DNA of 64,000 nucleotides from an uncultured delta proteobacterium (GTDB lineage: Bacteria; Desulfobacterota; Desulfobacteria; Desulfobacterales; JAFDCJ01), in the NCBI GenBank assembly GCA_963769935.1, contig CAVYNY010000015.1:32001-96000 (forward strand), in the 5' to 3' direction. This document shows positions 1-64,000 of the stretch, one piece after another. The notes beneath the pieces are model-generated. The model searched no databases, was not told the origin of the DNA, and saw only the letters and a list, made by a program, of their open reading frames with translations. The position numbers and the translations under genes are program-made. The first letter of the stretch is position 1; every line of letters begins with the position of its first letter.

Positions 1-801
1 CAATCATAATTGCCAGTACAATGGAAGCCAACAGCATGATCCAGAGCGTGATGCGGCTGACGTTATCGGCGGTATACCCCACGCCGTATACCACGCCGGT
101 CGTTGAATAGAGAAGTTCGAAACGATCCAGATAATACCCCCACCCCCACACGCCGATCAAAAAGATGAAAAGCAGCGGACAGGTGCCCGATCACCTTCCA
201 GCTGCCGTGCAGGATTTCGCCCCGGCCGAACCGAAACGCCCCAAAGTAGGAATAGGTGAACGAGCACAATGAGCAGGGTTATGAAGGTCAGGCCCATCAT
301 GCTGTTTTGGATCAGTTCGTAAAAGGGAAGTCGAAAAAGATAAAAGCCGATGTCCTTGCCGAAGATCGGATCCGGTTGGCCGACGGCTCCTCCCCAGTGA
401 AAACGCAGATAGGTGTCCCACTCGGGATGAAAGTTGAGCGCGAATATCAGACCGATGACGGCCGAGATTACCAGCCCGCCCGCTTTCAAAAACCCGGGGG
501 TAATCCCGACGCCCGTTTGGGTGTAAATCCGGGTGGTATCTCCATCCATGGCTCGGGGAAAGGCAGCCGTGGTTGCTGCCGCAAACCGGAAATTAATCCA
601 GGTATAAAGAAAGACGACCAGGAAGGACACACCCGAAAGAGACCATTTGACGGACAGCAGCCGCCAGAAAATATTCAGGTATCCTACCTGCCGCATCCAG
701 AGCCATTGCTGCATCAAGCCGGATGCCACCAAGCAAAACACAAGTAAAATGAACGCCGCCGCGATCAAGGATCCTAAAATTACAGCAGGTCTTTTTTGCA
801 T
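1..801 (-). CDS. UPF0182 family membrane protein, 5' part (runs off left edge; two apparent frameshifts near 262 and 177)
   Basis: WLWMRQVGYLNIFW and DPIFGKDIGFYLFRLPFY motifs. After two frame changes the minus strand continues LLFIFLIGVWGWGYYLDRFELLYSTTGVVYGVGYTADNV, typical of UPF0182. GGAGG RBS upstream of ATG 801. Confidence 0.85.
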
Positions 802-843
802 GGCTATCCTCCCTAATTAGTGGTTGAACGAAAAACCGTCCAT

Positions 844-935
844 ACTATAAATCTCACAGTTGAACGCAGGTATCGGTGCTGGTCTGATAATCGAGTAGGA
901 TATTGGTGCTTTTCTCTGTAAATGTTTGTCTTACA
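844..935 (-). promoter_or_regulatory. Conserved 92-bp promoter module, copy M1 (upstream of UPF0182)
   Basis: Minus strand: TGTAAGACAAACATTTACA-N16-TCCTACTCGATTATCAGACCAGCACCGATACC-N19-TATAGT; aligns without gaps to 3810-3901 (+) and 3531-3622 (-). Confidence 0.8.
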
Positions 936-945
936 AAATATGGAA

Positions 946-974
946 TTGACAAACGGCATATTCGCATTTATGGT
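946..974 (+). promoter_or_regulatory. Putative sigma70 promoter of usp
   Basis: TTGACA (946-951), 17 bp, TATGGT (969-974), 32 bp before the ATG. Confidence 0.55.
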
Positions 975-1006
975 TTAATCATAAAATAAATCTGGAAGAA
1001 GACACT

Positions 1007-1450
1007 ATGAATCGTATCCTGGTTGCCATTGACTTTTCGGAAGTAACCGACGACGTGCTCTCAAAAGCGATAACGCTGACCAAAGCACTGCAAGGCCGGC
1101 TGCGTATACTTCATGTAAATGATTCAGCGCCGTACAGCTATGCTCCCAAGAAGGATACCCCAAGTGAATCGATGCCCCAAATCGCCAAGCCATCGATGGC
1201 GGCCAACAATCTGGGAGCGATTCGGACCCGGATGTCAAAAGAACAGTTCGAGGCAGACTATCGATTGATGGAAGGTCCGGCGGCAGACAATATATTATCG
1301 GCCGCCAGGGAATTCGCGGCCGATATCATTGTGATCGGCGCGCGAGAGCATGGAAAATTTTTCCACTGTTTATTCGATGATACCACCAACTCTCTAATCC
1401 GCCATTCACCGTGTCCCATCCTGGTCGTACCGCATGTGGTCAGCAAATAG
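1007..1450 (+). CDS. Universal stress protein (single USP domain)
   Basis: RILVAIDFS, LHV, G.AADNIL..A....ADIIVIGARE and SLIRHSPCPILVVP motifs; 147 aa. Confidence 0.93.
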   Translation: MNRILVAIDFSEVTDDVLSKAITLTKALQGRLRILHVNDSAPYSYAPKKDTPSESMPQIAKPSMAANNLGAIRTRMSKEQFEADYRLMEGPAADNILSAAREFAADIIVIGAREHGKFFHCLFDDTTNSLIRHSPCPILVVPHVVSK

Positions 1451-1466
1451 CAACACCGATTTGGGT

Positions 1467-3446
1467 TTATGAGACGCGCGGCCCAAGTATGGCTAAAATT
1501 TCAGGTTCGTCCATCTTTTCTTTTTCGAGCAATACCTGGGCCATTTTTTCGAGTTTATCGCGTTTGTCCGTCAGCATTTGCTTGGCATCCGCATAGCAGG
1601 CTCGGATAATTTCCTGCGTCTCATCGTCGATCATCTGTCCAAGTTTTTCAGAATGCTGCATCATGCCGGGGCCCTGACCCAGGAACAGATCCTGCTGATG
1701 GTCGACCAGCGATATATTCGGCGCCTGTTGGCTCATACCATAAACCGTGATCATATTACGTGCAATTTTGGCTATTTTTTCCAGGTCATTGGAGGCACCG
1801 GTGGAAACCTCGCCAAAGACAATTTCTTCGGCTGCCCGGCCTCCCAGCAAGCCCTTGATTTTACCGGTCAACTCGCTGCGCGACATCAGAAAACGGTCTT
1901 CCAGCGGGGTTTGCAGCGTGTAGCCCAAAGCGCCGATACCCCGCGGCACAATGGAGACTTTCTGGACCGGATCCGCTCCGGCAGTAAAATGGCCCACGAT
2001 GGCATGCCCGGATTCATGGTAGGCGACCACCTCCCGTTCATGGGGATTGATCAGCTTGTTCTTTTTCTCCAGCCCTGCGATCACCCGCTCGATCGCATCC
2101 TGGAAATGTTGCTGGGAGATTTCGTTCCGGTCTTTACGGGAGGCTAATAAAGCCGCTTCATTGCAGACATTGGCAATTTCAGCCCCTCCAAATCCAGGCG
2201 TTTCAGCAGCCAGTTTGCGCAGGTCGACGTCGTCTTTCAGAGTCAAATTACGGGTATGCACTTCAAATATTCGAACCCGTCCGATAAGATCCGGTCGATC
2301 CACGAGAATCTGGCGGTCAAACCGCCCGGGCCGCAGCAAGGCCGAATCAAGAACCTCGGGCCGGTTGGTGGCCCCCATGATAATGATTCCGATTTGGGGA
2401 TCGAAACCGTCCATTTCGCTGAGCAACTGGTTAAGCGTGTTTTCCCTTTCATCGTTTCTACCCATATAAGGACCCTGGGACCTGCTTTTGCCGACGGCAT
2501 CCAGCTCGTCGATAAAAATAATGCACGGGGCCTTGGCCTTGGCTTCTTTGAAGAGGTCGCGCACCCGGGCGGCGCCGACTCCGACGAACATCTCCACAAA
2601 ATCCGAGCCGCTCAGGTTGAAAAAAGGCACATTGGCTTCCCCGGCCACGGCGCGCGCCAGCAGTGTCTTACCCGTTCCCGGAGGACCTACCAGCATGATG
2701 CCTTTGGGTAGTTTGGCCCCCAGACGCGTGTATTTGCCCGGTTCTTTTAAAAAGGACACGACTTCTTTGACTTCTTCAACCGCCTCATCGACCCCGGCGA
2801 CGTCCTCGAATGTGACTTTGAGCGATGGGTCGACTTCATATATTTTGGCTTTGTTTTTGCCCAGGTTCAAAAAGCCGGCGCCGCCGCCGCCCTTGCCCAT
2901 TTTGCGCATGATCCAACCCCAGACCAGAAAGAGAATGCCGAAAGGAATGATCCAATTGGAGATCAAATGGGCGAAAAAATGCGATTCGATTTTGCCCTGG
3001 TAAGTAACGCCGTGCTGCTGCAGGTCTTCCAGCAGGTTGGGATCGGTGAGGGGGATGACCGTAAATTGGCGTTGAACTTCCTCTTGGCGGGCCTTTTCCG
3101 ATTGCGTCAGGTTTTTTTCAAAATTGAGATACCAGGGGGTTTGTTTTTGCTGCGGGGTGAAGCTGGGCTTAGCGGAGGAGGGAGGGGGCTCGGTTTCGGT
3201 TTTTTTCGCTGCACTGCCGGTCTGCGGGACAGCTTTGGGAGCAGCCTGATCGGATTTCAGTAAACCGTAGATCCTGTCGGATTCCAAAATTACACTTTCG
3301 ACTTTATTCTTTTGAATAAGATCCCGGAATTTGCTGTATGGCAGCTCTTTAACCGCCGGTCCGGAAAAAAACATGGTTTCCAGAAAAAGCATAATCAAAA
3401 ACATAATCAGGTAATAGCCGATGGAAAACTTGGATCGTTGAATCAT
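1467..3446 (-). CDS. ftsH: ATP-dependent zinc metalloprotease FtsH
   Basis: Two TM segments, Walker A GPPGTGKT, Walker [28 protein letters not shown] zinc motif. Confidence 0.97.
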
Positions 3447-3530
3447 TAACGCCTCCCCGGAGCAGTTGTCATTAATTTCGCTTATTTGCCAGGCGACTGG
3501 AACGTGCCGCCACCTCTTTAAATTAAACCA

Positions 3531-3622
3531 ATATTAAATCCTGAAAGGCGGTTCGGGTATCGGCGCAGGTCCTATTTTTGTGTCGGATTCCGTGGAGATT
3601 TGCCGTAGGCATTTATCTGACA
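3531..3622 (-). promoter_or_regulatory. Conserved 92-bp promoter module, copy M3 (upstream of ftsH)
   Basis: Minus strand: TGTCAGATAAATGCCTACG-N16-TCCGACACAAAAATAGGACCTGCGCCGATACC-N19-TAATAT. Confidence 0.72.
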
Positions 3623-3691
3623 CGAACTTGCTCAGCCGCACTTGAAAAAACAGCTCCCACAAGATCCTTAAGCTGTTATCAGGTTCCAAAT

Positions 3692-3755
3692 AAGTTTCTT
3701 TTTTGATCAGATCGGCCGTTGTTTTGGCCGGCGGCTGGGCTGACACCTGAAACCT
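3692..3755 (+). repeat. Dispersed ~60-bp intergenic repeat (GATCAGA..GGCC..GGCGGC..GCTGACACCTGAAACCT family)
   Basis: Near-identical to 12151-12215; related copies at 12003-12058, 38287-38343, 42505-42557 and, inverted, 44402-44430. Confidence 0.85.
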
Positions 3756-3809
3756 TTTACACTGGTCAACATCGGCGACAGCCAGGCTGTGGCCTTCTCG
3801 CCGAAACAA

Positions 3810-3901
3810 TGTCAGACAAATATTGACACCAAATCTGGCGAAACTCCTACCTGATTATCAGACCGACACCGATACCGCAATCACCTCCGGCAGCTTATCG
3901 T
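3810..3901 (+). promoter_or_regulatory. Conserved 92-bp promoter module, copy M2 (upstream of P-type ATPase operon)
   Basis: TGTCAGACAAATATTGACA-N16-TCCTACCTGATTATCAGACCGACACCGATACC-N19-TATCGT. Confidence 0.8.
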
Positions 3902-3950
3902 GTGTTCAAATTGCAAACCGAAATTTCTTTTCGGACAGAAAGTAAATTGC

Positions 3951-6467
3951 ATGGGCACACCGGCACCCAAAATAGACACGGCAAACGAAGCGCCTGCGGC
4001 AAGCGTTTTCGAAAAGCTTGAATCCAGCCCCAAGGGACTCACTGCCTCAGAGGTCCATAAACGGCTCGAAGCATACGGCTATAATGAAATTGCTGAAAAG
4101 GAAGTAAACCCCCTGGTCAAATTCCTGGGCTACTTCTGGGGGCCGATTCCCTGGATGATCGAGGTCGCGGCCGTGCTCTCAGCCATCGTCCGACACTGGG
4201 CGGATTTTATTATCATCATCGTCCTGCTCGCATTTAACGGGGTGGTGGGCTTCTGGCAGGAATACCAGGCCGGCAACGCGGTGGCGGCACTCAAGAAAAA
4301 GCTGGCGCTGAAAAGCCGGGCTCTGAGAGACGGACACTGGCAGCAAATCAATGCCAAAGAACTGGTGCCCGGCGACATCATCCGTCTGCGTCTGGGAGAC
4401 ATTATCCCGGCCGATGTGATGCTGTTTGACGGCGAGTATCTGAGCGTGGACCAGTCAGCCCTTACCGGAGAATCTTTGCCGGTGAACAAGACCGCGGGCG
4501 ATTCCGCTTACTCGGGCTCGATAGCCAAGCAGGGCGAGATGCTGGGGCTGGTAACAGATACCGGCAACGACACCTATTTCGGCCGAACCGCCAAACTCGT
4601 CGCCAAGGCCAAGCCGGTGTCGCATTTCCAGAAGGCCGTACTGCAGATCGGCGATTATCTGATTTATCTGAGCCTGGGTCTGGTGGTGACCCTCATCCTC
4701 GTACAGCTGTTTCGCGGTACCGCCATGCTCGAGCTGGTTCAGTTCGCTTTGATTCTGACCGTGGCATCCATCCCGGTAGCCATGCCGGCGGTACTTTCGG
4801 TCACCATGGCCGTAGGCGCCCTGGTGCTTTCCAAAATGAAGGCCATCGTCTCCCGCCTGGAATCGATTGAAGAGATGGCCGGGATGGACATTCTGTGTTC
4901 CGACAAGACCGGGACCCTCACCCAGAACAAGCTTACCCTGGGGGATCCCCTGATATTCGAGGCCGAAAGCTCACAGGATCTGATTTTAGCTGCTGCGCTG
5001 GCTTCCAAGGAGGAGGATCAGGATGCCATCGACCTGGCCGTGATCGGTGGGCTTCAGGATCGCGGCGCGCTCAATTCATATCAGCAGCTTAAGTTTGTGC
5101 CCTTTGATCCGGTGGGCAAACGCACCGAAGCCACCATCCGGGGCGACGGCGACCACACCTTCAAGGTCACCAAAGGCGCACCACAGGTCATTCTTGCGCT
5201 GGCCCAGGTCGACCCGCATACCCGGGCCGGGGCTGAGCAGGCAATCAGCGACTTGGCCGCCAAGGGCTACCGCACTCTGGGTGTCGCCCGCGGTGAAGAC
5301 GCCGGCGCCTGGCAGTTTCTGGGAATTTTACCCCTATATGATCCGCCGCGCGAGGACTCGGCCGAGACCATCAGCCAGGCCCGCCGCCATGGGATAGCGG
5401 TAAAAATGGTAACGGGCGACAATCTGGCGATTGCCGGCGAGATTGCGCAGCAGCTCGGGCTGGGAAAGACCGTTTACGCGGCGGATAAGCTGCTGCAAGG
5501 CGACAAAGATGCAACCCGGATGGCAGCCGATACGGCCGAAAAGGTCGAACAGGCCGACGGTTTTGCCCAGGTTTTTCCGGAGCACAAGTACGGCATCGTC
5601 AAAGCCTTGCAGGCCCGCGGCCACATCGTCGGCATGACCGGCGATGGGGTCAACGATGCTCCGGCCCTGAAACAGGCCGATATCGGCATCGCCGTCAGCG
5701 GTGCCACCGACGCCGCTCGGGCGGCGGCATCTTTAGTGCTGACGGCGCCGGGACTATCGGTGGTCATTAATGCCGTGGAAGAGGCGCGCCGGATCTTTGA
5801 GCGTATGAACAGCTATGCCATCTACCGCATCACGGAGACGATCCGCATCATGGTTTTTGTGGTGCTGGCGATGATCGTGTTCAGCTTCTATCCCATCACC
5901 GCCATCATGATCATTCTGCTGGCTTTCCTCAATGACGTCCCCATCATGACCATTGCTTACGACCGGACCGGGCTCGAGCCCAACCCCGTGCACTGGAACA
6001 TGCATCGGGTCATTGCAGTGGCGACGGTAATGGGTCTGACCGGCGTCGCCGGAAGTTTTCTGATGCTTTACCTGGCGGTTGACTGGCTGCATTTAAACAT
6101 CCCCCAGGTCCAAACATATGTATTCCTGAAAATGGCTGTAGCCGGCCATCTGACATTATTTGTGTCCCGCAGCAAAGGGTTTTTTCTCAAAAAGCCTTAT
6201 CCGGCCCCGGTTATGATCTGGTCGGCGGTCGCCACCAAACTGGCAGGTACATTTCTGGCCGCCTATGGGTTCGGTCTGATCACACCGATCACCTGGCGCG
6301 AAATCGCTTTGATCTGGGGCTATTCCATTACCTGGGCTTTTCTGACGGATTGGGCCAAGACAAGGGTTTATCGCCACTTTGGCATGGCAACGACGCGGCA
6401 TAAAAATTTTCTCAATACCGTGAAGCAGTCGCTGCATCACCACGCAGCGCCTACGATCTATCGGTAA
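3951..6467 (+). CDS. Plasma-membrane-type proton-efflux P-type ATPase (P3A)
   Basis: DKTGTLT phosphorylation site, TGES, KGAP, MTGDGVNDAPAL; P3A-type FWGPIPWMIE, IPVAMPAVLSVT, YRITET and LNDVPIMTIAYD (proton-acceptor Asp). ATG 3951 preferred to GTG 3900. Confidence 0.93.
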   Translation: MGTPAPKIDTANEAPAASVFEKLESSPKGLTASEVHKRLEAYGYNEIAEKEVNPLVKFLGYFWGPIPWMIEVAAVLSAIVRHWADFIIIIVLLAFNGVVGFWQEYQAGNAVAALKKKLALKSRALRDGHWQQINAKELVPGDIIRLRLGDIIPADVMLFDGEYLSVDQSALTGESLPVNKTAGDSAYSGSIAKQGEMLGLVTDTGNDTYFGRTAKLVAKAKPVSHFQKAVLQIGDYLIYLSLGLVVTLILVQLFRGTAMLELVQFALILTVASIPVAMPAVLSVTMAVGALVLSKMKAIVSRLESIEEMAGMDILCSDKTGTLTQNKLTLGDPLIFEAESSQDLILAAALASKEEDQDAIDLAVIGGLQDRGALNSYQQLKFVPFDPVGKRTEATIRGDGDHTFKVTKGAPQVILALAQVDPHTRAGAEQAISDLAAKGYRTLGVARGEDAGAWQFLGILPLYDPPREDSAETISQARRHGIAVKMVTGDNLAIAGEIAQQLGLGKTVYAADKLLQGDKDATRMAADTAEKVEQADGFAQVFPEHKYGIVKALQARGHIVGMTGDGVNDAPALKQADIGIAVSGATDAARAAASLVLTAPGLSVVINAVEEARRIFERMNSYAIYRITETIRIMVFVVLAMIVFSFYPITAIMIILLAFLNDVPIMTIAYDRTGLEPNPVHWNMHRVIAVATVMGLTGVAGSFLMLYLAVDWLHLNIPQVQTYVFLKMAVAGHLTLFVSRSKGFFLKKPYPAPVMIWSAVATKLAGTFLAAYGFGLITPITWREIALIWGYSITWAFLTDWAKTRVYRHFGMATTRHKNFLNTVKQSLHHHAAPTIYR

Positions 6468-6513
6468 TTCAGAATAACAAAAAAAGATTATCAACACCAT
6501 TAAGGAGGTTCTC

Positions 6514-8037
6514 ATGTTTAATCGATTGTTTATATCAAACCGTCGCATCCCCGCCCCGTTTAAGAAGATGATAGCCGGTCTGCTGCTGGCTTTTGCAGGT
6601 GCAGGGGTTATTACGGCATGCGCTCAGCAACCGGCGCCGGATAATAAATCTTCCGCTGCAGCTGAATCGTCCCATGCGGTAGTAAGCAGGGTGGATACAA
6701 GCCAGCGGCTGTCGACCGATTTATCCTCTGCCATTGAACAAGTGGCAAATAAAGCGATTCCGGCTGTGGTGCACATTGAAGTGACCGAACACCAGGAAAT
6801 GCCAAATCCTTACTATGCCTATAGGGACAATCCATTTTTCCGCCGCTTTTTCGGACTCCCCAAAAATATGCCGAAAAAGCTTCAAAGGGAAATGGTCGGC
6901 ATCGGCACAGGAGTGATCATCGATGCCGAGGGACATATCCTAACCAACTATCATGTGGTCGGGGGAGCCACTAAAATCGTGGTGACCCTATCAGACGGCA
7001 CCCAATATCCCGCCACGGTGGTAGGGGTGGATCCCGAAACGGATTTAGGCGTTATTAAAATCAACGCCGATAAGCCACTGCCTTTTTTAACCTTTGCAAA
7101 TTCAGACAAAGCCACGGTCGGTCAATGGGTAGTGGCCATCGGCCAATCCAGAGGACTCGACCAGACCGTTACCCAGGGGATTATCAGTGCCAAACATCGA
7201 ACCGGGATCACGGACCCGGGCAGCTACCAGGATTTTCTACAAACCGACGCCGCCATCAACCCGGGCAACAGCGGTGGACCCTTGCTGACGCTTGACGCCC
7301 GGGTCATCGGCATCAACTCAGAAATTGCCTCTCAATCGGGAGGTTTTGAAGGGATCGGATTTGCCATTCCCAGCAATATGGCTACCCATGTCGCCAAAGC
7401 CCTTATTGCCTACGGCAAGGTCGAGCGCGGATGGGTAGGCGTCGGTGCCCAGGATCTTACTCCCAATCTGGCCAAATCTTTCGGTTTAGCGCTTCCAAAG
7501 GGAGCACTGCTGGCGGAGATCGATAAAGATGGACCGGCGGATAAGGCCGGGCTCAAAAAAGGCGATGTCGTCGTCTCTTATCAAGGCCGGCCGGTTGCGG
7601 ATGCCTCCATTTTTCGCAACGATGTGGCAAACTCTCCTATCGGTCAACCGGCACAGGTCGGCATCTGGCGGGACGGTAAAAAACAGGAAATTTCGGTTAC
7701 GGTGGGCAACCTGGAGGATGAACGAAAAGCAGTCGCTGCGGTAGTGAAGGAGCGATTGGGTGTCGTGGTAAGGCCGCTGACCGTTAAAGAGGCTGAAGAT
7801 TACGGGCTGTCGCTGCCGAAAGGCGTAGCTGTTAAATGGGTCGATCCCAAAGGGGCGATCGGTCAGGCCGGATTCGAGGTGGGAGACGTTATTCTGGCCC
7901 TCGACAATCAGCCGGTCCAGGGAGTGGCCAGTTTCGACGAAATGATGATGGCCATTCCTCATCATCAGAAGGCGGTCTTGCTTGCCATCAGCCATAAAAC
8001 CGGGCAGTCCGGCTACGTTCAGATCGAGGTATCGTAG
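6514..8037 (+). CDS. DegP/DegQ (HtrA, Do family) serine protease, probable lipoprotein, two PDZ domains
   Basis: Catalytic triad TNYHVV / DPETDLGVIK / GNSGGP, QTDAAINPG, lipobox-like VITAC, AAGGAGG RBS. Confidence 0.95.
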   Translation: MFNRLFISNRRIPAPFKKMIAGLLLAFAGAGVITACAQQPAPDNKSSAAAESSHAVVSRVDTSQRLSTDLSSAIEQVANKAIPAVVHIEVTEHQEMPNPYYAYRDNPFFRRFFGLPKNMPKKLQREMVGIGTGVIIDAEGHILTNYHVVGGATKIVVTLSDGTQYPATVVGVDPETDLGVIKINADKPLPFLTFANSDKATVGQWVVAIGQSRGLDQTVTQGIISAKHRTGITDPGSYQDFLQTDAAINPGNSGGPLLTLDARVIGINSEIASQSGGFEGIGFAIPSNMATHVAKALIAYGKVERGWVGVGAQDLTPNLAKSFGLALPKGALLAEIDKDGPADKAGLKKGDVVVSYQGRPVADASIFRNDVANSPIGQPAQVGIWRDGKKQEISVTVGNLEDERKAVAAVVKERLGVVVRPLTVKEAEDYGLSLPKGVAVKWVDPKGAIGQAGFEVGDVILALDNQPVQGVASFDEMMMAIPHHQKAVLLAISHKTGQSGYVQIEVS

Positions 8038-8059
8038 CTGCGGTGTTAACGACCGCAGC
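8037..8059 (+). terminator. Stem-loop after degP
   Basis: GCTGCGGT-gttaacg-ACCGCAGC; no U-tract, so possibly an mRNA-stabilising hairpin. Confidence 0.45.
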
Positions 8060-8131
8060 AATGCATGGAATGTCGAAGATCCGCCTTCGGAGGGGTGAAA
8101 AGATGGAATATTGGAGAATTGGAGAAGATCA

Positions 8132-8968
8132 ATGAGTATTTTTAGCGCAGGGCATTATCTGGGATTGGTTGCTTTAGGGATCGGCGTCGGTTGCTATGGA
8201 ACTTTGATCGGCGCAGGCGGCGGCTTCGTGTTGATGCCGGTCCTTCTGCTGCTGTATCCGCAGCAAGACGCCGATCTGCTGACCAGCATCTCGCTGGCGG
8301 TGGTTTTTTTCAATGCCCTCTCGGGGTCGGAAGCCTATGCGCTGCTGAAACGCATTGACTATCGTTCCGGCTTGATGTTTTCGGCTGCGACCATACCGGG
8401 GGCCGTGCTGGGGGCCCTGAACACGGCATATGTGCCCCGTCGTGTGTTTGATTTAATTTTCAGCGTCTTGTTATTGGCGGCCGCCGTCTTTTTAGGTTGG
8501 CGACCGCGCAAGGCCGGAACCGGTGGAAAATCAATGAACGCTGCTCATCACAAAATGGTGCGGCGGGTGGTCGATGTGCATGGTATCGTGTACGAGTATG
8601 ATTTCAACTGGCTGCTTGGCATGGGGATCAGCCTCATTGTCGGATATGTTTCAAGTTTTTTGGGGATCGGTGGAGGCATTATCCATGTTCCGGCGCTCAG
8701 CTTTCTCTTGAATTTTCCCGTACACATCGCCACCGCCACCTCCCACTTTATTCTGGCCATCATGGCATTGACCGGCACTGTGGTCCACATTTTGACGGGA
8801 ACCTTCGCCCACGGCGTCCATCGAACGATAGCCCTGGCCATTGGGGTGGTCCTGGGCGCTCAAATAGGTGCACGCCTGTCCGAGAGGTTGCAGGGAAGCT
8901 GGATCATCCGGAGTTTGGCAGTTGCTCTGGGACTCGTGGGACTGCGGATTTTAATCGTGGCCTTGTAG
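8132..8968 (+). CDS. Sulfite exporter TauE/SafE family membrane protein
   Basis: Duplicated G.GGG motifs (GTLIGAGGGFVLMP; SFLGIGGGIIHVP), ATATSHF, multi-TM. Confidence 0.92.
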   Translation: MSIFSAGHYLGLVALGIGVGCYGTLIGAGGGFVLMPVLLLLYPQQDADLLTSISLAVVFFNALSGSEAYALLKRIDYRSGLMFSAATIPGAVLGALNTAYVPRRVFDLIFSVLLLAAAVFLGWRPRKAGTGGKSMNAAHHKMVRRVVDVHGIVYEYDFNWLLGMGISLIVGYVSSFLGIGGGIIHVPALSFLLNFPVHIATATSHFILAIMALTGTVVHILTGTFAHGVHRTIALAIGVVLGAQIGARLSERLQGSWIIRSLAVALGLVGLRILIVAL

Positions 8969-8991
8969 GCCTGGGTCGAGGTATTCGCGCT

Positions 8992-9334
8992 ATGGAAAAG
9001 AAGTATGACAAAAATGTAGATGTAGACAATCTTATTGTGGAAGAGATTCTGGTTTTACTCCAGGAAAAAAGGACCGCCCTCAGAATGGTGCGAATTGGAA
9101 TCGGGGCGATTATCGCCCAGATAACCATCCTCGGTTTTCTGATCGCCACCTCCAAATACTATGAGTGGATGGAGGTTATGCATCTGTGGATTCCGTTTGT
9201 CATTGCTCAACCTGGTCGTGTTGGGGGTTGCCGGCTACTTTATTTTTGGATCGCTCATTTACATACATCGTCTGGATCGCCAGATTCAGAGATACAAAAA
9301 AAGTCATGGCGTAATCTCTAATTTTATGGACTGA
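8992..9334 (+). CDS. Small two-TM membrane protein (DUF202-like), apparent frameshift near 9202
   Basis: LLQEKRTALRMVRIGI motif; the other frame continues LLNLVVLGVAGYFIFGSLIYIHRLDRQIQRYKKSHGVISNFMD* to TGA 9332-9334. Confidence 0.65.
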
Positions 9335-9362
9335 AAACCCGGCGGGGTGATGCGGTTCCGAT

Positions 9363-10163
9363 TCACGTTGTCAATTTTTCTGAGGTTGCACGGATTGGTT
9401 TGTGGTTTGGATAAATCTCATGCTGCCGAAGGGAAACAAAAATCAAATAAAGCATTTCAATTTGATTGTTGACGGCTTCGACCAGAATCTTTTCTTCTTG
9501 GTCCAGACATTTTTTGGGGAAAACACAAGCGACCGTAATCATCGAATTATCGCGGCGGGAAGCCACGATACTGTATCCGTCGATCGCCCGGTCGGCAACG
9601 ATGGCTTTGTTGCTGATCCCCTTGATCAAAGAATTCGCATTTTTCCTGGCTTCAAGATGCTCTTTTATCGTTCTTAAGTTGGCTTGACAGATAATTCGGA
9701 TCAAAACCCAGTCAGCATTTACAATTCCCAGCAAATTGCCGGCAAATAAGGCCAGATCGTTTCTAAATTCATTTTCAGTTTTCGGATACCTTCCGAGTCT
9801 GCAAAAAATAGATTGAATTGCTTGAATTTGTATGTTTACCCCACCGATATATTTGAACGCATCGGTAAGCTTGCTCGACAAATCGCAGTTATCTCGGGAT
9901 AATCTGCACGTCTCCTGCCGGTATTTTTTCAATTCTTTTTTATAAATGTCAGATAAAATAAAGGCAATCAAAAGAAGGATGCTGATCAACACCGCTTCCA
10001 CGACATCTTCTTGAATGACATATTTTTTGAACAGCAAAAGATGATGCCTGATAAAAATCGGCGTAAAAACGATCCCCAATAACAGAAACACTATCGTTGC
10101 TATGTAGCTGAATTCAAGAAATTTTGTTTTATCCGCCGCCTTGAATGGTTCCAAAATTCTCAT
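9363..10163 (-). CDS. Hypothetical membrane protein (2 TM, coiled coil, possible GAF-like domain)
   Basis: 266-aa AT-rich ORF with two hydrophobic N-terminal helices; no family motif recognised. Confidence 0.7.
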   Translation of the reverse strand: MRILEPFKAADKTKFLEFSYIATIVFLLLGIVFTPIFIRHHLLLFKKYVIQEDVVEAVLISILLLIAFILSDIYKKELKKYRQETCRLSRDNCDLSSKLTDAFKYIGGVNIQIQAIQSIFCRLGRYPKTENEFRNDLALFAGNLLGIVNADWVLIRIICQANLRTIKEHLEARKNANSLIKGISNKAIVADRAIDGYSIVASRRDNSMITVACVFPKKCLDQEEKILVEAVNNQIEMLYLIFVSLRQHEIYPNHKPIRATSEKLTT

Positions 10164-10305
10164 TTATCAAATCCAGCCAGGTTTTATTCAACCTAAAGTT
10201 TTCCTCATAAAGGCCGAGTATAATTATTACCCTCAAGCCCTGGTAAAAGTACCGGGAAAAATTTATCTGGTCAAGATTTTTAAGCTGCAAAAGAGGAGTA
10301 AAAGA

Positions 10306-10578
10306 TTGAAAATCACCCTCATTCTCGCAATTGCCGCCGTGGCAGCGAATATTGCGCTTATATGGTATGCAAAAAAATATAATAAAGCCAAAACCGATGA
10401 AACCTCGGATCCCGAAAATGGATCCTATGCCATTTCGCAAGGATATCTGAATACCCCAGAAGCAAGGCGATTAAGAAAATCAGCAGCCGCTGAGTTGGGT
10501 CTATCGATTAAACAATTGGATCGTATACCTGTCAAGGAAATTAAGCAACTATCCAAGGAGCAGAAATTGATTAATTAG
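10306..10578 (+). CDS. Small hypothetical membrane-anchored protein
   Basis: GAGGAG RBS, then TTG 10306 and an N-terminal hydrophobic helix (KITLILAIAAVAANIALIWY). Confidence 0.55.
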   Translation: MKITLILAIAAVAANIALIWYAKKYNKAKTDETSDPENGSYAISQGYLNTPEARRLRKSAAAELGLSIKQLDRIPVKEIKQLSKEQKLIN

Positions 10579-10593
10579 GGTTGCGCCTTGAAC

Positions 10594-10797
10594 TCAAATA
10601 ATCTTCGAGCCCCTTTGCGGCATCTTTTCCGGAATCTCATGCGCCTTATCCAACCGATACCTCATCTCTTTAAACATCGCCGCCGTCTCTTTCAGGAAGC
10701 CCTCAGCCTTGCCCGCCGGGCCCGGACTCCCATATAGTTCTCCCAATAAGAGGTGGGCCATAGATGCAAATGTATCATTTTGCTTGCAAATCTTCAA
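10594..10797 (-). pseudogene. Remnant of the TPR C-terminus of an adenylate/guanylate cyclase-AAA-TPR type protein
   Basis: HLLLGELY...KAEGFLKETAAMFKEM.YRLDKAHEI resembles the final TPR of that family; no upstream domains present. Confidence 0.45.
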
Positions 10798-10852
10798 TTG
10801 ATAATGATAACAAGCGATTTTTTACCATGAGAGGACATCCTGGAGTCTGCCG

Positions 10853-11782
10853 ATGGGAAACAATAACCAAAGCAGTATGGTATTAGGGACCGTTGCCGCC
10901 GTCTGCGTCGTCTTTTTCTGGTCGGGCTGGATCGTCATCAGCCGGCTCGGGGTGACCCATCATTTGACCGTATACGATGTCACCGGTCTCAGGTACGGCA
11001 TCGGCGCGGTCGTGGCCCTGCCCTATATTGTCTGGTGCCGGGCCTGGCGGGGTCTGACCACCGGCCGGACCCTGGTTCTGACCTTGACCGCCGGTATACC
11101 CTACGCCCTGCTGTCTTATTTCGGACTCTCTTACGCGCCGGCGGCCCACGGCGGGGTGTTCCTGAACGGCTGCCTGCCCGTTTTCACCTCCCTGTTCGCC
11201 TGGATCTGGCTCGGCCAGAAGAGCCGAGCCCCTCAGATTGCAGGTCTGGGCATCATCCTGCTCGGCGTCACGCTGGTCGGTTATGAGGGATTCAGATCTT
11301 CGGGCGGCGGGATGGCCTGGTTGGGTGATTTTCTGTTCCTGGCAGCGATCTCCCTGTTCGCCGTGTTTATGATTGCCAACCGGCTCTGGACCATCACCCC
11401 CGGACAGGTTGTATTTGCAGCGACCATTGTCAGCGCCGTCTTCTATATCCCGGTCTGGCTGCTGTGGCTGGACAGCAACCTGGCGACCGCTCCCGGATCG
11501 GAAATTCTGCTCCAGGGCATTTATCAGGGTCTGGTTCCCAGCGTACTGGGCATATCCTGCCTCAACATCGCCGTTCGCCATATCGGCGCCCACGCAACTT
11601 CAGTCTTTCTTTCGGTCGTGCCCTGCGTGGCAGCCCTGGCGGCCATCCCGATCCTGCACGAGATGCCGGGTCTGCCGGCCTGGCTCGGCATGCTCACGGT
11701 CACCGTCGGCATCCTGCTGGCCCTGGGTATGCTGGGAGGTAAGAAGATAGGAAGTTGGGAAGGTGCGGAAATAAGAAGGTGA
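10853..11782 (+). CDS. DMT/EamA family transporter
   Basis: About 10 TM helices in two EamA repeats (FFWSGWIVISRLG, LRYGIG, APAAHGG, WLGDFLFL). Confidence 0.92.
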   Translation: MGNNNQSSMVLGTVAAVCVVFFWSGWIVISRLGVTHHLTVYDVTGLRYGIGAVVALPYIVWCRAWRGLTTGRTLVLTLTAGIPYALLSYFGLSYAPAAHGGVFLNGCLPVFTSLFAWIWLGQKSRAPQIAGLGIILLGVTLVGYEGFRSSGGGMAWLGDFLFLAAISLFAVFMIANRLWTITPGQVVFAATIVSAVFYIPVWLLWLDSNLATAPGSEILLQGIYQGLVPSVLGISCLNIAVRHIGAHATSVFLSVVPCVAALAAIPILHEMPGLPAWLGMLTVTVGILLALGMLGGKKIGSWEGAEIRR

Positions 11783-11815
11783 GAAGTTGAGAAGCTTGGA
11801 AGCCCGGGAAGCTAT
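11736..11815 (+). repeat. Degenerate 8-nt tandem repeat (GAAGDTRR-like) overlapping the DMT 3' end
   Basis: aggtaagaagataggaagttgggaaggtgcggaaataagaaggtgagaagttgagaagcttggaag; related tracts at 31063-31102 and, inverted, 47972-48013. Confidence 0.7.
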
Positions 11816-11852
11816 GAAATGGCGAGCCAGTGTCCCCCCATCAATTTGTGTA

Positions 11853-11899
11853 CCCCGTTAAATTTTTTGCAAAAGACCGCTAAGCGGATTTAACGTGGG
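11853..11899. repeat. Short inverted-repeat element
   Basis: CCCCGTTAAAT ... ATTTAACGTGGG enclosing TTTTGCAAAA and CCGCTAAGCGG palindromes. Confidence 0.6.
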
Positions 11900-12081
11900 C
11901 AATCAAATCAACAAACCCAACGACTCAATCCGCCTCACATTTTAAACAGTATACCCTCTGCCAAGTACCTTTGCACCACAAATCTCGTGTGAAACTACAT
12001 TTAGTTTCTTCCACGATCAGACTGGACGCTCGCGGCCAGAGGCGGCGCTTATATGAAAATCCATTTATAGCGACCGATTTC

Positions 12082-12135
12082 GTAGGGCGGGCCTCCGTGC
12101 CCGCCGAAATGGGTCGGCACGGAGGCCGACCCTAC
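12082..12135. repeat. GTAG-family REP doublet (REPIN-like)
   Basis: GTAGGGCGGGCCTCCGTGCCCGCC followed in inverted orientation by GGTCGGCACGGAGGCCGACCCTAC. Confidence 0.85.
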
Positions 12136-12150
12136 GCCGGCGTCAAACCA

Positions 12151-12215
12151 AAGTTTCTTTTATGATCAGACCGGCATTTGTTTTGGCCGGCGGCGGCGCT
12201 GACACCTGAAACCTT
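12151..12215 (+). repeat. Dispersed ~60-bp intergenic repeat copy
   Basis: aagtttcttttatgatcagaccggcatttgttttggccggcggcggcgctgacacctgaaacctt; matches 3692-3755. Confidence 0.85.
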
Positions 12216-12246
12216 CATCCAACACTAAACACCAAAAAACAAAACA

Positions 12247-13461
12247 CTATTTATTCTCCCCCGCGCCCTCATCCGCATACATGCGCCCCGCTTCGGCCCG
12301 ATTGCCGATAATGGCTTTGACAATGAGAAAATTATTCGGTGGACAGCCCTTGACATGCCGCGCCGTCTTTTTTTCTTTCATGCACAATCCCACCGTGACA
12401 ATGTCTTCCGGGGCCACATCGGCCGGCAGCGGCGCGTCGCCCGTGACCACGGCAACCCCCGGCAGGTACATGAGCTGGTCGGCATTGCGCATGTCGATCA
12501 GGGCGCTCATTACCGTATTGCGGCAACCCGTGCAGGCCGCCTCACCGTGAATCAGCCGAAAGCCCTCCAGCTGCACCGGTTCATCCTCGATGGAGCGCAG
12601 AAAACGGCGTTTGACATTTTGCAGCTTCTCGCCTTTGATTGCGATCTTTGCGGGATCCATCACTCCCAGGCCCCGGGCAGCGGCATTGACCGTCAGCAGT
12701 GTTTCCTTGGGCTCGTAGCCGATGAGACGGGCACAAACCGAATCAACGGCTACCAGATCTTTGCCTGCCAGCACCAAATTCATTTCCACGGGTTTGCCGA
12801 ACACCGGCCCGACTCCTTCCTGGCAGACAATCGCGTCAACCACCGCCAACCGCGGTTTGACAGCCGCCAGCAGGTCGATGACGCCTTCGAAGAGACCCTG
12901 CTGGTGCATGGCCTTCTTGTTTTTATCGGTCAGCAACCCTTTGAGTTTTTTGATGGAACAGGTCATTTCGGTCTGGTCATGGGTTTTGAGCTTGGGCACA
13001 CTGATGATCACATCCGCCTGTTGCACGAGGTCCCAGGTTTCGATGCTTTCAAACACCTTGGCATTTTCAACCGGCATTTGAACGGTCGTTTTAAGCGACT
13101 TTAAATCAATGACTTCATAGCCCATCTCCCGCAATTCCCGATACCCCGACTCCTGGACGACCTTTTCCGAATTGACCCCCACCGCGGAAGACTCGGCAAT
13201 CACCGGCCGTGCGCCGATATCTTTGACAATATCCGCAACTGCCCGGGTTACCTCGGGAATGGTAATGCAGCCCGCCTCCCGCTCCACCGGCGGGGCAACC
13301 CAACTGGGGTTGATCAGAACCAGGTCCTCAGGTTTGACGATATCGCGGATCCCGCCGATGAGATCCAGCGCCTGCTGCACGGCGCGGCGAATTTCATCAT
13401 ATTCCGGCCGCGGTTTGGTTTTGACGATGGAAACCTCTGCTTTTTTGTTGTCCAAGGGCAT
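12247..13461 (-). CDS. DUF362 family protein with C-terminal Fe-S-binding domain
   Basis: VLINPSWV, IISVPKLKTH, DAIVCQEGVGP, DLVAVDSV; C-terminal CTGC...GLC...GCPP. Confidence 0.88.
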   Translation of the reverse strand: MPLDNKKAEVSIVKTKPRPEYDEIRRAVQQALDLIGGIRDIVKPEDLVLINPSWVAPPVEREAGCITIPEVTRAVADIVKDIGARPVIAESSAVGVNSEKVVQESGYRELREMGYEVIDLKSLKTTVQMPVENAKVFESIETWDLVQQADVIISVPKLKTHDQTEMTCSIKKLKGLLTDKNKKAMHQQGLFEGVIDLLAAVKPRLAVVDAIVCQEGVGPVFGKPVEMNLVLAGKDLVAVDSVCARLIGYEPKETLLTVNAAARGLGVMDPAKIAIKGEKLQNVKRRFLRSIEDEPVQLEGFRLIHGEAACTGCRNTVMSALIDMRNADQLMYLPGVAVVTGDAPLPADVAPEDIVTVGLCMKEKKTARHVKGCPPNNFLIVKAIIGNRAEAGRMYADEGAGENK

Positions 13462-13496
13462 GGGAAGTACTCCTTGCTTGATTTGATCATTGGTTA

Positions 13497-14399
13497 TTAG
13501 CTATGGGTTAACCCGTATTTCTCAATATTCCTATCTGCCAGGGCCTGCAGTTTTTCTATTTCAGACTGCCCCTGCTCGCTTTTAAATAGATGGCTGTAGC
13601 GTTTTTGCAGTTTCAGATACTCGGCTACGGGGATTTTCTTTTTTATCTTGCGCACAGCGGTGACGGCATTGTTTTGCTTTTCGAACAGCGGCACCAGCCC
13701 GCAGTTGACGCCCATGCGCCCGATCTCCAGGGTCAGATGCGACGCAAAGCTCCAGACGGACGGACAGGGCGTATCGATTTGGATGTAGCGCGGACCATGG
13801 CAACTCATGGCGGTTTTTACTTTTTTCTTCAAATCCCGCAGATAGGCCACCGAAGCGGTGGCGACATAATCGATGCCATGGGCCGCCACAATCTCAGGCA
13901 GATCCTTCTTCATTTCGGCTTTGCCCAGGGACTGCCGGCCGGCCGGAGCGGTCGTGGTGGACGCCCGCACGGGAGTGGCCGCACTGCGCTGCCCGCCGGT
14001 ATTCATATAAGCACCGTTGTCCACACAGATGTACAGAACGTCGTCGCCGCGCTCCAGCATGCCGGACAGGGCGCCGAAACCGATGTCAAAGGTTCCGCCG
14101 TCCCCGCCGATAGCTATCACCCGGGTATCGGCCCGACCTTGGGCCCGCAGGGCGGCCAGTACGCCGGTTGCCACCGCCGGGGCGTTTTCAAACACGTGGT
14201 GTATCCAGGGCACTCGCCAGGGAGAATACCCATAAGGCGAAGAAAACGTCTCCAGGCAGCCGGTCGGTGAAACCACAATCACATTTTCTCCGGTGGCTTC
14301 CAGTATATGGCGGACTGCCAGCGGCATGCCACAGCCATGGCAGGCCCTGTGCCCGGAAACAAAGAGGGATTCTTGTTCGGTATTTGTTGCTTTATTCAT
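13497..14399 (-). CDS. porB: 2-oxoacid:ferredoxin oxidoreductase beta subunit (TPP-binding)
   Basis: GHRACHGCG, TGC, GGDGG TPP motif, DNGAYMNTGGQRS, PCP. Confidence 0.93.
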   Translation of the reverse strand: MNKATNTEQESLFVSGHRACHGCGMPLAVRHILEATGENVIVVSPTGCLETFSSPYGYSPWRVPWIHHVFENAPAVATGVLAALRAQGRADTRVIAIGGDGGTFDIGFGALSGMLERGDDVLYICVDNGAYMNTGGQRSAATPVRASTTTAPAGRQSLGKAEMKKDLPEIVAAHGIDYVATASVAYLRDLKKKVKTAMSCHGPRYIQIDTPCPSVWSFASHLTLEIGRMGVNCGLVPLFEKQNNAVTAVRKIKKKIPVAEYLKLQKRYSHLFKSEQGQSEIEKLQALADRNIEKYGLTHS

Positions 14400-14497
14400 A
14401 TTTTTCTCCCGATTCAATTGGATCCTCGCGGATCGGGGATCATCCTAACAGGTGTCAGTTTGAATACTTATACCACCATCGTAGTCATCAAGTTATA

Positions 14498-14744
14498 AAA
14501 ATCCCAAATTCCAAGCTCCAAATAACAAATACATTCCAAATCGCAATAACCAATGACCAAAACAGGTCTATCAATGGAAGTAAATCATAATTATTTTCTC
14601 GTGTTTTAAAACTTCTGTGCCTTCGTGATAAGGAATCGCGTAGTTATCTGAAGCGATAACCAAAAATAATTTAATTCCGTTTGGAGCTTTGTATTTGGGT
14701 CATTGCGATTTGTTTGTAATTTGGAATTTGTTATTTGAGATTTT
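14498..14744. repeat. Inverted-repeat element with heptamer-based (CAAAT-type) arms, between porA and porB
   Basis: Left arm aaaatcccaaattccaagctccaaataacaaatacattccaaatcgcaataaccaatgaccaaaac; right arm gtttggagctttgtatttgggtcattgcgatttgtttgtaatttggaatttgttatttgagatttt. Confidence 0.85.
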
Positions 14745-14834
14745 CAAGCTGCTGATACTTGAAACCTCATTCTTTCCGGCACATTGGTAATGGCCGCCAA
14801 GTCGCGAGATTGAGCCTCCCCGCATCCCAGCCTT

Positions 14835-16025
14835 TTAGGGTAATATCGCCGGATTCAGGTCCACCCATTCGGCCTCGGGCAGCGGCTGTCCTGTGCGGGC
14901 AATCTCTTCGGCCCGATCAACCAGCCGGCCGATGGTGCCGGCGTTGATTTCCCGCCCGCCGAGTCCGGCGATAAAATCAATTACCAGGGGCGCACCCGGC
15001 CGTCCGCAAAGTTTGGCTTTCAGATCCAAACCGATCGCGCCTTCGCTGCCCATGGACAGATTGGCATCCATGACGGCCAGCACCCGTGCGTTTTTGACGG
15101 CCTGCAGAATCTCTTCATGGGGAAACGGCCGGTAGCAGCGGATCTTAACCAGGCCGACATTTTTGCCGGCGCTCCGCATATCGTCTACCGCATCTTTGAT
15201 TGTTCCCGTCACGGAACCCACGGCGACCAGAATGACATCCGCATCGCCGGTCCGGTAAGCTTCCACCAGCCCGCTGTTATCACGCCCGGTCAATTCGGAC
15301 ACTTCATTCAGAATTGCTTTAATGCGGGGTTTCTGCTCCACCATGGCCTGGTGAATCGCATACTTGAACTCCATCATGACATCGGCCTCCGCATAGGAGC
15401 CCCAGCTCTTGGGATCGGTCGGATCCAGAAAGTGCTCCGGCTTGAAAGGCGGCAGGAATTTATCCACCTCGGCCTGATCGACATAGGTCACCCGCTCATA
15501 AGAGTGTGTCAGCACCCAGCCGTCCATGCAAACCATGACCGGCAGCATGATTTTGGAGTCCTCGGCAATCTTGAAGGCCGCCAGATGCATATCGTAGGCC
15601 TCCTGGGAGCTTTCGACGTAAAACTGAATCAGCCCGGCATCTCTCAAAGACATGGTGTCCTGGTGATCGACCTGAATATTGATCGGCGCCGAAATCGATC
15701 GGTTTACGCCGGTAATCACAAACGGCAGCCGCATGCCCGCACTGGCATAGAGTACCTCGGCCATCAGGAGCAGGCCCTGAGAGGAAGAGGCCGTATAACC
15801 GCGGCTGCCCGCGGCCGAGGCGCCCGACACCACACTGGCGGCCGAAAACTCGGACTCAACCCTGATATATTCGCTTTTGAGTTCACCATCGGCCACCATC
15901 CGGGCCAGCGCTTCGACGATGTGGGTCTGGGGGCTGATGGGAAACGCCGAAATCACGTGCGGCCGGCAGGAACTAACCGCCCGAGCCACCGCCTCGGAAC
16001 CTTCCACAACTTGAATGTTCTCCAT
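14835..16025 (-). CDS. porA: 2-oxoacid:ferredoxin oxidoreductase alpha subunit
   Basis: EGSEAVA, AFPISPQTHI, VESEFSA, TASSSQGLLLM, DHQD, CMDGWVLTH, GLGGRE. Confidence 0.93.
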   Translation of the reverse strand: MENIQVVEGSEAVARAVSSCRPHVISAFPISPQTHIVEALARMVADGELKSEYIRVESEFSAASVVSGASAAGSRGYTASSSQGLLLMAEVLYASAGMRLPFVITGVNRSISAPINIQVDHQDTMSLRDAGLIQFYVESSQEAYDMHLAAFKIAEDSKIMLPVMVCMDGWVLTHSYERVTYVDQAEVDKFLPPFKPEHFLDPTDPKSWGSYAEADVMMEFKYAIHQAMVEQKPRIKAILNEVSELTGRDNSGLVEAYRTGDADVILVAVGSVTGTIKDAVDDMRSAGKNVGLVKIRCYRPFPHEEILQAVKNARVLAVMDANLSMGSEGAIGLDLKAKLCGRPGAPLVIDFIAGLGGREINAGTIGRLVDRAEEIARTGQPLPEAEWVDLNPAILP

Positions 16026-16028
16026 GAC

Positions 16029-16286
16029 TTACTTATCCTCCGGAACCATTTCGATGGCATTGGCCGTGCATTCATACGCGCAGATGCCGCAGCCCTTGCA
16101 GAAATCATAATCGATGACATATTGGTCGTTGATGACGCGGACGGCATCATCCGGGCAAACCTCTTGGCAGATACCGCACTGTTTGCAAGTTTCCTGGTCG
16201 ATGACTGGACGTTGATCCCGCCAGTCGCCGGTTTTATATTTTAAAGAGCTGCCGCCCTTGACAACCGCACCTTGAGTGATTTTCAT
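16029..16286 (-). CDS. porD: 2-oxoacid:ferredoxin oxidoreductase delta subunit (2x[4Fe-4S])
   Basis: KTGDWR..RP, CKQCGICQEVCP, DYDFCKGCGICAYEC. Confidence 0.95.
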   Translation of the reverse strand: MKITQGAVVKGGSSLKYKTGDWRDQRPVIDQETCKQCGICQEVCPDDAVRVINDQYVIDYDFCKGCGICAYECTANAIEMVPEDK

Positions 16287-16834
16287 GATACCTCCCCGAC
16301 AAATGCAAGATAACTTTCCTTCACAACCCGGGCGTTTTTCTCGCCGAGTTCGCCCGGAAACTTACTTTGAACCGCCTTCAACACGGCTTCCAGGGACAGC
16401 TCCCGGCTTAAGCCGGCAAACACCCCCAGCAGCGCCGTATTGATGATCGGACGGCCCAGAATACGCCGGGCCAGATTATCGGCCGAGATCGCAAACGCAT
16501 TGGGGTGCTGGATGCCCAGCTCACGGACATCCTTGTCCGTGTTGATCAGTATGGCCCCGCCCGGTTTCAGCCCGTGCTCGACGTCCACCTCTTTTTGGAT
16601 GGTTGCATCCTGAACGATGACGTAATCGGGCTCGTGAATGTGGCTGCGAACCCGGATGGGCCCGTCACTGAGGCGGCAAAAGGCCACGATCGGTTTACCC
16701 CGCCGTTCGCCGCCGCCGCCTAAAAAAGGGAAGGCCTGGCCGTATTTGCCGTCCTCCAGGGCTGCAATCGCCATAAACTGGGCCAGCACCAGAGAGCCCT
16801 GCCCGCCCCTGCCGTGGATGCGAATTTCTTTCAT
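16283..16834 (-). CDS. porC: 2-oxoacid:ferredoxin oxidoreductase gamma subunit
   Basis: MKEIRIHGRGGQG, GERRGKP, PDYVIVQD, INTALLG. Confidence 0.95.
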   Translation of the reverse strand: MKEIRIHGRGGQGSLVLAQFMAIAALEDGKYGQAFPFLGGGGERRGKPIVAFCRLSDGPIRVRSHIHEPDYVIVQDATIQKEVDVEHGLKPGGAILINTDKDVRELGIQHPNAFAISADNLARRILGRPIINTALLGVFAGLSRELSLEAVLKAVQSKFPGELGEKNARVVKESYLAFVGEVS

Positions 16835-16891
16835 ATGGATTTGCCTTTTTTTTTGCTTATACACCAATGCGAAGATTTAATTAATATCATA

Positions 16892-17944
16892 TTAGACAAC
16901 TGCCGGCAAGGCAACGTCCAGCTTCTCGGCCCAGGGTTCCAGCAAAGGCATGATGGTCGGCGACAATTCGATCCCGTTGGCCAGATACTTCCGGCGCAGG
17001 GCCAATCCATGCCGGCCGGGCAGTCGTACGCCCGTCCCGTCGGGTGGACTTGCGGCGTTGCGGCAGGCTGCCGCCAACCAACCGGACTCCCGTTTAAATT
17101 TCGCCAAGCCTCCGAAAGCCGCTGGATCGATGATTTGCATAAAAACGGACGCACCCCAGCGCTCCGGCCCGTCGGCGCGGCCGAACCCTCCCAGGCTCGC
17201 CGTCAGCGCTTCGACCAGCAATCCCAGCGCAAAACCTTTGTGCCCCGATTCCAATCCGCCCAGAGGTAGAATGGCCCCCGGCGGATCGGTGAAAAGAACC
17301 GCCGGATCGCTGCTGCCGCGACCCTGATTATCGACCAGCCATTCATGGGGCAAGTGCTGCCCGGCCTCATAAAGCCGGGTGGTCAGGCCGTTGGTGGTCG
17401 TGGAGGCGCTGATATCGATCAAGATCGGTTCGCCGTCGGTAGGAAAACCGGCCGCGATTGGATTCGGCGTGTAAACCGGCGTACACCCTCCGTACGGCGT
17501 TACCGACCCGCAGCTGGGATCCGACGACATCAGCAGCATCACAAGCCCGCGATCCGTCGCCCGTTTGAGATAGGCCTGCAGGCAGGCAATGTGATGGCTG
17601 CGCCGGATAACCACCGTCATGACCGGATGCACGCTAATTCGTTCAAATGCCAGTTCCATGGCGCGGGTAACCAACCAGGGGCCCGGCAAATAATCGCCGT
17701 CCCAGGTGACCGCCGCGCCGCGATCCTGCAGTACTTTGGGCTCGCCGGTCGCGGCCATGCCGCTCTCACCGAGCTCTTTCAGATAGGCAGCCAGCAGCTG
17801 CAAGCCATGGGTGGTATGCCCCATCAGATCGCCTTCCACCAGAATATCGGCGACCACGGCCGCCCGTTCGGACGGCAGATCCAATTTTTCCAACAGCGAT
17901 TTAGCGAAGGCGATCAGCTCGCCGGCTTCATAGCGTATACCCAT
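16892..17944 (-). CDS. Ldh_2 family oxidoreductase (malate/L-lactate/sulfolactate dehydrogenase-like)
   Basis: DLMGHTTHG, RRSHH, TPNPIAAG, DISAS, LPLGG...GHKGFAL, RLPG. Confidence 0.9.
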   Translation of the reverse strand: MGIRYEAGELIAFAKSLLEKLDLPSERAAVVADILVEGDLMGHTTHGLQLLAAYLKELGESGMAATGEPKVLQDRGAAVTWDGDYLPGPWLVTRAMELAFERISVHPVMTVVIRRSHHIACLQAYLKRATDRGLVMLLMSSDPSCGSVTPYGGCTPVYTPNPIAAGFPTDGEPILIDISASTTTNGLTTRLYEAGQHLPHEWLVDNQGRGSSDPAVLFTDPPGAILPLGGLESGHKGFALGLLVEALTASLGGFGRADGPERWGASVFMQIIDPAAFGGLAKFKRESGWLAAACRNAASPPDGTGVRLPGRHGLALRRKYLANGIELSPTIMPLLEPWAEKLDVALPAVV

Positions 17945-17968
17945 TTCTTGCTCCTTTGGGGGGGTAAT

Positions 17969-18254
17969 GGTTCTGCGTTCAGGGTTCAGAAGTTCAGGGT
18001 TTAAGGTTTAAGGTCAAAGGTTAAAGGCTACCAGGCTGTGATATTTTCCGATTGGTTACCTCGATTATAGATTATTGCCTGACCGAGTTCATCGCGGTTA
18101 AAAACCGCTCCCACGTGGTTTTTAAACTGTTATGAGGTTCTAAAATGGAGTTTTTTCACTATGAGCTATCAGCTATGAGCTTTTTTTTGACACCTGAAAC
18201 CTTTATCCTTTAACCTTTTACCTTTATCCTTCAACCCTGAACCTCTGAACCCTG
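17969..18254. repeat. Inverted-repeat element with 7-8-nt unit arms (GGTTCAG/AAGGTTT types) containing nested repeats
   Basis: Left arm ggttctgcgttcagggttcagaagttcagggtttaaggtttaaggtcaaaggttaaagg; right arm cctttatcctttaaccttttacctttatccttcaaccctgaacctctgaaccctg. Confidence 0.8.
18091..18114 (-). repeat. GTGG-type REP singlet
   Basis: Minus strand GTGGGAGCGGTTTTTAACCGCGAT (GTRG tetranucleotide plus hairpin). Confidence 0.7.
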
Positions 18255-18280
18255 CTTGTGAGGGCGAAGCCCCAAACCTT

Positions 18281-19070
18281 TCAACCTTCTGAAATCACTT
18301 TCCTCAGTTTATCCCCGTTGGTCTTCCACCAGTTGAACAAAATTGAGAGGTCCGTCGCGAGGTTGAAATGGCGCACTCCCAGATCGAGATAGTATCTGGC
18401 CTCATCGACGCTGTTGATCTCGGCCCGCGCCGGGACGCCCATGTTAAGAGCCGTTTCAAATACCCGGCGTTCGACCGCTCTCACTTCCGGCGAGTTTCTG
18501 GCACCCGGCCGACCGATGCTCATGGAATAGTCCACCGGTCCCCATTGAATCATATCAATGCCCTTGACCGCAAGGATTTCCTCCAATCGTTCAACCGCCG
18601 GATGACTTTTCGATCATGATCATCACGATAACATCTCTGAGCGCCTGAACGTAGTCGCCCGATCCACCGTAGCCCATATATGCGAAACGCCGCATCCCGA
18701 CACCATGTATACCGCCGTCCGCGGGTGTTTCGGGGCGCACAATGTCTACACACTGCTTTACATCATCAACCGTCCGGCAATCGGCAAACAAGACGCCCTG
18801 AAAACCGGCCCCGATACCGCGCTGGGCCAGAAAGCCCCGCGGCTCCTGATCGATCTTGATGATGGCGGACAGGTCATGCAACTCGGCCGCCCGGCAAAAG
18901 TTATCCAGCGCATACAAATCAAACGGGGCATATTCGGCCAGAAACTCAACGTAGTCAAACATACCGGTGTGCCCGACAGCCTCCACCACCGAAGGCCAGG
19001 AGCTGTGAACCCGGGTGCCGATAGACGGTTGGCCGTCCCGCAACAGCTTGCGCAGTTTATTGGGTCGCAT
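18281..19070 (-). CDS. HpcH/HpaI aldolase family protein (apparent frameshift near 18603)
   Basis: MRPNKLRKLL, DYVEFLAEYAPFD, IMIEK then, after a frame change, AVERLEEILAVKGIDMIQWGPVDYSMSIG. Confidence 0.88.
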
Positions 19071-19144
19071 TTGCTTTACCTCCAGACATAAACCGGATCG
19101 ATAACCGAAAAAAAGGCTAATTCATAAAATAGCTCGGACTTTCA

Positions 19145-19210
19145 GGAGTGTTGGAGTGTTGGATAAAAGGCATCAATCCGCCGACCAGGACTCCCTTGCT
19201 CCAGTACTCC
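19145..19210. repeat. Small inverted-repeat element with 8-nt units (GGAGTGTT / CCAGTACT-like)
   Basis: ggagtgttggagtgttgga ... ccaggactcccttgctccagtactcc. Confidence 0.6.
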
Positions 19211-19225
19211 GATTTTTATTTGAAG

Positions 19226-19609
19226 TTAACCCAGCTCCTGGACCAGTTCAATGGTTATATCCTCCGGTCCTCGGAAAAAGGCAATTCTCAAGCCGGGGAT
19301 ATTTTTAGGTTCAATGAAAAACGAAAAGCCTCTCTTTTTTAAATCCCGGTAGGCCGCGTCGACGTCTTCGACCTGCAGTCCGAGGTGGTCGTAGCCGAAT
19401 CTCGCCTGGGAAGCATCGCCGACCATCATTTCATCTTCCCGGGCAACCCGCAGATTGACGGTGGTTCCCTGAAGATCGAGCGAAGCGCCGTCGGCCGTTC
19501 CGAATTTCAGACGCGCAATCAGCTCGGCCCCTAAAGCGCCGGTAAAAAAATTGATCATACCCTCCAGATCCTGGCAAATCAAATGAACGTGGTGCAAACG
19601 GTAAGTCAT
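19226..19609 (-). CDS. VOC/glyoxalase family protein
   Basis: LHHVHLIC.D, YDHLGLQVEDV, FFRGPEDITIELVQ; GGAGG RBS. Confidence 0.92.
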   Translation of the reverse strand: MTYRLHHVHLICQDLEGMINFFTGALGAELIARLKFGTADGASLDLQGTTVNLRVAREDEMMVGDASQARFGYDHLGLQVEDVDAAYRDLKKRGFSFFIEPKNIPGLRIAFFRGPEDITIELVQELG

Positions 19610-19802
19610 TGTGTACCTCCTAGCCCGGACAAGCCGGAACAGCTTTTGTAATGCATTGCTACAGGAGAGGCCCTTAACACAAGGTGGACGGGGTTACAAT
19701 AGGATTCTTCCTTGACAACAATCAGCGATATTTATATATCTCCAGACGTGGCTAACAAGCAAACCGCTGATGACGCATTGTAAATATATGGAGGCGCTCG
19801 TC

Positions 19803-20573
19803 ATGAATAACTTATTCAGCCTGGAACGGAAAGTGGCTATTGTTACCGGCGGCAACGGCGGGATCGGGAAAGGAATTGCGCGGGGTCTGGCCTCCATGGG
19901 AGCCGACCTTGCCATCGTCGGCCGCAATTTGCAGAAAACCGAGGCAGCCGTCAATGAGATCAAGGAAGCGTTCGGAGTCCGGGTCGTCGGTCTGATATGC
20001 GACGTGACCGATGAAAAAGCGGTTAAACAAATGATCGGCAAAGTCCTCCAGGATTTGGGCCGCATCGATATCCTGGTAAATAATGCCGGTATCAACATTC
20101 GCAGGATGCCGCAGGATTACGAGACCTCCGAGTGGGATCAGGTGCTGGCCGGCAATCTGCGCAGCGCGTTTTTGTGCGCCAAATTCGTCTACCCGGCGAT
20201 GAAAGCCGCCGGCGGGGGAAAAATCATCAACATCGGCTCTATGACGACGATTTTCAGCGGGGCCAAGCTGGCACCCTACAGCGCCAGTAAAGGCGGCATC
20301 GTTCAGATGGCCCGCAGTTTGGCCTGCGCCTGGGCTGAGGACAACATCCAGGTCAATGCCATCCTGCCGGGCTGGATCGATACCGAACTGACCCGCCGCG
20401 CCCGCATAGACATCGAAGGCCTTCATGAAAGGGCCGCTGCCAGGACCCCCGCGGGACGCTGGGGTGAACCGCGCGATCTCGCGGGGGCTGCGATTTTTCT
20501 GGCAAGTCCGGCCTCGGATTTCATCACCGGCGTCGCCCTGCCGGTGGACGGCGGATATTCGATCAGTATTTAA
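19803..20573 (+). CDS. Short-chain dehydrogenase (KduD / gluconate 5-dehydrogenase-like)
   Basis: TGGNGGIG, NNAG, NIGS, YSASK, VNAILPG, RTPAGRWGEP, VDGG. Confidence 0.92.
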   Translation: MNNLFSLERKVAIVTGGNGGIGKGIARGLASMGADLAIVGRNLQKTEAAVNEIKEAFGVRVVGLICDVTDEKAVKQMIGKVLQDLGRIDILVNNAGINIRRMPQDYETSEWDQVLAGNLRSAFLCAKFVYPAMKAAGGGKIINIGSMTTIFSGAKLAPYSASKGGIVQMARSLACAWAEDNIQVNAILPGWIDTELTRRARIDIEGLHERAAARTPAGRWGEPRDLAGAAIFLASPASDFITGVALPVDGGYSISI

Positions 20574-20662
20574 TTTAAGAACCGGTTTGCCCCATTCGAA
20601 TGCCTCCGGTAAAGAATCCCGACTCAGCTTCCTGCCCGGAGGCTTACAGCCCGGAGGGAGAC

Positions 20663-20700
20663 GACCAGGTTTTCAATGTTTGACCAGGTTTTCAATGTTT
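20663..20700 (+). repeat. Perfect 19-bp tandem duplication GACCAGGTTTTCAATGTTT x2
   Basis: Direct reading; 17 bp of the unit recur at 34552-34568. Confidence 0.85.
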
Positions 20701-20748
20701 GAATAGATAGGCAGTCCCGATTCATCCGGTTCAGAAAGAAACTCTGTT

Positions 20749-21702
20749 ATGAACTCGTTAACCGTATACTTCCGCCCGCCGGAAGAATTTGTCACCCAGC
20801 TGGGCAATATTGCAGAAGAAATCGAAATAAATGTCTGCCCGAAGCGGGAAGAGCTGATACCCTGTCTGCCCCGCACGGAGATCCTGATCACGCTTTTTGC
20901 TTTTCCGGATGCGGAGCTGATCCGGTTGGCGCCCAACCTGAAATGGATTCAGGCCCTGACTGCCGGAGTTGATCTCTTTCCCTTAAATGAAATCAAAAAA
21001 CAGGGTATTATTCTTACCTGCGGCCGCGGCATACATAAAATTTACATGGCCGAGTACGCCATCGGGGCGATGATCAACCTGGCCCGCAATTTTCATCTGA
21101 TGTTCCGAAACCAGCTCAAGGGCAAATGGGACCGCTCGATTGCTCAGGACGAGATATACGGCCGGACAGCGGGTATTATCGGTCTGGGCAGCATCGGGCA
21201 GGAAATTGCCCGCAAGGCATCAATTCTGGGCATGCGGGTCATCGGTGTTAAAGATACTCCCCGGCCGCTCGAATGGGTCGATCAGGTCTATGGTCCGATG
21301 GAGATGGGTGAGGTTTTTAGACAAAGCGACTACGTCATTAATCTTTTGCCGGATACGCAAGCAACCAGAGGCCTGATCGATAAAACGTTTTTCGCCCTGA
21401 TGAATAAATCCGCCTGCTTTATCAACCTGGGCCGCGGATCCACCGTCAATCAAGCCGATCTGGTCGATGCCCTGCGGGCGAAAACGATCCGCGCCGCGGT
21501 CAGCGATGTTTACGAAGAGGAGCCGCTGCCTGCGAACAGCCCCTTGTGGCAATTGGAGAATGCGATTCTCACCCCGCATATGGCCGGCGTCTCACCGCAG
21601 TATCTCCAGCGGGCAATGGATATTATCCGGCACAATCTTAACGTCTACCTCAGCCGTTCGGGGCAGATGATCAACGTCGTCGATCCGGCGAAGGGGTATT
21701 GA
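20749..21702 (+). CDS. D-isomer-specific 2-hydroxyacid dehydrogenase
   Basis: LKWIQALTAGVD, GLGSIG, INLGRG, DVYEEEPL, ILTPHMAG. Confidence 0.94.
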   Translation: MNSLTVYFRPPEEFVTQLGNIAEEIEINVCPKREELIPCLPRTEILITLFAFPDAELIRLAPNLKWIQALTAGVDLFPLNEIKKQGIILTCGRGIHKIYMAEYAIGAMINLARNFHLMFRNQLKGKWDRSIAQDEIYGRTAGIIGLGSIGQEIARKASILGMRVIGVKDTPRPLEWVDQVYGPMEMGEVFRQSDYVINLLPDTQATRGLIDKTFFALMNKSACFINLGRGSTVNQADLVDALRAKTIRAAVSDVYEEEPLPANSPLWQLENAILTPHMAGVSPQYLQRAMDIIRHNLNVYLSRSGQMINVVDPAKGY

Positions 21703-21711
21703 AGCAAAGGA

Positions 21712-24700
21712 TTACTTCCCGGTCGTTCTCTTGTCGGGATGAAACAAGGAATAGACGGCCGGGATAAGCACCAGGGTAATCAGCGTCGATCCGGTAAGGC
21801 CGCCGACAACCGCACGTGCCAGCGGGGCCTGGGCCTCGGATCCCTCGCCCATGCCCAGCGCCAGCGGCATCAGGCCGAGGATCGTGGTCAAGGTCGTCAT
21901 CAGAATCGGCCGCAATCTGCGGCGACCGGCCTCAACCAAAGCATCGCGGGTGGGCATCCCGTCCTCAATCAGGCGACCGGCCTGGTCCACCAGAAGAATC
22001 GCGTTGTTGACCACGATCCCTCCCAGCATAATACAGCCGATATAGGACTGTATATTCAGCGTCGTCTTGGTAATAAACAATGTCACCAGCACGCCGACCG
22101 CCGCCAGAGGAACCGAAAACATAACAACCAGCGGATCGCGCAGCGATTCATATTGACAGGCCAGCACCATATAAACGAGGACCAGCGCCAGCACGAGAGA
22201 GATGACCAGTTCCCGGAAGGCCTTCTGCTGTTCTTCGAAACTGCCGGCGACCGTCAGATCGTAGCCGACGGGGCGTGGAATCTGATCCAGCAGCGCCTGC
22301 ACGTCAAGGGCCACGGATCCCAGATCGCGCCCCGCCACGTTGGCGCTGACCGTCACCCGGCGCTGCTGGTCTTTGCGGTCGATCAGAATCGGTCCGCGGC
22401 TCGACTCAGAAGCGACGACATTGCGCAAGCGCTACCTTTTCGCCGGATGCCGTTGTCAGCGTGAGGTTGAGAATTTCGTCCAGGGAGCGCTTCTCGGCAT
22501 CCTTGAGCTGCAGCAAAATGCGGTAGGAATTGCCCCCCGTCCGGTACTCGCCGGCTTTGGAACCGGCCACCGCGGTCTGCAGGAGCTCGGTGACGTTGCG
22601 AACGCTCAAACCGAGATCGGAGACTTTGTCGCGGTTTACGCGGATTTCCTGCTGGGGGATACCGGCTTCGAGACTGGTTTGAACGTCCGTGATGCCCGGT
22701 ACATCCGCAATCAGCTTTGCAGCGCGCCCGGCCAGCGCGTCGAGGGTGGCAAACTCGTGGCCGCGGATCTCGATGGTCAGCCCCTCGTCGCCGCCCAGCA
22801 GTCGTTCCAGCAGAAATTGACCCTGCGGGGCCCGGACACGGATCTCCATGCCGGGAATCTTACCGTCCAAACGGTGCCGCAGGTCCTGGGCGATTGCCAA
22901 ATTGGAGCGTTTGCGCTCGGCGGCCGGCAGCAAAGACAGGCGTATTTCCCCTTCTGAGCCCGCATCGGGCCGCCAGCCGGTAGAGCCGACACTGACCACC
23001 GACGATTCTGTTTCGGGCACGGCCGGTTGAATAATCTGTTCCATTATCCGAGTCTGCCGATCGACCAGGTCGAGGCGGGTGCCGATTTCCATCTTGCCGG
23101 TTACGCGAACCTCGCCCTCATCACTGGGAGGCAGAAATTCAGTGCCGATCAGGGGCAGAAGCAGCAGACTGGCGCCGAGCACAGCCGCCGCCGTAAAGAC
23201 GGTTGCCAACCGATGGCCCAAGACCCAGCGCAGCAAATCCAGGTAAGCGTTCTCGAGACCCTTGAAGACGGCAGTGGCGGCCGCGGCCCAGCGGTTCGTT
23301 CGAGCCGCCGGCTCCTTGGGCCGCTGTCGGCCTGACGTCAGAAGCCTGGACGCCAGCATGGGCACCAGACTCAGCGCCACCATCAGCGAACAGATCAAAG
23401 AAAAGATGATCACGTACGCCAGCTCCCTGAATAGGATGGCCGAAACGCCGCGCACGAAAATCAACGGCAGAAAAATTACCAGCGTGGTTATGGTGCTGGC
23501 GATGATGGCCGTCCCGACCTCCCGGGCGCCTTCCACCGATGCCTTCTCCGGCGCCTCGCCCATCTCACTGCGGCGGCGGAAGATATTTTCGAGCACGACG
23601 ATGGAGCTGTCGACCATCATGCCCACCCCGAGGGCCAGTCCGCCCAGGGTCATCAGATTGAGCGTAAAACCCCCGAAGTATATCAACGCAAACGTGGTCA
23701 CGATTGAGATCGGGATCGACAGGGAAATCACCAGCGTGCTGCGGATGCTGCCCAGGAAAAACAGCAAAACCACGATTGCCAGCCCACCCCCGTAAAGCAC
23801 CGAGCGGGCAACGTTGGCGATGGACCGCTCGATGAAGTTGCCCGTGTTGATGACCGGGACGATGTGGACCTGAGGAAAGGCCTGGTTGACTGCGTCGATT
23901 TCAGCCAGGACGCGTTTGGACACTTCGACCGTATTGGCATTGGCCTGTTTGCGAATACCGATACGCAGTCCGCGATCGCCGTTGACGCGCACGATGCGCG
24001 TCAGCTTCTCATAAGTGTCTTTAACCTCGGCGATTTGACCCAGCGTGATGGCGGCACCATCACGCTGGGCGATGACCGTATCTCGAATCTGATCGAGGTT
24101 GATAAATTCGGCCGGTGCGCGCAGCGTGACTTCATAGCGTCCCTGTTCAATCTTGCCGGCCGGAAGATCGAGGTTGGCATCGCTGATAGCGTCGAGCACC
24201 CCGTCCAGCGGCAGGCCCACGGCCTTGATCCGGTCGGGATCCAGTTCAATTCGGACCTCGCGGTTGAAGCCGCCGAACACGTCTACCTGGGCCACACCCG
24301 GAATGCGGGCGAAGCGGTAGCGGATCTGATTTTCTATAATTTCGGTGAGTTCCACGGGATCGAGATTGCTGGAAACTCCCAATATCACCACCGGAAAGCT
24401 GGCGATGTCGAATTTTCGGATGCGGGGTCGGACGACATCTTCCGGCAGCTCATCGATCTCGTCTTCGAGTTTGCCCTGCACGTCAATCGCTGCCGTGTCG
24501 ATTTCCGTGCCCCACACGAAGCTGACCCGCACCGTGCTTTGGCCCTCGGAGGAAGTGGATGTGATTTGCTCCACCCCGGGCACCGTCGCCACGATCTCTT
24601 CGATAATCTGCGTCACCAGCCGCTCCATGACCTCGGGACTGGCGCCCTCGTATTCGGTTCGGATGGACAGCGTCGGCAGTTCGATGTTGGGCAGCATATC

Positions 24701-24802
24701 GATCTGCAGCCTGCTGAGAGAAACGGCGCCGAGCAGGACCAGGATCAGGGTTACCATGGTCGTAAAAATCGGGCGCTTGACGCTGAAACCCGGTAGATTC
24801 AT
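21712..24802 (-). CDS. RND efflux permease (AcrB/AcrD/AcrF family), apparent frameshift near 22430
   Basis: [46 protein letters not shown]; ORFs 22406-24802 and 21712-22428 join by removing one base. Confidence 0.93.
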
Positions 24803-26013
24803 TGAGATTCAGCCCTTTCACGGCCGGCAGCGGTTTGGTTTTGCCCGGCGGCGATCGTGATCGGGGAGCCGTCGCTCACCAGTTGCTGCCCCAGGGTTAC
24901 GACCCGACCCGACAGCCCCTCGCCTTCCACCTGCACCCGATCGCCGTCGCGGATGCCCACCTTTACTTCGCGCCAGACGACCGATCGTTCATCCTCACCG
25001 ATGATGAAAACACCGCTTTTGTCGTCACGTTTGGTCAAGGCCTGCTCCGGGACGATGGTGGCCTCCGGCACCCGGGCCAATACCACTGTGGCCCTGATGA
25101 ACATGCCGGGCTTGAGTCGATGCCGGGGATTGTCGATGGTCATTTCGATCCGCGCCTGCCGGGTGGACTTGCGGAAGACGGGGGCAATGCGATCGATGCG
25201 GCCGGTAAACTGTTCGCCCGGATAGGCGTCCGTGGTCAACGCAACGAACTGTCCGGGTTTCAAGTTGGCGTAGTCACTCTCGGTGACGAAAACCACTCCC
25301 ACGATGGGGTTCAGGTCGACGATCAGGAGCAGCGGGGCGTTGGCAGCCACGGTCTGGCCTTCGTCTACATAGCGCTCGGCCACAACGCGATCCTCGTCGC
25401 CGCCGGTCCAGCCGGCAGTTACCTTGGTATAGCCGAGCCGGATATTGGCGGTTTCCAGCGATGATTCGGCCTTGGTAACCTGGGCCGCCGCGACTTTAAG
25501 CTGCGCCTGTTTTGCCAATTGATCCTGCCGGGCGGCATCGAATTCGGAATCGGATGCGATCCCGCGCTTTAAAAGTGACTCGGTGCGTTTAAACTCGCGA
25601 TTGGCCATTTCCAGGTCGCTCGTGGCCTTGGAGAGATTGGCCCTGGCCACTTCCAGATCGGCCTGGGCCTGGGCAACCGCCTGGATATATTCATCATTGT
25701 CCAGCTCGGCCACGACCTGACCGCGCCGTACCGTATCGGCGATATTTACGATCACACGCTCCACGCGGCCGCTTACTTTCGGGGCAACAACGAACTCGGC
25801 CAGAGCTTCCAATTCCCCGCTGAATGTCCGCTGCAACGCGATCGGCCCGTGCTGGATCCGAGCCGCCTCCACCGGCACCGGTCGTACAACCTTAGCGCTT
25901 TTGCTTGCGTCGGCCTGCTCCTGCAGTCGATCGAAAACTACCCAGCCCACTCCCGCCGCGGCTCCAATCAGAAGAACCGTCACAATAAAAATTCTCGGGC
26001 CGCCCGATTTCAT
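24799..26013 (-). CDS. RND periplasmic adaptor (membrane fusion protein)
   Basis: N-terminal TM anchor, PKVSGRV lipoyl half, alpha-hairpin, LKPGMF; 4-bp overlap with the permease. Confidence 0.93.
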   Translation of the reverse strand: MKSGGPRIFIVTVLLIGAAAGVGWVVFDRLQEQADASKSAKVVRPVPVEAARIQHGPIALQRTFSGELEALAEFVVAPKVSGRVERVIVNIADTVRRGQVVAELDNDEYIQAVAQAQADLEVARANLSKATSDLEMANREFKRTESLLKRGIASDSEFDAARQDQLAKQAQLKVAAAQVTKAESSLETANIRLGYTKVTAGWTGGDEDRVVAERYVDEGQTVAANAPLLLIVDLNPIVGVVFVTESDYANLKPGQFVALTTDAYPGEQFTGRIDRIAPVFRKSTRQARIEMTIDNPRHRLKPGMFIRATVVLARVPEATIVPEQALTKRDDKSGVFIIGEDERSVVWREVKVGIRDGDRVQVEGEGLSGRVVTLGQQLVSDGSPITIAAGQNQTAAGRERAESQ

Positions 26014-26242
26014 GGTAAAATACCTTTTTGGTTGTCCTTAAAATTTGACACTGCCGAAAATATGTGCGGTTTCACCCGGCACAAAGTATTAATATTGCAC
26101 TTTCAGGGCTGATTTTGCAATGAAAAAATGGGTTGTCATCATGAAGCAAAAAACTATATAGTCTGCCAGGCACGTTCTAAAACTTAAAAATCGGAGCAAA
26201 GTTGCCGCCATCGGGCGGGATAGGGATTCGTGGGGATCTGAT

Positions 26243-27880
26243 ATGATGTTGGCAAGATGTTATCATCATCTGGCGGAATTATTTGTCATGGGCGCGTTGC
26301 TGCTTGCGGCGGCATCCTGTACGCTGGTCGAAAACCGGATTGACCGCACGGCGGGAGGGCCGAATGTGCCGGCCGATACAGTGGTGCAGATGCGTCCGCA
26401 GCCGGACGAGCAACCTGCCGAGATTACAGCGCGCAAGCTGCCGCCGGGGCCGTTGAAAGTCACCGTCACCGAGGCCATTTTGCTTTGCCTTGAAAACAAC
26501 CGCTCGCTGGTGGTGGAAAGATTGAATCCCTCGATCCAGCAAACCTTTGAGGACCAGGAAAGAGCTGTTTTTGATCCGTCCATCAACGCGGATATCACCG
26601 CCGGCAGGGTAAAAGGCGAACGCCTCGCAAGAACCGGATCTGAAACGGAGGATTTCACCACCGATACCGCTGAAGGCAATATATCTCTATCACAATATTT
26701 TCCGACCGGCACGACGGTTGCCCTGGACGCCGATACGATAATAGATGACTCCTCCCTTTACCAGGACAACTTTTATTCAACCCGCCTGGGCATGACGGTT
26801 ACCCAGGCGCTGCTGAGAGGCTATGGAACGGGTGTGAATCTGGCCCAACTGCAGCAGGCCCGCCTGGATACGCGCATGTCGGAATATGAGCTGCGGGGTT
26901 TTACCGAGTCTCTGGTGGCGGAGGTAGAAAGTACTTACTGGGACTATGCGCTGGCCCGACGTCAGATCGAAATTGTCGAGGAGTCCCTTAAAGTCGCCCA
27001 CCAGCAGCTCAGCGAAACCCAGGAACTGATCACCGTCGGCCGCCTGGCCAAAGCAGAATTGCCGGCCGTTCAGGCTGAGGTTGCCTCCCAGGAGCAGGCG
27101 CTCATCGAAGCACGGGCCGCCAGGGAAACCATCCGCCTGCAGCTGCTGCGGCTGCTCAATCCTGCGGGGCCAGGAATCTGGCAGCGGGAGGTTGATTTAA
27201 TCTATCAGCCGACCCTGCCCGAAATCAAGCTGGCAGACGTTGAGCAGCACGTGGCCGTATCGATGCGCCTGCAGCCGATTTTAAACGAGGCCCGGCTGGA
27301 GATATTAAGCGGCGATCTGGAGCTTGTCAAAACCCGGAACGGACTGCTGCCCTTAATGGATCTTTTCATCGCGCTGGGCAAAAGCGGATACGCCAATTCC
27401 TTCGGCGAATCAATTCGCAATCTCGACAAAGACAATTATGACGCGCTGGCGGGCGTCAGATTCAACTACCCTATTTTTAATCGGGATGCAAAAGCGGTAC
27501 ACCGGCGAGCGCTGTTGAGCCGGGATCAGTCTCAAAAAGCGCTGGAAAACCTTTCCCAGCTTGTGGAAGTCGACGTCCGCACGGCCTACATCTATGTCAA
27601 CAGCACCAAGCAGCAGATTGGCGCTTCAGCCGTCACGCGCAAGTTCGACGAGGAAAAACTGCGGAATGAAATCGAAAAACTACGGGTGGGCAAATCGACC
27701 AGCTTCCTGGTGGCCCAGGCGCAGCGGGATCTGCTGGTCAGCCGGATCGCTGAAGTGCGGGCCCTGGCCAATTACCTCAAGGCGTTGATCGATCTTTACC
27801 GCCAGGACGGATCGCTGCTCGAGCGCCGCAGAATTTCCGCCCCCGGACGTGAACCGGTCCAACTTTCAAAACAGGAATAG
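26243..27880 (+). CDS. TolC family outer-membrane efflux protein (probable lipoprotein)
   Basis: Lipobox-like LAAASC, LENNRSL, two OEP repeats, GKSTSFLVAQAQRDL; divergent from the MFP-RND pair. Confidence 0.9.
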   Translation: MMLARCYHHLAELFVMGALLLAAASCTLVENRIDRTAGGPNVPADTVVQMRPQPDEQPAEITARKLPPGPLKVTVTEAILLCLENNRSLVVERLNPSIQQTFEDQERAVFDPSINADITAGRVKGERLARTGSETEDFTTDTAEGNISLSQYFPTGTTVALDADTIIDDSSLYQDNFYSTRLGMTVTQALLRGYGTGVNLAQLQQARLDTRMSEYELRGFTESLVAEVESTYWDYALARRQIEIVEESLKVAHQQLSETQELITVGRLAKAELPAVQAEVASQEQALIEARAARETIRLQLLRLLNPAGPGIWQREVDLIYQPTLPEIKLADVEQHVAVSMRLQPILNEARLEILSGDLELVKTRNGLLPLMDLFIALGKSGYANSFGESIRNLDKDNYDALAGVRFNYPIFNRDAKAVHRRALLSRDQSQKALENLSQLVEVDVRTAYIYVNSTKQQIGASAVTRKFDEEKLRNEIEKLRVGKSTSFLVAQAQRDLLVSRIAEVRALANYLKALIDLYRQDGSLLERRRISAPGREPVQLSKQE

Positions 27881-27992
27881 CTTCGATTAACACAAAAAAT
27901 CCCTAAAATCGTATCAGAGCGGAATCATATGAAACTTCATCTAATCTGAAGGGACGTTCACCGGGACACGCGCTGCTGGAAATCGGACATGC

Positions 27993-29459
27993 TCACGGGG
28001 AATCCGGTGCTGATAGTCGATTCACCAAACGGCTATAGCCGACCAGAGCGGCCATGGCCCGGGCCGCCCGCTCCGGTGACGGCAGAACCACGATGTTCTG
28101 TTCCAACAGCTTTTGGACAAACGGATTGTCCGGACTTTGAAAGGTGAAACCGATCAGCGGTTTTTGATGCCGTTCAAGCAGGTTCGCCACGGAAGCAGCC
28201 TCATCCCTGAAGAGCTTGTCAATTAACTTCGGCATATCGCCTTCGGAAATTCCCATACTTTCCATGTTGCGCCGCACGATTTGAGCGGGCGTTAAAAAAT
28301 AAACCAGCATGCCGTGCGCCCTGTCTTCCGACAGGAGAGCATCGGGAATGGCGCCGAAAAAATCCATCTGATTTTTAGAGAAGGTCAGGTCGACCGGGTT
28401 GTTGAGACTGCCGGTGTGGGGCACCAGGGGCGCAAGTTTAGCCGATGTTTTTTCTGACAACGGCGGCAGATCCAGGCCTGCCCGGCTGCAGGCGTCGGCG
28501 GCGGCGGCGCCGGGTCCGCCGGAATGGGTCTGAATGATCACGCCGTTGCCCTGCGGTCGTTTACAAGCCCCCAGCACCCAGCAGAAGTCAAAAAGTTCAG
28601 GAATCGAGTGGGCCCGTATGATGCCGCTTTGGCGGAACACCCCGTCATAAAGCGCATCCGGACCGGCCAGGGCGCCGGTATGGGAAAAACTTGCCCGCTT
28701 GCCGGCTTCGGATCCGCCGGCGTAATAGGCGACAATGGGTTTGCGGGGGACAATGGAGCGGGCAAGTTCGATAAAAGTCCGGCCTCTGCGGATGGTCTCA
28801 ATGTAAAGCGCAATCACCCTGGTGTGCGGACAGACCGCCAGGTATTCCAGCGCGTCGACGATGTCCACATCGGCTTCATTGCCCACACTGATGCCGGTGG
28901 AAAAACCCAGCTGGAATCGGCTCAGGTAGTCAAACATCTGGGTGATGAAGCTGCCGCTCTGGGAGGCCAGTCCGATAAAACCCGGCCGGCCTTCAAAGGG
29001 CAAAAAAGTTACGTTGAATTTATGATGCGGATTGGCGACCCCCAGGCAGTTCGGACCCAGAAAGCGGATGCCGAATTTTTGGGCGGCGGCCAGCAGTTTT
29101 TTTTCAAGCGCCGGGCCTTCCCCGCCGACTTCCTTGAACCCGCCGGATACCACAATTGCATTCCGGATGCCCTTTTGACCGCAGTCTTCCATCGTCTGCA
29201 GCACGATCCGGGTAGGCAGCACCATCACCGCCAGATCGGGAATCGCCGGCAATTCCCGAACGCTCGGATAGGCTTTCAGATTTAAAACCTGCTTTTCCTG
29301 CGGATGAATCGGATAGATTGGCCCCTCAAATCCCAGCGACTTGAGCGAACTGAGTTGATTGGTGCCCATGGAGGTAAATCGGTTGGACGCACCGAAAAAG
29401 GCAATGCTGCGGGGGTTGACGATAGGATAGAGCGGACTGTCTTTGATATTCGAGATCAT
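27993..29459 (-). CDS. Acyl-CoA synthetase (NDP-forming) alpha-type / CoA-binding protein
   Basis: NPRSIAFFGAS, GPNCLG, SQSG, SVGNEAD, phospho-His SHTGALAG, SGGPG, NPVDL; no ATP-grasp domain. Confidence 0.9.
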   Translation of the reverse strand: MISNIKDSPLYPIVNPRSIAFFGASNRFTSMGTNQLSSLKSLGFEGPIYPIHPQEKQVLNLKAYPSVRELPAIPDLAVMVLPTRIVLQTMEDCGQKGIRNAIVVSGGFKEVGGEGPALEKKLLAAAQKFGIRFLGPNCLGVANPHHKFNVTFLPFEGRPGFIGLASQSGSFITQMFDYLSRFQLGFSTGISVGNEADVDIVDALEYLAVCPHTRVIALYIETIRRGRTFIELARSIVPRKPIVAYYAGGSEAGKRASFSHTGALAGPDALYDGVFRQSGIIRAHSIPELFDFCWVLGACKRPQGNGVIIQTHSGGPGAAAADACSRAGLDLPPLSEKTSAKLAPLVPHTGSLNNPVDLTFSKNQMDFFGAIPDALLSEDRAHGMLVYFLTPAQIVRRNMESMGISEGDMPKLIDKLFRDEAASVANLLERHQKPLIGFTFQSPDNPFVQKLLEQNIVVLPSPERAARAMAALVGYSRLVNRLSAPDSP

Positions 29460-29533
29460 TGTGTCCCCACAAATTATTTTTTGGCAAAAAATTTAAAAAC
29501 TTGCCTCTACCAAATTCATTGAAACCAAATGAT

Positions 29534-29750
29534 AAAATCCCAAATTTGACACGACTGAGCTCGTCGCAGGCCAAATACCGATGCTGTAAATTCCAAGCAC
29601 CAAATTCCAAATAAATTTCAAATCCCAATACTCAATGACCAAAATTTTTGGTGCGCACTGAAGTGGATTGACCGCTGGTAGTTGTTTGGAATTTCGGATT
29701 TTGGTAGTTGAGTTTTATTTGTTATTTGGGTTTTGTTATTTGGGATTTTC
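29534..29750. repeat. CAAAT-heptamer inverted-repeat element with nested insertion in its left arm
   Basis: Arms homologous to 14498-14744; left arm interrupted by tgacacgactgagctcgtcgcaggccaaataccgatgctgt, flanked by AAATT on both sides. Confidence 0.82.
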
Positions 29751-29834
29751 AATATTGGAGCTGGCTTCATGATGTTATCACTGGAATCCGTAACGAGAAT
29801 ATGCTGAGTTTAGGCTGGGAATAGACCTAACACA

Positions 29835-30806
29835 TCAGTTCGCCAAATAAAACAGAGTTAACTCCCCTTCAGTCTTCCGCCGTACCTTGTCCTCTTCCTC
29901 CAGGTATCTCAGATGCGCAATCGCCTCCCCCGTGGCAAACCATCTTTGCGCCACCGGGAAGTCGTTCCAATCATCATACTTTAAATCCCAGGTCATCCGG
30001 GAGGCAACCTCAAAGGCCGTCATGGATCTTCCCGCAAGAATGCCGAGCACTTCGTCCAACCGATGGCGATGATGGGTTTTCAGCTCCTCGATCCTGGCCG
30101 CAGGGTTTCTGATGAGACGCCGGTGGCCGGGCAGCACGAGGTCGATCTGCAATCCGGCTACCTTGTCCAGACTGGCTAAATAGTGCTTTAAGGGGTTTTG
30201 TTCATTCGACCAGCACTGTATGTTGGGGGTGATGTCGATTAAAATATGATCGCCGGCGACAAGGAGCTTTTTGGCCGGTTCATACAGGCAGGTGTGTCCC
30301 ATCGTATGGCCGGGAGTTGTCACGCATTTAAAATGATAGTCTCCGGCATGGATTTCGTCACCGTCATCAAGGACCTTTAATTCCGGGATCCAATCCGATC
30401 CATATTTGGCACCGGGATGTTTGTCCAGGGCGGCACGCAGCTCATTTTCAGGAAAGCCGTTGCGGCCGGCGTACGCGATCATGGCCCCAAAGCCTTCCCA
30501 GGACTCCATCAGTTCTTTCTCCGGCCGGCTGAAATAGACATTGCTGGCATCCGTTGCTAGTTTACCGACTAGCCCGAAATGATCGGCGTGCAGATGGGTG
30601 ATAAAAAAATCGGCTTTTTTCAGATCAATACCGAGTTGGTTCAGCCCGGCCTGCATGGCTGCCAGACATTCCCTGCGATTCAAGCCGGTGTCGATGATCA
30701 GACTTCTCTCTGCATCCCGTATCACATAGGAGTTCAAATATTTCAAGGGGCTTTCCGGCAGGGGAATTTCCAGCCGGAAAAGATTGGGCATTATTTCCTG
30801 GCACAT
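29835..30806 (-). CDS. MBL-fold metallo-hydrolase with C-terminal winged helix
   Basis: THLHADH, TPGHTMGH, AGDHIL, LPGH, EAIAHLRYL. Confidence 0.92.
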   Translation of the reverse strand: MCQEIMPNLFRLEIPLPESPLKYLNSYVIRDAERSLIIDTGLNRRECLAAMQAGLNQLGIDLKKADFFITHLHADHFGLVGKLATDASNVYFSRPEKELMESWEGFGAMIAYAGRNGFPENELRAALDKHPGAKYGSDWIPELKVLDDGDEIHAGDYHFKCVTTPGHTMGHTCLYEPAKKLLVAGDHILIDITPNIQCWSNEQNPLKHYLASLDKVAGLQIDLVLPGHRRLIRNPAARIEELKTHHRHRLDEVLGILAGRSMTAFEVASRMTWDLKYDDWNDFPVAQRWFATGEAIAHLRYLEEEDKVRRKTEGELTLFYLAN

Positions 30807-30882
30807 GGTTTTTAGTCCAACGATATGGATAGCAACGTTTCTAGTGCTACTTGATTTTAGGTTACCGTTAAATTTCTAATAG

Positions 30883-31201
30883 GACAGAAGACAGAAAATA
30901 GATGACAGAATTTCTGAGTTCAGCCCCGCCGGGCCTCTCCGAACTACAGGCCCTACCCTATCCCCGATCTGTATGGCTGCGGCTGGAAGCAAACCCGAAT
31001 CTATGTCAAAGAGCGGAATATGGCACAGCGCCAATCAATTTGTCAACCCGTATCCGGCGACAAAAGATAGAAGGTGAGAGGGTGAGAAGTTGGGAAGTTG
31101 GGATGAAGGGCAAAGAGCATAGCGCATAGCGCATAGCGTCAAACTCAATCAACCCGTTCAACTTTTATTCAATACGTTTCACAATCCGCAATCCGCAATC
31201 G
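30883..31201. repeat. Cluster of different short tandem-repeat tracts
   Basis: GACAGAA-type (30883-30908), GAAGDTGR-type (31063-31102), GCATAGC x3 (31115-31138), CAATCCG-type (31182-31201). Confidence 0.7.
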
Positions 31202-31280
31202 AAAAGCCCGCAACTTTCGTTGTATAAAAAAATACAATGATTAGATAGCGGGAATGGTGATCTTGTAAGGGAATCTACAA

Positions 31281-32747
31281 TCAATTCTGGAGGGATTGGC
31301 GGGCCACCTGGGCTTCGGTTGATTCAGGATATTTGCTGCAAATTAATTGCAGACACTTCTGGCCTTTGGCGGCCATCCCTTTTTGATCATAGGCCCGGGC
31401 AAGCTTGAGTAAAGCGGTCGAAACCCCCGGCGAGTCCGGCACTTTTTTCAACAGCATGGTCATAATCTTTACCGCGTTTTCCAGGTGGCCGGTGGCCGCA
31501 AACATGATACTGAGTTGAATATATAACTGGGGCGTAAGACGGGCCTGGCTGGTATGGCGGATATATTCCTGATAGATGTCATGCGCCTTTTGGTAAGTGT
31601 TATAGCTGCGCGTGAGCTCAAATATCAATTTTTTTGTCACATTGTGAAATTTTTCATCATCGGGATCCAGTTTGTAGACATTAAAAAGGTGCGTCAGGGC
31701 ATCGATATTTTCCGGCTCTTTGGCCAGCACCTTTTCGAGCAATTGACGCCCCCTTTCCATGTCCAGCTCACCGATGTGTTTCAAGGCTTTTTCAATCAGG
31801 GGAGCTATTTCGTCGACCGGTGCTTCTGCAATCACATCGTGGTCGAAACCAAGGGCAAATTTCAGGCAGATGAAGCCGAAAAGCGCACCTCCGATCAATC
31901 CGCCGATATGGGCCGCATAGGCCACATGGCTGGCCCCGCCGAAAAACAGCTGAAAAAATTCATTTCCCACCCAGATGGGCAAAAGTATGATGGCCGGAAT
32001 TCTCAGGTAATTGAAATAAATGCCCAGGGAGTAAAAAATCTTCACCCTTTTCCTGCCGAACAATACCGCAAAGGCACCCATCAGACCGGCAATGGCGCCG
32101 GAGGCCCCCACCAGCGGTACGGTACTGTTCATATAAATCAGCCAAAAGACCCAAACTGCAAACAATCCTCCGATTATGTAAAGACCGGAATATCGCAGCC
32201 GCCCCAGCCCCATTTCGAGCATACAGCCGACAATCCACAAAAAAACCATGTTGCCGAACAAATGGCCCGTACTGGCGTGCATAAACATGTAGGTCAAGGA
32301 GGTCAGAAAAGATTTTTTCGCCGGTATAAATCCGTAGTTGAGGGAGGTGAGTTGAGAGCGCTTAGACTCGTAAACGGATCTAAGGTCCTTCCATTCGGCA
32401 TACACCGGATCGGAGGGTGTAATGATTTCATCTTTTTCGAGTTTTTTAAGAAAAAGATCATCCTGCTGCATCTCAAGATAAAATTGAACCAGGGTTTCCT
32501 GGTCAAGCTGCTCAGGAGCAGCAGCATCGGCAAATTCCTCAAGACGGTCTTCGCGGTAGGCCATGTAGCGGGAGACTTCGATATCCGCCAGACCGGAGTT
32601 AAAATAAAATTCGGAAACTCGGTATTGTTTTTCGGTATCGCCGTGCTGGAAAACGAACCACACCAGACAATTTAGCAAAATAATTGCTATGGTCACAACA
32701 GGCGGATTCCGCCAGCTTAGTTTTCCGGTCAGTGGGATGATGAACAT
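31281..32747 (-). CDS. Rhomboid family intramembrane serine protease with C-terminal TPRs
   Basis: MFMHASTGHLFGNM, GASGAIAG (catalytic Ser), AHIGG (catalytic His), TPR tail ending YPES.EA. Confidence 0.92.
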   Translation of the reverse strand: MFIIPLTGKLSWRNPPVVTIAIILLNCLVWFVFQHGDTEKQYRVSEFYFNSGLADIEVSRYMAYREDRLEEFADAAAPEQLDQETLVQFYLEMQQDDLFLKKLEKDEIITPSDPVYAEWKDLRSVYESKRSQLTSLNYGFIPAKKSFLTSLTYMFMHASTGHLFGNMVFLWIVGCMLEMGLGRLRYSGLYIIGGLFAVWVFWLIYMNSTVPLVGASGAIAGLMGAFAVLFGRKRVKIFYSLGIYFNYLRIPAIILLPIWVGNEFFQLFFGGASHVAYAAHIGGLIGGALFGFICLKFALGFDHDVIAEAPVDEIAPLIEKALKHIGELDMERGRQLLEKVLAKEPENIDALTHLFNVYKLDPDDEKFHNVTKKLIFELTRSYNTYQKAHDIYQEYIRHTSQARLTPQLYIQLSIMFAATGHLENAVKIMTMLLKKVPDSPGVSTALLKLARAYDQKGMAAKGQKCLQLICSKYPESTEAQVARQSLQN

Positions 32748-32756
32748 AACAAAGTC

Positions 32757-32967
32757 AATGCCTAAAATGCGCTAAAATGCCTGAGATGCCTAAAATGCAA
32801 TGGATTGCTGGTTCATAAGTCCTTTGCCAGTGATGGTTGGTTACGAATATATATCGGTCCTGTGCAAAGCAAACTTAAGAAATTTTCGTTTGAATTCTTT
32901 CATTATTTAATGGATAACATGCCGTAATTTTGATAATTTTAGGCAATTTAGGCAATTTAGGCATTTT
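32757..32967. repeat. Inverted-repeat element with 9-nt units (AATGCCTAA / TTAGGCAAT)
   Basis: aatgcctaaaatgcgctaaaatgcctgagatgcctaaaatg ... ttttaggcaatttaggcaatttaggcatttt. Confidence 0.8.
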
Positions 32968-33039
32968 CCATTTTTGCCCCCCAATGCTGTCCGGAGATGC
33001 TCACTTTTTAGACGCACAGGATTGAAATATACGCAATAT

Positions 33040-34317
33040 CTACCGTTTCCAAATAGGTACATATTGGGTTTCGCGGGGCCCCACGTAAATTTGACGCGGC
33101 CGGCAAAGTTTCCACAGCGGATCGTCAATGCTTTCCTTCCATTGGGCAATCCATCCCGGCAACCGGCCGATGGCGAACATGACGGTAAACATATTGGTTG
33201 GAATACCGATGGCGCGCAGGACGATTCCGGCGTAAAAATCGACATTCGGATAGAGATTGTGCTCGGTGAAATAATCGTCGTTTAAGGCAATTTCCTCCAG
33301 CTCTTTGGCAACTTCAAGCAGCGGATCGGAAATCTTTAATTTATTCAGCAACGTATCGCACATCTTTTTCATGATTTTCATGCGCGGGTCAAAGGTTTTG
33401 TATATACGATGACCAAACCCCATCAATCGGAACGGGTCCTTTTTATCTTTCGCCCGTTCGACGACCTGTTTCATATTTTTATTTTTCGCAATATGGGTCA
33501 ACATTTCGATGACGGCCTGGTTGGCTCCGCCGTGCAGGGGTCCCCAGAGGGCGGCGATGCCGGCCGAAATTGCGGCATACAACGACACCCGGGCACTTCC
33601 TACCATTCGAACCGCAGAGGTCGAGCAGTTCTGCTCATGGTCGGCATGCAAGATCCAAAACGCATTCAGGGCTTTGACCACGTCTTCGTCGATCTCATAC
33701 GGTTTAACCGGAGAATCGAACATCATGTTCAAAAAATTGGCGCAGTAGGCCAGATCCGGCCGTGGGTAGACCACTTTATGCCCGCGCGAAATTTTATACG
33801 ACATCGCCGCCATGGTCCGTACTTTGGACAGCAATCGCGTGACGGTGATATTTATTTCTTCTTCCATGTTCTGCAACTCCGGATAGAAGCCTCGCAGGGC
33901 ATTGACCATGGATGAAAGAATCCCCATGGGATGGGAAGAACGGGGATAGTTTTCAAAAAATGCGCGCATGTCTTCGTGCACCAGTGAATGATCATTGAGC
34001 ATTACCGAAAACTCGGTCAACTCCTTTTGCGTAGGCAGTTTCCCGTTGATAAGAAGATAGGCGGTCTCTTTAAACGTCGACTGCTCTGCCAACTGTTCGA
34101 CGGGAAGGCCGCGGTACCGCAAAATCCCTCTCTCACCATCCATGTAGGTAATGTTGCTGGTACAGCTGCCGGTATTGGCATAACCGGTATCGAGAGTGAT
34201 CAATCCGGTTTCCTGCCGGAGCTGCGAAATGTCGATGGCTTTTTCTCCCTCCGTTCCGGTCACCAGCGGAAGCAGATATTCTTTGTCACCGTAAATTATT
34301 TTTACAAATTCAGTCAT
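33040..34317 (-). CDS. gltA: Citrate synthase (Si-type)
   Basis: GILRYRG, LHADHEQNCST, GPLHGGAN, LMGFGHRIY, YPNVDFY, GRLPGWIAQW. Confidence 0.97.
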   Translation of the reverse strand: MTEFVKIIYGDKEYLLPLVTGTEGEKAIDISQLRQETGLITLDTGYANTGSCTSNITYMDGERGILRYRGLPVEQLAEQSTFKETAYLLINGKLPTQKELTEFSVMLNDHSLVHEDMRAFFENYPRSSHPMGILSSMVNALRGFYPELQNMEEEINITVTRLLSKVRTMAAMSYKISRGHKVVYPRPDLAYCANFLNMMFDSPVKPYEIDEDVVKALNAFWILHADHEQNCSTSAVRMVGSARVSLYAAISAGIAALWGPLHGGANQAVIEMLTHIAKNKNMKQVVERAKDKKDPFRLMGFGHRIYKTFDPRMKIMKKMCDTLLNKLKISDPLLEVAKELEEIALNDDYFTEHNLYPNVDFYAGIVLRAIGIPTNMFTVMFAIGRLPGWIAQWKESIDDPLWKLCRPRQIYVGPRETQYVPIWKR

Positions 34318-34587
34318 AGTACACCCCCCCTATCGTTCAGTGCCGACGCTGATATCCCATAAACCCTGCCGATCTTAACCGGCCATCATTATAATAATAA
34401 CCGGCCAAGGTCAAGCGACTCTGTCTCACAGCAACATCAAGGTAAAATTTAAATCGACGTCTTCCTAAAGACCGCCTGACAGTTTACTTGTAAAGGACTC
34501 TATGATAGTTATTTTGAGTCAATCAGGGAGAGATAGGATCCTGGCCCAAAGGACCAGGTTTTCAATGTCAGACTAAAGGAGGGCCCG

Positions 34588-35382
34588 ATGTCTTTCAAGG
34601 AAAATCTTTTAAAGAAAATCCGGATCAAACAATTAGCCCACGAGGTTCTGGCATCTATCGGTCCGGCAGAAAGCGGCCGAAAAATCGACAAAGACGCCAT
34701 GCGCAGCCTGCTGGAAATGAGTCCCTACCAATATCAGCAGGCACGCGACCTTGATCTTTACATTAAAAAAGGCGACGGCGAGCCGGACCGCATCCTGGTG
34801 CTGGATAACGAGCTGCCGGTTTATAAAACTACAGTGGAAGATGTGCTTATTCGCAAAAGCCCCTATATCAAAGAGATGACGAGGATCGGCAACATCATCA
34901 AAATTCTGAAAGACTCCGATGTGAAAGTGAGCCGAAAAGAAGAATCGGTCAAAACTGTGGAAAAAGAGTGCATTGACCGGCTGGACCTCTCGTTCAACGC
35001 GGCCGACATCAAAGAAATGGCCTCAGAAGGTCTTACGGCCCTTGAAAATGGATATGCCGAGGGGGTTAAAGAAAGCCTGGCCTTGTTCGCGGAGCTTTTG
35101 GGATATCAACCGGCACCCCAAGCCTTTCTGGTCCGCCATCATGAAATTTTTGGCGCTCTTACGGAAAAGCCGGCCGGTGAACTTATTTATGGACCGATCG
35201 TCATTTTCAGCCTGGTCGACAACTCTATGCGGCTGGTTTCGGATCGGATCAGCAGCCTTGATAAACAGCGGGTTGAATACTTTCAGCAGCTGGCCCAGGG
35301 AAAAGAGAAAGCTTCCGTCGAAGGCAGCGCAGTTTTCGAATATCTTGCGAAGGAAGTTTTAGCGCCAAAGGATAAGGGATAA
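34588..35382 (+). CDS. Hypothetical protein
   Basis: 264-aa ORF with AAGGAGG RBS and normal codon usage; no family recognised. Confidence 0.8.
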   Translation: MSFKENLLKKIRIKQLAHEVLASIGPAESGRKIDKDAMRSLLEMSPYQYQQARDLDLYIKKGDGEPDRILVLDNELPVYKTTVEDVLIRKSPYIKEMTRIGNIIKILKDSDVKVSRKEESVKTVEKECIDRLDLSFNAADIKEMASEGLTALENGYAEGVKESLALFAELLGYQPAPQAFLVRHHEIFGALTEKPAGELIYGPIVIFSLVDNSMRLVSDRISSLDKQRVEYFQQLAQGKEKASVEGSAVFEYLAKEVLAPKDKG

Positions 35383-35623
35383 TCGATATTCCCGTGAGGG
35401 AATTTTCCTCTGCTTATCTTCCTGCTGCTTCTTTTATACTTCTGCAATGTCCATAACTGTTTGCTGCCGGCACCGCCAGGCCCCGGGGCTAAAACCAAAG
35501 AAAATTCAGTGTTTAGGGTTTGGAGCATTGCAGGATTTTGATCGGACCGTTAATTTTCGCTTTCAGGCCCCAATCTTTAATCTGCCTGTGATTTCTCTAA
35601 TATCCATCGCTTTTTTAACAAAC

Positions 35624-35752
35624 TGTAAAAAAAACTGACACCTGAGACCCTGCCGGCGATCAACTTTATAGCCTGCCGGTTCCTTCAAAAGTTGATTGTT
35701 ACGTAAATTAAGATACATACCTGAAGTCACCGATTCTGGCACAACGTTTGCT
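35624..35752 (+). promoter_or_regulatory. Sigma54 promoter with upstream activator-like site
   Basis: TGGCAC-AACGT-TTGCT at 35737-35752; TGT-N11-ACA (TGTAAAAAAAACTGACA) at 35624-35640. Confidence 0.8.
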
Positions 35753-35956
35753 CAAAAGCATGCTGATCCGGCAGGATTCAGTATTAAATTTTCATTTGCC
35801 GGAAAGAAGAAAACAGCCAATGACTACTCCGCAGGTAATGTTAGTCGACAAGGAAAGTTGCAGTCACATACCATCGGGACAATAGCAGAATTATATACAT
35901 AAACTTCAAATTATGATAGGGGTCTCTAACTTTTTACAGGGATCAAGGAGGTGCCT

Positions 35957-36514
35957 ATGAAATCTTATAAAGTAAGCGAGTTAATGGTGCCGCTTTCAGA
36001 GTATGCTACCGTATCCGAGGATGCCAATCTGTTTGAAGCCGTCCTGGCGCTGGAAAAAGCCCAGGAAAAGTTCGAAGAGAAGCATACCCGTTATCGCCAC
36101 CGGGCGATTCTGATACTCGATAGAGACCAAAAGGTGGTCGGCAAACTCAGCCAGCTGGATGTGCTCAAGGCCCTGGAACCGAAATACCGGGATATGCTTC
36201 AAGGGAAGGGATCGCACCGGTTTGGATTCAGCAAAAAATTCATGCAATCCATGCTGCAGGAATATAAACTCTTCGCCAATCCCCTGGAAGATATCTGCCG
36301 CAAAGCCGGGGAGAAAAACGTCAAGGAATTTATGTATGCGCCTGAAGAAGGCGAATACGTGGAAGAGGATGCGTCGCTGGACCGGGCTATTCATCAGTTG
36401 GTGATGGGACACCACCAGTCCCTGCTGGTCACCCGGAATGAAAAAATCGTCGGCGTCCTGCGGCTGACCGATGTGTTCGCTGCAGTTTTCCATAAGATGA
36501 AGGAGTGCTTTTAG
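35957..36514 (+). CDS. CBS-domain protein
   Basis: VSELMVPLSEY, VVGKLSQLDVL, SLLVTRNEKIVGVLRLTDVF; AAGGAGG RBS. Confidence 0.9.
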   Translation: MKSYKVSELMVPLSEYATVSEDANLFEAVLALEKAQEKFEEKHTRYRHRAILILDRDQKVVGKLSQLDVLKALEPKYRDMLQGKGSHRFGFSKKFMQSMLQEYKLFANPLEDICRKAGEKNVKEFMYAPEEGEYVEEDASLDRAIHQLVMGHHQSLLVTRNEKIVGVLRLTDVFAAVFHKMKECF

Positions 36515-36591
36515 TAAAAGGCGCTGCCTGGCGGCGCGGCTGCCTGGTATTACGAAGCGAGGGTTTCACAGGAAGGAGGAGGAGAGTGGCG

Positions 36592-38061
36592 ATGAGTGAC
36601 CATACTGCTGAAACGAAGAATTTCGACCTGAAAAAAATGGGGTTTCTTTTCCTTGGAATTGCGATTTTCGCCGTGGTTTACTGGTCGCCTGCCTGGTCCG
36701 ATGCCGTGGATCCCATGGGCAAACATTTTGCGTTGACCCGGGAGGCCAAAGGGGCCCTGGCCGTGTTTCTGCTGGCCGGGACCTGGTGGGTTTTCGAGGT
36801 GGTGCCCATCGGGATCACCAGCCTGGCCATCGGCGTCCTGCAGGCGCTTTTTTTAATCCGTTCAGCTCAGGACGCCTTTACGGACTTCATGGTGCCCTCG
36901 GTCATGTTTATCTTTGCCTCGATCGTGATCGGCCTTGTGTTCACCAAAACCGGTCTGACCCGGCGTTTGGCTTATCGGATGCTGGTGATTGTCGGTGAAA
37001 AAACCAGCATGATCTATCTGGGATGCTTCGTGGTCACCGGCCTTTTAACTCACATCATGGCCCACACCGCGGTGGCGGCGACCATTTACCCCCTGATGGT
37101 GTCAATTTACGGCCTTTACGGCGAGGGCGATAAAAAGACCAAATTCGGCAAGGGGCTTTTTATCGGTATGGCCTATGTCGCCGGGGCCGGCAGTATCATC
37201 ACCCTGTTGGGAGCCGCCCGCGGCGCCGTTGCTATAGGCTTTTTCAAGGAGATAATGGGCAAGGAAATTACCTTTTTCCAGCTGACCTACTATATGTTTC
37301 CCATCGGCTGGATCATGATATTCGCCCTCTGGGGATTTTTTATGATACTTTGCAAGCCCGAAAAAGCTACGATTCCGGGACTGCGCGAAAGGGCCCGGCG
37401 ATTGAACGCCGACATGGGTCCCCTGACCCGCAACGAGATCAGGGCTGCGGTCATCGTCGGGGCATGTATATTGACCATGGCGCTGCGTTCATTCATCCCG
37501 GCCTTAAAACCCATTGACAAAACCGCTGTCATCCTGGTTTCAACCATCCTGTTTTTTATAACGGGCATCCTGGATCTGGACGATTTGGAATCCATCCCCT
37601 GGAATATCATTCTGCTGTTTTCCGGCGCCATGAGCATCGGCAACTGCCTGTGGCAAACCGGGGCCGCCAACTGGCTGGCGGTCAACTGGCTGCTCATGTT
37701 CCAGAATGCCCACTGGTTCGTGTTTGTAATGAGCATCGCCTTTTTCGTGATGATCATGACCAACTTTATCATGAACGTGGCGGCCATCGCGATTTCCCTG
37801 CCGGTGGCCCTCGTCATTGCCCCATACCTGGGAGTAGCCGGCGAGGTTATACTGTTTGCGGCCCTGATCACCGCCGGGATGCCGTTTTTATTGCTGGTGG
37901 GCGCCGCCCCCAACGCGATCGCCTATGACTCCAACCAATTTACCGCCGGTGAATTTTTTCTATACGGTATACCGGCCAGCATCCTGCTGATGATTGTCAC
38001 GGGCTTTGCCATATTTGTCCTCTGGCCCCTGATGGGCATGCCGGTGACGCTGGGGGGCTGA
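36592..38061 (+). CDS. SLC13/DASS family anion transporter
   Basis: WVFEVVPIGITSL, HIMAHTAVAA, IPWNIILLFSG, TNFIMNVAA, GAAPNAIAY; multi-TM. Confidence 0.92.
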   Translation: MSDHTAETKNFDLKKMGFLFLGIAIFAVVYWSPAWSDAVDPMGKHFALTREAKGALAVFLLAGTWWVFEVVPIGITSLAIGVLQALFLIRSAQDAFTDFMVPSVMFIFASIVIGLVFTKTGLTRRLAYRMLVIVGEKTSMIYLGCFVVTGLLTHIMAHTAVAATIYPLMVSIYGLYGEGDKKTKFGKGLFIGMAYVAGAGSIITLLGAARGAVAIGFFKEIMGKEITFFQLTYYMFPIGWIMIFALWGFFMILCKPEKATIPGLRERARRLNADMGPLTRNEIRAAVIVGACILTMALRSFIPALKPIDKTAVILVSTILFFITGILDLDDLESIPWNIILLFSGAMSIGNCLWQTGAANWLAVNWLLMFQNAHWFVFVMSIAFFVMIMTNFIMNVAAIAISLPVALVIAPYLGVAGEVILFAALITAGMPFLLLVGAAPNAIAYDSNQFTAGEFFLYGIPASILLMIVTGFAIFVLWPLMGMPVTLGG

Positions 38062-38068
38062 CCAGATA

Positions 38069-38281
38069 GAATGTCGAACATCGAACGTCGAGCATCGAAC
38101 GTCCAATATTGCGGCGCTGCGCTTTATCTATTTTAAAACTGGCCAACTGCAGAATCCACCAAAGGCGGACAATCTTCGAATGGTCGATGAGCTCGTGCAG
38201 CACACACGCCGCGTACTGTTTGGTATTTTTTAAATGGACAGAATTCAATATTCGATGTTGGACGTTCAATGTTCGATGTTC
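38069..38281. repeat. Inverted-repeat element with heptamer arms (CGAACRT / ATGTTCG)
   Basis: gaatgtcgaacatcgaacgtcgagcatcgaacgtccaatattg ... caatattcgatgttggacgttcaatgttcgatgttc. Confidence 0.85.
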
Positions 38282-38286
38282 ACTAT

Positions 38287-38376
38287 TTTCCTTTCCTATC
38301 AAACTGACCGCTTTGCAGCCAGCAACTGGGCTGACACCTGAACGCTGAACCCTGAACCCCTGAACCTATGAACCCC
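38287..38376 (+). repeat. Dispersed repeat copy followed by CTGAACC tandem tail
   Basis: atcaaactgaccgctttgcagccagcaactgggctgacacctgaacgctgaaccctgaacccctgaacctatgaacccc. Confidence 0.7.
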
Positions 38377-38388
38377 TAATCTATATTT

Positions 38389-39810
38389 TCAAGGTTGAAT
38401 CAGGATGGTCGGAAACAACCCTTCCAGGTCCCCGTCGGTATAAGGCTGAATCGTATTAAAAGAAATTTTCTGGTTCTTTTGGGCATGTCCCGTATTGGCC
38501 GCACCGTTAAAATAAGCGCCGTTGGCCTCCAGGATGTGTTGAATGCGGTCGCGGAAGGCGGAAACAAAGCCGGCGCCATGGCCCTCGAAAGACAGCTTGC
38601 CTTTGACCAACCCTCCATCGATTTTAGAGAAATCCTCGAGCGCCATGCTGTTGAGCTCCAGGTCGGCCGGATCTGTGATCAGGCCCCAGACCAGATGGCC
38701 CGGCGGTATGGTTAGGGGGTTTTTAACATCGATGATGGTATGGGGCATGATGATGCTTTCTTGACCGATGGTCAATCGGCTCTTCGAATCTCCCCGCAAA
38801 AAGCTGTTGAACCCGACGAATACGTTTTTTCCCAGATCGGCCTCGATGATTTTTGCCCCGTGAGCGGTCACATCGAAACCTTCCAGCCGGGAGTTGATAA
38901 TATAGCAATTTTCCTGGGCATTGGCGCCCTTGCCCAGCCATGCATTTTGAAGGTAGGCGCGCTGTGCGACCAGGACATTCTCGCTGATGCAAATTTTGGG
39001 TCTGATCACGGCAAACCGGTCCAGCGAAGCGTTGGAAGGCACCAGGACGGGCGGCTCGAGTTTGACGACGTCAAAGATGCGCTGAAAGTCTTCTTTGCGG
39101 TCCTTCATAAAATCAATGAACACCCCCTGCGGGGGCCTGCCCGCCGCAAAATTGACATAACGGTTCAATTTGTCCAGCGGATAGCGGTATAGAAAATTGA
39201 ACACGCCGGGATTGCGGATCCACACGGTACCGGGGGCGACATTAAGATGACCGATTTCGCCGGCCTGGACGTATGAAAAGGTTCCGATAACGCAATCGCG
39301 CATGGTGGTCAGGTCAACGGTGGCAAACGGTCCGAGGAAACACCCGTCCGACGGCGACCCGTGGATATTGGCGTAATGCGTGGCTACGGTATCCTTGATG
39401 AAGAATTCTTCTAAAGATTCCGGGTCATGGGAATAATTGTGGACCAGGGTTTTGACAAGCAAACTGTCTTCGATGTCGATGCCCTCGTCCCGGCTGAGCG
39501 GGATTTCAAACTTTTGATAACGAAATATATCCCCCCGATGTTTGAGTTCGTCGCCCCGGATATCGCTTTTGTAAAGGATCGAGTTGGCCGTGCGGATCTT
39601 GCCCAGAAAATAGCTGCCGGCCAGACTGGAATGCCTGAATTCAAAGCTCGGCGGATGGTGCGGGGTGATGCCGTAGAATGCATAGAATTCGACCATCTTG
39701 TTCAGGGCAACCAGATTTTGGATGAAGGGGGAGACATCGTAGTCGAGTTCCCGCAGATTGATATTGATCCGCTGCACGATCCGGTCCAGGAGTTTTTGAA
39801 GTTCTTTCAT
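38389..39810 (-). CDS. Hexapeptide-repeat (left-handed beta-helix) protein, gamma-carbonic anhydrase/acyltransferase-like
   Basis: ENVLVAQRAYL, ANAQENCYI, VTAHGAKII, NVFVGFNSFL, IGQESIIMPHTII, IPPGHLVWG. Confidence 0.78.
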   Translation of the reverse strand: MKELQKLLDRIVQRININLRELDYDVSPFIQNLVALNKMVEFYAFYGITPHHPPSFEFRHSSLAGSYFLGKIRTANSILYKSDIRGDELKHRGDIFRYQKFEIPLSRDEGIDIEDSLLVKTLVHNYSHDPESLEEFFIKDTVATHYANIHGSPSDGCFLGPFATVDLTTMRDCVIGTFSYVQAGEIGHLNVAPGTVWIRNPGVFNFLYRYPLDKLNRYVNFAAGRPPQGVFIDFMKDRKEDFQRIFDVVKLEPPVLVPSNASLDRFAVIRPKICISENVLVAQRAYLQNAWLGKGANAQENCYIINSRLEGFDVTAHGAKIIEADLGKNVFVGFNSFLRGDSKSRLTIGQESIIMPHTIIDVKNPLTIPPGHLVWGLITDPADLELNSMALEDFSKIDGGLVKGKLSFEGHGAGFVSAFRDRIQHILEANGAYFNGAANTGHAQKNQKISFNTIQPYTDGDLEGLFPTILIQP

Positions 39811-40055
39811 CGGCGATCCTTGTTTCAGATATACAAAATCAGGTGATTCCAGGGTCGAGGCGGCTACCTTAAATTAAGATTGTTTTAAACTCAAGCTGTT
39901 TTCGGGAATTTAGCCTTGCAGACGGCTATTTGAAGCCGATTCCCATATTTTCCTTGACATGCGAGCGGCATCACATATATCTACCTTAAGAATTATCGCC
40001 TCATTTAAGAAGTAAATTCTATTCAGCATAAACACTAACAAAAGGAGGTTAAAAG

Positions 40056-41081
40056 ATGAAAAAGCTAGGCGTACTTTTTGTCTGGGGATTGGTCGGTGTC
40101 TTTCTTCTTTGCGGCATCGCCGCAGCGAAGGAAACCGTAGTAGTTTATACCTCGCTGGAAAATGAAGAAGTAGTCGAATATCTGAAATTGGCCGAAAAAG
40201 AGCTGCCCGATCTGGATGTCCAGGCCATCCGCCTGTCAACCGGGGAACTCGGGGCGCGCATGCTGGCCGAAAAGGACAACCCCCAGACCGACTGCATCTG
40301 GGGCTGGGCCGTTACGAATATGTCGGAATTTGTTCCCAAGGGTATGCTGATGCCCTATAAACCGAAGACCTGGGATATGATCCCGGCGCACTTTAAAGAG
40401 CCTATGGGATACTGGACGGCAATGGATTTATACGCCGCCGCGCTGATCCCCAACACGAAAGTCTTGGCGGAAAAAAACCTGCCGATGCCCAAAGGCTGGC
40501 ACGACCTCTTGAATCCGGGCTTCAAGGGCCAGCTGATCATGCCCAATCCGGCAAGTTCCGGCACCGGTTTTTTGCAGGTGGCCAGCCTGCTGGTTCTGCT
40601 GGACCCGGACTATAAGAGCAAGCCGGTTGAACAGAATAAAGGCTGGGATTTTCTTAAAAAATTGGACAAGAATATGGGGCAGTACATTAAATCGGGTTCC
40701 AAACCTGCCAAATTGACGGCTTCCGGCGAATATGCAGTCGGCTGCTCGTTTGCGTTCGTATATTCATCATTGAAAAAGAAGGGCTTCCCGGTGGCGCTGG
40801 TCATGCCTGATGAAGGTGCCGGCTATGAGCTCGAAGCCAATGCCCTGCTGAAAGGTGCCAAGCATGAAGCCGCCGCCAAGCAATTTCTGGATTGGGCCAT
40901 CAGCAAGAGCGCCATGCAGGAATATGCCAAATTCAAGCTCGGTGTAACCTATCCCGGTATTCCCGGGCCCCCGGATCTACCGGCTTTGTCATCCATTAAA
41001 CTGGCGCCGATGGATTTCCCCTGGCAGTCTGAAAATCGCGCCAAGATACTGGAATACTGGCAGAGTCTTTTCCTGAAATAA
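40056..41081 (+). CDS. ABC transporter substrate-binding protein (Fe3+/2-aminoethylphosphonate-like family)
   Basis: Signal peptide, VVYTSLE, RLSTGE, LAEKDNPQ.D, MPNPASSGTG, SGSKPAK. Confidence 0.88.
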   Translation: MKKLGVLFVWGLVGVFLLCGIAAAKETVVVYTSLENEEVVEYLKLAEKELPDLDVQAIRLSTGELGARMLAEKDNPQTDCIWGWAVTNMSEFVPKGMLMPYKPKTWDMIPAHFKEPMGYWTAMDLYAAALIPNTKVLAEKNLPMPKGWHDLLNPGFKGQLIMPNPASSGTGFLQVASLLVLLDPDYKSKPVEQNKGWDFLKKLDKNMGQYIKSGSKPAKLTASGEYAVGCSFAFVYSSLKKKGFPVALVMPDEGAGYELEANALLKGAKHEAAAKQFLDWAISKSAMQEYAKFKLGVTYPGIPGPPDLPALSSIKLAPMDFPWQSENRAKILEYWQSLFLK

Positions 41082-41105
41082 AGGTTGGTCGATCAAGCCT
41101 TTTAA

Positions 41106-41145
41106 AAAACTTCATAGATCCTGCACGCGGGATCTATGAAGTTTT
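41106..41145 (+). terminator. Long stem-loop between SBP and ATPase genes
   Basis: AAAACTTCATAGATCC ... GGATCTATGAAGTTTT, 16-bp perfect stem. Confidence 0.75.
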
Positions 41146-41179
41146 GTCTTTCTGAGCCTGGCGCTAAGAGGAACTTTTT

Positions 41180-42277
41180 ATGGAAACCACCTCCAAACAG
41201 CTCGTTTTGGAAAACATCTGCAAAAACTTCGGTCCGTTGGTAGCAGTTCAGGATGTTAATCTTGCTATCGAACCCGGTGAATTTATTTGCTTTCTGGGCC
41301 CGAGCGGATGCGGCAAAACCACCCTTTTGAGAATCATCACCGGATTTGAGCAGGCCACATCGGGCCAAATCAGGTATGACGGCAAAATTATCAATGACGT
41401 CATTCCGCAAAAGAGAGACTTTGGCATTGTTTTTCAATCCTACGCCCTGTTTCCGAACATGACGGTGCAGGAGAATGTCGCCTTTGGTCTGAAAATGCGC
41501 CGGATGCCTCAAAAACTGATCGATGAAAGGGTCGCTGAAATTTTGCAGCTCGTAGGCCTGACCGAATGGTCCCGCCACTATCCTTCGCAGTTGAGCGGCG
41601 GGCAGCAGCAGCGGGTGGCACTGGGCAGAGCGCTGGCCATCAAACCGAGGGTGCTGCTGCTGGATGAACCGTTGAGTGCGCTGGATGCCAAGATCCGGGT
41701 GCGCCTGAGAATCGTCATCAAAAAGCTGCAGGAAGAACTGGGAATTACGATGATTTATGTCACCCATGACCAGGAGGAGGCGCTGGCCCTGGCCGATCGC
41801 GTTGCCGTCATGCGCAACGGTGAAATCAGGCAGATCGGCACACCGTGGGAAATCTACAAAGAACCCCAATCAAGCTTTATTGCGGAATTTGTGGGCACCT
41901 CTAATTTTATCGCCGGACAAAAGAAAAACGGCAAAGTCCGATTCGGCCGGCTGGAGCTGACGGTTGCCGACTTGGACGCTGTCGACAGCGAAACAGTATA
42001 TCTGGCGATACGACCCGAAAATATTGAGCTGCTGGATGAGACCATGTCGAGCGCCCACCATGGGTCATCAAATATCGTCGAAGTAGAAGCGGAAGTAATC
42101 AATTTTCTCGGCGCGGTCGTGCGTGTTACCTTCAGTCTGGAAGGTGAAGAAATAATCGTGGATATTTCGGAAAAAGAGTTTGAAAGAATCAACTTGAAAA
42201 GAAAGGATAAATTCAAGCTCTATTTCCCGCCCGATGCATTTCATGTGTATTCGGAAATGTTTCGAAAACTTATCTAG
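41180..42277 (+). CDS. ABC transporter ATP-binding protein (PotA/FbpC/PhnT-like) with TOBE domain
   Basis: GPSGCGKT, VFQSYALFP, LSGGQQQR, LLLDEPLSALD. Confidence 0.95.
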   Translation: METTSKQLVLENICKNFGPLVAVQDVNLAIEPGEFICFLGPSGCGKTTLLRIITGFEQATSGQIRYDGKIINDVIPQKRDFGIVFQSYALFPNMTVQENVAFGLKMRRMPQKLIDERVAEILQLVGLTEWSRHYPSQLSGGQQQRVALGRALAIKPRVLLLDEPLSALDAKIRVRLRIVIKKLQEELGITMIYVTHDQEEALALADRVAVMRNGEIRQIGTPWEIYKEPQSSFIAEFVGTSNFIAGQKKNGKVRFGRLELTVADLDAVDSETVYLAIRPENIELLDETMSSAHHGSSNIVEVEAEVINFLGAVVRVTFSLEGEEIIVDISEKEFERINLKRKDKFKLYFPPDAFHVYSEMFRKLI

Positions 42278-42327
42278 TGCCGGAATTTGGCACTCCGATC
42301 TCGTGTGAAATTTCAATGAAGGTCTGT

Positions 42328-42484
42328 GGAATGGATTCGATTTTTATTTTTATTTAGACAGGATTATCAGGATTATCAGGAATTTTTTCGCCTGCGGCGA
42401 GGAATCTTTCGGCCGAAGGCCGCCATATCCTAACGATCCTGTTGATCCTGTCCAATTATTTTCTTTAAAATAAGAATCCATTCC
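42328..42484. repeat. Nested inverted-repeat element (outer GGAATGGATTC arms, inner 9-nt CAGGATTAT arms)
   Basis: ggaatggattcgattttta / taaaataagaatccattcc enclosing gacaggattatcaggattatcagga / tcctaacgatcctgttgatcctgtc and central GC hairpins. Confidence 0.8.
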
Positions 42485-42678
42485 TTTTTTTACTTCCAAT
42501 TGAAAAGTTTTTTATCTGATCAGACTGAACGCTTGCGGCCAGCGGCCGAGTTCATATCTAACGGACCAAGTCGCTTTTAAGAATAACTGGGGAATTTAAG
42601 GATTCAGGGATTCAATATGGAAACGTCTTCCTATTTAAATCCGAAATCCACATTCCGCATTCCGAAATCAAATGAATT

Positions 42679-44394
42679 ATGAATACTTCGTCGCGCGCAG
42701 ATGAAATGACCACCTCGTACCAGGTCCCGGCCGGCCGGATGGAAATAGACCGGTTTATGGTTCCCGCCGTCACTATTTTTATCGGACTGCTGCTTTGTTT
42801 CTTTATGCTGTTTCCCCTGACGGCCATTCTCAAGTTGAGTTTTTTCAAAGGCGGCGAGTTCGCCCTGGCCAATTTCACCCTGGCGAATTTTCAAAAATAC
42901 TTCACCACTTCATATACTTTGAATGCGCTCTGGCATAGCCTCTATGTTTCAATTGTCACTACGATTATCGTATCCGTCGTCGTTTTCTTTTATGCCTATG
43001 CCATGACCCGCACCACCATGGCCGGCAAAACCTTTTTCCGCAATGTCATCATGATGCCGCTGGTGGCACCTTCCATCATTCAAGCCCTGGCCCTGATTTA
43101 TTTGTTCGGCCGCAACGGACTGATTACCGCCCATCTTTTGAAGACGGATTGGAATATTTACGGGTCCACCGGAATTATTATCTCCGAGGTTCTCTATTGC
43201 CTGCCCCATGCGTTTGTGATCTTGTATACGACCCTCTCGGCGGTGGATATTCGCCTGGATGAAGCAGCGGAAAGCCTGGGCGCAACGCCTTTCAAGGTGT
43301 TTACCCGCATCACGCTGCCGTCCGCCAAGTATGGCATTTTCAGCGCCGCCGCCTTGACCTTTAATCTGACCATCACCGATTTCGGCAACCCGGTGGTCAT
43401 CGGCGCAAATTATAATGTACTGGCCACAGAAATTTATGCCCAGGTAACCAATCTTTACCGTTTCGATCTGGGGGCCACCATCAGCATCGTTTTGCTGGTG
43501 CCGTCGCTGATGGCCTTCATGTTAAATTACTATATTTCCCGCAAGACCTTTGCGATGATCAGCGGGGCTGCCAAACCGATCATTCCGCCGTCCCGGCCCT
43601 TGAAAAAGTTCTCCTTTACGGCTTATTGCAGTCTGGTAACTTCGGCCATTTTTTTGGTCTTTGCCACCGTCATCATCGGCTCTTTTGTTAAAATCTGGCC
43701 CTATGACTGGACGCTGACCCTGCAGCACTATCATTTCCCATCCATCGGCGGGTATTCCGCCATCTGGACCAGCGTGTGGGTTTCTGTAATCGTAGGAATT
43801 GCCGGCGCATACCTGACCCTGGTGGCCGCCTATGTCATGGAAACGCGCCGCCCTTTCTTCAAGCAGGGTATTTATCTGTTGTCGGTGATGCCGGCGGCCA
43901 TTCCCGGCCTGGTAATGGGGCTGGGTTATATTCTGGCGTTTAACAAACCGTATTATATCTTCTATGGAACCCCCTGGATAATTGTCATCAACATCATCAT
44001 CTGCAACTTTACCCTGGGAATATTGTCCAGCATATCCAACCTGAGAAATATCGATCCATCCATTGAGGAAGCCTCCATTAGTCTCGGCGGTGATACGCTC
44101 CGGACTTTTTTTAAGATAATTTTCCCGCTTTCCAAAGTTGCCTTCTTCCAGAACTTCCTTTACTTTTTCATGCGCTCGATGACCACCATCAGTGCCGTTA
44201 TTTTCCTGGTCTCCGCCACCGTTCATCTGGCGGCCATCGAAATCATCATGCTGGACAACGACGGCTGGACCGCAAGCGCCAATGCCATGTGCACCTGCAT
44301 CATCGTAATTGTGATGATTATGCTGGGGATTTTACAGATTACGGCCAAAAAGACGGGCACCCGGCCTGGAGGGATGGCGGGGGTTCAGGGCTAA
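42679..44394 (+). CDS. ABC transporter permease, fused duplicate (FbpB/PhnU-like)
   Basis: Two EAA loops (DEAAESLGA; EEASISLGG), ITDFGNPVVIG, IYLFGRNG. Confidence 0.92.
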   Translation: MNTSSRADEMTTSYQVPAGRMEIDRFMVPAVTIFIGLLLCFFMLFPLTAILKLSFFKGGEFALANFTLANFQKYFTTSYTLNALWHSLYVSIVTTIIVSVVVFFYAYAMTRTTMAGKTFFRNVIMMPLVAPSIIQALALIYLFGRNGLITAHLLKTDWNIYGSTGIIISEVLYCLPHAFVILYTTLSAVDIRLDEAAESLGATPFKVFTRITLPSAKYGIFSAAALTFNLTITDFGNPVVIGANYNVLATEIYAQVTNLYRFDLGATISIVLLVPSLMAFMLNYYISRKTFAMISGAAKPIIPPSRPLKKFSFTAYCSLVTSAIFLVFATVIIGSFVKIWPYDWTLTLQHYHFPSIGGYSAIWTSVWVSVIVGIAGAYLTLVAAYVMETRRPFFKQGIYLLSVMPAAIPGLVMGLGYILAFNKPYYIFYGTPWIIVINIIICNFTLGILSSISNLRNIDPSIEEASISLGGDTLRTFFKIIFPLSKVAFFQNFLYFFMRSMTTISAVIFLVSATVHLAAIEIIMLDNDGWTASANAMCTCIIVIVMIMLGILQITAKKTGTRPGGMAGVQG

Positions 44395-44772
44395 AGAATT
44401 GAGGTTTCAGGTGTCAGCGCCGCCGCCGGCAGCCGAAGATTACATTTATCGTCGATACCGCCGGCCGGGAAAAAGCCCTGAATCATGGGTAATCTACCTA
44501 AAAAAATAAGCTGATGCACCTATGGACATCAATGAAGCGGCCATATAAATATGCTTGCAATCAAACATTTTTTTTCCGCGCAGGGGAGGCTACATTTCAT
44601 TGCGCGGCTCAAGGGTGGTCCTTCTGAGAAAGGGCTACCCTTCGACGTTCCTGGCCAACCCAATTCTCTATTAGACAATCCCTCTTACAATGGCCCCTAT
44701 ATCCCAAGCTTCCAACATACCCGATAAATTCTTTCCTGTTACTCATCATCAATTTGCAAAGGAGATTACCGT

Positions 44773-45003
44773 ATGAAAGATCTGGTTGCTCACATTGCCC
44801 GCGAGTTGGTCGACAAACCCGAAGAAGTGTCAGTTGTGGAGGTCGAAGGGAATCATACCGCGGTCCTGGAATTGAAGGTGGCAAAGGATGACCTGGGAAA
44901 AGTCATCGGCAAAAAGGGTCGTATTGCTCAGGCCATACGCACTATCGTAAGCTCGGTGGCCGCTAAAGAAAAAAAACGTACTGTTCTGGAAATCGTGGAT
45001 TGA
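44773..45003 (+). CDS. khpA: KH-domain RNA-binding protein (KhpA/UPF0109)
   Basis: LVDKPEEV, DLGKVIGKKGRIAQAIRT; 76 aa; AAGGAG RBS. Confidence 0.92.
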   Translation: MKDLVAHIARELVDKPEEVSVVEVEGNHTAVLELKVAKDDLGKVIGKKGRIAQAIRTIVSSVAAKEKKRTVLEIVD

Positions 45004-45088
45004 TCCGGAGATTACATAATGGTAAAATTTCGGCCGTTAAGATACGAAGGCCTGAGCGAGGATTATAAAGCCGGAAGGGGGTTGCACG

Positions 45089-47163
45089 ATGGCCGGAAAA
45101 TCCATCTACGAAAATTTGAACGCCCGGAACTATGAATCCAGGATCTATCGCTTCAGGTCCACCGAGGCGCAAGAACTGGAACGCGAGGAACGTAAACTGG
45201 CCATTAAACTGCTTCGCCGGCGCGATGAAATATTGAAAGCGGTCCATCTGTTCACGGAAAGATTTCTGAGAATGCCGCTTACGGAAAGCAGTATCGAGCC
45301 CATATTGGAGACATTGGGCCATGCCACTGAAGTCAGCCGGGTGTATATTTTTGAAAACCATGCCCAGCCGGACGGCATCCGGGTAACCAGCCAGCGCTAT
45401 GAATGGGTTGCCCCGGGGATTGTTTCCCAGCATAACAACCCCGAACTGCAGCAACTGCCATGGCTGGCGGCGGGCTTTGAGCGCTGGGTGAATACCCTCA
45501 GTCGCCGCGAGCTCATCTATGGACATGTGAGCGAGTTTCCCGAATCGGAGCGGCAAATTCTTTCCGCGCAGGATATAATTTCAATTTTGGTTGCCCCTAT
45601 TTTTGTCGGTGAGAGCTGGTGGGGACTTATAGGGTTTGATGACTGCCGCACCGCTCGCGAGTGGTCTCCGGTGGAAATCGAGGCCCTGAAAACCGCCGCC
45701 AATGTCATCGGTGCCGCTATCCAGCGCAAAAAGGCCGAAGATGCCTTGATGGAATCCGAGAAAAAATATCGCCTGGTTGTCGATCATGCCAACGAGGGCA
45801 TCGTCATTACCCAGGACGGCTTGCTCAAGTTTGTTAATCCCCGGATTTCTGAATTTACCGGGTTGGCAGATCAGGCCTTGCAGGAAGGATCATTTCTGGA
45901 TTATATCCATCCGGACGACAGGCAAATGGTCATCGAGCACCACCGCAAACGTCTGGCCGGTGAAGAAGTACCCAACTCCTATTCCTTCAGGATGATCGAT
46001 AAAGAGGGTGATCTCAGATGGATCCGGAACAACGGCGTCATCGTCGAATGGGAAGGCCGACCCGCCACCTTGAACTTTCTGATGGACTATACCGAACGCA
46101 AAAAAGCGGCGAACGCCCTGGCGGAAAGTGAAGAAAAATATCGGCAGCTTTTTGAGAGCGAGTCCGATGCCGTGATGATAGTTGATGCCCAAACCCATCA
46201 ATTCGAGGATGCCAACCCGGCAACATTGAATCTGTTCGGCTATTCGAAAGAAGAATTCCTGGCGTTGAAAGTGGAAGATATTTCGGCCGAAAAAGATCAG
46301 ACCCGCAAATCGGTCGAAAAGGTAATCGCCGACGACGCACCCAACGCGCAGGTTCCCCTGCGCAAGTTTATCAGAAAGGACGGTTCGGCATTTCCCGGTG
46401 AAATCTCGGCCGGGAAATTTTTTGCCGGCCGCCGCAAAAAAATTATCGGCGCGATACGCAACATAACCGCAAGACTTCAGGCCGAAGAAAAAATCCGGGC
46501 TCTGACCCAGCAGCTCATCAAGGTCCAGGAAAATGAGCGCAACCGCATCGCCGGCTATTTGCATGATAATGTGGCGCAGGATCTCTCAAGTCTTAAAATC
46601 GGCCTGGAAACTCTTTATGACCGCGGGCAGGAAACACCTCCGGAGATAAAAACAAAAATCGGCGAATTGTCGAAAATACTGCAGGAATCGATTACCGCCG
46701 TGCGTGATCTTTCCTATGATTTGCGCCCGTCGGGCATGGACCAGTTGGGTCTGGTACGGACGGTTTATCAATACTGCGAGGACTTCTCCGAGAAAAATAA
46801 CGTGGACGTTGATCTCTATAGCGCCGGGATGAAAGATTTAAGGCTGGATTATGACACGGAAATCAATCTGTATCGTATGATTCAGGAAGGTCTCAACAAT
46901 ATTAAAAAACACGCGGAAGCCGGCAAGGTCGTCATCCGGCTGGTGGCATCATCCCGAACATCATTTTACGGATCGAAGACAACGGCAAGGGTTTTGACGT
47001 CAAACACCGCCTGGCCAGATCTTTAAAGGAGAAGCGCATGGGACTTTCCAGCATGGAAGAAAGAGTCAGCATGCTGGGAGGGTTGATGAAAATCAGGTCC
47101 CGGCCGTCCAAGGGTACCAAAATCTTTATTGAAGTCCCTTGCGGGGTGAGAAAGGATGCCTGA
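45089..47163 (+). CDS. Cytoplasmic GAF-PAS-PAS sensor histidine kinase (HisKA_3 type), apparent frameshift near 46953
   Basis: ERNRIAGYLHDNVAQ H-box, QEGLNNIKKHA N-box; the other frame continues PNIILRIEDNGKGFD...GLSSMEERVSMLGG...KGTKIFIEVP to TGA 47163. Confidence 0.9.
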
Positions 47164-47830
47164 AAAAATATCAATTTTGATTGTCGATGATCATCCTCTG
47201 TTTCGTGAAGGTCTTAAGACGATTATCGGGCGCAGCCGACTTTATGAAGTGGTCGGCGAGGCCGGCAGCGGACAGCGGGGCCTGGAGATGGCCCGCAAAA
47301 TCAAACCGAACCTGATGATGATCGACTTGTCGCTGCCGGATATGAACGGCATGCAATTGACCCGCAAAATTCGCGCCGAGCTGCCTGAAACAACGATCAT
47401 CATTGTCACCATGCATGCCAAAGTCGACTACATCGCCGAAGCATATCAGGCCGGCGCCACCGGATACGTGATCAAGGAGTCTGCAGCCGAAGGCCTTTTA
47501 AAAGGGATTGAGACCGTGTTGAAAGGCGAGTACTTTCTGGACAGCGCCGTCTCCTCGCAGGTGGTTCAAACCTTGATGAAACTGCCGCGCAAAGAGGCAA
47601 AAATCACTGATGCGCAGTACGGCTCCCTGACTGCCAGAGAACAGGAAATTTTAAGACTGCTGGCCGAAGGGTTGTCGTCACGAAATATTGCGGAAAGGCT
47701 TTTCATCAGCCCCAAGACCGTGGAGAATCACCGTGCCAACATCATGAATAAACTGGACCTGCACAGCACCATCGAGCTGGTCCGCTATGCCGCCAAACTC
47801 GGCCTGATCGACACGGATCTTTGGACGTGA
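47156..47830 (+). CDS. NarL/LuxR family response regulator
   Basis: IVDDHPLFREG, IDLSLP, GYVIK, LTAREQEIL...ISPKTVENHRANIM. Confidence 0.96.
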   Translation: MPEKISILIVDDHPLFREGLKTIIGRSRLYEVVGEAGSGQRGLEMARKIKPNLMMIDLSLPDMNGMQLTRKIRAELPETTIIIVTMHAKVDYIAEAYQAGATGYVIKESAAEGLLKGIETVLKGEYFLDSAVSSQVVQTLMKLPRKEAKITDAQYGSLTAREQEILRLLAEGLSSRNIAERLFISPKTVENHRANIMNKLDLHSTIELVRYAAKLGLIDTDLWT

Positions 47831-47863
47831 AATATGCGTTGCGGGGTGACGCACTGGCGCGCC

Positions 47864-48061
47864 AGCTCATAGCTCATAGTTGATAGGAAAAAGGAGAAAT
47901 AGGCAGGGCAGAGGGTGGATGAGAAATTGGTGCTTACGAACTTAAGAACTTACGAGCTCCGCAGCGTCCCAGCCTCTTACCTTCTGTTCTTCTCATCTTC
48001 TGAGCTTCTCAATTCCATCTGCTGCCCGCTGTCATCTATTCTCTGTCTTCTGTCATCTGTC
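47864..48061. repeat. Cluster of short tandem-repeat tracts
   Basis: AGCTCAT x2, CTTAMGAA x3, CTTCT-rich 8-mers, CTGTCWT heptamers (48029-48061). Confidence 0.65.
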
Positions 48062-48186
48062 TTCAAATGCGCAGCATAAACTAATTAATCAGCCGGACCT
48101 TCGATCTTGATATATTCTTCAGTTATCAAGGAGCAAACTACAACCCTGAATATGCCGTTTCTCAGGGTGGATTAATATTTACACGT

Positions 48187-48317
48187 TGTAAAATAATCCG
48201 ACAGAGCCGGTGCGCATCCGGGCCGGCGCTAATTTGTCGGATCGCCTTTCTTTATAAATGATTCCAAAAAGTTAGAAACATACGCCCTGCCCCGCTAATT
48301 GTGGCATACCTGTTGCT
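48187..48317 (+). promoter_or_regulatory. Sigma54 promoter with upstream activator-like site, ahead of the hydrogenase operon
   Basis: TGGCAT-ACCTG-TTGCT at 48302-48317; TGT-N11-ACA (TGTAAAATAATCCGACA) at 48187-48203. Confidence 0.78.
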
Positions 48318-48408
48318 TTTAAAATTGGTGAAAGACCGGAATATGTGGGTTGTCAGGTAAAAATGTATTGGAAATGATGGTCAACCCCATGGCAGAGGAG
48401 ATAATCCT

Positions 48409-48675
48409 ATGCTGGTCAGGAACTGGATGTGCCGCCCCCCCGTCACTGTCAAGGCAGACGCCCCCCTTCAAACCGCTGTTGAGCTTTTGACCGGCCACCA
48501 TATTCATGTATACATCCGCGCCTATGGCCTGGATTTGCCGAATCGGCTTCGGGTCAAAGAGGCGATCAGAGCTAAAGCTGAATTACTGTATGCAGTGGAC
48601 CATGAAGAGAATACACGGGAAATCTATCAGAATGCAACCATAGGCAACCCTACAGCACCGGAGGGCACGCAATGA
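48409..48675 (+). CDS. Internally deleted CBS+ACT (AcuB-like) protein
   Basis: CBS start MLVRNWM.RPPVTV joined in frame to ACT-end VYIRAYG...LLYAVDHEENTREIY; GAGGAG RBS; overlaps the next ATG. Confidence 0.65.
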   Translation: MLVRNWMCRPPVTVKADAPLQTAVELLTGHHIHVYIRAYGLDLPNRLRVKEAIRAKAELLYAVDHEENTREIYQNATIGNPTAPEGTQ

Positions 48676-49079
48676 AAGAAAAAGCCGCAATTTTGGTGGT
48701 GGATGATGATCCGGACATCAGAGACTCAATCGCCATCATCTTAACCAGCCACAACTACACTGTCCATACAGCCTCAAACGGCAAAGAAGCCGTCCAAGCA
48801 CTGGAGGAGAAAAAACCGGATCTCATGATTCTTGACATCATGATGGCCACCGACACTGAAGGGTTCGACCTCGCCTATGACCTGAGGGAAAGACCCGAAT
48901 TTAAAAGCCTTCCGATCATCATGCTGACCAGTTTTCTCGCGAAGGTCCGGGAAGAAGGTCCCGGCGATTTCGCCTATATCCTGGGCGAGCAGTGGCCGGC
49001 TCAATGGTTGCTGGAAAAACCTCTGGACACAAAGAAGCTGCTGGACAAAATCGAAGATATTTTAAAGGAACGCGCCTAA
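48672..49079 (+). CDS. Single-domain response regulator (receiver only)
   Basis: LVVDDDPD, ILDIMM, IIMLTS, EKP; no output domain. Confidence 0.93.
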   Translation: MKEKAAILVVDDDPDIRDSIAIILTSHNYTVHTASNGKEAVQALEEKKPDLMILDIMMATDTEGFDLAYDLRERPEFKSLPIIMLTSFLAKVREEGPGDFAYILGEQWPAQWLLEKPLDTKKLLDKIEDILKERA

Positions 49080-49104
49080 TCTGAAGACGGGGAGCCGGAG
49101 ACTC

Positions 49105-51018
49105 ATGGAAGTCATGGGAAATTTCATTCGGCAGGAGGATATCCGGATTCACCGGCAGTCCGTCCTGGAGGAATCCCAGCAGATCCAAAGGCTGATCAAA
49201 ATGCGCTGGTGGGTCCCCGCCCTGATTGCCGCCGCCGTTGGACTGAGTGTACTGGCCGGCTTCGACGACCGGTTCCTGCTGCTGCTTTGGGCGGCCGGCT
49301 ACATTCTGGGGTACAATCTGCTGTGCTACCGGATGAGCCTGAAGCCGGCATCGGCCCCCGAGGCCATGCGCAACGAATGGCGGCGTTCCGTCTACTGGCA
49401 GTCGGCTCTGGATTGCAGTGCCGTATGCTTGCTGGCCTTTCTCACCGGCGGAATCTCCAGTCCGGTGGCTTTTCTCTTAGTAATTCCCATTTTCGTGGTC
49501 GCCACCCGTTTAGCCCCCCGCCCGGCCTTAGTGTTTACGGCCTGCGTATTGATCGGCGTCACGCTGTTTGCCGGGTTGGAGCAGGCCGCCTGGCTGCCGC
49601 GCCGTTTTATGATCCTGCAGCCCCAAACAGCAGCCACCACACGGTCTCTCGATCAGTTTCTCCTCGGCCTTTTGACGATCTACCTTACGGTGGCGACGAT
49701 CGCCTTGCTGGGTGTGTCGATGTCCAATGCGGTCCGCCGAAAAACTCGCCTGCGGGAAGATCACTGTGAATCGCTGACGCGCCTCAATCAAAAATTCCGG
49801 CGGTTGTTTTCCATGATCCAAACCATCGGATCAACGCCCAACCTCAATCAGGTCTTAAATATCGTCAGTTCGCAAACCGCCGCCGTAATGAATGTGAAAG
49901 GCATCACCATCAAACTGCTCAGTGAGGATGGCAAATATCTACGGTATGCCGCCGCCCATGGGCTGCCGGATGCCTTCGTCAGGGAAAAGTTGGTGGAAGT
50001 CGGGAAAAGCCCGTTGAACAAGCGCATCATTGAAGGTGAGCCGTTTATTACCGGCAATGTATCGGCCGGGGAAATGTTTCAATTCGGGGAAGTCCTGGCC
50101 GAAGCCCGGATCAAATCCGTCCTGTTTTTGCCGCTGCGCCTCGCGGGCAAGGTCATCGGCATCCTGGGAGCCTATTGCATTCTCCCCGATCGCTTTACGG
50201 ATGAAGATGTGGATTTCTTCCGCCTGGTTGCCGAACTGGTCGCTATCGCCCTCGAAAATGCCCGGGCCTATGAAGCGGTGGAGAAACTCGTCCGGGAAAG
50301 ATCCTGGTATATGCTGCGTGTGGCGCATAATCTGCGCGCTCCCCTGGCAGGCATGCTGAGCATTCTGGAGGTCGTTCGCGGAGGGTATCTCGGGGGCTTG
50401 AATGACGAGCAGCAGGAATACCTGCGCCGTCTCGACCGCCGCTCCCGCACGATGCTCATGCTGGTCAACGAGCTGATGACCCTGGCCAAAAGCAGGGAAG
50501 AAAAGAAAACCGGCGAAACCAAATCCACCGAACCGGAACTGGTGGCTCGGCGCATCCGTCGAACGTTTCAGGATAGATCGGCTGAAAAAAAAATCAACTT
50601 CAGTGTAACGGCCGCCGCCGATTTGCCGCCCATTCAGGGAGATCTGGAAATGGTGGAGCAAATTCTTGAAAATCTTGTCTCCAACGCCATCAAATACACG
50701 CTGGCCGAGGGAACGGTTTCCGTCAGGTTCTCCCGGGCCGCCGGTATGGTTCGAATGGAAGTCATCGATTCGGGCATTGGCATTTCAAAGACCGACAGAT
50801 CCAGGCTGTTTACGGAATTCTTTCGGGCCGAGAATGCGCGCAATGTGGAGAAAACCGGCACCGGCCTGGGACTGGCAATCGTCAAGGAATTTGTCGACAA
50901 ACTCGGTGGACGGATTCTGGTGGAAAGCGAAGAAGGAATGGGTACGATCTTCGTAGTCGATCTGCCCACTGCAACGCATGGAAAAGGAGGTCAGCATGAC
51001 AGCGTCGCAATCACTTGA
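49105..51018 (+). CDS. Membrane-bound GAF sensor histidine kinase
   Basis: About six TM helices (TGGISSP), GAF domain, H-box AHNLRAPL, NLVSNAIKY, DSGIGI, GTGLGL. Confidence 0.92.
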   Translation: MEVMGNFIRQEDIRIHRQSVLEESQQIQRLIKMRWWVPALIAAAVGLSVLAGFDDRFLLLLWAAGYILGYNLLCYRMSLKPASAPEAMRNEWRRSVYWQSALDCSAVCLLAFLTGGISSPVAFLLVIPIFVVATRLAPRPALVFTACVLIGVTLFAGLEQAAWLPRRFMILQPQTAATTRSLDQFLLGLLTIYLTVATIALLGVSMSNAVRRKTRLREDHCESLTRLNQKFRRLFSMIQTIGSTPNLNQVLNIVSSQTAAVMNVKGITIKLLSEDGKYLRYAAAHGLPDAFVREKLVEVGKSPLNKRIIEGEPFITGNVSAGEMFQFGEVLAEARIKSVLFLPLRLAGKVIGILGAYCILPDRFTDEDVDFFRLVAELVAIALENARAYEAVEKLVRERSWYMLRVAHNLRAPLAGMLSILEVVRGGYLGGLNDEQQEYLRRLDRRSRTMLMLVNELMTLAKSREEKKTGETKSTEPELVARRIRRTFQDRSAEKKINFSVTAAADLPPIQGDLEMVEQILENLVSNAIKYTLAEGTVSVRFSRAAGMVRMEVIDSGIGISKTDRSRLFTEFFRAENARNVEKTGTGLGLAIVKEFVDKLGGRILVESEEGMGTIFVVDLPTATHGKGGQHDSVAIT

Positions 51019-51466
51019 AATGGAGCAGCTGGAGGAAATTCTGCAGGCCTATCGAGGGCAGAAGGGAGCGGTCATTCCCGTGCTGCAAAAAGCCCAGAAG
51101 ATCCACGGCTATTTGCCGGAAGAGGTCTTGCAGCGGATTGCGCGCGGATTGCGGGTTCCGATCAGTCGCATTTACGGCGTGGCGACGTTTTATTCTCAAT
51201 TTTATCTGACCCGCCGGGGCCGCCACGTTGTTCGCCAATGTGACGGGACCGCCTGCCATGTGCGCGGGTCGGGTCAAATAGTTGAAAAAATCGAAAAGGA
51301 ATTGGGCATCCAGGCCGGCGGCACCACCCCGGATTATAAGGTCACCTACGAGGTGGTATATTGTCTCGGATCCTGCGGCCTGGCTCCGGTGGCAACCGTC
51401 GATGGTGCGGCGGTCGGCAAGCTGGCTCCGGAGCGGATGGCCGTCCTGGTTCAACAGTTGGACTAG
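50996..51466 (+). CDS. hoxE: NuoE/HoxE/HydC-like [2Fe-2S] subunit
   Basis: IPVLQKAQ..HGYLP, YGVATFYSQF, CDGTAC, CLGSC; AAGGAGG RBS. Confidence 0.9.
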   Translation: MTASQSLEMEQLEEILQAYRGQKGAVIPVLQKAQKIHGYLPEEVLQRIARGLRVPISRIYGVATFYSQFYLTRRGRHVVRQCDGTACHVRGSGQIVEKIEKELGIQAGGTTPDYKVTYEVVYCLGSCGLAPVATVDGAAVGKLAPERMAVLVQQLD

Positions 51467-51559
51467 ATTATTGTCGGGCAGCCGTTTTCCGAGTCATGGC
51501 GGGGAGTTGAGATCCACCTGCAGCGGCCGCCGTGCGGTAAAAGGAGGGAGAGGTGCAAT

Positions 51560-51967
51560 ATGCCAAAAATCATGACGATAGACGATTTCAAGAAGCTTCG
51601 CCAAGACGCCCGGCGGGATATCCGGGTACGCTCGCAGACCGGCACTAAAATCATTATCGGCATGGGCACCTGCGGCATTGCCGCCGGCGCCCGGGAGACC
51701 ATGCGCGCCATACTGGAAGAGCTGAACAAACGGCACATCGACGCTCACGTCACCACCATCGGCTGTATCGGCAGGTGTGCGTTTGAGCCGCTGGTGGACG
51801 TGGAGCAGGCCGGCGGCTCCCGCATCACCTACGGCAATATCCATCCGGACATGGTGCCCCGTCTGATTGAAGAGCACCTGATTCAGGGTCGGGTCGTTGA
51901 TGACTGGGTGGTGGCGCGCCTGCCGCAGACCGCTCGCGAATCGAAGGAGGAAATGCCAAATGTCTGA
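51560..51967 (+). CDS. Thioredoxin-like [2Fe-2S] ferredoxin-fold subunit (HndB/HydD-like)
   Basis: IGMGTCGIAAGA, GCIGRC.FEPLVDV, EHLIQG. Confidence 0.88.
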   Translation: MPKIMTIDDFKKLRQDARRDIRVRSQTGTKIIIGMGTCGIAAGARETMRAILEELNKRHIDAHVTTIGCIGRCAFEPLVDVEQAGGSRITYGNIHPDMVPRLIEEHLIQGRVVDDWVVARLPQTARESKEEMPNV

Positions 51968-54900
51968 ATCATTATATCGTGCCAACGTGCTCATCTGTCA
52001 CGGAACCGGATGCACGGCATCACAGGCGGAGGGTGTCCACGAAGTGTTGCAGAAAGAACTTGTGCGGCAGGGACTGGAAAACGAGATTCAGGTTATCCAG
52101 ACCGGCTGCCGCGGCTTCTGCGCCATGGGTCCGATTCTGATGATCTATCCCGAAGGCATCTTCTACTGCCAGGTCGCCCCCGCCGACGTGGCCCATCTGG
52201 TGGAAGAAACCCTGCTGAAAGGCCGTCTGGTCGAGCGCCTGCTTTACCGCGAACCGCTGGAACATAAAGCCGTTCCATACTACCAGCAAATCCCGTTTTA
52301 CACGAAGCAAAAACGAATCGCCCTGCGCAACTGCGGCCTGATCGATCCGGAAAGCATTGAAGAATACATCGCCCAGGACGGCTATGCCGCGCTGATCAAA
52401 GTGCTTTCCGGGATGACGCCCCAGATGGTGCTCGACGAAGTCAAAGCTTCGGGCCTCCGGGGGCGCGGCGGCGCCGGTTTCCCGGCCGGTCTGAAGTGGG
52501 AGTTCACCCGCCGCGCAGCCGGAGAACCCAAATATGTCATCTGCAACGCGGATGAAGGTGATCCCGGCGCTTTCATGGATCGCAGCATCATCGAGGGCGA
52601 CCCCCACAGTCTGATTGAAGGCATGACCATTGCCGCCTATGCCATCGGCGCCGCGGAGGGATATGTCTATTGCCGGGCCGAATACCCCCTGGCCATCCGG
52701 CGGCTTCAGGTGGCCATTGAGCAGGCCGAGGCGTATGGACTGATCGGCGGCAACATTATGGGCACCGACTTTGGTTTTCAGCTGCATATTAAGGAAGGCG
52801 CCGGGGCATTCGTTTGCGGAGAGGAGACGGCGCTGATCGCTTCGATCGAGGGCCGGCGGGGCGAACCCCGCCCGCGTCCGCCATTTCCGGCGGTTGCCGG
52901 TCTCTGGGGTATGCCGACCAACATCAACAATGTCAAAAGCTACGCCGTCGTGCCCCGGATCATATCGCAAGGCGCCGAGTGGTTTGCCGGCATCGGTTCG
53001 AAAAGCAGCCCGGGAACCGCTATCTTTGCGCTAACCGGCAAAGTCAAGAACACGGGCCTGGTTGAAGTGCCCATGGGCATCACCCTGGGGGAGATTATCT
53101 TCGACATCGGCGGCGGCATCCTCAAGGACAAGCAGTTCAAGGCCGTGCAGACCGGCGGACCTCTGGGGGGCTGCATCCCGCCGCAGCATCTCAATGTCAA
53201 GGTTGATTTTGACTCCCTCAAAGAAGTCGGGGCGGTAATGGGCTCCGGCGGCATGATCGTGGTGGATGAAGACACCTGCATGGTGGAATTTGCCAGGTTC
53301 TTCTTGACCTTTGCCACCGCGGAAAGCTGCGGCAAGTGCATCCCCTGTCGATCCGGCGGCAAACGCATGCTGGAGATTTTAAACCGCATCTGCCGGGGGC
53401 AGGGCCAACGGCAGGACCTCGACAAAATCCGCGCGTTGGCAGCCGGCATGGAATCAAGCTCCCTTTGCGCGTTGGGGCAGTTGACGCCCGGTCCCGTGAT
53501 GGCGGCCCTGCGCTATTTCGAGGATGAATTTGTGGCCCATATAGAGGATCGGCGCTGTCCGGCCGGATCCTGCAAAGAGTTGGTGCCGGCGCGCTGCTTG
53601 AATGCCTGCCCGGCAGGCGTGGATGTGCCGGCTTACATCAGCCTCGCGGCCCAGGGACGGTATGCCGAAGCCCTGGAGATTCACCGTGAACGCAATCCCT
53701 TCGCCATGGTCTGCGGACGTGTCTGTCCGGCATTCTGCGAGCAGCGCTGCCGCCGCAGCGATATTGACGAGCCGGTGGCGATTCGTGCCGTCAAACGCTT
53801 CATGGCCGATCACGAAGCCGGCCATCCCTGGACGCCGCCCAAAGCAGGCCCCGGACGGCCTGAAAAGATCGCCGTCATCGGCGCGGGTCCCGGCGGTCTG
53901 ACCGCGGCGCTGCGCCTGGCGCAAAAGGGGTATCCGGTGACGGTTTACGAGGCCCTGCCCGTTCCCGGCGGCATGCTGGCGGTAGGGATCCCGGCGTATC
54001 GGCTGCCGCGGGCGATTCTCAATCAGGAGATCGAAAGCATCAAGCGCGCCGGGGTCGACATCGTCTGCAACCGGACCCTCGGCCGCGACTTTGAGCCTGG
54101 ACGATCTTTTCGATCGCATGGGATACGCATCCGTGGTTTTGGCCATCGGTGCACATAAGGGTTTGCGGATGGGAATTAAAGGCGAAAACCTGCCGGGGGT
54201 CTATGACGGGGTCGAGTACCTGCGAAACTGCGCCCTGGGAAAGGCACCTGAGTTCAGCGCCCAAAAAGTGGCCGTCGTCGGCGGCGGCAACGTCGCCATT
54301 GATGCCGCACGCACCGCCTGGCGCCAGGGCGCCGCCCAGGTGGATGTCATTTACCGCCGCACCCGCCGGGACATGCCCGCCTATCGCGAGGAAATCGAAG
54401 CCGCCGAGCAGGAAGGCATCATATTTCATTATCTGGCGGCGCCGATTCGCGTTTTAGGTGACGAGCGCGTTGCGGGCCTCGAAATACAGAACCAACAGCT
54501 GTCGGAGTTTGACGCCAGCGGCCGGCGGCGCCCGATACCGATTGAGGCCTCCACCTTCACTCTGAAAATCGAAGCGCTCATCCAGGCGATCGGACAGCAG
54601 CCGGATCTGCAAGGCATCGCGGAAGCAGCGCTGGAAACCAACCGCAACGCCACAATTCGGGTGGGCCAAGATCTGGCAACCTCCCGCCGCGGCGTTTTCG
54701 CCGTCGGGGACGCGGTTTCCGGCCCGGCTTCAGTGATTGAAGCCGTGGCCCATGGCAACCGGGCGGCAGAGGCGGTCGATCATTTCCTGCGTACCGGAAC
54801 GACGGCAAAATTGGACGCTGCATTAGATGTGCATCTTCCCGAGCTCACCTGGAACATGCAGGACTACAGTCACGCGGCCCGCATCCAGCCCGGCCAATTG

Positions 54901-55056
54901 GCCCTGTCCGAGCGAAGCGGCAGCTTCCGCGAAGTAGAGCTGCCGGTTGCGGAAGAAAAAATTTGCGAAGAGGCCAAACGCTGTTTGCGCTGCGATCTGG
55001 AATGGCAGGCCGGCCGGGCCGGTGTAGCCGAAGAGAAAGGCGTCCGAGCGGCTTAG
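51960..55056 (+). CDS. NuoF/HoxF/HydB-like FMN subunit fused to a GltD/NfnB-like Fe-S/FAD/NADP(H) module (apparent frameshift near 54092)
   Basis: CHGTGC/GCRGFC, GRGGAGFP, NADEGDPGAFMD, GAFVCGEETAL, CGKCIPC, then CLNACP, CGRVCPAFCEQRC, GAGPGG; after the frame change GGGNVA, YRR, GD, EAKRCLRC. Confidence 0.9.
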
Positions 55057-55131
55057 CGTCAAATGCTGTATTCCTTAAATTGGTTAAAAAAAGTGAAAGC
55101 GGACAACTAAACTATATGTGAGTCTTGGAAA

Positions 55132-55365
55132 AAAATTACAAGCACCAAACAACAAATAACAAACAATATTTAAATTCCAAACTCCAATGACCCAAACGGG
55201 TTTTTACGTGCGGCAAAGTAATTCCTTTGGTCTCGACTCAGGCAAAAGGAAGCTAATCAGAAATGGTCGAATCGACCTGATTAGCCTATGTTTAGGATTT
55301 CTTTCGAATTTGAAGTTTGTGATCTGAGATTTATTTGGAATTTGGAATTTGAGATTTGGAATTTT
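55132..55365. repeat. CAAAT-heptamer inverted-repeat element inside the hydrogenase operon
   Basis: Left arm aaaattacaagcaccaaacaacaaataacaaacaatatttaaattccaaactccaatgacccaaac; right arm ...gatttatttggaatttggaatttgagatttggaatttt; internal hairpin gctaatcag...ctgattagc. Confidence 0.85.
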
Positions 55366-55442
55366 CTGGCGAACATACAGGATGCGCGTCAAGACCTAAA
55401 GAGCAAACGACATCAACACACGGAAAGCACAGGAGGATAGCC

Positions 55443-57251
55443 ATGTCGTCCCTCAACATTACCATCAACGGCCAGGAAATTACCGCCGTCGGCGGCCAGA
55501 CGGTGCTTGAAGCGGCAACCGCTGCTGGAATCGAGATCCCTACCCTTTGCCACCATCCCGCACTGAAGCCCGTCGGGGCATGCCGGGTATGCCTGGTGGA
55601 GGTGAAAGGTCAACGAGGTCTGCAACCGGCCTGCACATTTCCAATCGCACCGCGCATGATCATTGAAACTGAAACGCCGAAAGTGGTTGAAGCCAGAAAG
55701 TTTGTATTGCAACTCATCTTCTCCGAGCGCAATCATTTCTGTATGTTCTGTGAAATGAGCGGCGACTGTGAACTCCAGCAATTGGGATACCGCTACGGGC
55801 TGGATCACTGGATGTATCCGACCTACACCCAGAAGTTCCCGGTCGATGCCTCCCTGCCTGACTTTTTGCTGGATCATAACCGCTGTGTCCTCTGCCGCAG
55901 GTGCATCCGGGCCTGCAGCGAACTGGCGGCCAACCACACGCTGGATCTGCGTCAGCGCGGCGCCCTTACCATGCTCACAGCGGATATGAATGACTGCCTG
56001 GCGCAATCTTCCTGCATCTCCTGCGGCGTCTGTTTGGATGTGTGTCCGACCGGAGCTCTGGTCGACAAGCGCAGCGCCTTCGCCGGTCGGGATTGCAATA
56101 GCGAACATATTGCCGGCATCTGCAGCCAGTGCAGTCTCGGCTGCGGCCTGGAGATGGTTGTCCGGGCCGGCAATATCCTGCGTATCGGCGGGCGGTGGGA
56201 CGCGCCCGTCAACGGGGGGGTGCTTTGCAGGAAAGGCCGTTTCCAGGCGCTCGACGAAAGCCGCCCGCGAATTCTTTCTCCGTTAAAGCGCTCAAACGGC
56301 CAACAGCTGCCGATTGACTGGGAAAGCGGCCTGCAGCTGGCGGCCGAGCGCATCGCCGCGGTCGCGCCGCAGCATCTGGGCCTGTTGACCACCACCCGGA
56401 CGACCAATGAAGCGCTGAATCTTTTAAGTAATTTATTCAGCCGTCGACTGAAGACCCGGCAGTCGAACCTCTTGAACCCGGTTGTCCCAAGCTTCCCGTC
56501 CCTGGCGCAAGGATCCCTGGCCGATCTGTCGCGCAGCGACTGCATTCTGCTGACCGGAACCGATCCGGCCGTTTCCCATCCGGTGGCCGCAATGCTGATC
56601 AAGCGTGCCGTGGATCGCGGCTGCCGACTCATCGCGATCGAAGATCAGGAGACCGGCCTGGATGCGCATGCCGATCAGGTTTTGAAGACCGGCGAAGTGA
56701 ATCAGGCGGTCCGTTGGGCCCGTCGCGCGCAATTTCCGGCGGTGGTATATGGAGACAGCGTCTTAAAGAAAACTCTCAGAATGCTTCAGCAGCTGGACAA
56801 CGCCGTGTTTATTGCCCTGCAGCCCGGGGTCAACACCTATGCGGCCGTATCGCTCGGTTTGAACCAGCGCGTCGATTTTACCGACCTGGCGGTGCTTTAC
56901 GTACTGGCCGGCGAGCAGGACGAAGGGCTGGATGAGGTCGCCGCTAAAATTTCCGCTGAGACCTTTGTGGTGGTCCAGACCTGTTACGCTTCGGTGCTGA
57001 CCGAACGGGCGGATGTGGTTCTGCCCATGGCCGCCTGGCCGGAGAGATCCGGAAGCCTGACCACCACCGAGGGGACAGTCCAGAAAACTCTCGCGGCCCG
57101 AACCCCGCGCGGAGACTCCAAACCGGACTGGGAAATTCTGCAGCTGCTGGCCGAAAAATTGGGCACGCAACCGCAGGTTTCAATCGATGACATGGCGTCC
57201 TTTACGGAGCGAACATTTTTGAGAAAGGAGAATCCAACATGGCCAAGGTAA
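55443..57251 (+). CDS. NuoG/HoxU/HydA-like multi-Fe-S subunit with shortened molybdopterin-oxidoreductase-like domain
   Basis: IPTLC..GACRVC..PAC, HFCMFC.....C, CVLCRRC...C, CISCGVC...CP, CSQCSLGC...C.KG, ADVVLP..E..GS.TTTEG; GGAGG RBS. Confidence 0.88.
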   Translation: MSSLNITINGQEITAVGGQTVLEAATAAGIEIPTLCHHPALKPVGACRVCLVEVKGQRGLQPACTFPIAPRMIIETETPKVVEARKFVLQLIFSERNHFCMFCEMSGDCELQQLGYRYGLDHWMYPTYTQKFPVDASLPDFLLDHNRCVLCRRCIRACSELAANHTLDLRQRGALTMLTADMNDCLAQSSCISCGVCLDVCPTGALVDKRSAFAGRDCNSEHIAGICSQCSLGCGLEMVVRAGNILRIGGRWDAPVNGGVLCRKGRFQALDESRPRILSPLKRSNGQQLPIDWESGLQLAAERIAAVAPQHLGLLTTTRTTNEALNLLSNLFSRRLKTRQSNLLNPVVPSFPSLAQGSLADLSRSDCILLTGTDPAVSHPVAAMLIKRAVDRGCRLIAIEDQETGLDAHADQVLKTGEVNQAVRWARRAQFPAVVYGDSVLKKTLRMLQQLDNAVFIALQPGVNTYAAVSLGLNQRVDFTDLAVLYVLAGEQDEGLDEVAAKISAETFVVVQTCYASVLTERADVVLPMAAWPERSGSLTTTEGTVQKTLAARTPRGDSKPDWEILQLLAEKLGTQPQVSIDDMASFTERTFLRKENPTWPR

Positions 57252-57784
57252 CCATTGCAACCGACTGGCTGGCCGCCTGCGCGGGCTGCCACATGTCCCT
57301 GCTGGACATCGATGAACGCATCGTGCCCCTGCTGGAAGCGGTGGAGTTCACCTCCAGCCCGTTGACCGACCTGAAACACCCGCCGGCCGGCGGTGTTACG
57401 GTGGGAATTCTGACCGGCGCCATCAGCAATACGCACAACGTCGAGGTTGCCCATCGAATGCGTGATCGGTGCAAGATTCTTGTCGCTGTGGGCGATTGCG
57501 CCACCTTCGGCGGCATTGTCGCCTGCCGCAACCTGGTGGGGACCGAAGCTGCGTTGCAGCGGGCTTACCTGGAAACAGAAAGCACCGTGGACGGAATAAT
57601 TCCCGATTCTCCGGAGCTCGGTACGCCGCTGCCGCTTGTGACCGGCATTGCCGATACGGTGGCCGTCGATGTCTTTGTGCCGGGCTGCCCGCCCCGGGCC
57701 GACGACCTGTATTTCGTCATCGACGAACTGCTGGCCGGACGTGTTCCGGTGGTATTGCCGGCGCAACATCTCAAGTACGACTGA
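57239..57784 (+). CDS. hoxY: [NiFe]-hydrogenase small subunit (HoxY-like, single proximal cluster)
   Basis: WLAACAGCHMS, VGDCATFGG, PGCPP; 181 aa. Confidence 0.92.
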   Translation: MAKVTIATDWLAACAGCHMSLLDIDERIVPLLEAVEFTSSPLTDLKHPPAGGVTVGILTGAISNTHNVEVAHRMRDRCKILVAVGDCATFGGIVACRNLVGTEAALQRAYLETESTVDGIIPDSPELGTPLPLVTGIADTVAVDVFVPGCPPRADDLYFVIDELLAGRVPVVLPAQHLKYD

Positions 57785-57800
57785 TGCAAGGAGAACAGCT

Positions 57801-59228
57801 ATGAATGCGCGCAAAATTACGATTGAGCCTGTTACACGGATTGAAGGTCATGCGCGGGTCACCATCCATTTGAACCCGGAAGGCGGAGTTGATCGGACCT
57901 ATTTCCACGTGGATGAGTTCCGCGGCCTCGAGAAATTCAGCGAAGGCCGGCCGTATTTCGAAATGCCCCAGATCACCCAGCGCATCTGCGGCATTTGTCC
58001 GGTCAGCCACCACCTGGCTTCGGTCAAGGCCTGCGATGCCATTCTAGGCGCTGAACCGCCGCGGCCGGCCAGGCTTCTGCGGGAGTTGATGCATATGGCC
58101 CAGTTCGTTCAGTCCCACGGCATGCACTTCTTCCATCTGGCGGCCCCGGACCTGCTGTTGGGGTTTGATGCCGATCCGGCGGAGCGCAATGTGTTCGGCA
58201 TCATCAAGGCCAATCCGCAACTGGCCCTGAAGGCGGTCCACCTCAGACGCTTCGGCCAGCAAATCATTGAAATTCTCGGCGGCAAGCGCGTCCATCCGAA
58301 TTTTGCAGTTCCCGGCGGCGTCAATGCACCGCTGGCACTCAAGGATCGCGACACTATCGCCGCGGAACGTGATCAGCAACTCGCTTTTGCGAGGGAAGCC
58401 GTGGACCTCATCAAACATTGGCTCCACGGGCACAACGAACTGGCCTTAAGCTTTGCCGCCTTTCCCTCCAACTACATGGGGCTGGTGGATGCGCAGGGAG
58501 CACTGCAGCTGTACGACGGCCGGATCCGCATCCGGGATGCCCGCGGTGATCTGCTGACTCAATTCGCACCGCCGGCCTACCTGGAAAATATTGCCGAACA
58601 CGTGGAACCGTGGTCTTTTCTGAAGTTCCCCTACTACCGCAAGCAGGGATGGCCTCAGGGCGCATATCGCGTCGGTCCGCTGGGACGTCTGAACGCCGTG
58701 GATAAAATGGGCACCCCTCTGGCCGACGAGGAACTGGTCGAGTTCAGGCGGTCGGCGGTCGGCCAACCGGTCGAAGGCTCCCTTTTTTACCACTATGCCC
58801 GCATGATCGAATTGCTCTTTGCCCTGGAAACCATGGGCCGCCTGCTGGATGACCGTGACATTTTGTCAACCGAAATCCGGACGTCCGGATCACGACAGCT
58901 GAATCCAAGAGGAATCGGAGTTATCGAGGCACCCCGCGGAACCCTGATTCACGATTACACGGTCGATGAAAACGGCCTGCTTGCCCGCGTCAACCTTATT
59001 GTGGCCACCGGCCACAACAACTGGGCCATGAATCAGGCCGTGGCAACCGTGGCAAAAGCCTATATCAACGGCAGCCAACCAACCGAAGGGATCCTGAACC
59101 GGGTGGAAGCCTCGATCCGGTGCTATGACCCCTGTTTATCGTGTTCAACCCATGCCATCGGCCGGATGCCGCTCGAGGTGGTGGTGATGGGAACCGACGG
59201 AACCATTTTGCGGCAAATGGCCCGCTGA
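57801..59228 (+). CDS. hoxH: [NiFe]-hydrogenase large subunit (group 3d-like)
   Basis: [10 protein letters not shown]1 [20 protein letters not shown]2 [11 protein letters not shown] plus cleavable C-terminal extension. Confidence 0.95.
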
Positions 59229-59236
59229 CCGATGAG

Positions 59237-59803
59237 ATGAAAACCATGGTCCACAATCTGGTCATCGGCTACGGAAATTTGGAACGGCAGGACGACGGGG
59301 TCGGCTTTCACGTCGTCAACCGGCTGCGGCGGCACCTGGCGCAAAAGCCCCTGGCTTGGGACGATGACGGAATGTCCCGGCTCGGCGGCGGCACGGATTC
59401 CGTCTTTATCCGGCAATTGGTGCCGGAGTTGATCGAGACGATTGTCCACTATGACCGGGTGATTTTCGTAGATGCGCATGTACCGGCCGACAGGCCGAAT
59501 CTGGTGTGCACGCGCCTTTATCCGGGGGATGGCCTGGCGCTTTTCAGCCACCACATGCATCCGGCAATGCTGCTTGGGATCCTGCAGGCCGTATGGGATC
59601 GGGAACCGGTCGGCCATCTGCTCTCGATTCAGGGGTCTCGGTTCGACTTGGGCCGAAGGCTCTCCGCCGGGACTGCAGCCCTTGTGGCGCCGGCAACCGC
59701 AATGATTTTAGAAATGTTCGACACGCTGCCGGACCCCGGCCGTCGGCAGCCGGTCGAAAATCAGCGCATCCCAAAACCGGCTGAGTACAGAACCCCGTCA
59801 TAG
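59237..59803 (+). CDS. Hydrogenase maturation protease (HoxW-like)
   Basis: VIGYGN..RQDDGVG, QLVPEL, IFVDA, SHH; directly after the large subunit. Confidence 0.9.
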   Translation: MKTMVHNLVIGYGNLERQDDGVGFHVVNRLRRHLAQKPLAWDDDGMSRLGGGTDSVFIRQLVPELIETIVHYDRVIFVDAHVPADRPNLVCTRLYPGDGLALFSHHMHPAMLLGILQAVWDREPVGHLLSIQGSRFDLGRRLSAGTAALVAPATAMILEMFDTLPDPGRRQPVENQRIPKPAEYRTPS

Positions 59804-59877
59804 AGGCTGAAGCTTTGACTTCACCCCTCAGGAGAGGTCTTTGCCGGAAGATAAACCATGGAATAAAGGAGGATACC

Positions 59878-60630
59878 ATGCAAGTCAGTGTCCAGCAAAC
59901 CACCTATGTGCCGGGCACCTATGCCCGCAAACGTCCCGGCGCCGCCCAGACGGCCCAGCAATATATCCGGGAGTGGGAGCAAAAACGACTCAAAGCCGGC
60001 GAACCCAAGGCCGTTCCGGCCGAAATTCCACCGGCCATTTGTTTCTCGCGCAAAATCGGCGTCGGAGCCCTGGAAGTGGCCGATATTCTGGCGCAAAAAA
60101 TTAAATTCCGGGTTGCGGACCGGGAAATACTGGAAACCATCGCCACCGATAATAAGCTGGCCGCCAAAACCGTGGCATTTTTCGATGAGCGCTATCCCGG
60201 AAAAATGGTTGAATTAACCACCATGCTTTTCGGTGAAAAATCTTTTATCATGAGCGACTACATCCGCAAAATTATAAGCGCGGTCTTTGCCATGGCCGAA
60301 ACGGGTTCAACCATATTCGTCGGAAGGGGTGTGCATCTTTTGCTGCCGCGTGAGCGGGTTCTGGCAGTTCGATTTATCAGTTCAGACGACCACCGGATAG
60401 ACCGTCTGTCCCGGGTCCTGGGCATCGACCCCCAAGCGGCGGCCGGCGTGCTTAAAAAATCGGACAAGGAACAAAAGGAGTTTTTCAAAAAGGCCTTCGG
60501 CCGCAAAGAGGCCACCCCTTATGAATTCGATCTGCTCATCAACTTCGATTACCTCAAAAAGCCGGCGTCTGCTGCCGCGGTTGTCGCTGCCGCCTTCAGA
60601 GAAAAATTTAAAAGTCGGTCCGGGGGTTAA
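59878..60630 (+). CDS. Cytidylate kinase-like family protein (Cytidylate_kin2 type)
   Basis: ICFSRKIGVG, DREIL, IFVGRG, FDLLIN; AAGGAGG RBS. Confidence 0.85.
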   Translation: MQVSVQQTTYVPGTYARKRPGAAQTAQQYIREWEQKRLKAGEPKAVPAEIPPAICFSRKIGVGALEVADILAQKIKFRVADREILETIATDNKLAAKTVAFFDERYPGKMVELTTMLFGEKSFIMSDYIRKIISAVFAMAETGSTIFVGRGVHLLLPRERVLAVRFISSDDHRIDRLSRVLGIDPQAAAGVLKKSDKEQKEFFKKAFGRKEATPYEFDLLINFDYLKKPASAAAVVAAAFREKFKSRSGG

Positions 60631-60664
60631 AAACTTGAATGGCGAACAACAATTGGATTAAACG

Positions 60665-61687
60665 CTAGGACGCCCCGCTGCCGATATATTTCTGGACCAG
60701 ATTTTTCCAGGGCCAGCCATTGGCCTGATAAAAGTTTATCACCATCACCAGAATAAGTATCAGGCCCCAGATAAACTTTTTGACAAACGGGTTATAGCCG
60801 AGAATATTCAGTCCGCTTTGCAGAACCTGCAGGATAACGATGGCCATAAACATTCCCAGGACACTGCCGCGACCGCCATCCGGGTTGGTGCCGCCCAGGA
60901 TGGCGATTAAAACCCCTAGCAGCAGATACGCATATCCATACCCCGGTCTCATCGAGTTTACGCGCGAAATAATGATAATGGCCGAGACTCCGGCCAAAAG
61001 GCCCGATAAAAGATAGGTCTTGATCAGCACCATATTGTTATTGATTCCGGAAAATCGGGTAACCAGGGGGCTGGATCCCAACATGTACATTTTAAAGCCC
61101 TGCGAACTCTTCCTCAGCATGAGGGCTACGAGAACGGCGACAACGATGAAAATAATCAAGGGCATCGGCATTTTCAGAATTACCCCGCTGCCGATGAATA
61201 GAAACTCTTCCGGGAACCCTCGAAGGCCGTGTCCTTCGGTAAATATAATGGCAAGTCCAATAAACAGGCCGTTGGTGCCCAGGGTGGCGATGATGGCCGG
61301 CACACCGAGTGCCGTTATGACAACTCCATTTATTAAACCGCAAATCAGGGAAACCGCCAGGGCCAAAAGGATTGCAAGAAAAATTATGGCTATCGGCGAA
61401 ATTCCAAAGGCCTGCGCTTTGACATGACTTGCCAGAACCATGGCCCCCGCCACGCCGCTCAGATTGGCAATTGACACAACTGAAAGATCGATGCCGCCGG
61501 TAATCATGGACAGCATGACCCCCAAAGCAAGCAGTCCATACTCCGGAAATTGGCTCGCCATGGATTGAAAGTTGACGATCGTCAAAAACTTATCCGGTAA
61601 AAATATCGACATGGCAAAAATCGTGGCAATCATGATCACAAGCAGGGTCAGGTTATCCGACTTGCCAATTTTGAATTTTCCAGTCAA
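60665..61687 (-). CDS. Sugar (CUT2) ABC transporter permease
   Basis: ITGGIDLSV, PAIIATLG, IAILGG....GG.G. Confidence 0.92.
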   Translation of the reverse strand: MTGKFKIGKSDNLTLLVIMIATIFAMSIFLPDKFLTIVNFQSMASQFPEYGLLALGVMLSMITGGIDLSVVSIANLSGVAGAMVLASHVKAQAFGISPIAIIFLAILLALAVSLICGLINGVVITALGVPAIIATLGTNGLFIGLAIIFTEGHGLRGFPEEFLFIGSGVILKMPMPLIIFIVVAVLVALMLRKSSQGFKMYMLGSSPLVTRFSGINNNMVLIKTYLLSGLLAGVSAIIIISRVNSMRPGYGYAYLLLGVLIAILGGTNPDGGRGSVLGMFMAIVILQVLQSGLNILGYNPFVKKFIWGLILILVMVINFYQANGWPWKNLVQKYIGSGAS

Positions 61688-61764
61688 CGCTCGCTCCCAC
61701 CCCGATCAGGTTAACGATCAATCGGGAAATTAAAAATAAGAAGGACAGCTTTCACCTCAAGCTA

Positions 61765-62772
61765 CTAGTCGGCAAAGGAAAGGCTTCTTTTTCCCTGCAG
61801 CTTGCTTTGATAATGGGTGATGCCGACGCCGAGTACAATAATCAATCCCGTGAAAAACTCGTGCCAGTACGAAGACAGACCGATCAGGACAAGATTTTTC
61901 TCCAGAATAACCATCATGATGACGCCCAGCAGGGTACCGATCAGTGTACCGCTACCGCCGGTAATCCTGGAGCCGCCGATCACGACCGCGGCGATGACTT
62001 TCAAAAGTTCGGTATCGACGATATAATTTGGATTGCTGTAACGGATTAATGAAAGATGCATTACGCCCATAATCCCGGAGAGAAATCCGATATAGCTGTA
62101 AACGAAAAACTGCGTTCGGTTGATATGGATTCCCGCTCGCTTGGATGACTCATAGCTTCCGCCGATGGCGTAAATCGACTTGCCCAGCAGGGTGTGATTG
62201 AGTATCAGCCAGGTCATTAAAAAGGCGCAGGCCAGCAAAACAGCAAATATCGACAAACCGTAAGTGGTCCCGTCGGCCCGCGCCAGGGTGAGCACCTGCA
62301 AGTGGCCGAAGGCTTTGAAACAATCGGGCAGCTGGCCTGTATTGATTGCCCTGGTGCCGACAAAGACCAGCAGGGCACCGTGAAAAATATTGGCGGTACC
62401 CAGGGTTACAATCAGGGCCGGCATTCTGAACTTGCTGATAAAGAAGGCGTTGATGGCACCCATGGCGGTCCCGACAGCACAAGAGATCAGAAAAGCCAGC
62501 AGCAGATTGTCTATCCCCAGTGCGATGAGGGAGTTAACGGCGATGTACTGCCCTGAAATTGCAATCGCGGGAAAGGATATGTCGATGCCGCCCGCCAGCA
62601 GCCCCACAAAAAACGCAATCGCCAGGATCGCCATCCCCGAACTGCTTCTTATCAGATCGAACATGTTCTCCACGGTGAGAAATGTAGGATTGAACATGGT
62701 GACAAAAAAACTGAAGGCCATGATGACGAAAAATAGGTAGGTTTCATTTCTTTTTAACAGCTTTGCGAACAT
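61765..62772 (-). CDS. Sugar (CUT2) ABC transporter permease
   Basis: GGIDISF, PALIVTLG, IYAIGG, IAAVVIGGS.ITGGSG. Confidence 0.92.
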   Translation of the reverse strand: MFAKLLKRNETYLFFVIMAFSFFVTMFNPTFLTVENMFDLIRSSSGMAILAIAFFVGLLAGGIDISFPAIAISGQYIAVNSLIALGIDNLLLAFLISCAVGTAMGAINAFFISKFRMPALIVTLGTANIFHGALLVFVGTRAINTGQLPDCFKAFGHLQVLTLARADGTTYGLSIFAVLLACAFLMTWLILNHTLLGKSIYAIGGSYESSKRAGIHINRTQFFVYSYIGFLSGIMGVMHLSLIRYSNPNYIVDTELLKVIAAVVIGGSRITGGSGTLIGTLLGVIMMVILEKNLVLIGLSSYWHEFFTGLIIVLGVGITHYQSKLQGKRSLSFAD

Positions 62773-62898
62773 TTAACTCACCGATTCCATTTTCATAGGA
62801 CCTGTCCTTAAATTTCCCGCCGCCCCAGGCCCTATTCCGCCGAATCCTTTCTGCCGGCGCCGGTCATTTGGAGGCCGGCCCAAGGATTAAGTTTTTCG

Positions 62899-64000
62899 TC
62901 ACTGGGAAGCCCGAGCCGTCGCAAGTTCGTAAATATGGCCTGCAGAGACATTTTGCATGTCATCGATTTCCGCCACGATCTTTCCTTCCCGCATAACCAG
63001 CAGTCGATTGCAGTGCTGCAGCACCTCCGGAATCTCGTCGGAGATCATAATGATTCCCACCCCCTTGAGCGCGAAATTGCGGATGATATCATGGATGTCG
63101 TTTTTCGAGGCAATATCGATCCCGATGGTGGGGCCGTCAAGGATAAACAACTTCAGTTTGGTTGCCAGCCATTTTGCCAGCACGACTCTTTGCTGGTTTC
63201 CTCCGGACAGGCTGCTGGCCGGCATCTCGGCGGACGGCGTCTTAATCTTCAAGTCCTGAATCCACTTGTCTTCGACATTTCTCCTTTTTTCACGGGAAAT
63301 CAGCTTCAGCCGATTCAACAGTTTTTCAACCACCGTCACGACAATGTTGCTGCCGATTGATTTCTCAGTATAGAGACCCAGAACCAGCCGGTCCTCGGGC
63401 AGGTACCCCACGCCCAATTGCATGGCATCCTCAGCTGATTTTATCTCAACGGTCTGGCCCTCCAAAATGATCTGCCCGGAATCCGGCGGGTTCAAGCCGA
63501 ACAGGGAGAGCGCCAACTCGGTTCTGCCGGAACCGATCAGGCCGGTTATTCCAAGAATGTCACCGCGTTTGACGGACAAATTGACGTTCTGGTAATGGCC
63601 TTTGCGGCATAGATTTTTCAATTCGAGCAGATTGGCACTTGAAAAATGTTCCGGGTCGCGCCGGTAGGGGGTGGATTCAATTTTCCGGCCGGTCATTAAA
63701 AAGGATAATTTTTCGTTATCCAACTCGCCCGCAGGGTAATCGCCGACTTTAATGCCGTCGCGAATGATCGTTACATTTTCGGCAACTTCAAATACTTCTC
63801 CCAGCTTATGGCTGACAAACAACGTCGCAATGCCCTTGTCTTTCAAGCGCATGATGACTGAAAACAAATGATCGACCTCGGCCTTGGTTATGGCGGACGT
63901 CGGTTCATCCATGATGATCAGGCGGGCATTCTGGGTCAGGGCTCTGGATATGGCTACGATCTGTCTTTTAGACATGGACAGGTTTTCTACTTTTTCATAA
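62899..64000 (-). CDS. Sugar ABC transporter ATP-binding protein (tandem NBD), 3' part; 5' end beyond the window
   Basis: IMDEPTS, FVSHKL, GLIGSGRTE, PEDR, LSGGNQQR, ISDEIPE. Confidence 0.93.
   Translation of the reverse strand, partial: YEKVENLSMSKRQIVAISRALTQNARLIIMDEPTSAITKAEVDHLFSVIMRLKDKGIATLFVSHKLGEVFEVAENVTIIRDGIKVGDYPAGELDNEKLSFLMTGRKIESTPYRRDPEHFSSANLLELKNLCRKGHYQNVNLSVKRGDILGITGLIGSGRTELALSLFGLNPPDSGQIILEGQTVEIKSAEDAMQLGVGYLPEDRLVLGLYTEKSIGSNIVVTVVEKLLNRLKLISREKRRNVEDKWIQDLKIKTPSAEMPASSLSGGNQQRVVLAKWLATKLKLFILDGPTIGIDIASKNDIHDIIRNFALKGVGIIMISDEIPEVLQHCNRLLVMREGKIVAEIDDMQNVSAGHIYELATARASQ

What the first reader, a model, noticed from the sequence alone, without database searches (positions are those of the whole stretch)
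14498..55365. Many inverted-repeat elements share one architecture but use unrelated 7-9-nt tandem units
Seen: at least eight elements whose two arms are short degenerate tandem arrays facing each other across a unique spacer. They are the CAAAT-type (14498-14744, 29534-29750, 55132-55365), GGTTCAG/AAGGTTT-type (17969-18254), GGAGTGTT (19145-19210), AATGCCTAA (32757-32967), CGAACAT (38069-38281) and CAGGATTAT (42357-42452). Unit sequences differ but the design is the same, and none carries an ORF. From recollection, similar arrays flank small four-helix-bundle and GxxExxY genes in related genomes; I cannot verify that here. Inference: empty cassettes of a poorly described mobile or recombination system that recognises structure and periodicity rather than one sequence.
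Basis: partly seen in the sequence, partly recalled or inferred. Interest (0 to 1): 0.7.

Follow-up and report, generated by a model that had tools for sequence, protein, structure and literature searches.

The report
Gene-less copies of repeat-armed cassettes
The mirror-image repeat elements between these genes are gene-less copies of small cassettes that carry a four-helix-bundle or nuclease-like gene between the same arms; they come and go between close relatives and are likely spread by proteins that read each family's own short DNA word, which would explain the long-noted 7-base repeats of bacteria.

Summary
All eight elements are real. They belong to about 527 such elements in this genome; 1174 of 4033 gaps carry an arm. 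Arms have fixed inward polarity (510 vs 37). Corrections: several spacers are not unique (19 further whole-length copies of the 14498 element, 13 of the 42357 element), and elements nest. All six word families also flank a four-helix-bundle (PF05635) or GxxExxY nuclease-like gene in this genus; 81 of 93 such genes have inverted arms, against 32 of 770 control genes. Word follows protein clade. One element is an internally deleted cassette. One window junction shows empty, single-arm and full alleles. There is no excess of target duplications, no RNA-strand bias and no compensatory pairing, so the arms look like recognition words rather than maintained stems. No competence promoter was found. 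The mobilising step is inferred; closest analogues are REPIN/RAYT and Ssn/NTS. This scan noted the design in at least 8 other genomes; my paper searches found no description of the gene-arm link.

The parts
14498..14744 (.). Gene-less element between porA and porB; word family w23, whose cognate is a four-helix-bundle cassette (L111, L116); 19 further whole-length copies with sharp ends
14449..14765 (.). Outer, decayed pair of arms of a second family enclosing the 14498 element (nesting); the same outer family stands at this junction in G007 and G013
17969..18254 (.). Element with compound arms between a frameshifted aldolase gene and a malate/lactate-type dehydrogenase gene; family w16 (four-helix-bundle cassettes L042, L044, L092, L094); site with empty, single-arm and full alleles
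19145..19210 (.). Short, decayed element with 8-nt units; word like that around this genome's own four-helix-bundle gene on C9; other families fill this junction in G009, G004, G005
29534..29750 (.). Gene-less element of the 14498 word family with its own spacer
30883..31200 (.).
32757..32967 (.). Element with 9-nt units; cognate four-helix-bundle cassette L108 (w05)
38069..38281 (.). Element with 7-nt units, like the arms of cassettes L097 and L103 (w27); followed by solo arms of other families to 38377
42300..42558 (.). Unit of about 260 nt whose core is the 42357-42452 element; youngest family seen (13 further copies); cognate GxxExxY cassettes L070, L079, L086 (w40)
47864..48064 (.).
55132..55365 (.). 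Gene-less element of the 14498 word family, second spacer subfamily with 5 further whole-length copies

Best explanation
These elements are gene-less derivatives of small cassettes in which a four-helix-bundle (PF05635) or GxxExxY nuclease-like gene sits between two inward-facing arrays of a 7-11-base word, and they likely spread because the cassette proteins read their own word on DNA and promote copying into new intergenic sites without a target duplication. Shown: the gene-arm link, the match of word to protein clade, loss of the gene by internal deletion, gain or loss at given junctions, nesting, and cargo genes that run with the host operon. Inferred: the PD-(D/E)XK protein nicks or cuts at its word (most likely on single-stranded DNA, as SsnA does at NTS), the Avd-like pentamer binds the word array, and host recombination completes insertion or replacement, probably during DNA uptake. 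Insertions survive where they spare the upstream stop codon and the downstream ribosome-binding site; arms then stretch by slippage and decay to solo arms.
For: Arms around 60 of 69 four-helix-bundle and 21 of 24 GxxExxY genes in the genus vs 32 of 770 small control genes; 23 of 29 scored loci across the phylum. 1198 of 1937 oriented arrays of this genome match a cassette's 5' arm in the same orientation, 78 in reverse. Word clusters on the protein trees: 39 changes vs 58.5 shuffled for 72 four-helix-bundle rows (quick tree), 11 vs 17.5 for 23 GxxExxY rows, 0 of 200 shuffles as low in each. Same word and clade at different loci: w16 at three, w23, w27 and w30 at two each. G000 C2:18140 keeps the first codons of the gene and both arms, where G008 has the whole cassette. 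Of 102 shared junctions with G008, 55 have arms in at least one genome: 14 same family, 10 different, 31 one side only. Cargo runs with the upstream gene in 72 of 76 loci. The D and E-x-K columns are conserved in 23 aligned GxxExxY proteins (Pfam PF13366). 7-8-mer arrays: 123 in 400 kb of 9 genomes with the genes vs 35 in 360 kb of 7 without. An arm-less four-helix-bundle gene follows a comEA-like gene in 6 genomes.
Against: No activity was measured. Gene and arms are physically linked, so the tree match may be co-inheritance only. The well-copied 14498 and 42357 families lack an intact cognate gene in this assembly. Many same-word cassettes are orthologues at one locus (w33, w17, w19), so intact cassettes move rarely. 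No shared promoter motif with competence genes: 0 of 99 cassette upstream regions reach 6 bits with the comM motif, and de novo search gave nothing above shuffles. The allelic series cannot tell insertion from stepwise deletion for each step. The four-helix-bundle protein has no known catalytic activity (my knowledge). The gene-rich vs gene-free genome comparison is small and not corrected for kinship; paired elements were 25 vs 7.
Confidence: 0.55

Rival explanations
1. One general machinery recognises hairpin or cruciform shape and periodicity, whatever the word; the cassette genes are passengers or act across families.
For: About 40 word clusters beside only 5 clearly intact four-helix-bundle genes and 1 GxxExxY gene in this genome; young families without an intact cognate gene; different families nest and replace each other at the same junctions.
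Against: Word follows protein clade; no better pairing within an element than between copies; left and right arms keep fixed differences across 20 copies.
Confidence: 0.2
2. The arms act in RNA, like 23S rRNA intervening sequences: the stem is cut by RNase III or tunes translation and decay of the neighbouring genes.
For: Same protein family as in IVS elements (PMC4990558 passages); cargo runs with the operon; 251 of 1056 arms whose outer neighbour is a gene end start within 3 nt of the stop, vs 17 of 839 for gene starts; folding is slightly stronger on the sense strand (-55.4 vs -54.0 kcal/mol, n=348).
Against: G-U vs A-C mismatches 323 vs 316 on the transcribed strand; fast turnover at given junctions argues against a kept regulatory role; no Rfam match; it does not explain spread to new sites.
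Confidence: 0.12
3. They are ordinary MITEs moved by known transposases (DDE, IS200/RAYT or IS91) or riding inside them.
For: Sharp ends and unrelated flanks in 20 copies; six identical truncated four-helix-bundle genes in G007, of which the two fetched share 1.3 kb with an IS91-type transposase gene; an unchecked scan note of heptamer arms inside an ISAs1-type MITE in this genome.
Against: No excess of flanking direct repeats in 331 gene-less elements; no arms within 1.2 kb of 11 Y1-transposase hits, and near 1 of 9 reverse-transcriptase loci; the genes between arms are not transposases. DDE families were not searched one by one.
Confidence: 0.1
4. Independent slippage-born microsatellites that pair by chance.
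For: A 16-nt tandem duplication within one arm differs between strains; solo arms are common.
Against: Fixed polarity, pairing far above controls, whole-element copies and the gene link.
Confidence: 0.03

Closest known systems
Ssn/NTS (SsnA, GIY-YIG ssDNA nuclease; PMC11893778, abstract and sections 7, 9, 12 read)
   Same: Small single-domain nuclease gene flanked by its own repeat; hundreds of gene-less copies; many protein-repeat pairs; proposed mobile origin; acts on incoming DNA
   Different: Here a PD-(D/E)XK protein or a four-helix bundle; arms are tandem words facing each other over 50-400 nt, not 20-50-nt hairpins; no activity shown
REPIN/RAYT (PMC3116915, passages read)
   Same: Inverted doublet with spacer as the replicating unit, singlets as decay products, each repeat class tied to one protein
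   Different: No RAYT beside the arms; the arm is not a conserved palindrome
23S rRNA intervening sequences with S23p (PMC4990558, passages read); Avd of DGRs (PMC10053308, passages read)
   Same: Same protein family PF05635, solved as 5-chain entries 2RLD and 2GSC, enclosed by inverted repeats
   Different: Here between protein genes, in hundreds of gene-less copies, with periodic arms and no RNA-strand bias
Heptamer repeats of Xanthomonas and Nostoc (PMC4692102, abstract, introduction and passages) and of Beggiatoaceae (PMC4679880, abstract and passages)
   Same: Intergenic 7-mers between co-directional genes, near stops or starts; inverted pairs in Xanthomonas; origin unexplained
   Different: Those papers treat one word per genome; the passages I saw link it to no gene family ('four helix' 0 hits in both)

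Membership tests
23S rRNA IVS | Lies inside an rRNA gene | tested here: not met
   Between protein genes; no Rfam hit in the window
23S rRNA IVS | PF05635 gene between terminal inverted repeats | tested here: met
   In cargo versions only
23S rRNA IVS | Excised from RNA by RNase III | not testable with these tools
   Only contigs were served; the indirect G-U test was negative
REPIN/RAYT | Inverted doublet with spacer, dispersed in intergenic DNA | tested here: met
REPIN/RAYT | Repeat stands beside a Y1 (RAYT) transposase | tested here: not met
   0 of 11 PF01797 hits have arms within 1.2 kb
Ssn/NTS | GIY-YIG nuclease flanked by its repeat | tested here: not met
   Cargo is PF13366 or PF05635
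Ssn/NTS | Site-specific ssDNA cleavage that alters transformation | not testable with these tools
   Needs purified protein; catalytic-type columns conserved
MITE of a DDE transposon | Terminal inverted repeats with sharp ends | tested here: met
MITE of a DDE transposon | Target site duplication | tested here: not met
   331 gene-less elements equal shuffles; 7 of 71 cassettes have 7 nt or more vs about 1.3 expected, an unresolved hint
MITE of a DDE transposon | Autonomous partner with the same ends | tested here: inconclusive
   33 ORFs between paired arms were listed and 6 such ORFs scanned against Pfam with no transposase; no full IS catalogue made
Bacterial heptamer repeats (descriptive class) | Excess of intergenic 7-mers, mostly between co-directional genes | tested here: met

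The most novel reading that the evidence does not exclude
A transposase-free class of replicators: dozens of protein-word pairs in which a small PD-(D/E)XK nuclease or an Avd-like pentamer reads a tandem DNA word and drives its cassette and gene-less copies into operon junctions during DNA uptake. It would be the source of bacterial heptamer repeats and a library of small sequence-specific nucleic-acid binders and cutters.
Probability: 0.35. Interest if true: 0.85.

Novelty: new variant of a known kind. Interest (0 to 1): 0.6.

Why it matters
Heptamer repeats in bacteria, and two very large families of small genes (PF05635, PF13366), each lack an explanation. Here they are one system with about 40 word-protein pairs in a single genus, so both questions become testable with cognate and foreign words. 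The elements occupy 29% of the longer intergenic gaps in this genome and supply or abut stop codons and ribosome-binding sites, so they reshape operon junctions quickly. If the nucleases are word-specific they would parallel Ssn as tools.

Tried and rejected
Competence-type promoter inside cassettes (lead from scan notes): not found; the comM motif is private to comM, dprA has no own promoter here, and the comEA search returned only a ribosome-binding site. RNA splicing as the cause of the 17958-18270 joint: disfavoured, since the contigs are about 95% identical, carry two extra letters, and DNA runs show a sister allele with the same left break; the exact joined form was not seen in the five DNA runs laid (tables were cut), so it is not excluded. 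Target duplication: none in gene-less copies. Leading-strand bias of mismatches: none (269 vs 275). Rfam: none. AlphaFold of the GxxExxY protein without an alignment: pLDDT 42.5, not used. The careful tree did not finish; the quick tree is reported. The inward-vs-outward count (235 vs 0) is partly circular and not used as evidence. G023 was dropped (contigs of 1.1 kb). In one search some one-sided cases are missed small genes or families absent from my lexicon. Arm families were labelled by unsupervised clustering, which splits or merges a few. Runs with small shares were not used for habitat.
Full report
OBSERVATION. The window is G000:C15:32001-96000 of an 8.0-Mb assembly. All eight elements are present as described and lie between metabolic genes. 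Six of 33 window gaps hold a paired 7-9-mer array against at most one in 100 control sets. In the genome, periods 7-9 dominate TRF output, 852 of 3945 arrays have an inverted partner against 321 with a direct one and 118 in random DNA, and merging gives 527 intergenic elements, mostly 50-250 nt: 389 between co-directional, 82 between convergent and 51 between divergent genes. Arms occur in 17 of 33 window gaps and 1174 of 4033 genome gaps over 60 nt. Within word families the same strand of the word faces inward in 510 tallies against 37. Spacers are not always unique: the 14498, 55132, 42357 and 38069 elements have 19, 5, 13 and 1 further whole-length copies; the 14498 family has sharp ends in unrelated flanks. 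Elements nest and stack.

CARGO. This genome has 7 TIGR02436 and 2 TIGR04256 hits. Five four-helix-bundle genes are enclosed by inverted arms, each with a different word; a sixth is a 5'-truncated remnant between arms. In 23 genomes of the genus all have TIGR02436 and 16 have TIGR04256 hits. I examined a subset (70 of about 170 TIGR02436 places plus own genes, and 30 GxxExxY loci); with both flanks available, 60 of 69 and 21 of 24 have inverted arms, against 32 of 770 ordinary small genes. Across the phylum 88 and 50 of 151 genomes carry the families and 23 of 29 scored top loci have arms. Each of the window's six families has a cargo version: L111 and L116, L042-type, G000 C9, L108, L097 and L103 with four-helix bundles, and L070, L079, L086 with GxxExxY; blastn links six of the eight window elements to these cassettes, while 19145 and 38069 rest on word likeness alone. 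The proteins are PF05635 (entries 2RLD, 2GSC) and PF13366, the latter with conserved D and E-x-K columns. Unsupervised arm clusters follow the protein trees, and four word-clade pairs occur at two or three unrelated loci, while others are single-locus orthologues. 1198 of 1937 oriented arrays in G000 match a cassette arm. At G000 C2:18140 both arms and the first codons of the gene remain where G008 has the full cassette, a direct case of gene loss by internal deletion. In that family the arm's inner units run into the start of the gene.

POLYMORPHISM. The porA-porB junction is empty in G001 and G010 and holds different inner families in G000, G007 and G013. At window 17944-18281, L206 has stop and start one base apart, its near twin L208 has one arm, DNA runs X12 and X13 join 17958 to 18220, RNA-library runs X6 and X10 join 17958 to 18270, L201 shows the 3' arm, and the window has the full nested form. 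In 360 kb of G008, of 102 shared junctions 47 have no arms, 14 the same family, 10 different families and 31 arms on one side only, with some misclassification. Several junctions, such as the one before the DnaE-like gene on C11 (named from its sequence by recall), receive different cassettes in different genomes.

MECHANISM. Against an RNA stem under selection: equal G-U and A-C mismatches on the transcribed strand and no better pairing within elements than between copies. For a tie to transcription: cargo runs with the upstream gene in 72 of 76 and the downstream gene in 55 of 62 loci, and arms crowd behind stop codons; I read this as use of host promoters and survival at tight junctions (inference). 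No target duplication in gene-less copies, a weak excess in cassettes. No arms near Y1 transposases. No competence promoter, but an arm-less four-helix-bundle gene follows a comEA-like gene in 6 of the 9 such loci inspected, which were chosen for this link; in G000 a hairpin and no such gene follow. Genomes lacking both families had fewer 7-8-mer arrays in a small sample (35 in 360 kb vs 123 in 400 kb). I commit to word-specific recognition on DNA with host recombination, at 0.55; the descent of the elements from the cassettes alone I put near 0.85. The main tension is that two well-copied families lack an intact cognate gene in this assembly.

COMPARISON. It works most like Ssn/NTS (PMC11893778; 12 of 14 supplements searched without a hit for these families) and REPIN/RAYT (PMC3116915), shares its protein with rRNA intervening sequences and Avd, and matches described heptamer repeats. 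It fails a defining test for the Ssn, RAYT, IVS and MITE families. Searches for a published gene-arm link found none: (listings only; the library lacks most subscription papers, and bioRxiv supplements are closed). This scan noted the same design in at least 8 other genomes and a competence link elsewhere; these are unchecked notes, and the promoter claim did not hold in this genus.

VERDICT. Real, large and dynamic; a new variant of the repeat-plus-small-gene kind, unpublished as far as searched, repeatedly seen in this scan. This window adds an allelic series, a deletion derivative, word-clade tracking and negative tests of the RNA-stem and competence-promoter readings. Interest 0.6.

Noticed in passing
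window:18281-19070: The aldolase gene is split by a frameshift; related strains lack one base at 18605 in seven of eight runs laid, so the break is private to this strain or an assembly error.
   Followed up: partly
L136, L137, L138, L141, L142, L143: An arm-less, conserved four-helix-bundle gene directly behind a comEA-like gene in six genomes; possibly a domesticated copy tied to DNA uptake.
   Followed up: partly
L125:1570-3147 (G007): IS91-type element carrying the 3' part of a four-helix-bundle gene; six identical hits in that genome.
   Followed up: partly
L132 and L180-L198, upstream of comM: Conserved spaced palindrome overlapping the promoter of comM across the genus, with no second strong site in G000.
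   Followed up: partly
window:12081-12136: GC-rich REP-like palindrome within a composite repeat region 11984-12221 with many copies; a separate repeat system.
   Followed up: no
window:20609-20684 and 34535-34579: Multi-copy motif of another kind; a matrix built for comM picked similar words upstream of several genes; possibly a regulator site.
   Followed up: no
window:18058-18145: Multi-copy palindrome inside the loop of the 17969 element, also at window 3640.
   Followed up: no
G000:C8:188127-189150 (L065): The genome's intact GxxExxY gene lies in an array of long direct repeats with inner palindromes rather than simple inverted arms.
   Followed up: no
L063, L071, L079: 8-9-nt direct repeats just outside the arms of three GxxExxY cassettes; possible target duplications.
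   Followed up: partly
L282 (G000:C10:311759-312941): RhuM-family gene between inward arms of one family; cargo or chance bracketing not resolved.
   Followed up: no
window:54159-55442: About 1.3 kb without a confident gene between two NADH-dehydrogenase-like subunit genes, holding the 55132 element.
   Followed up: no
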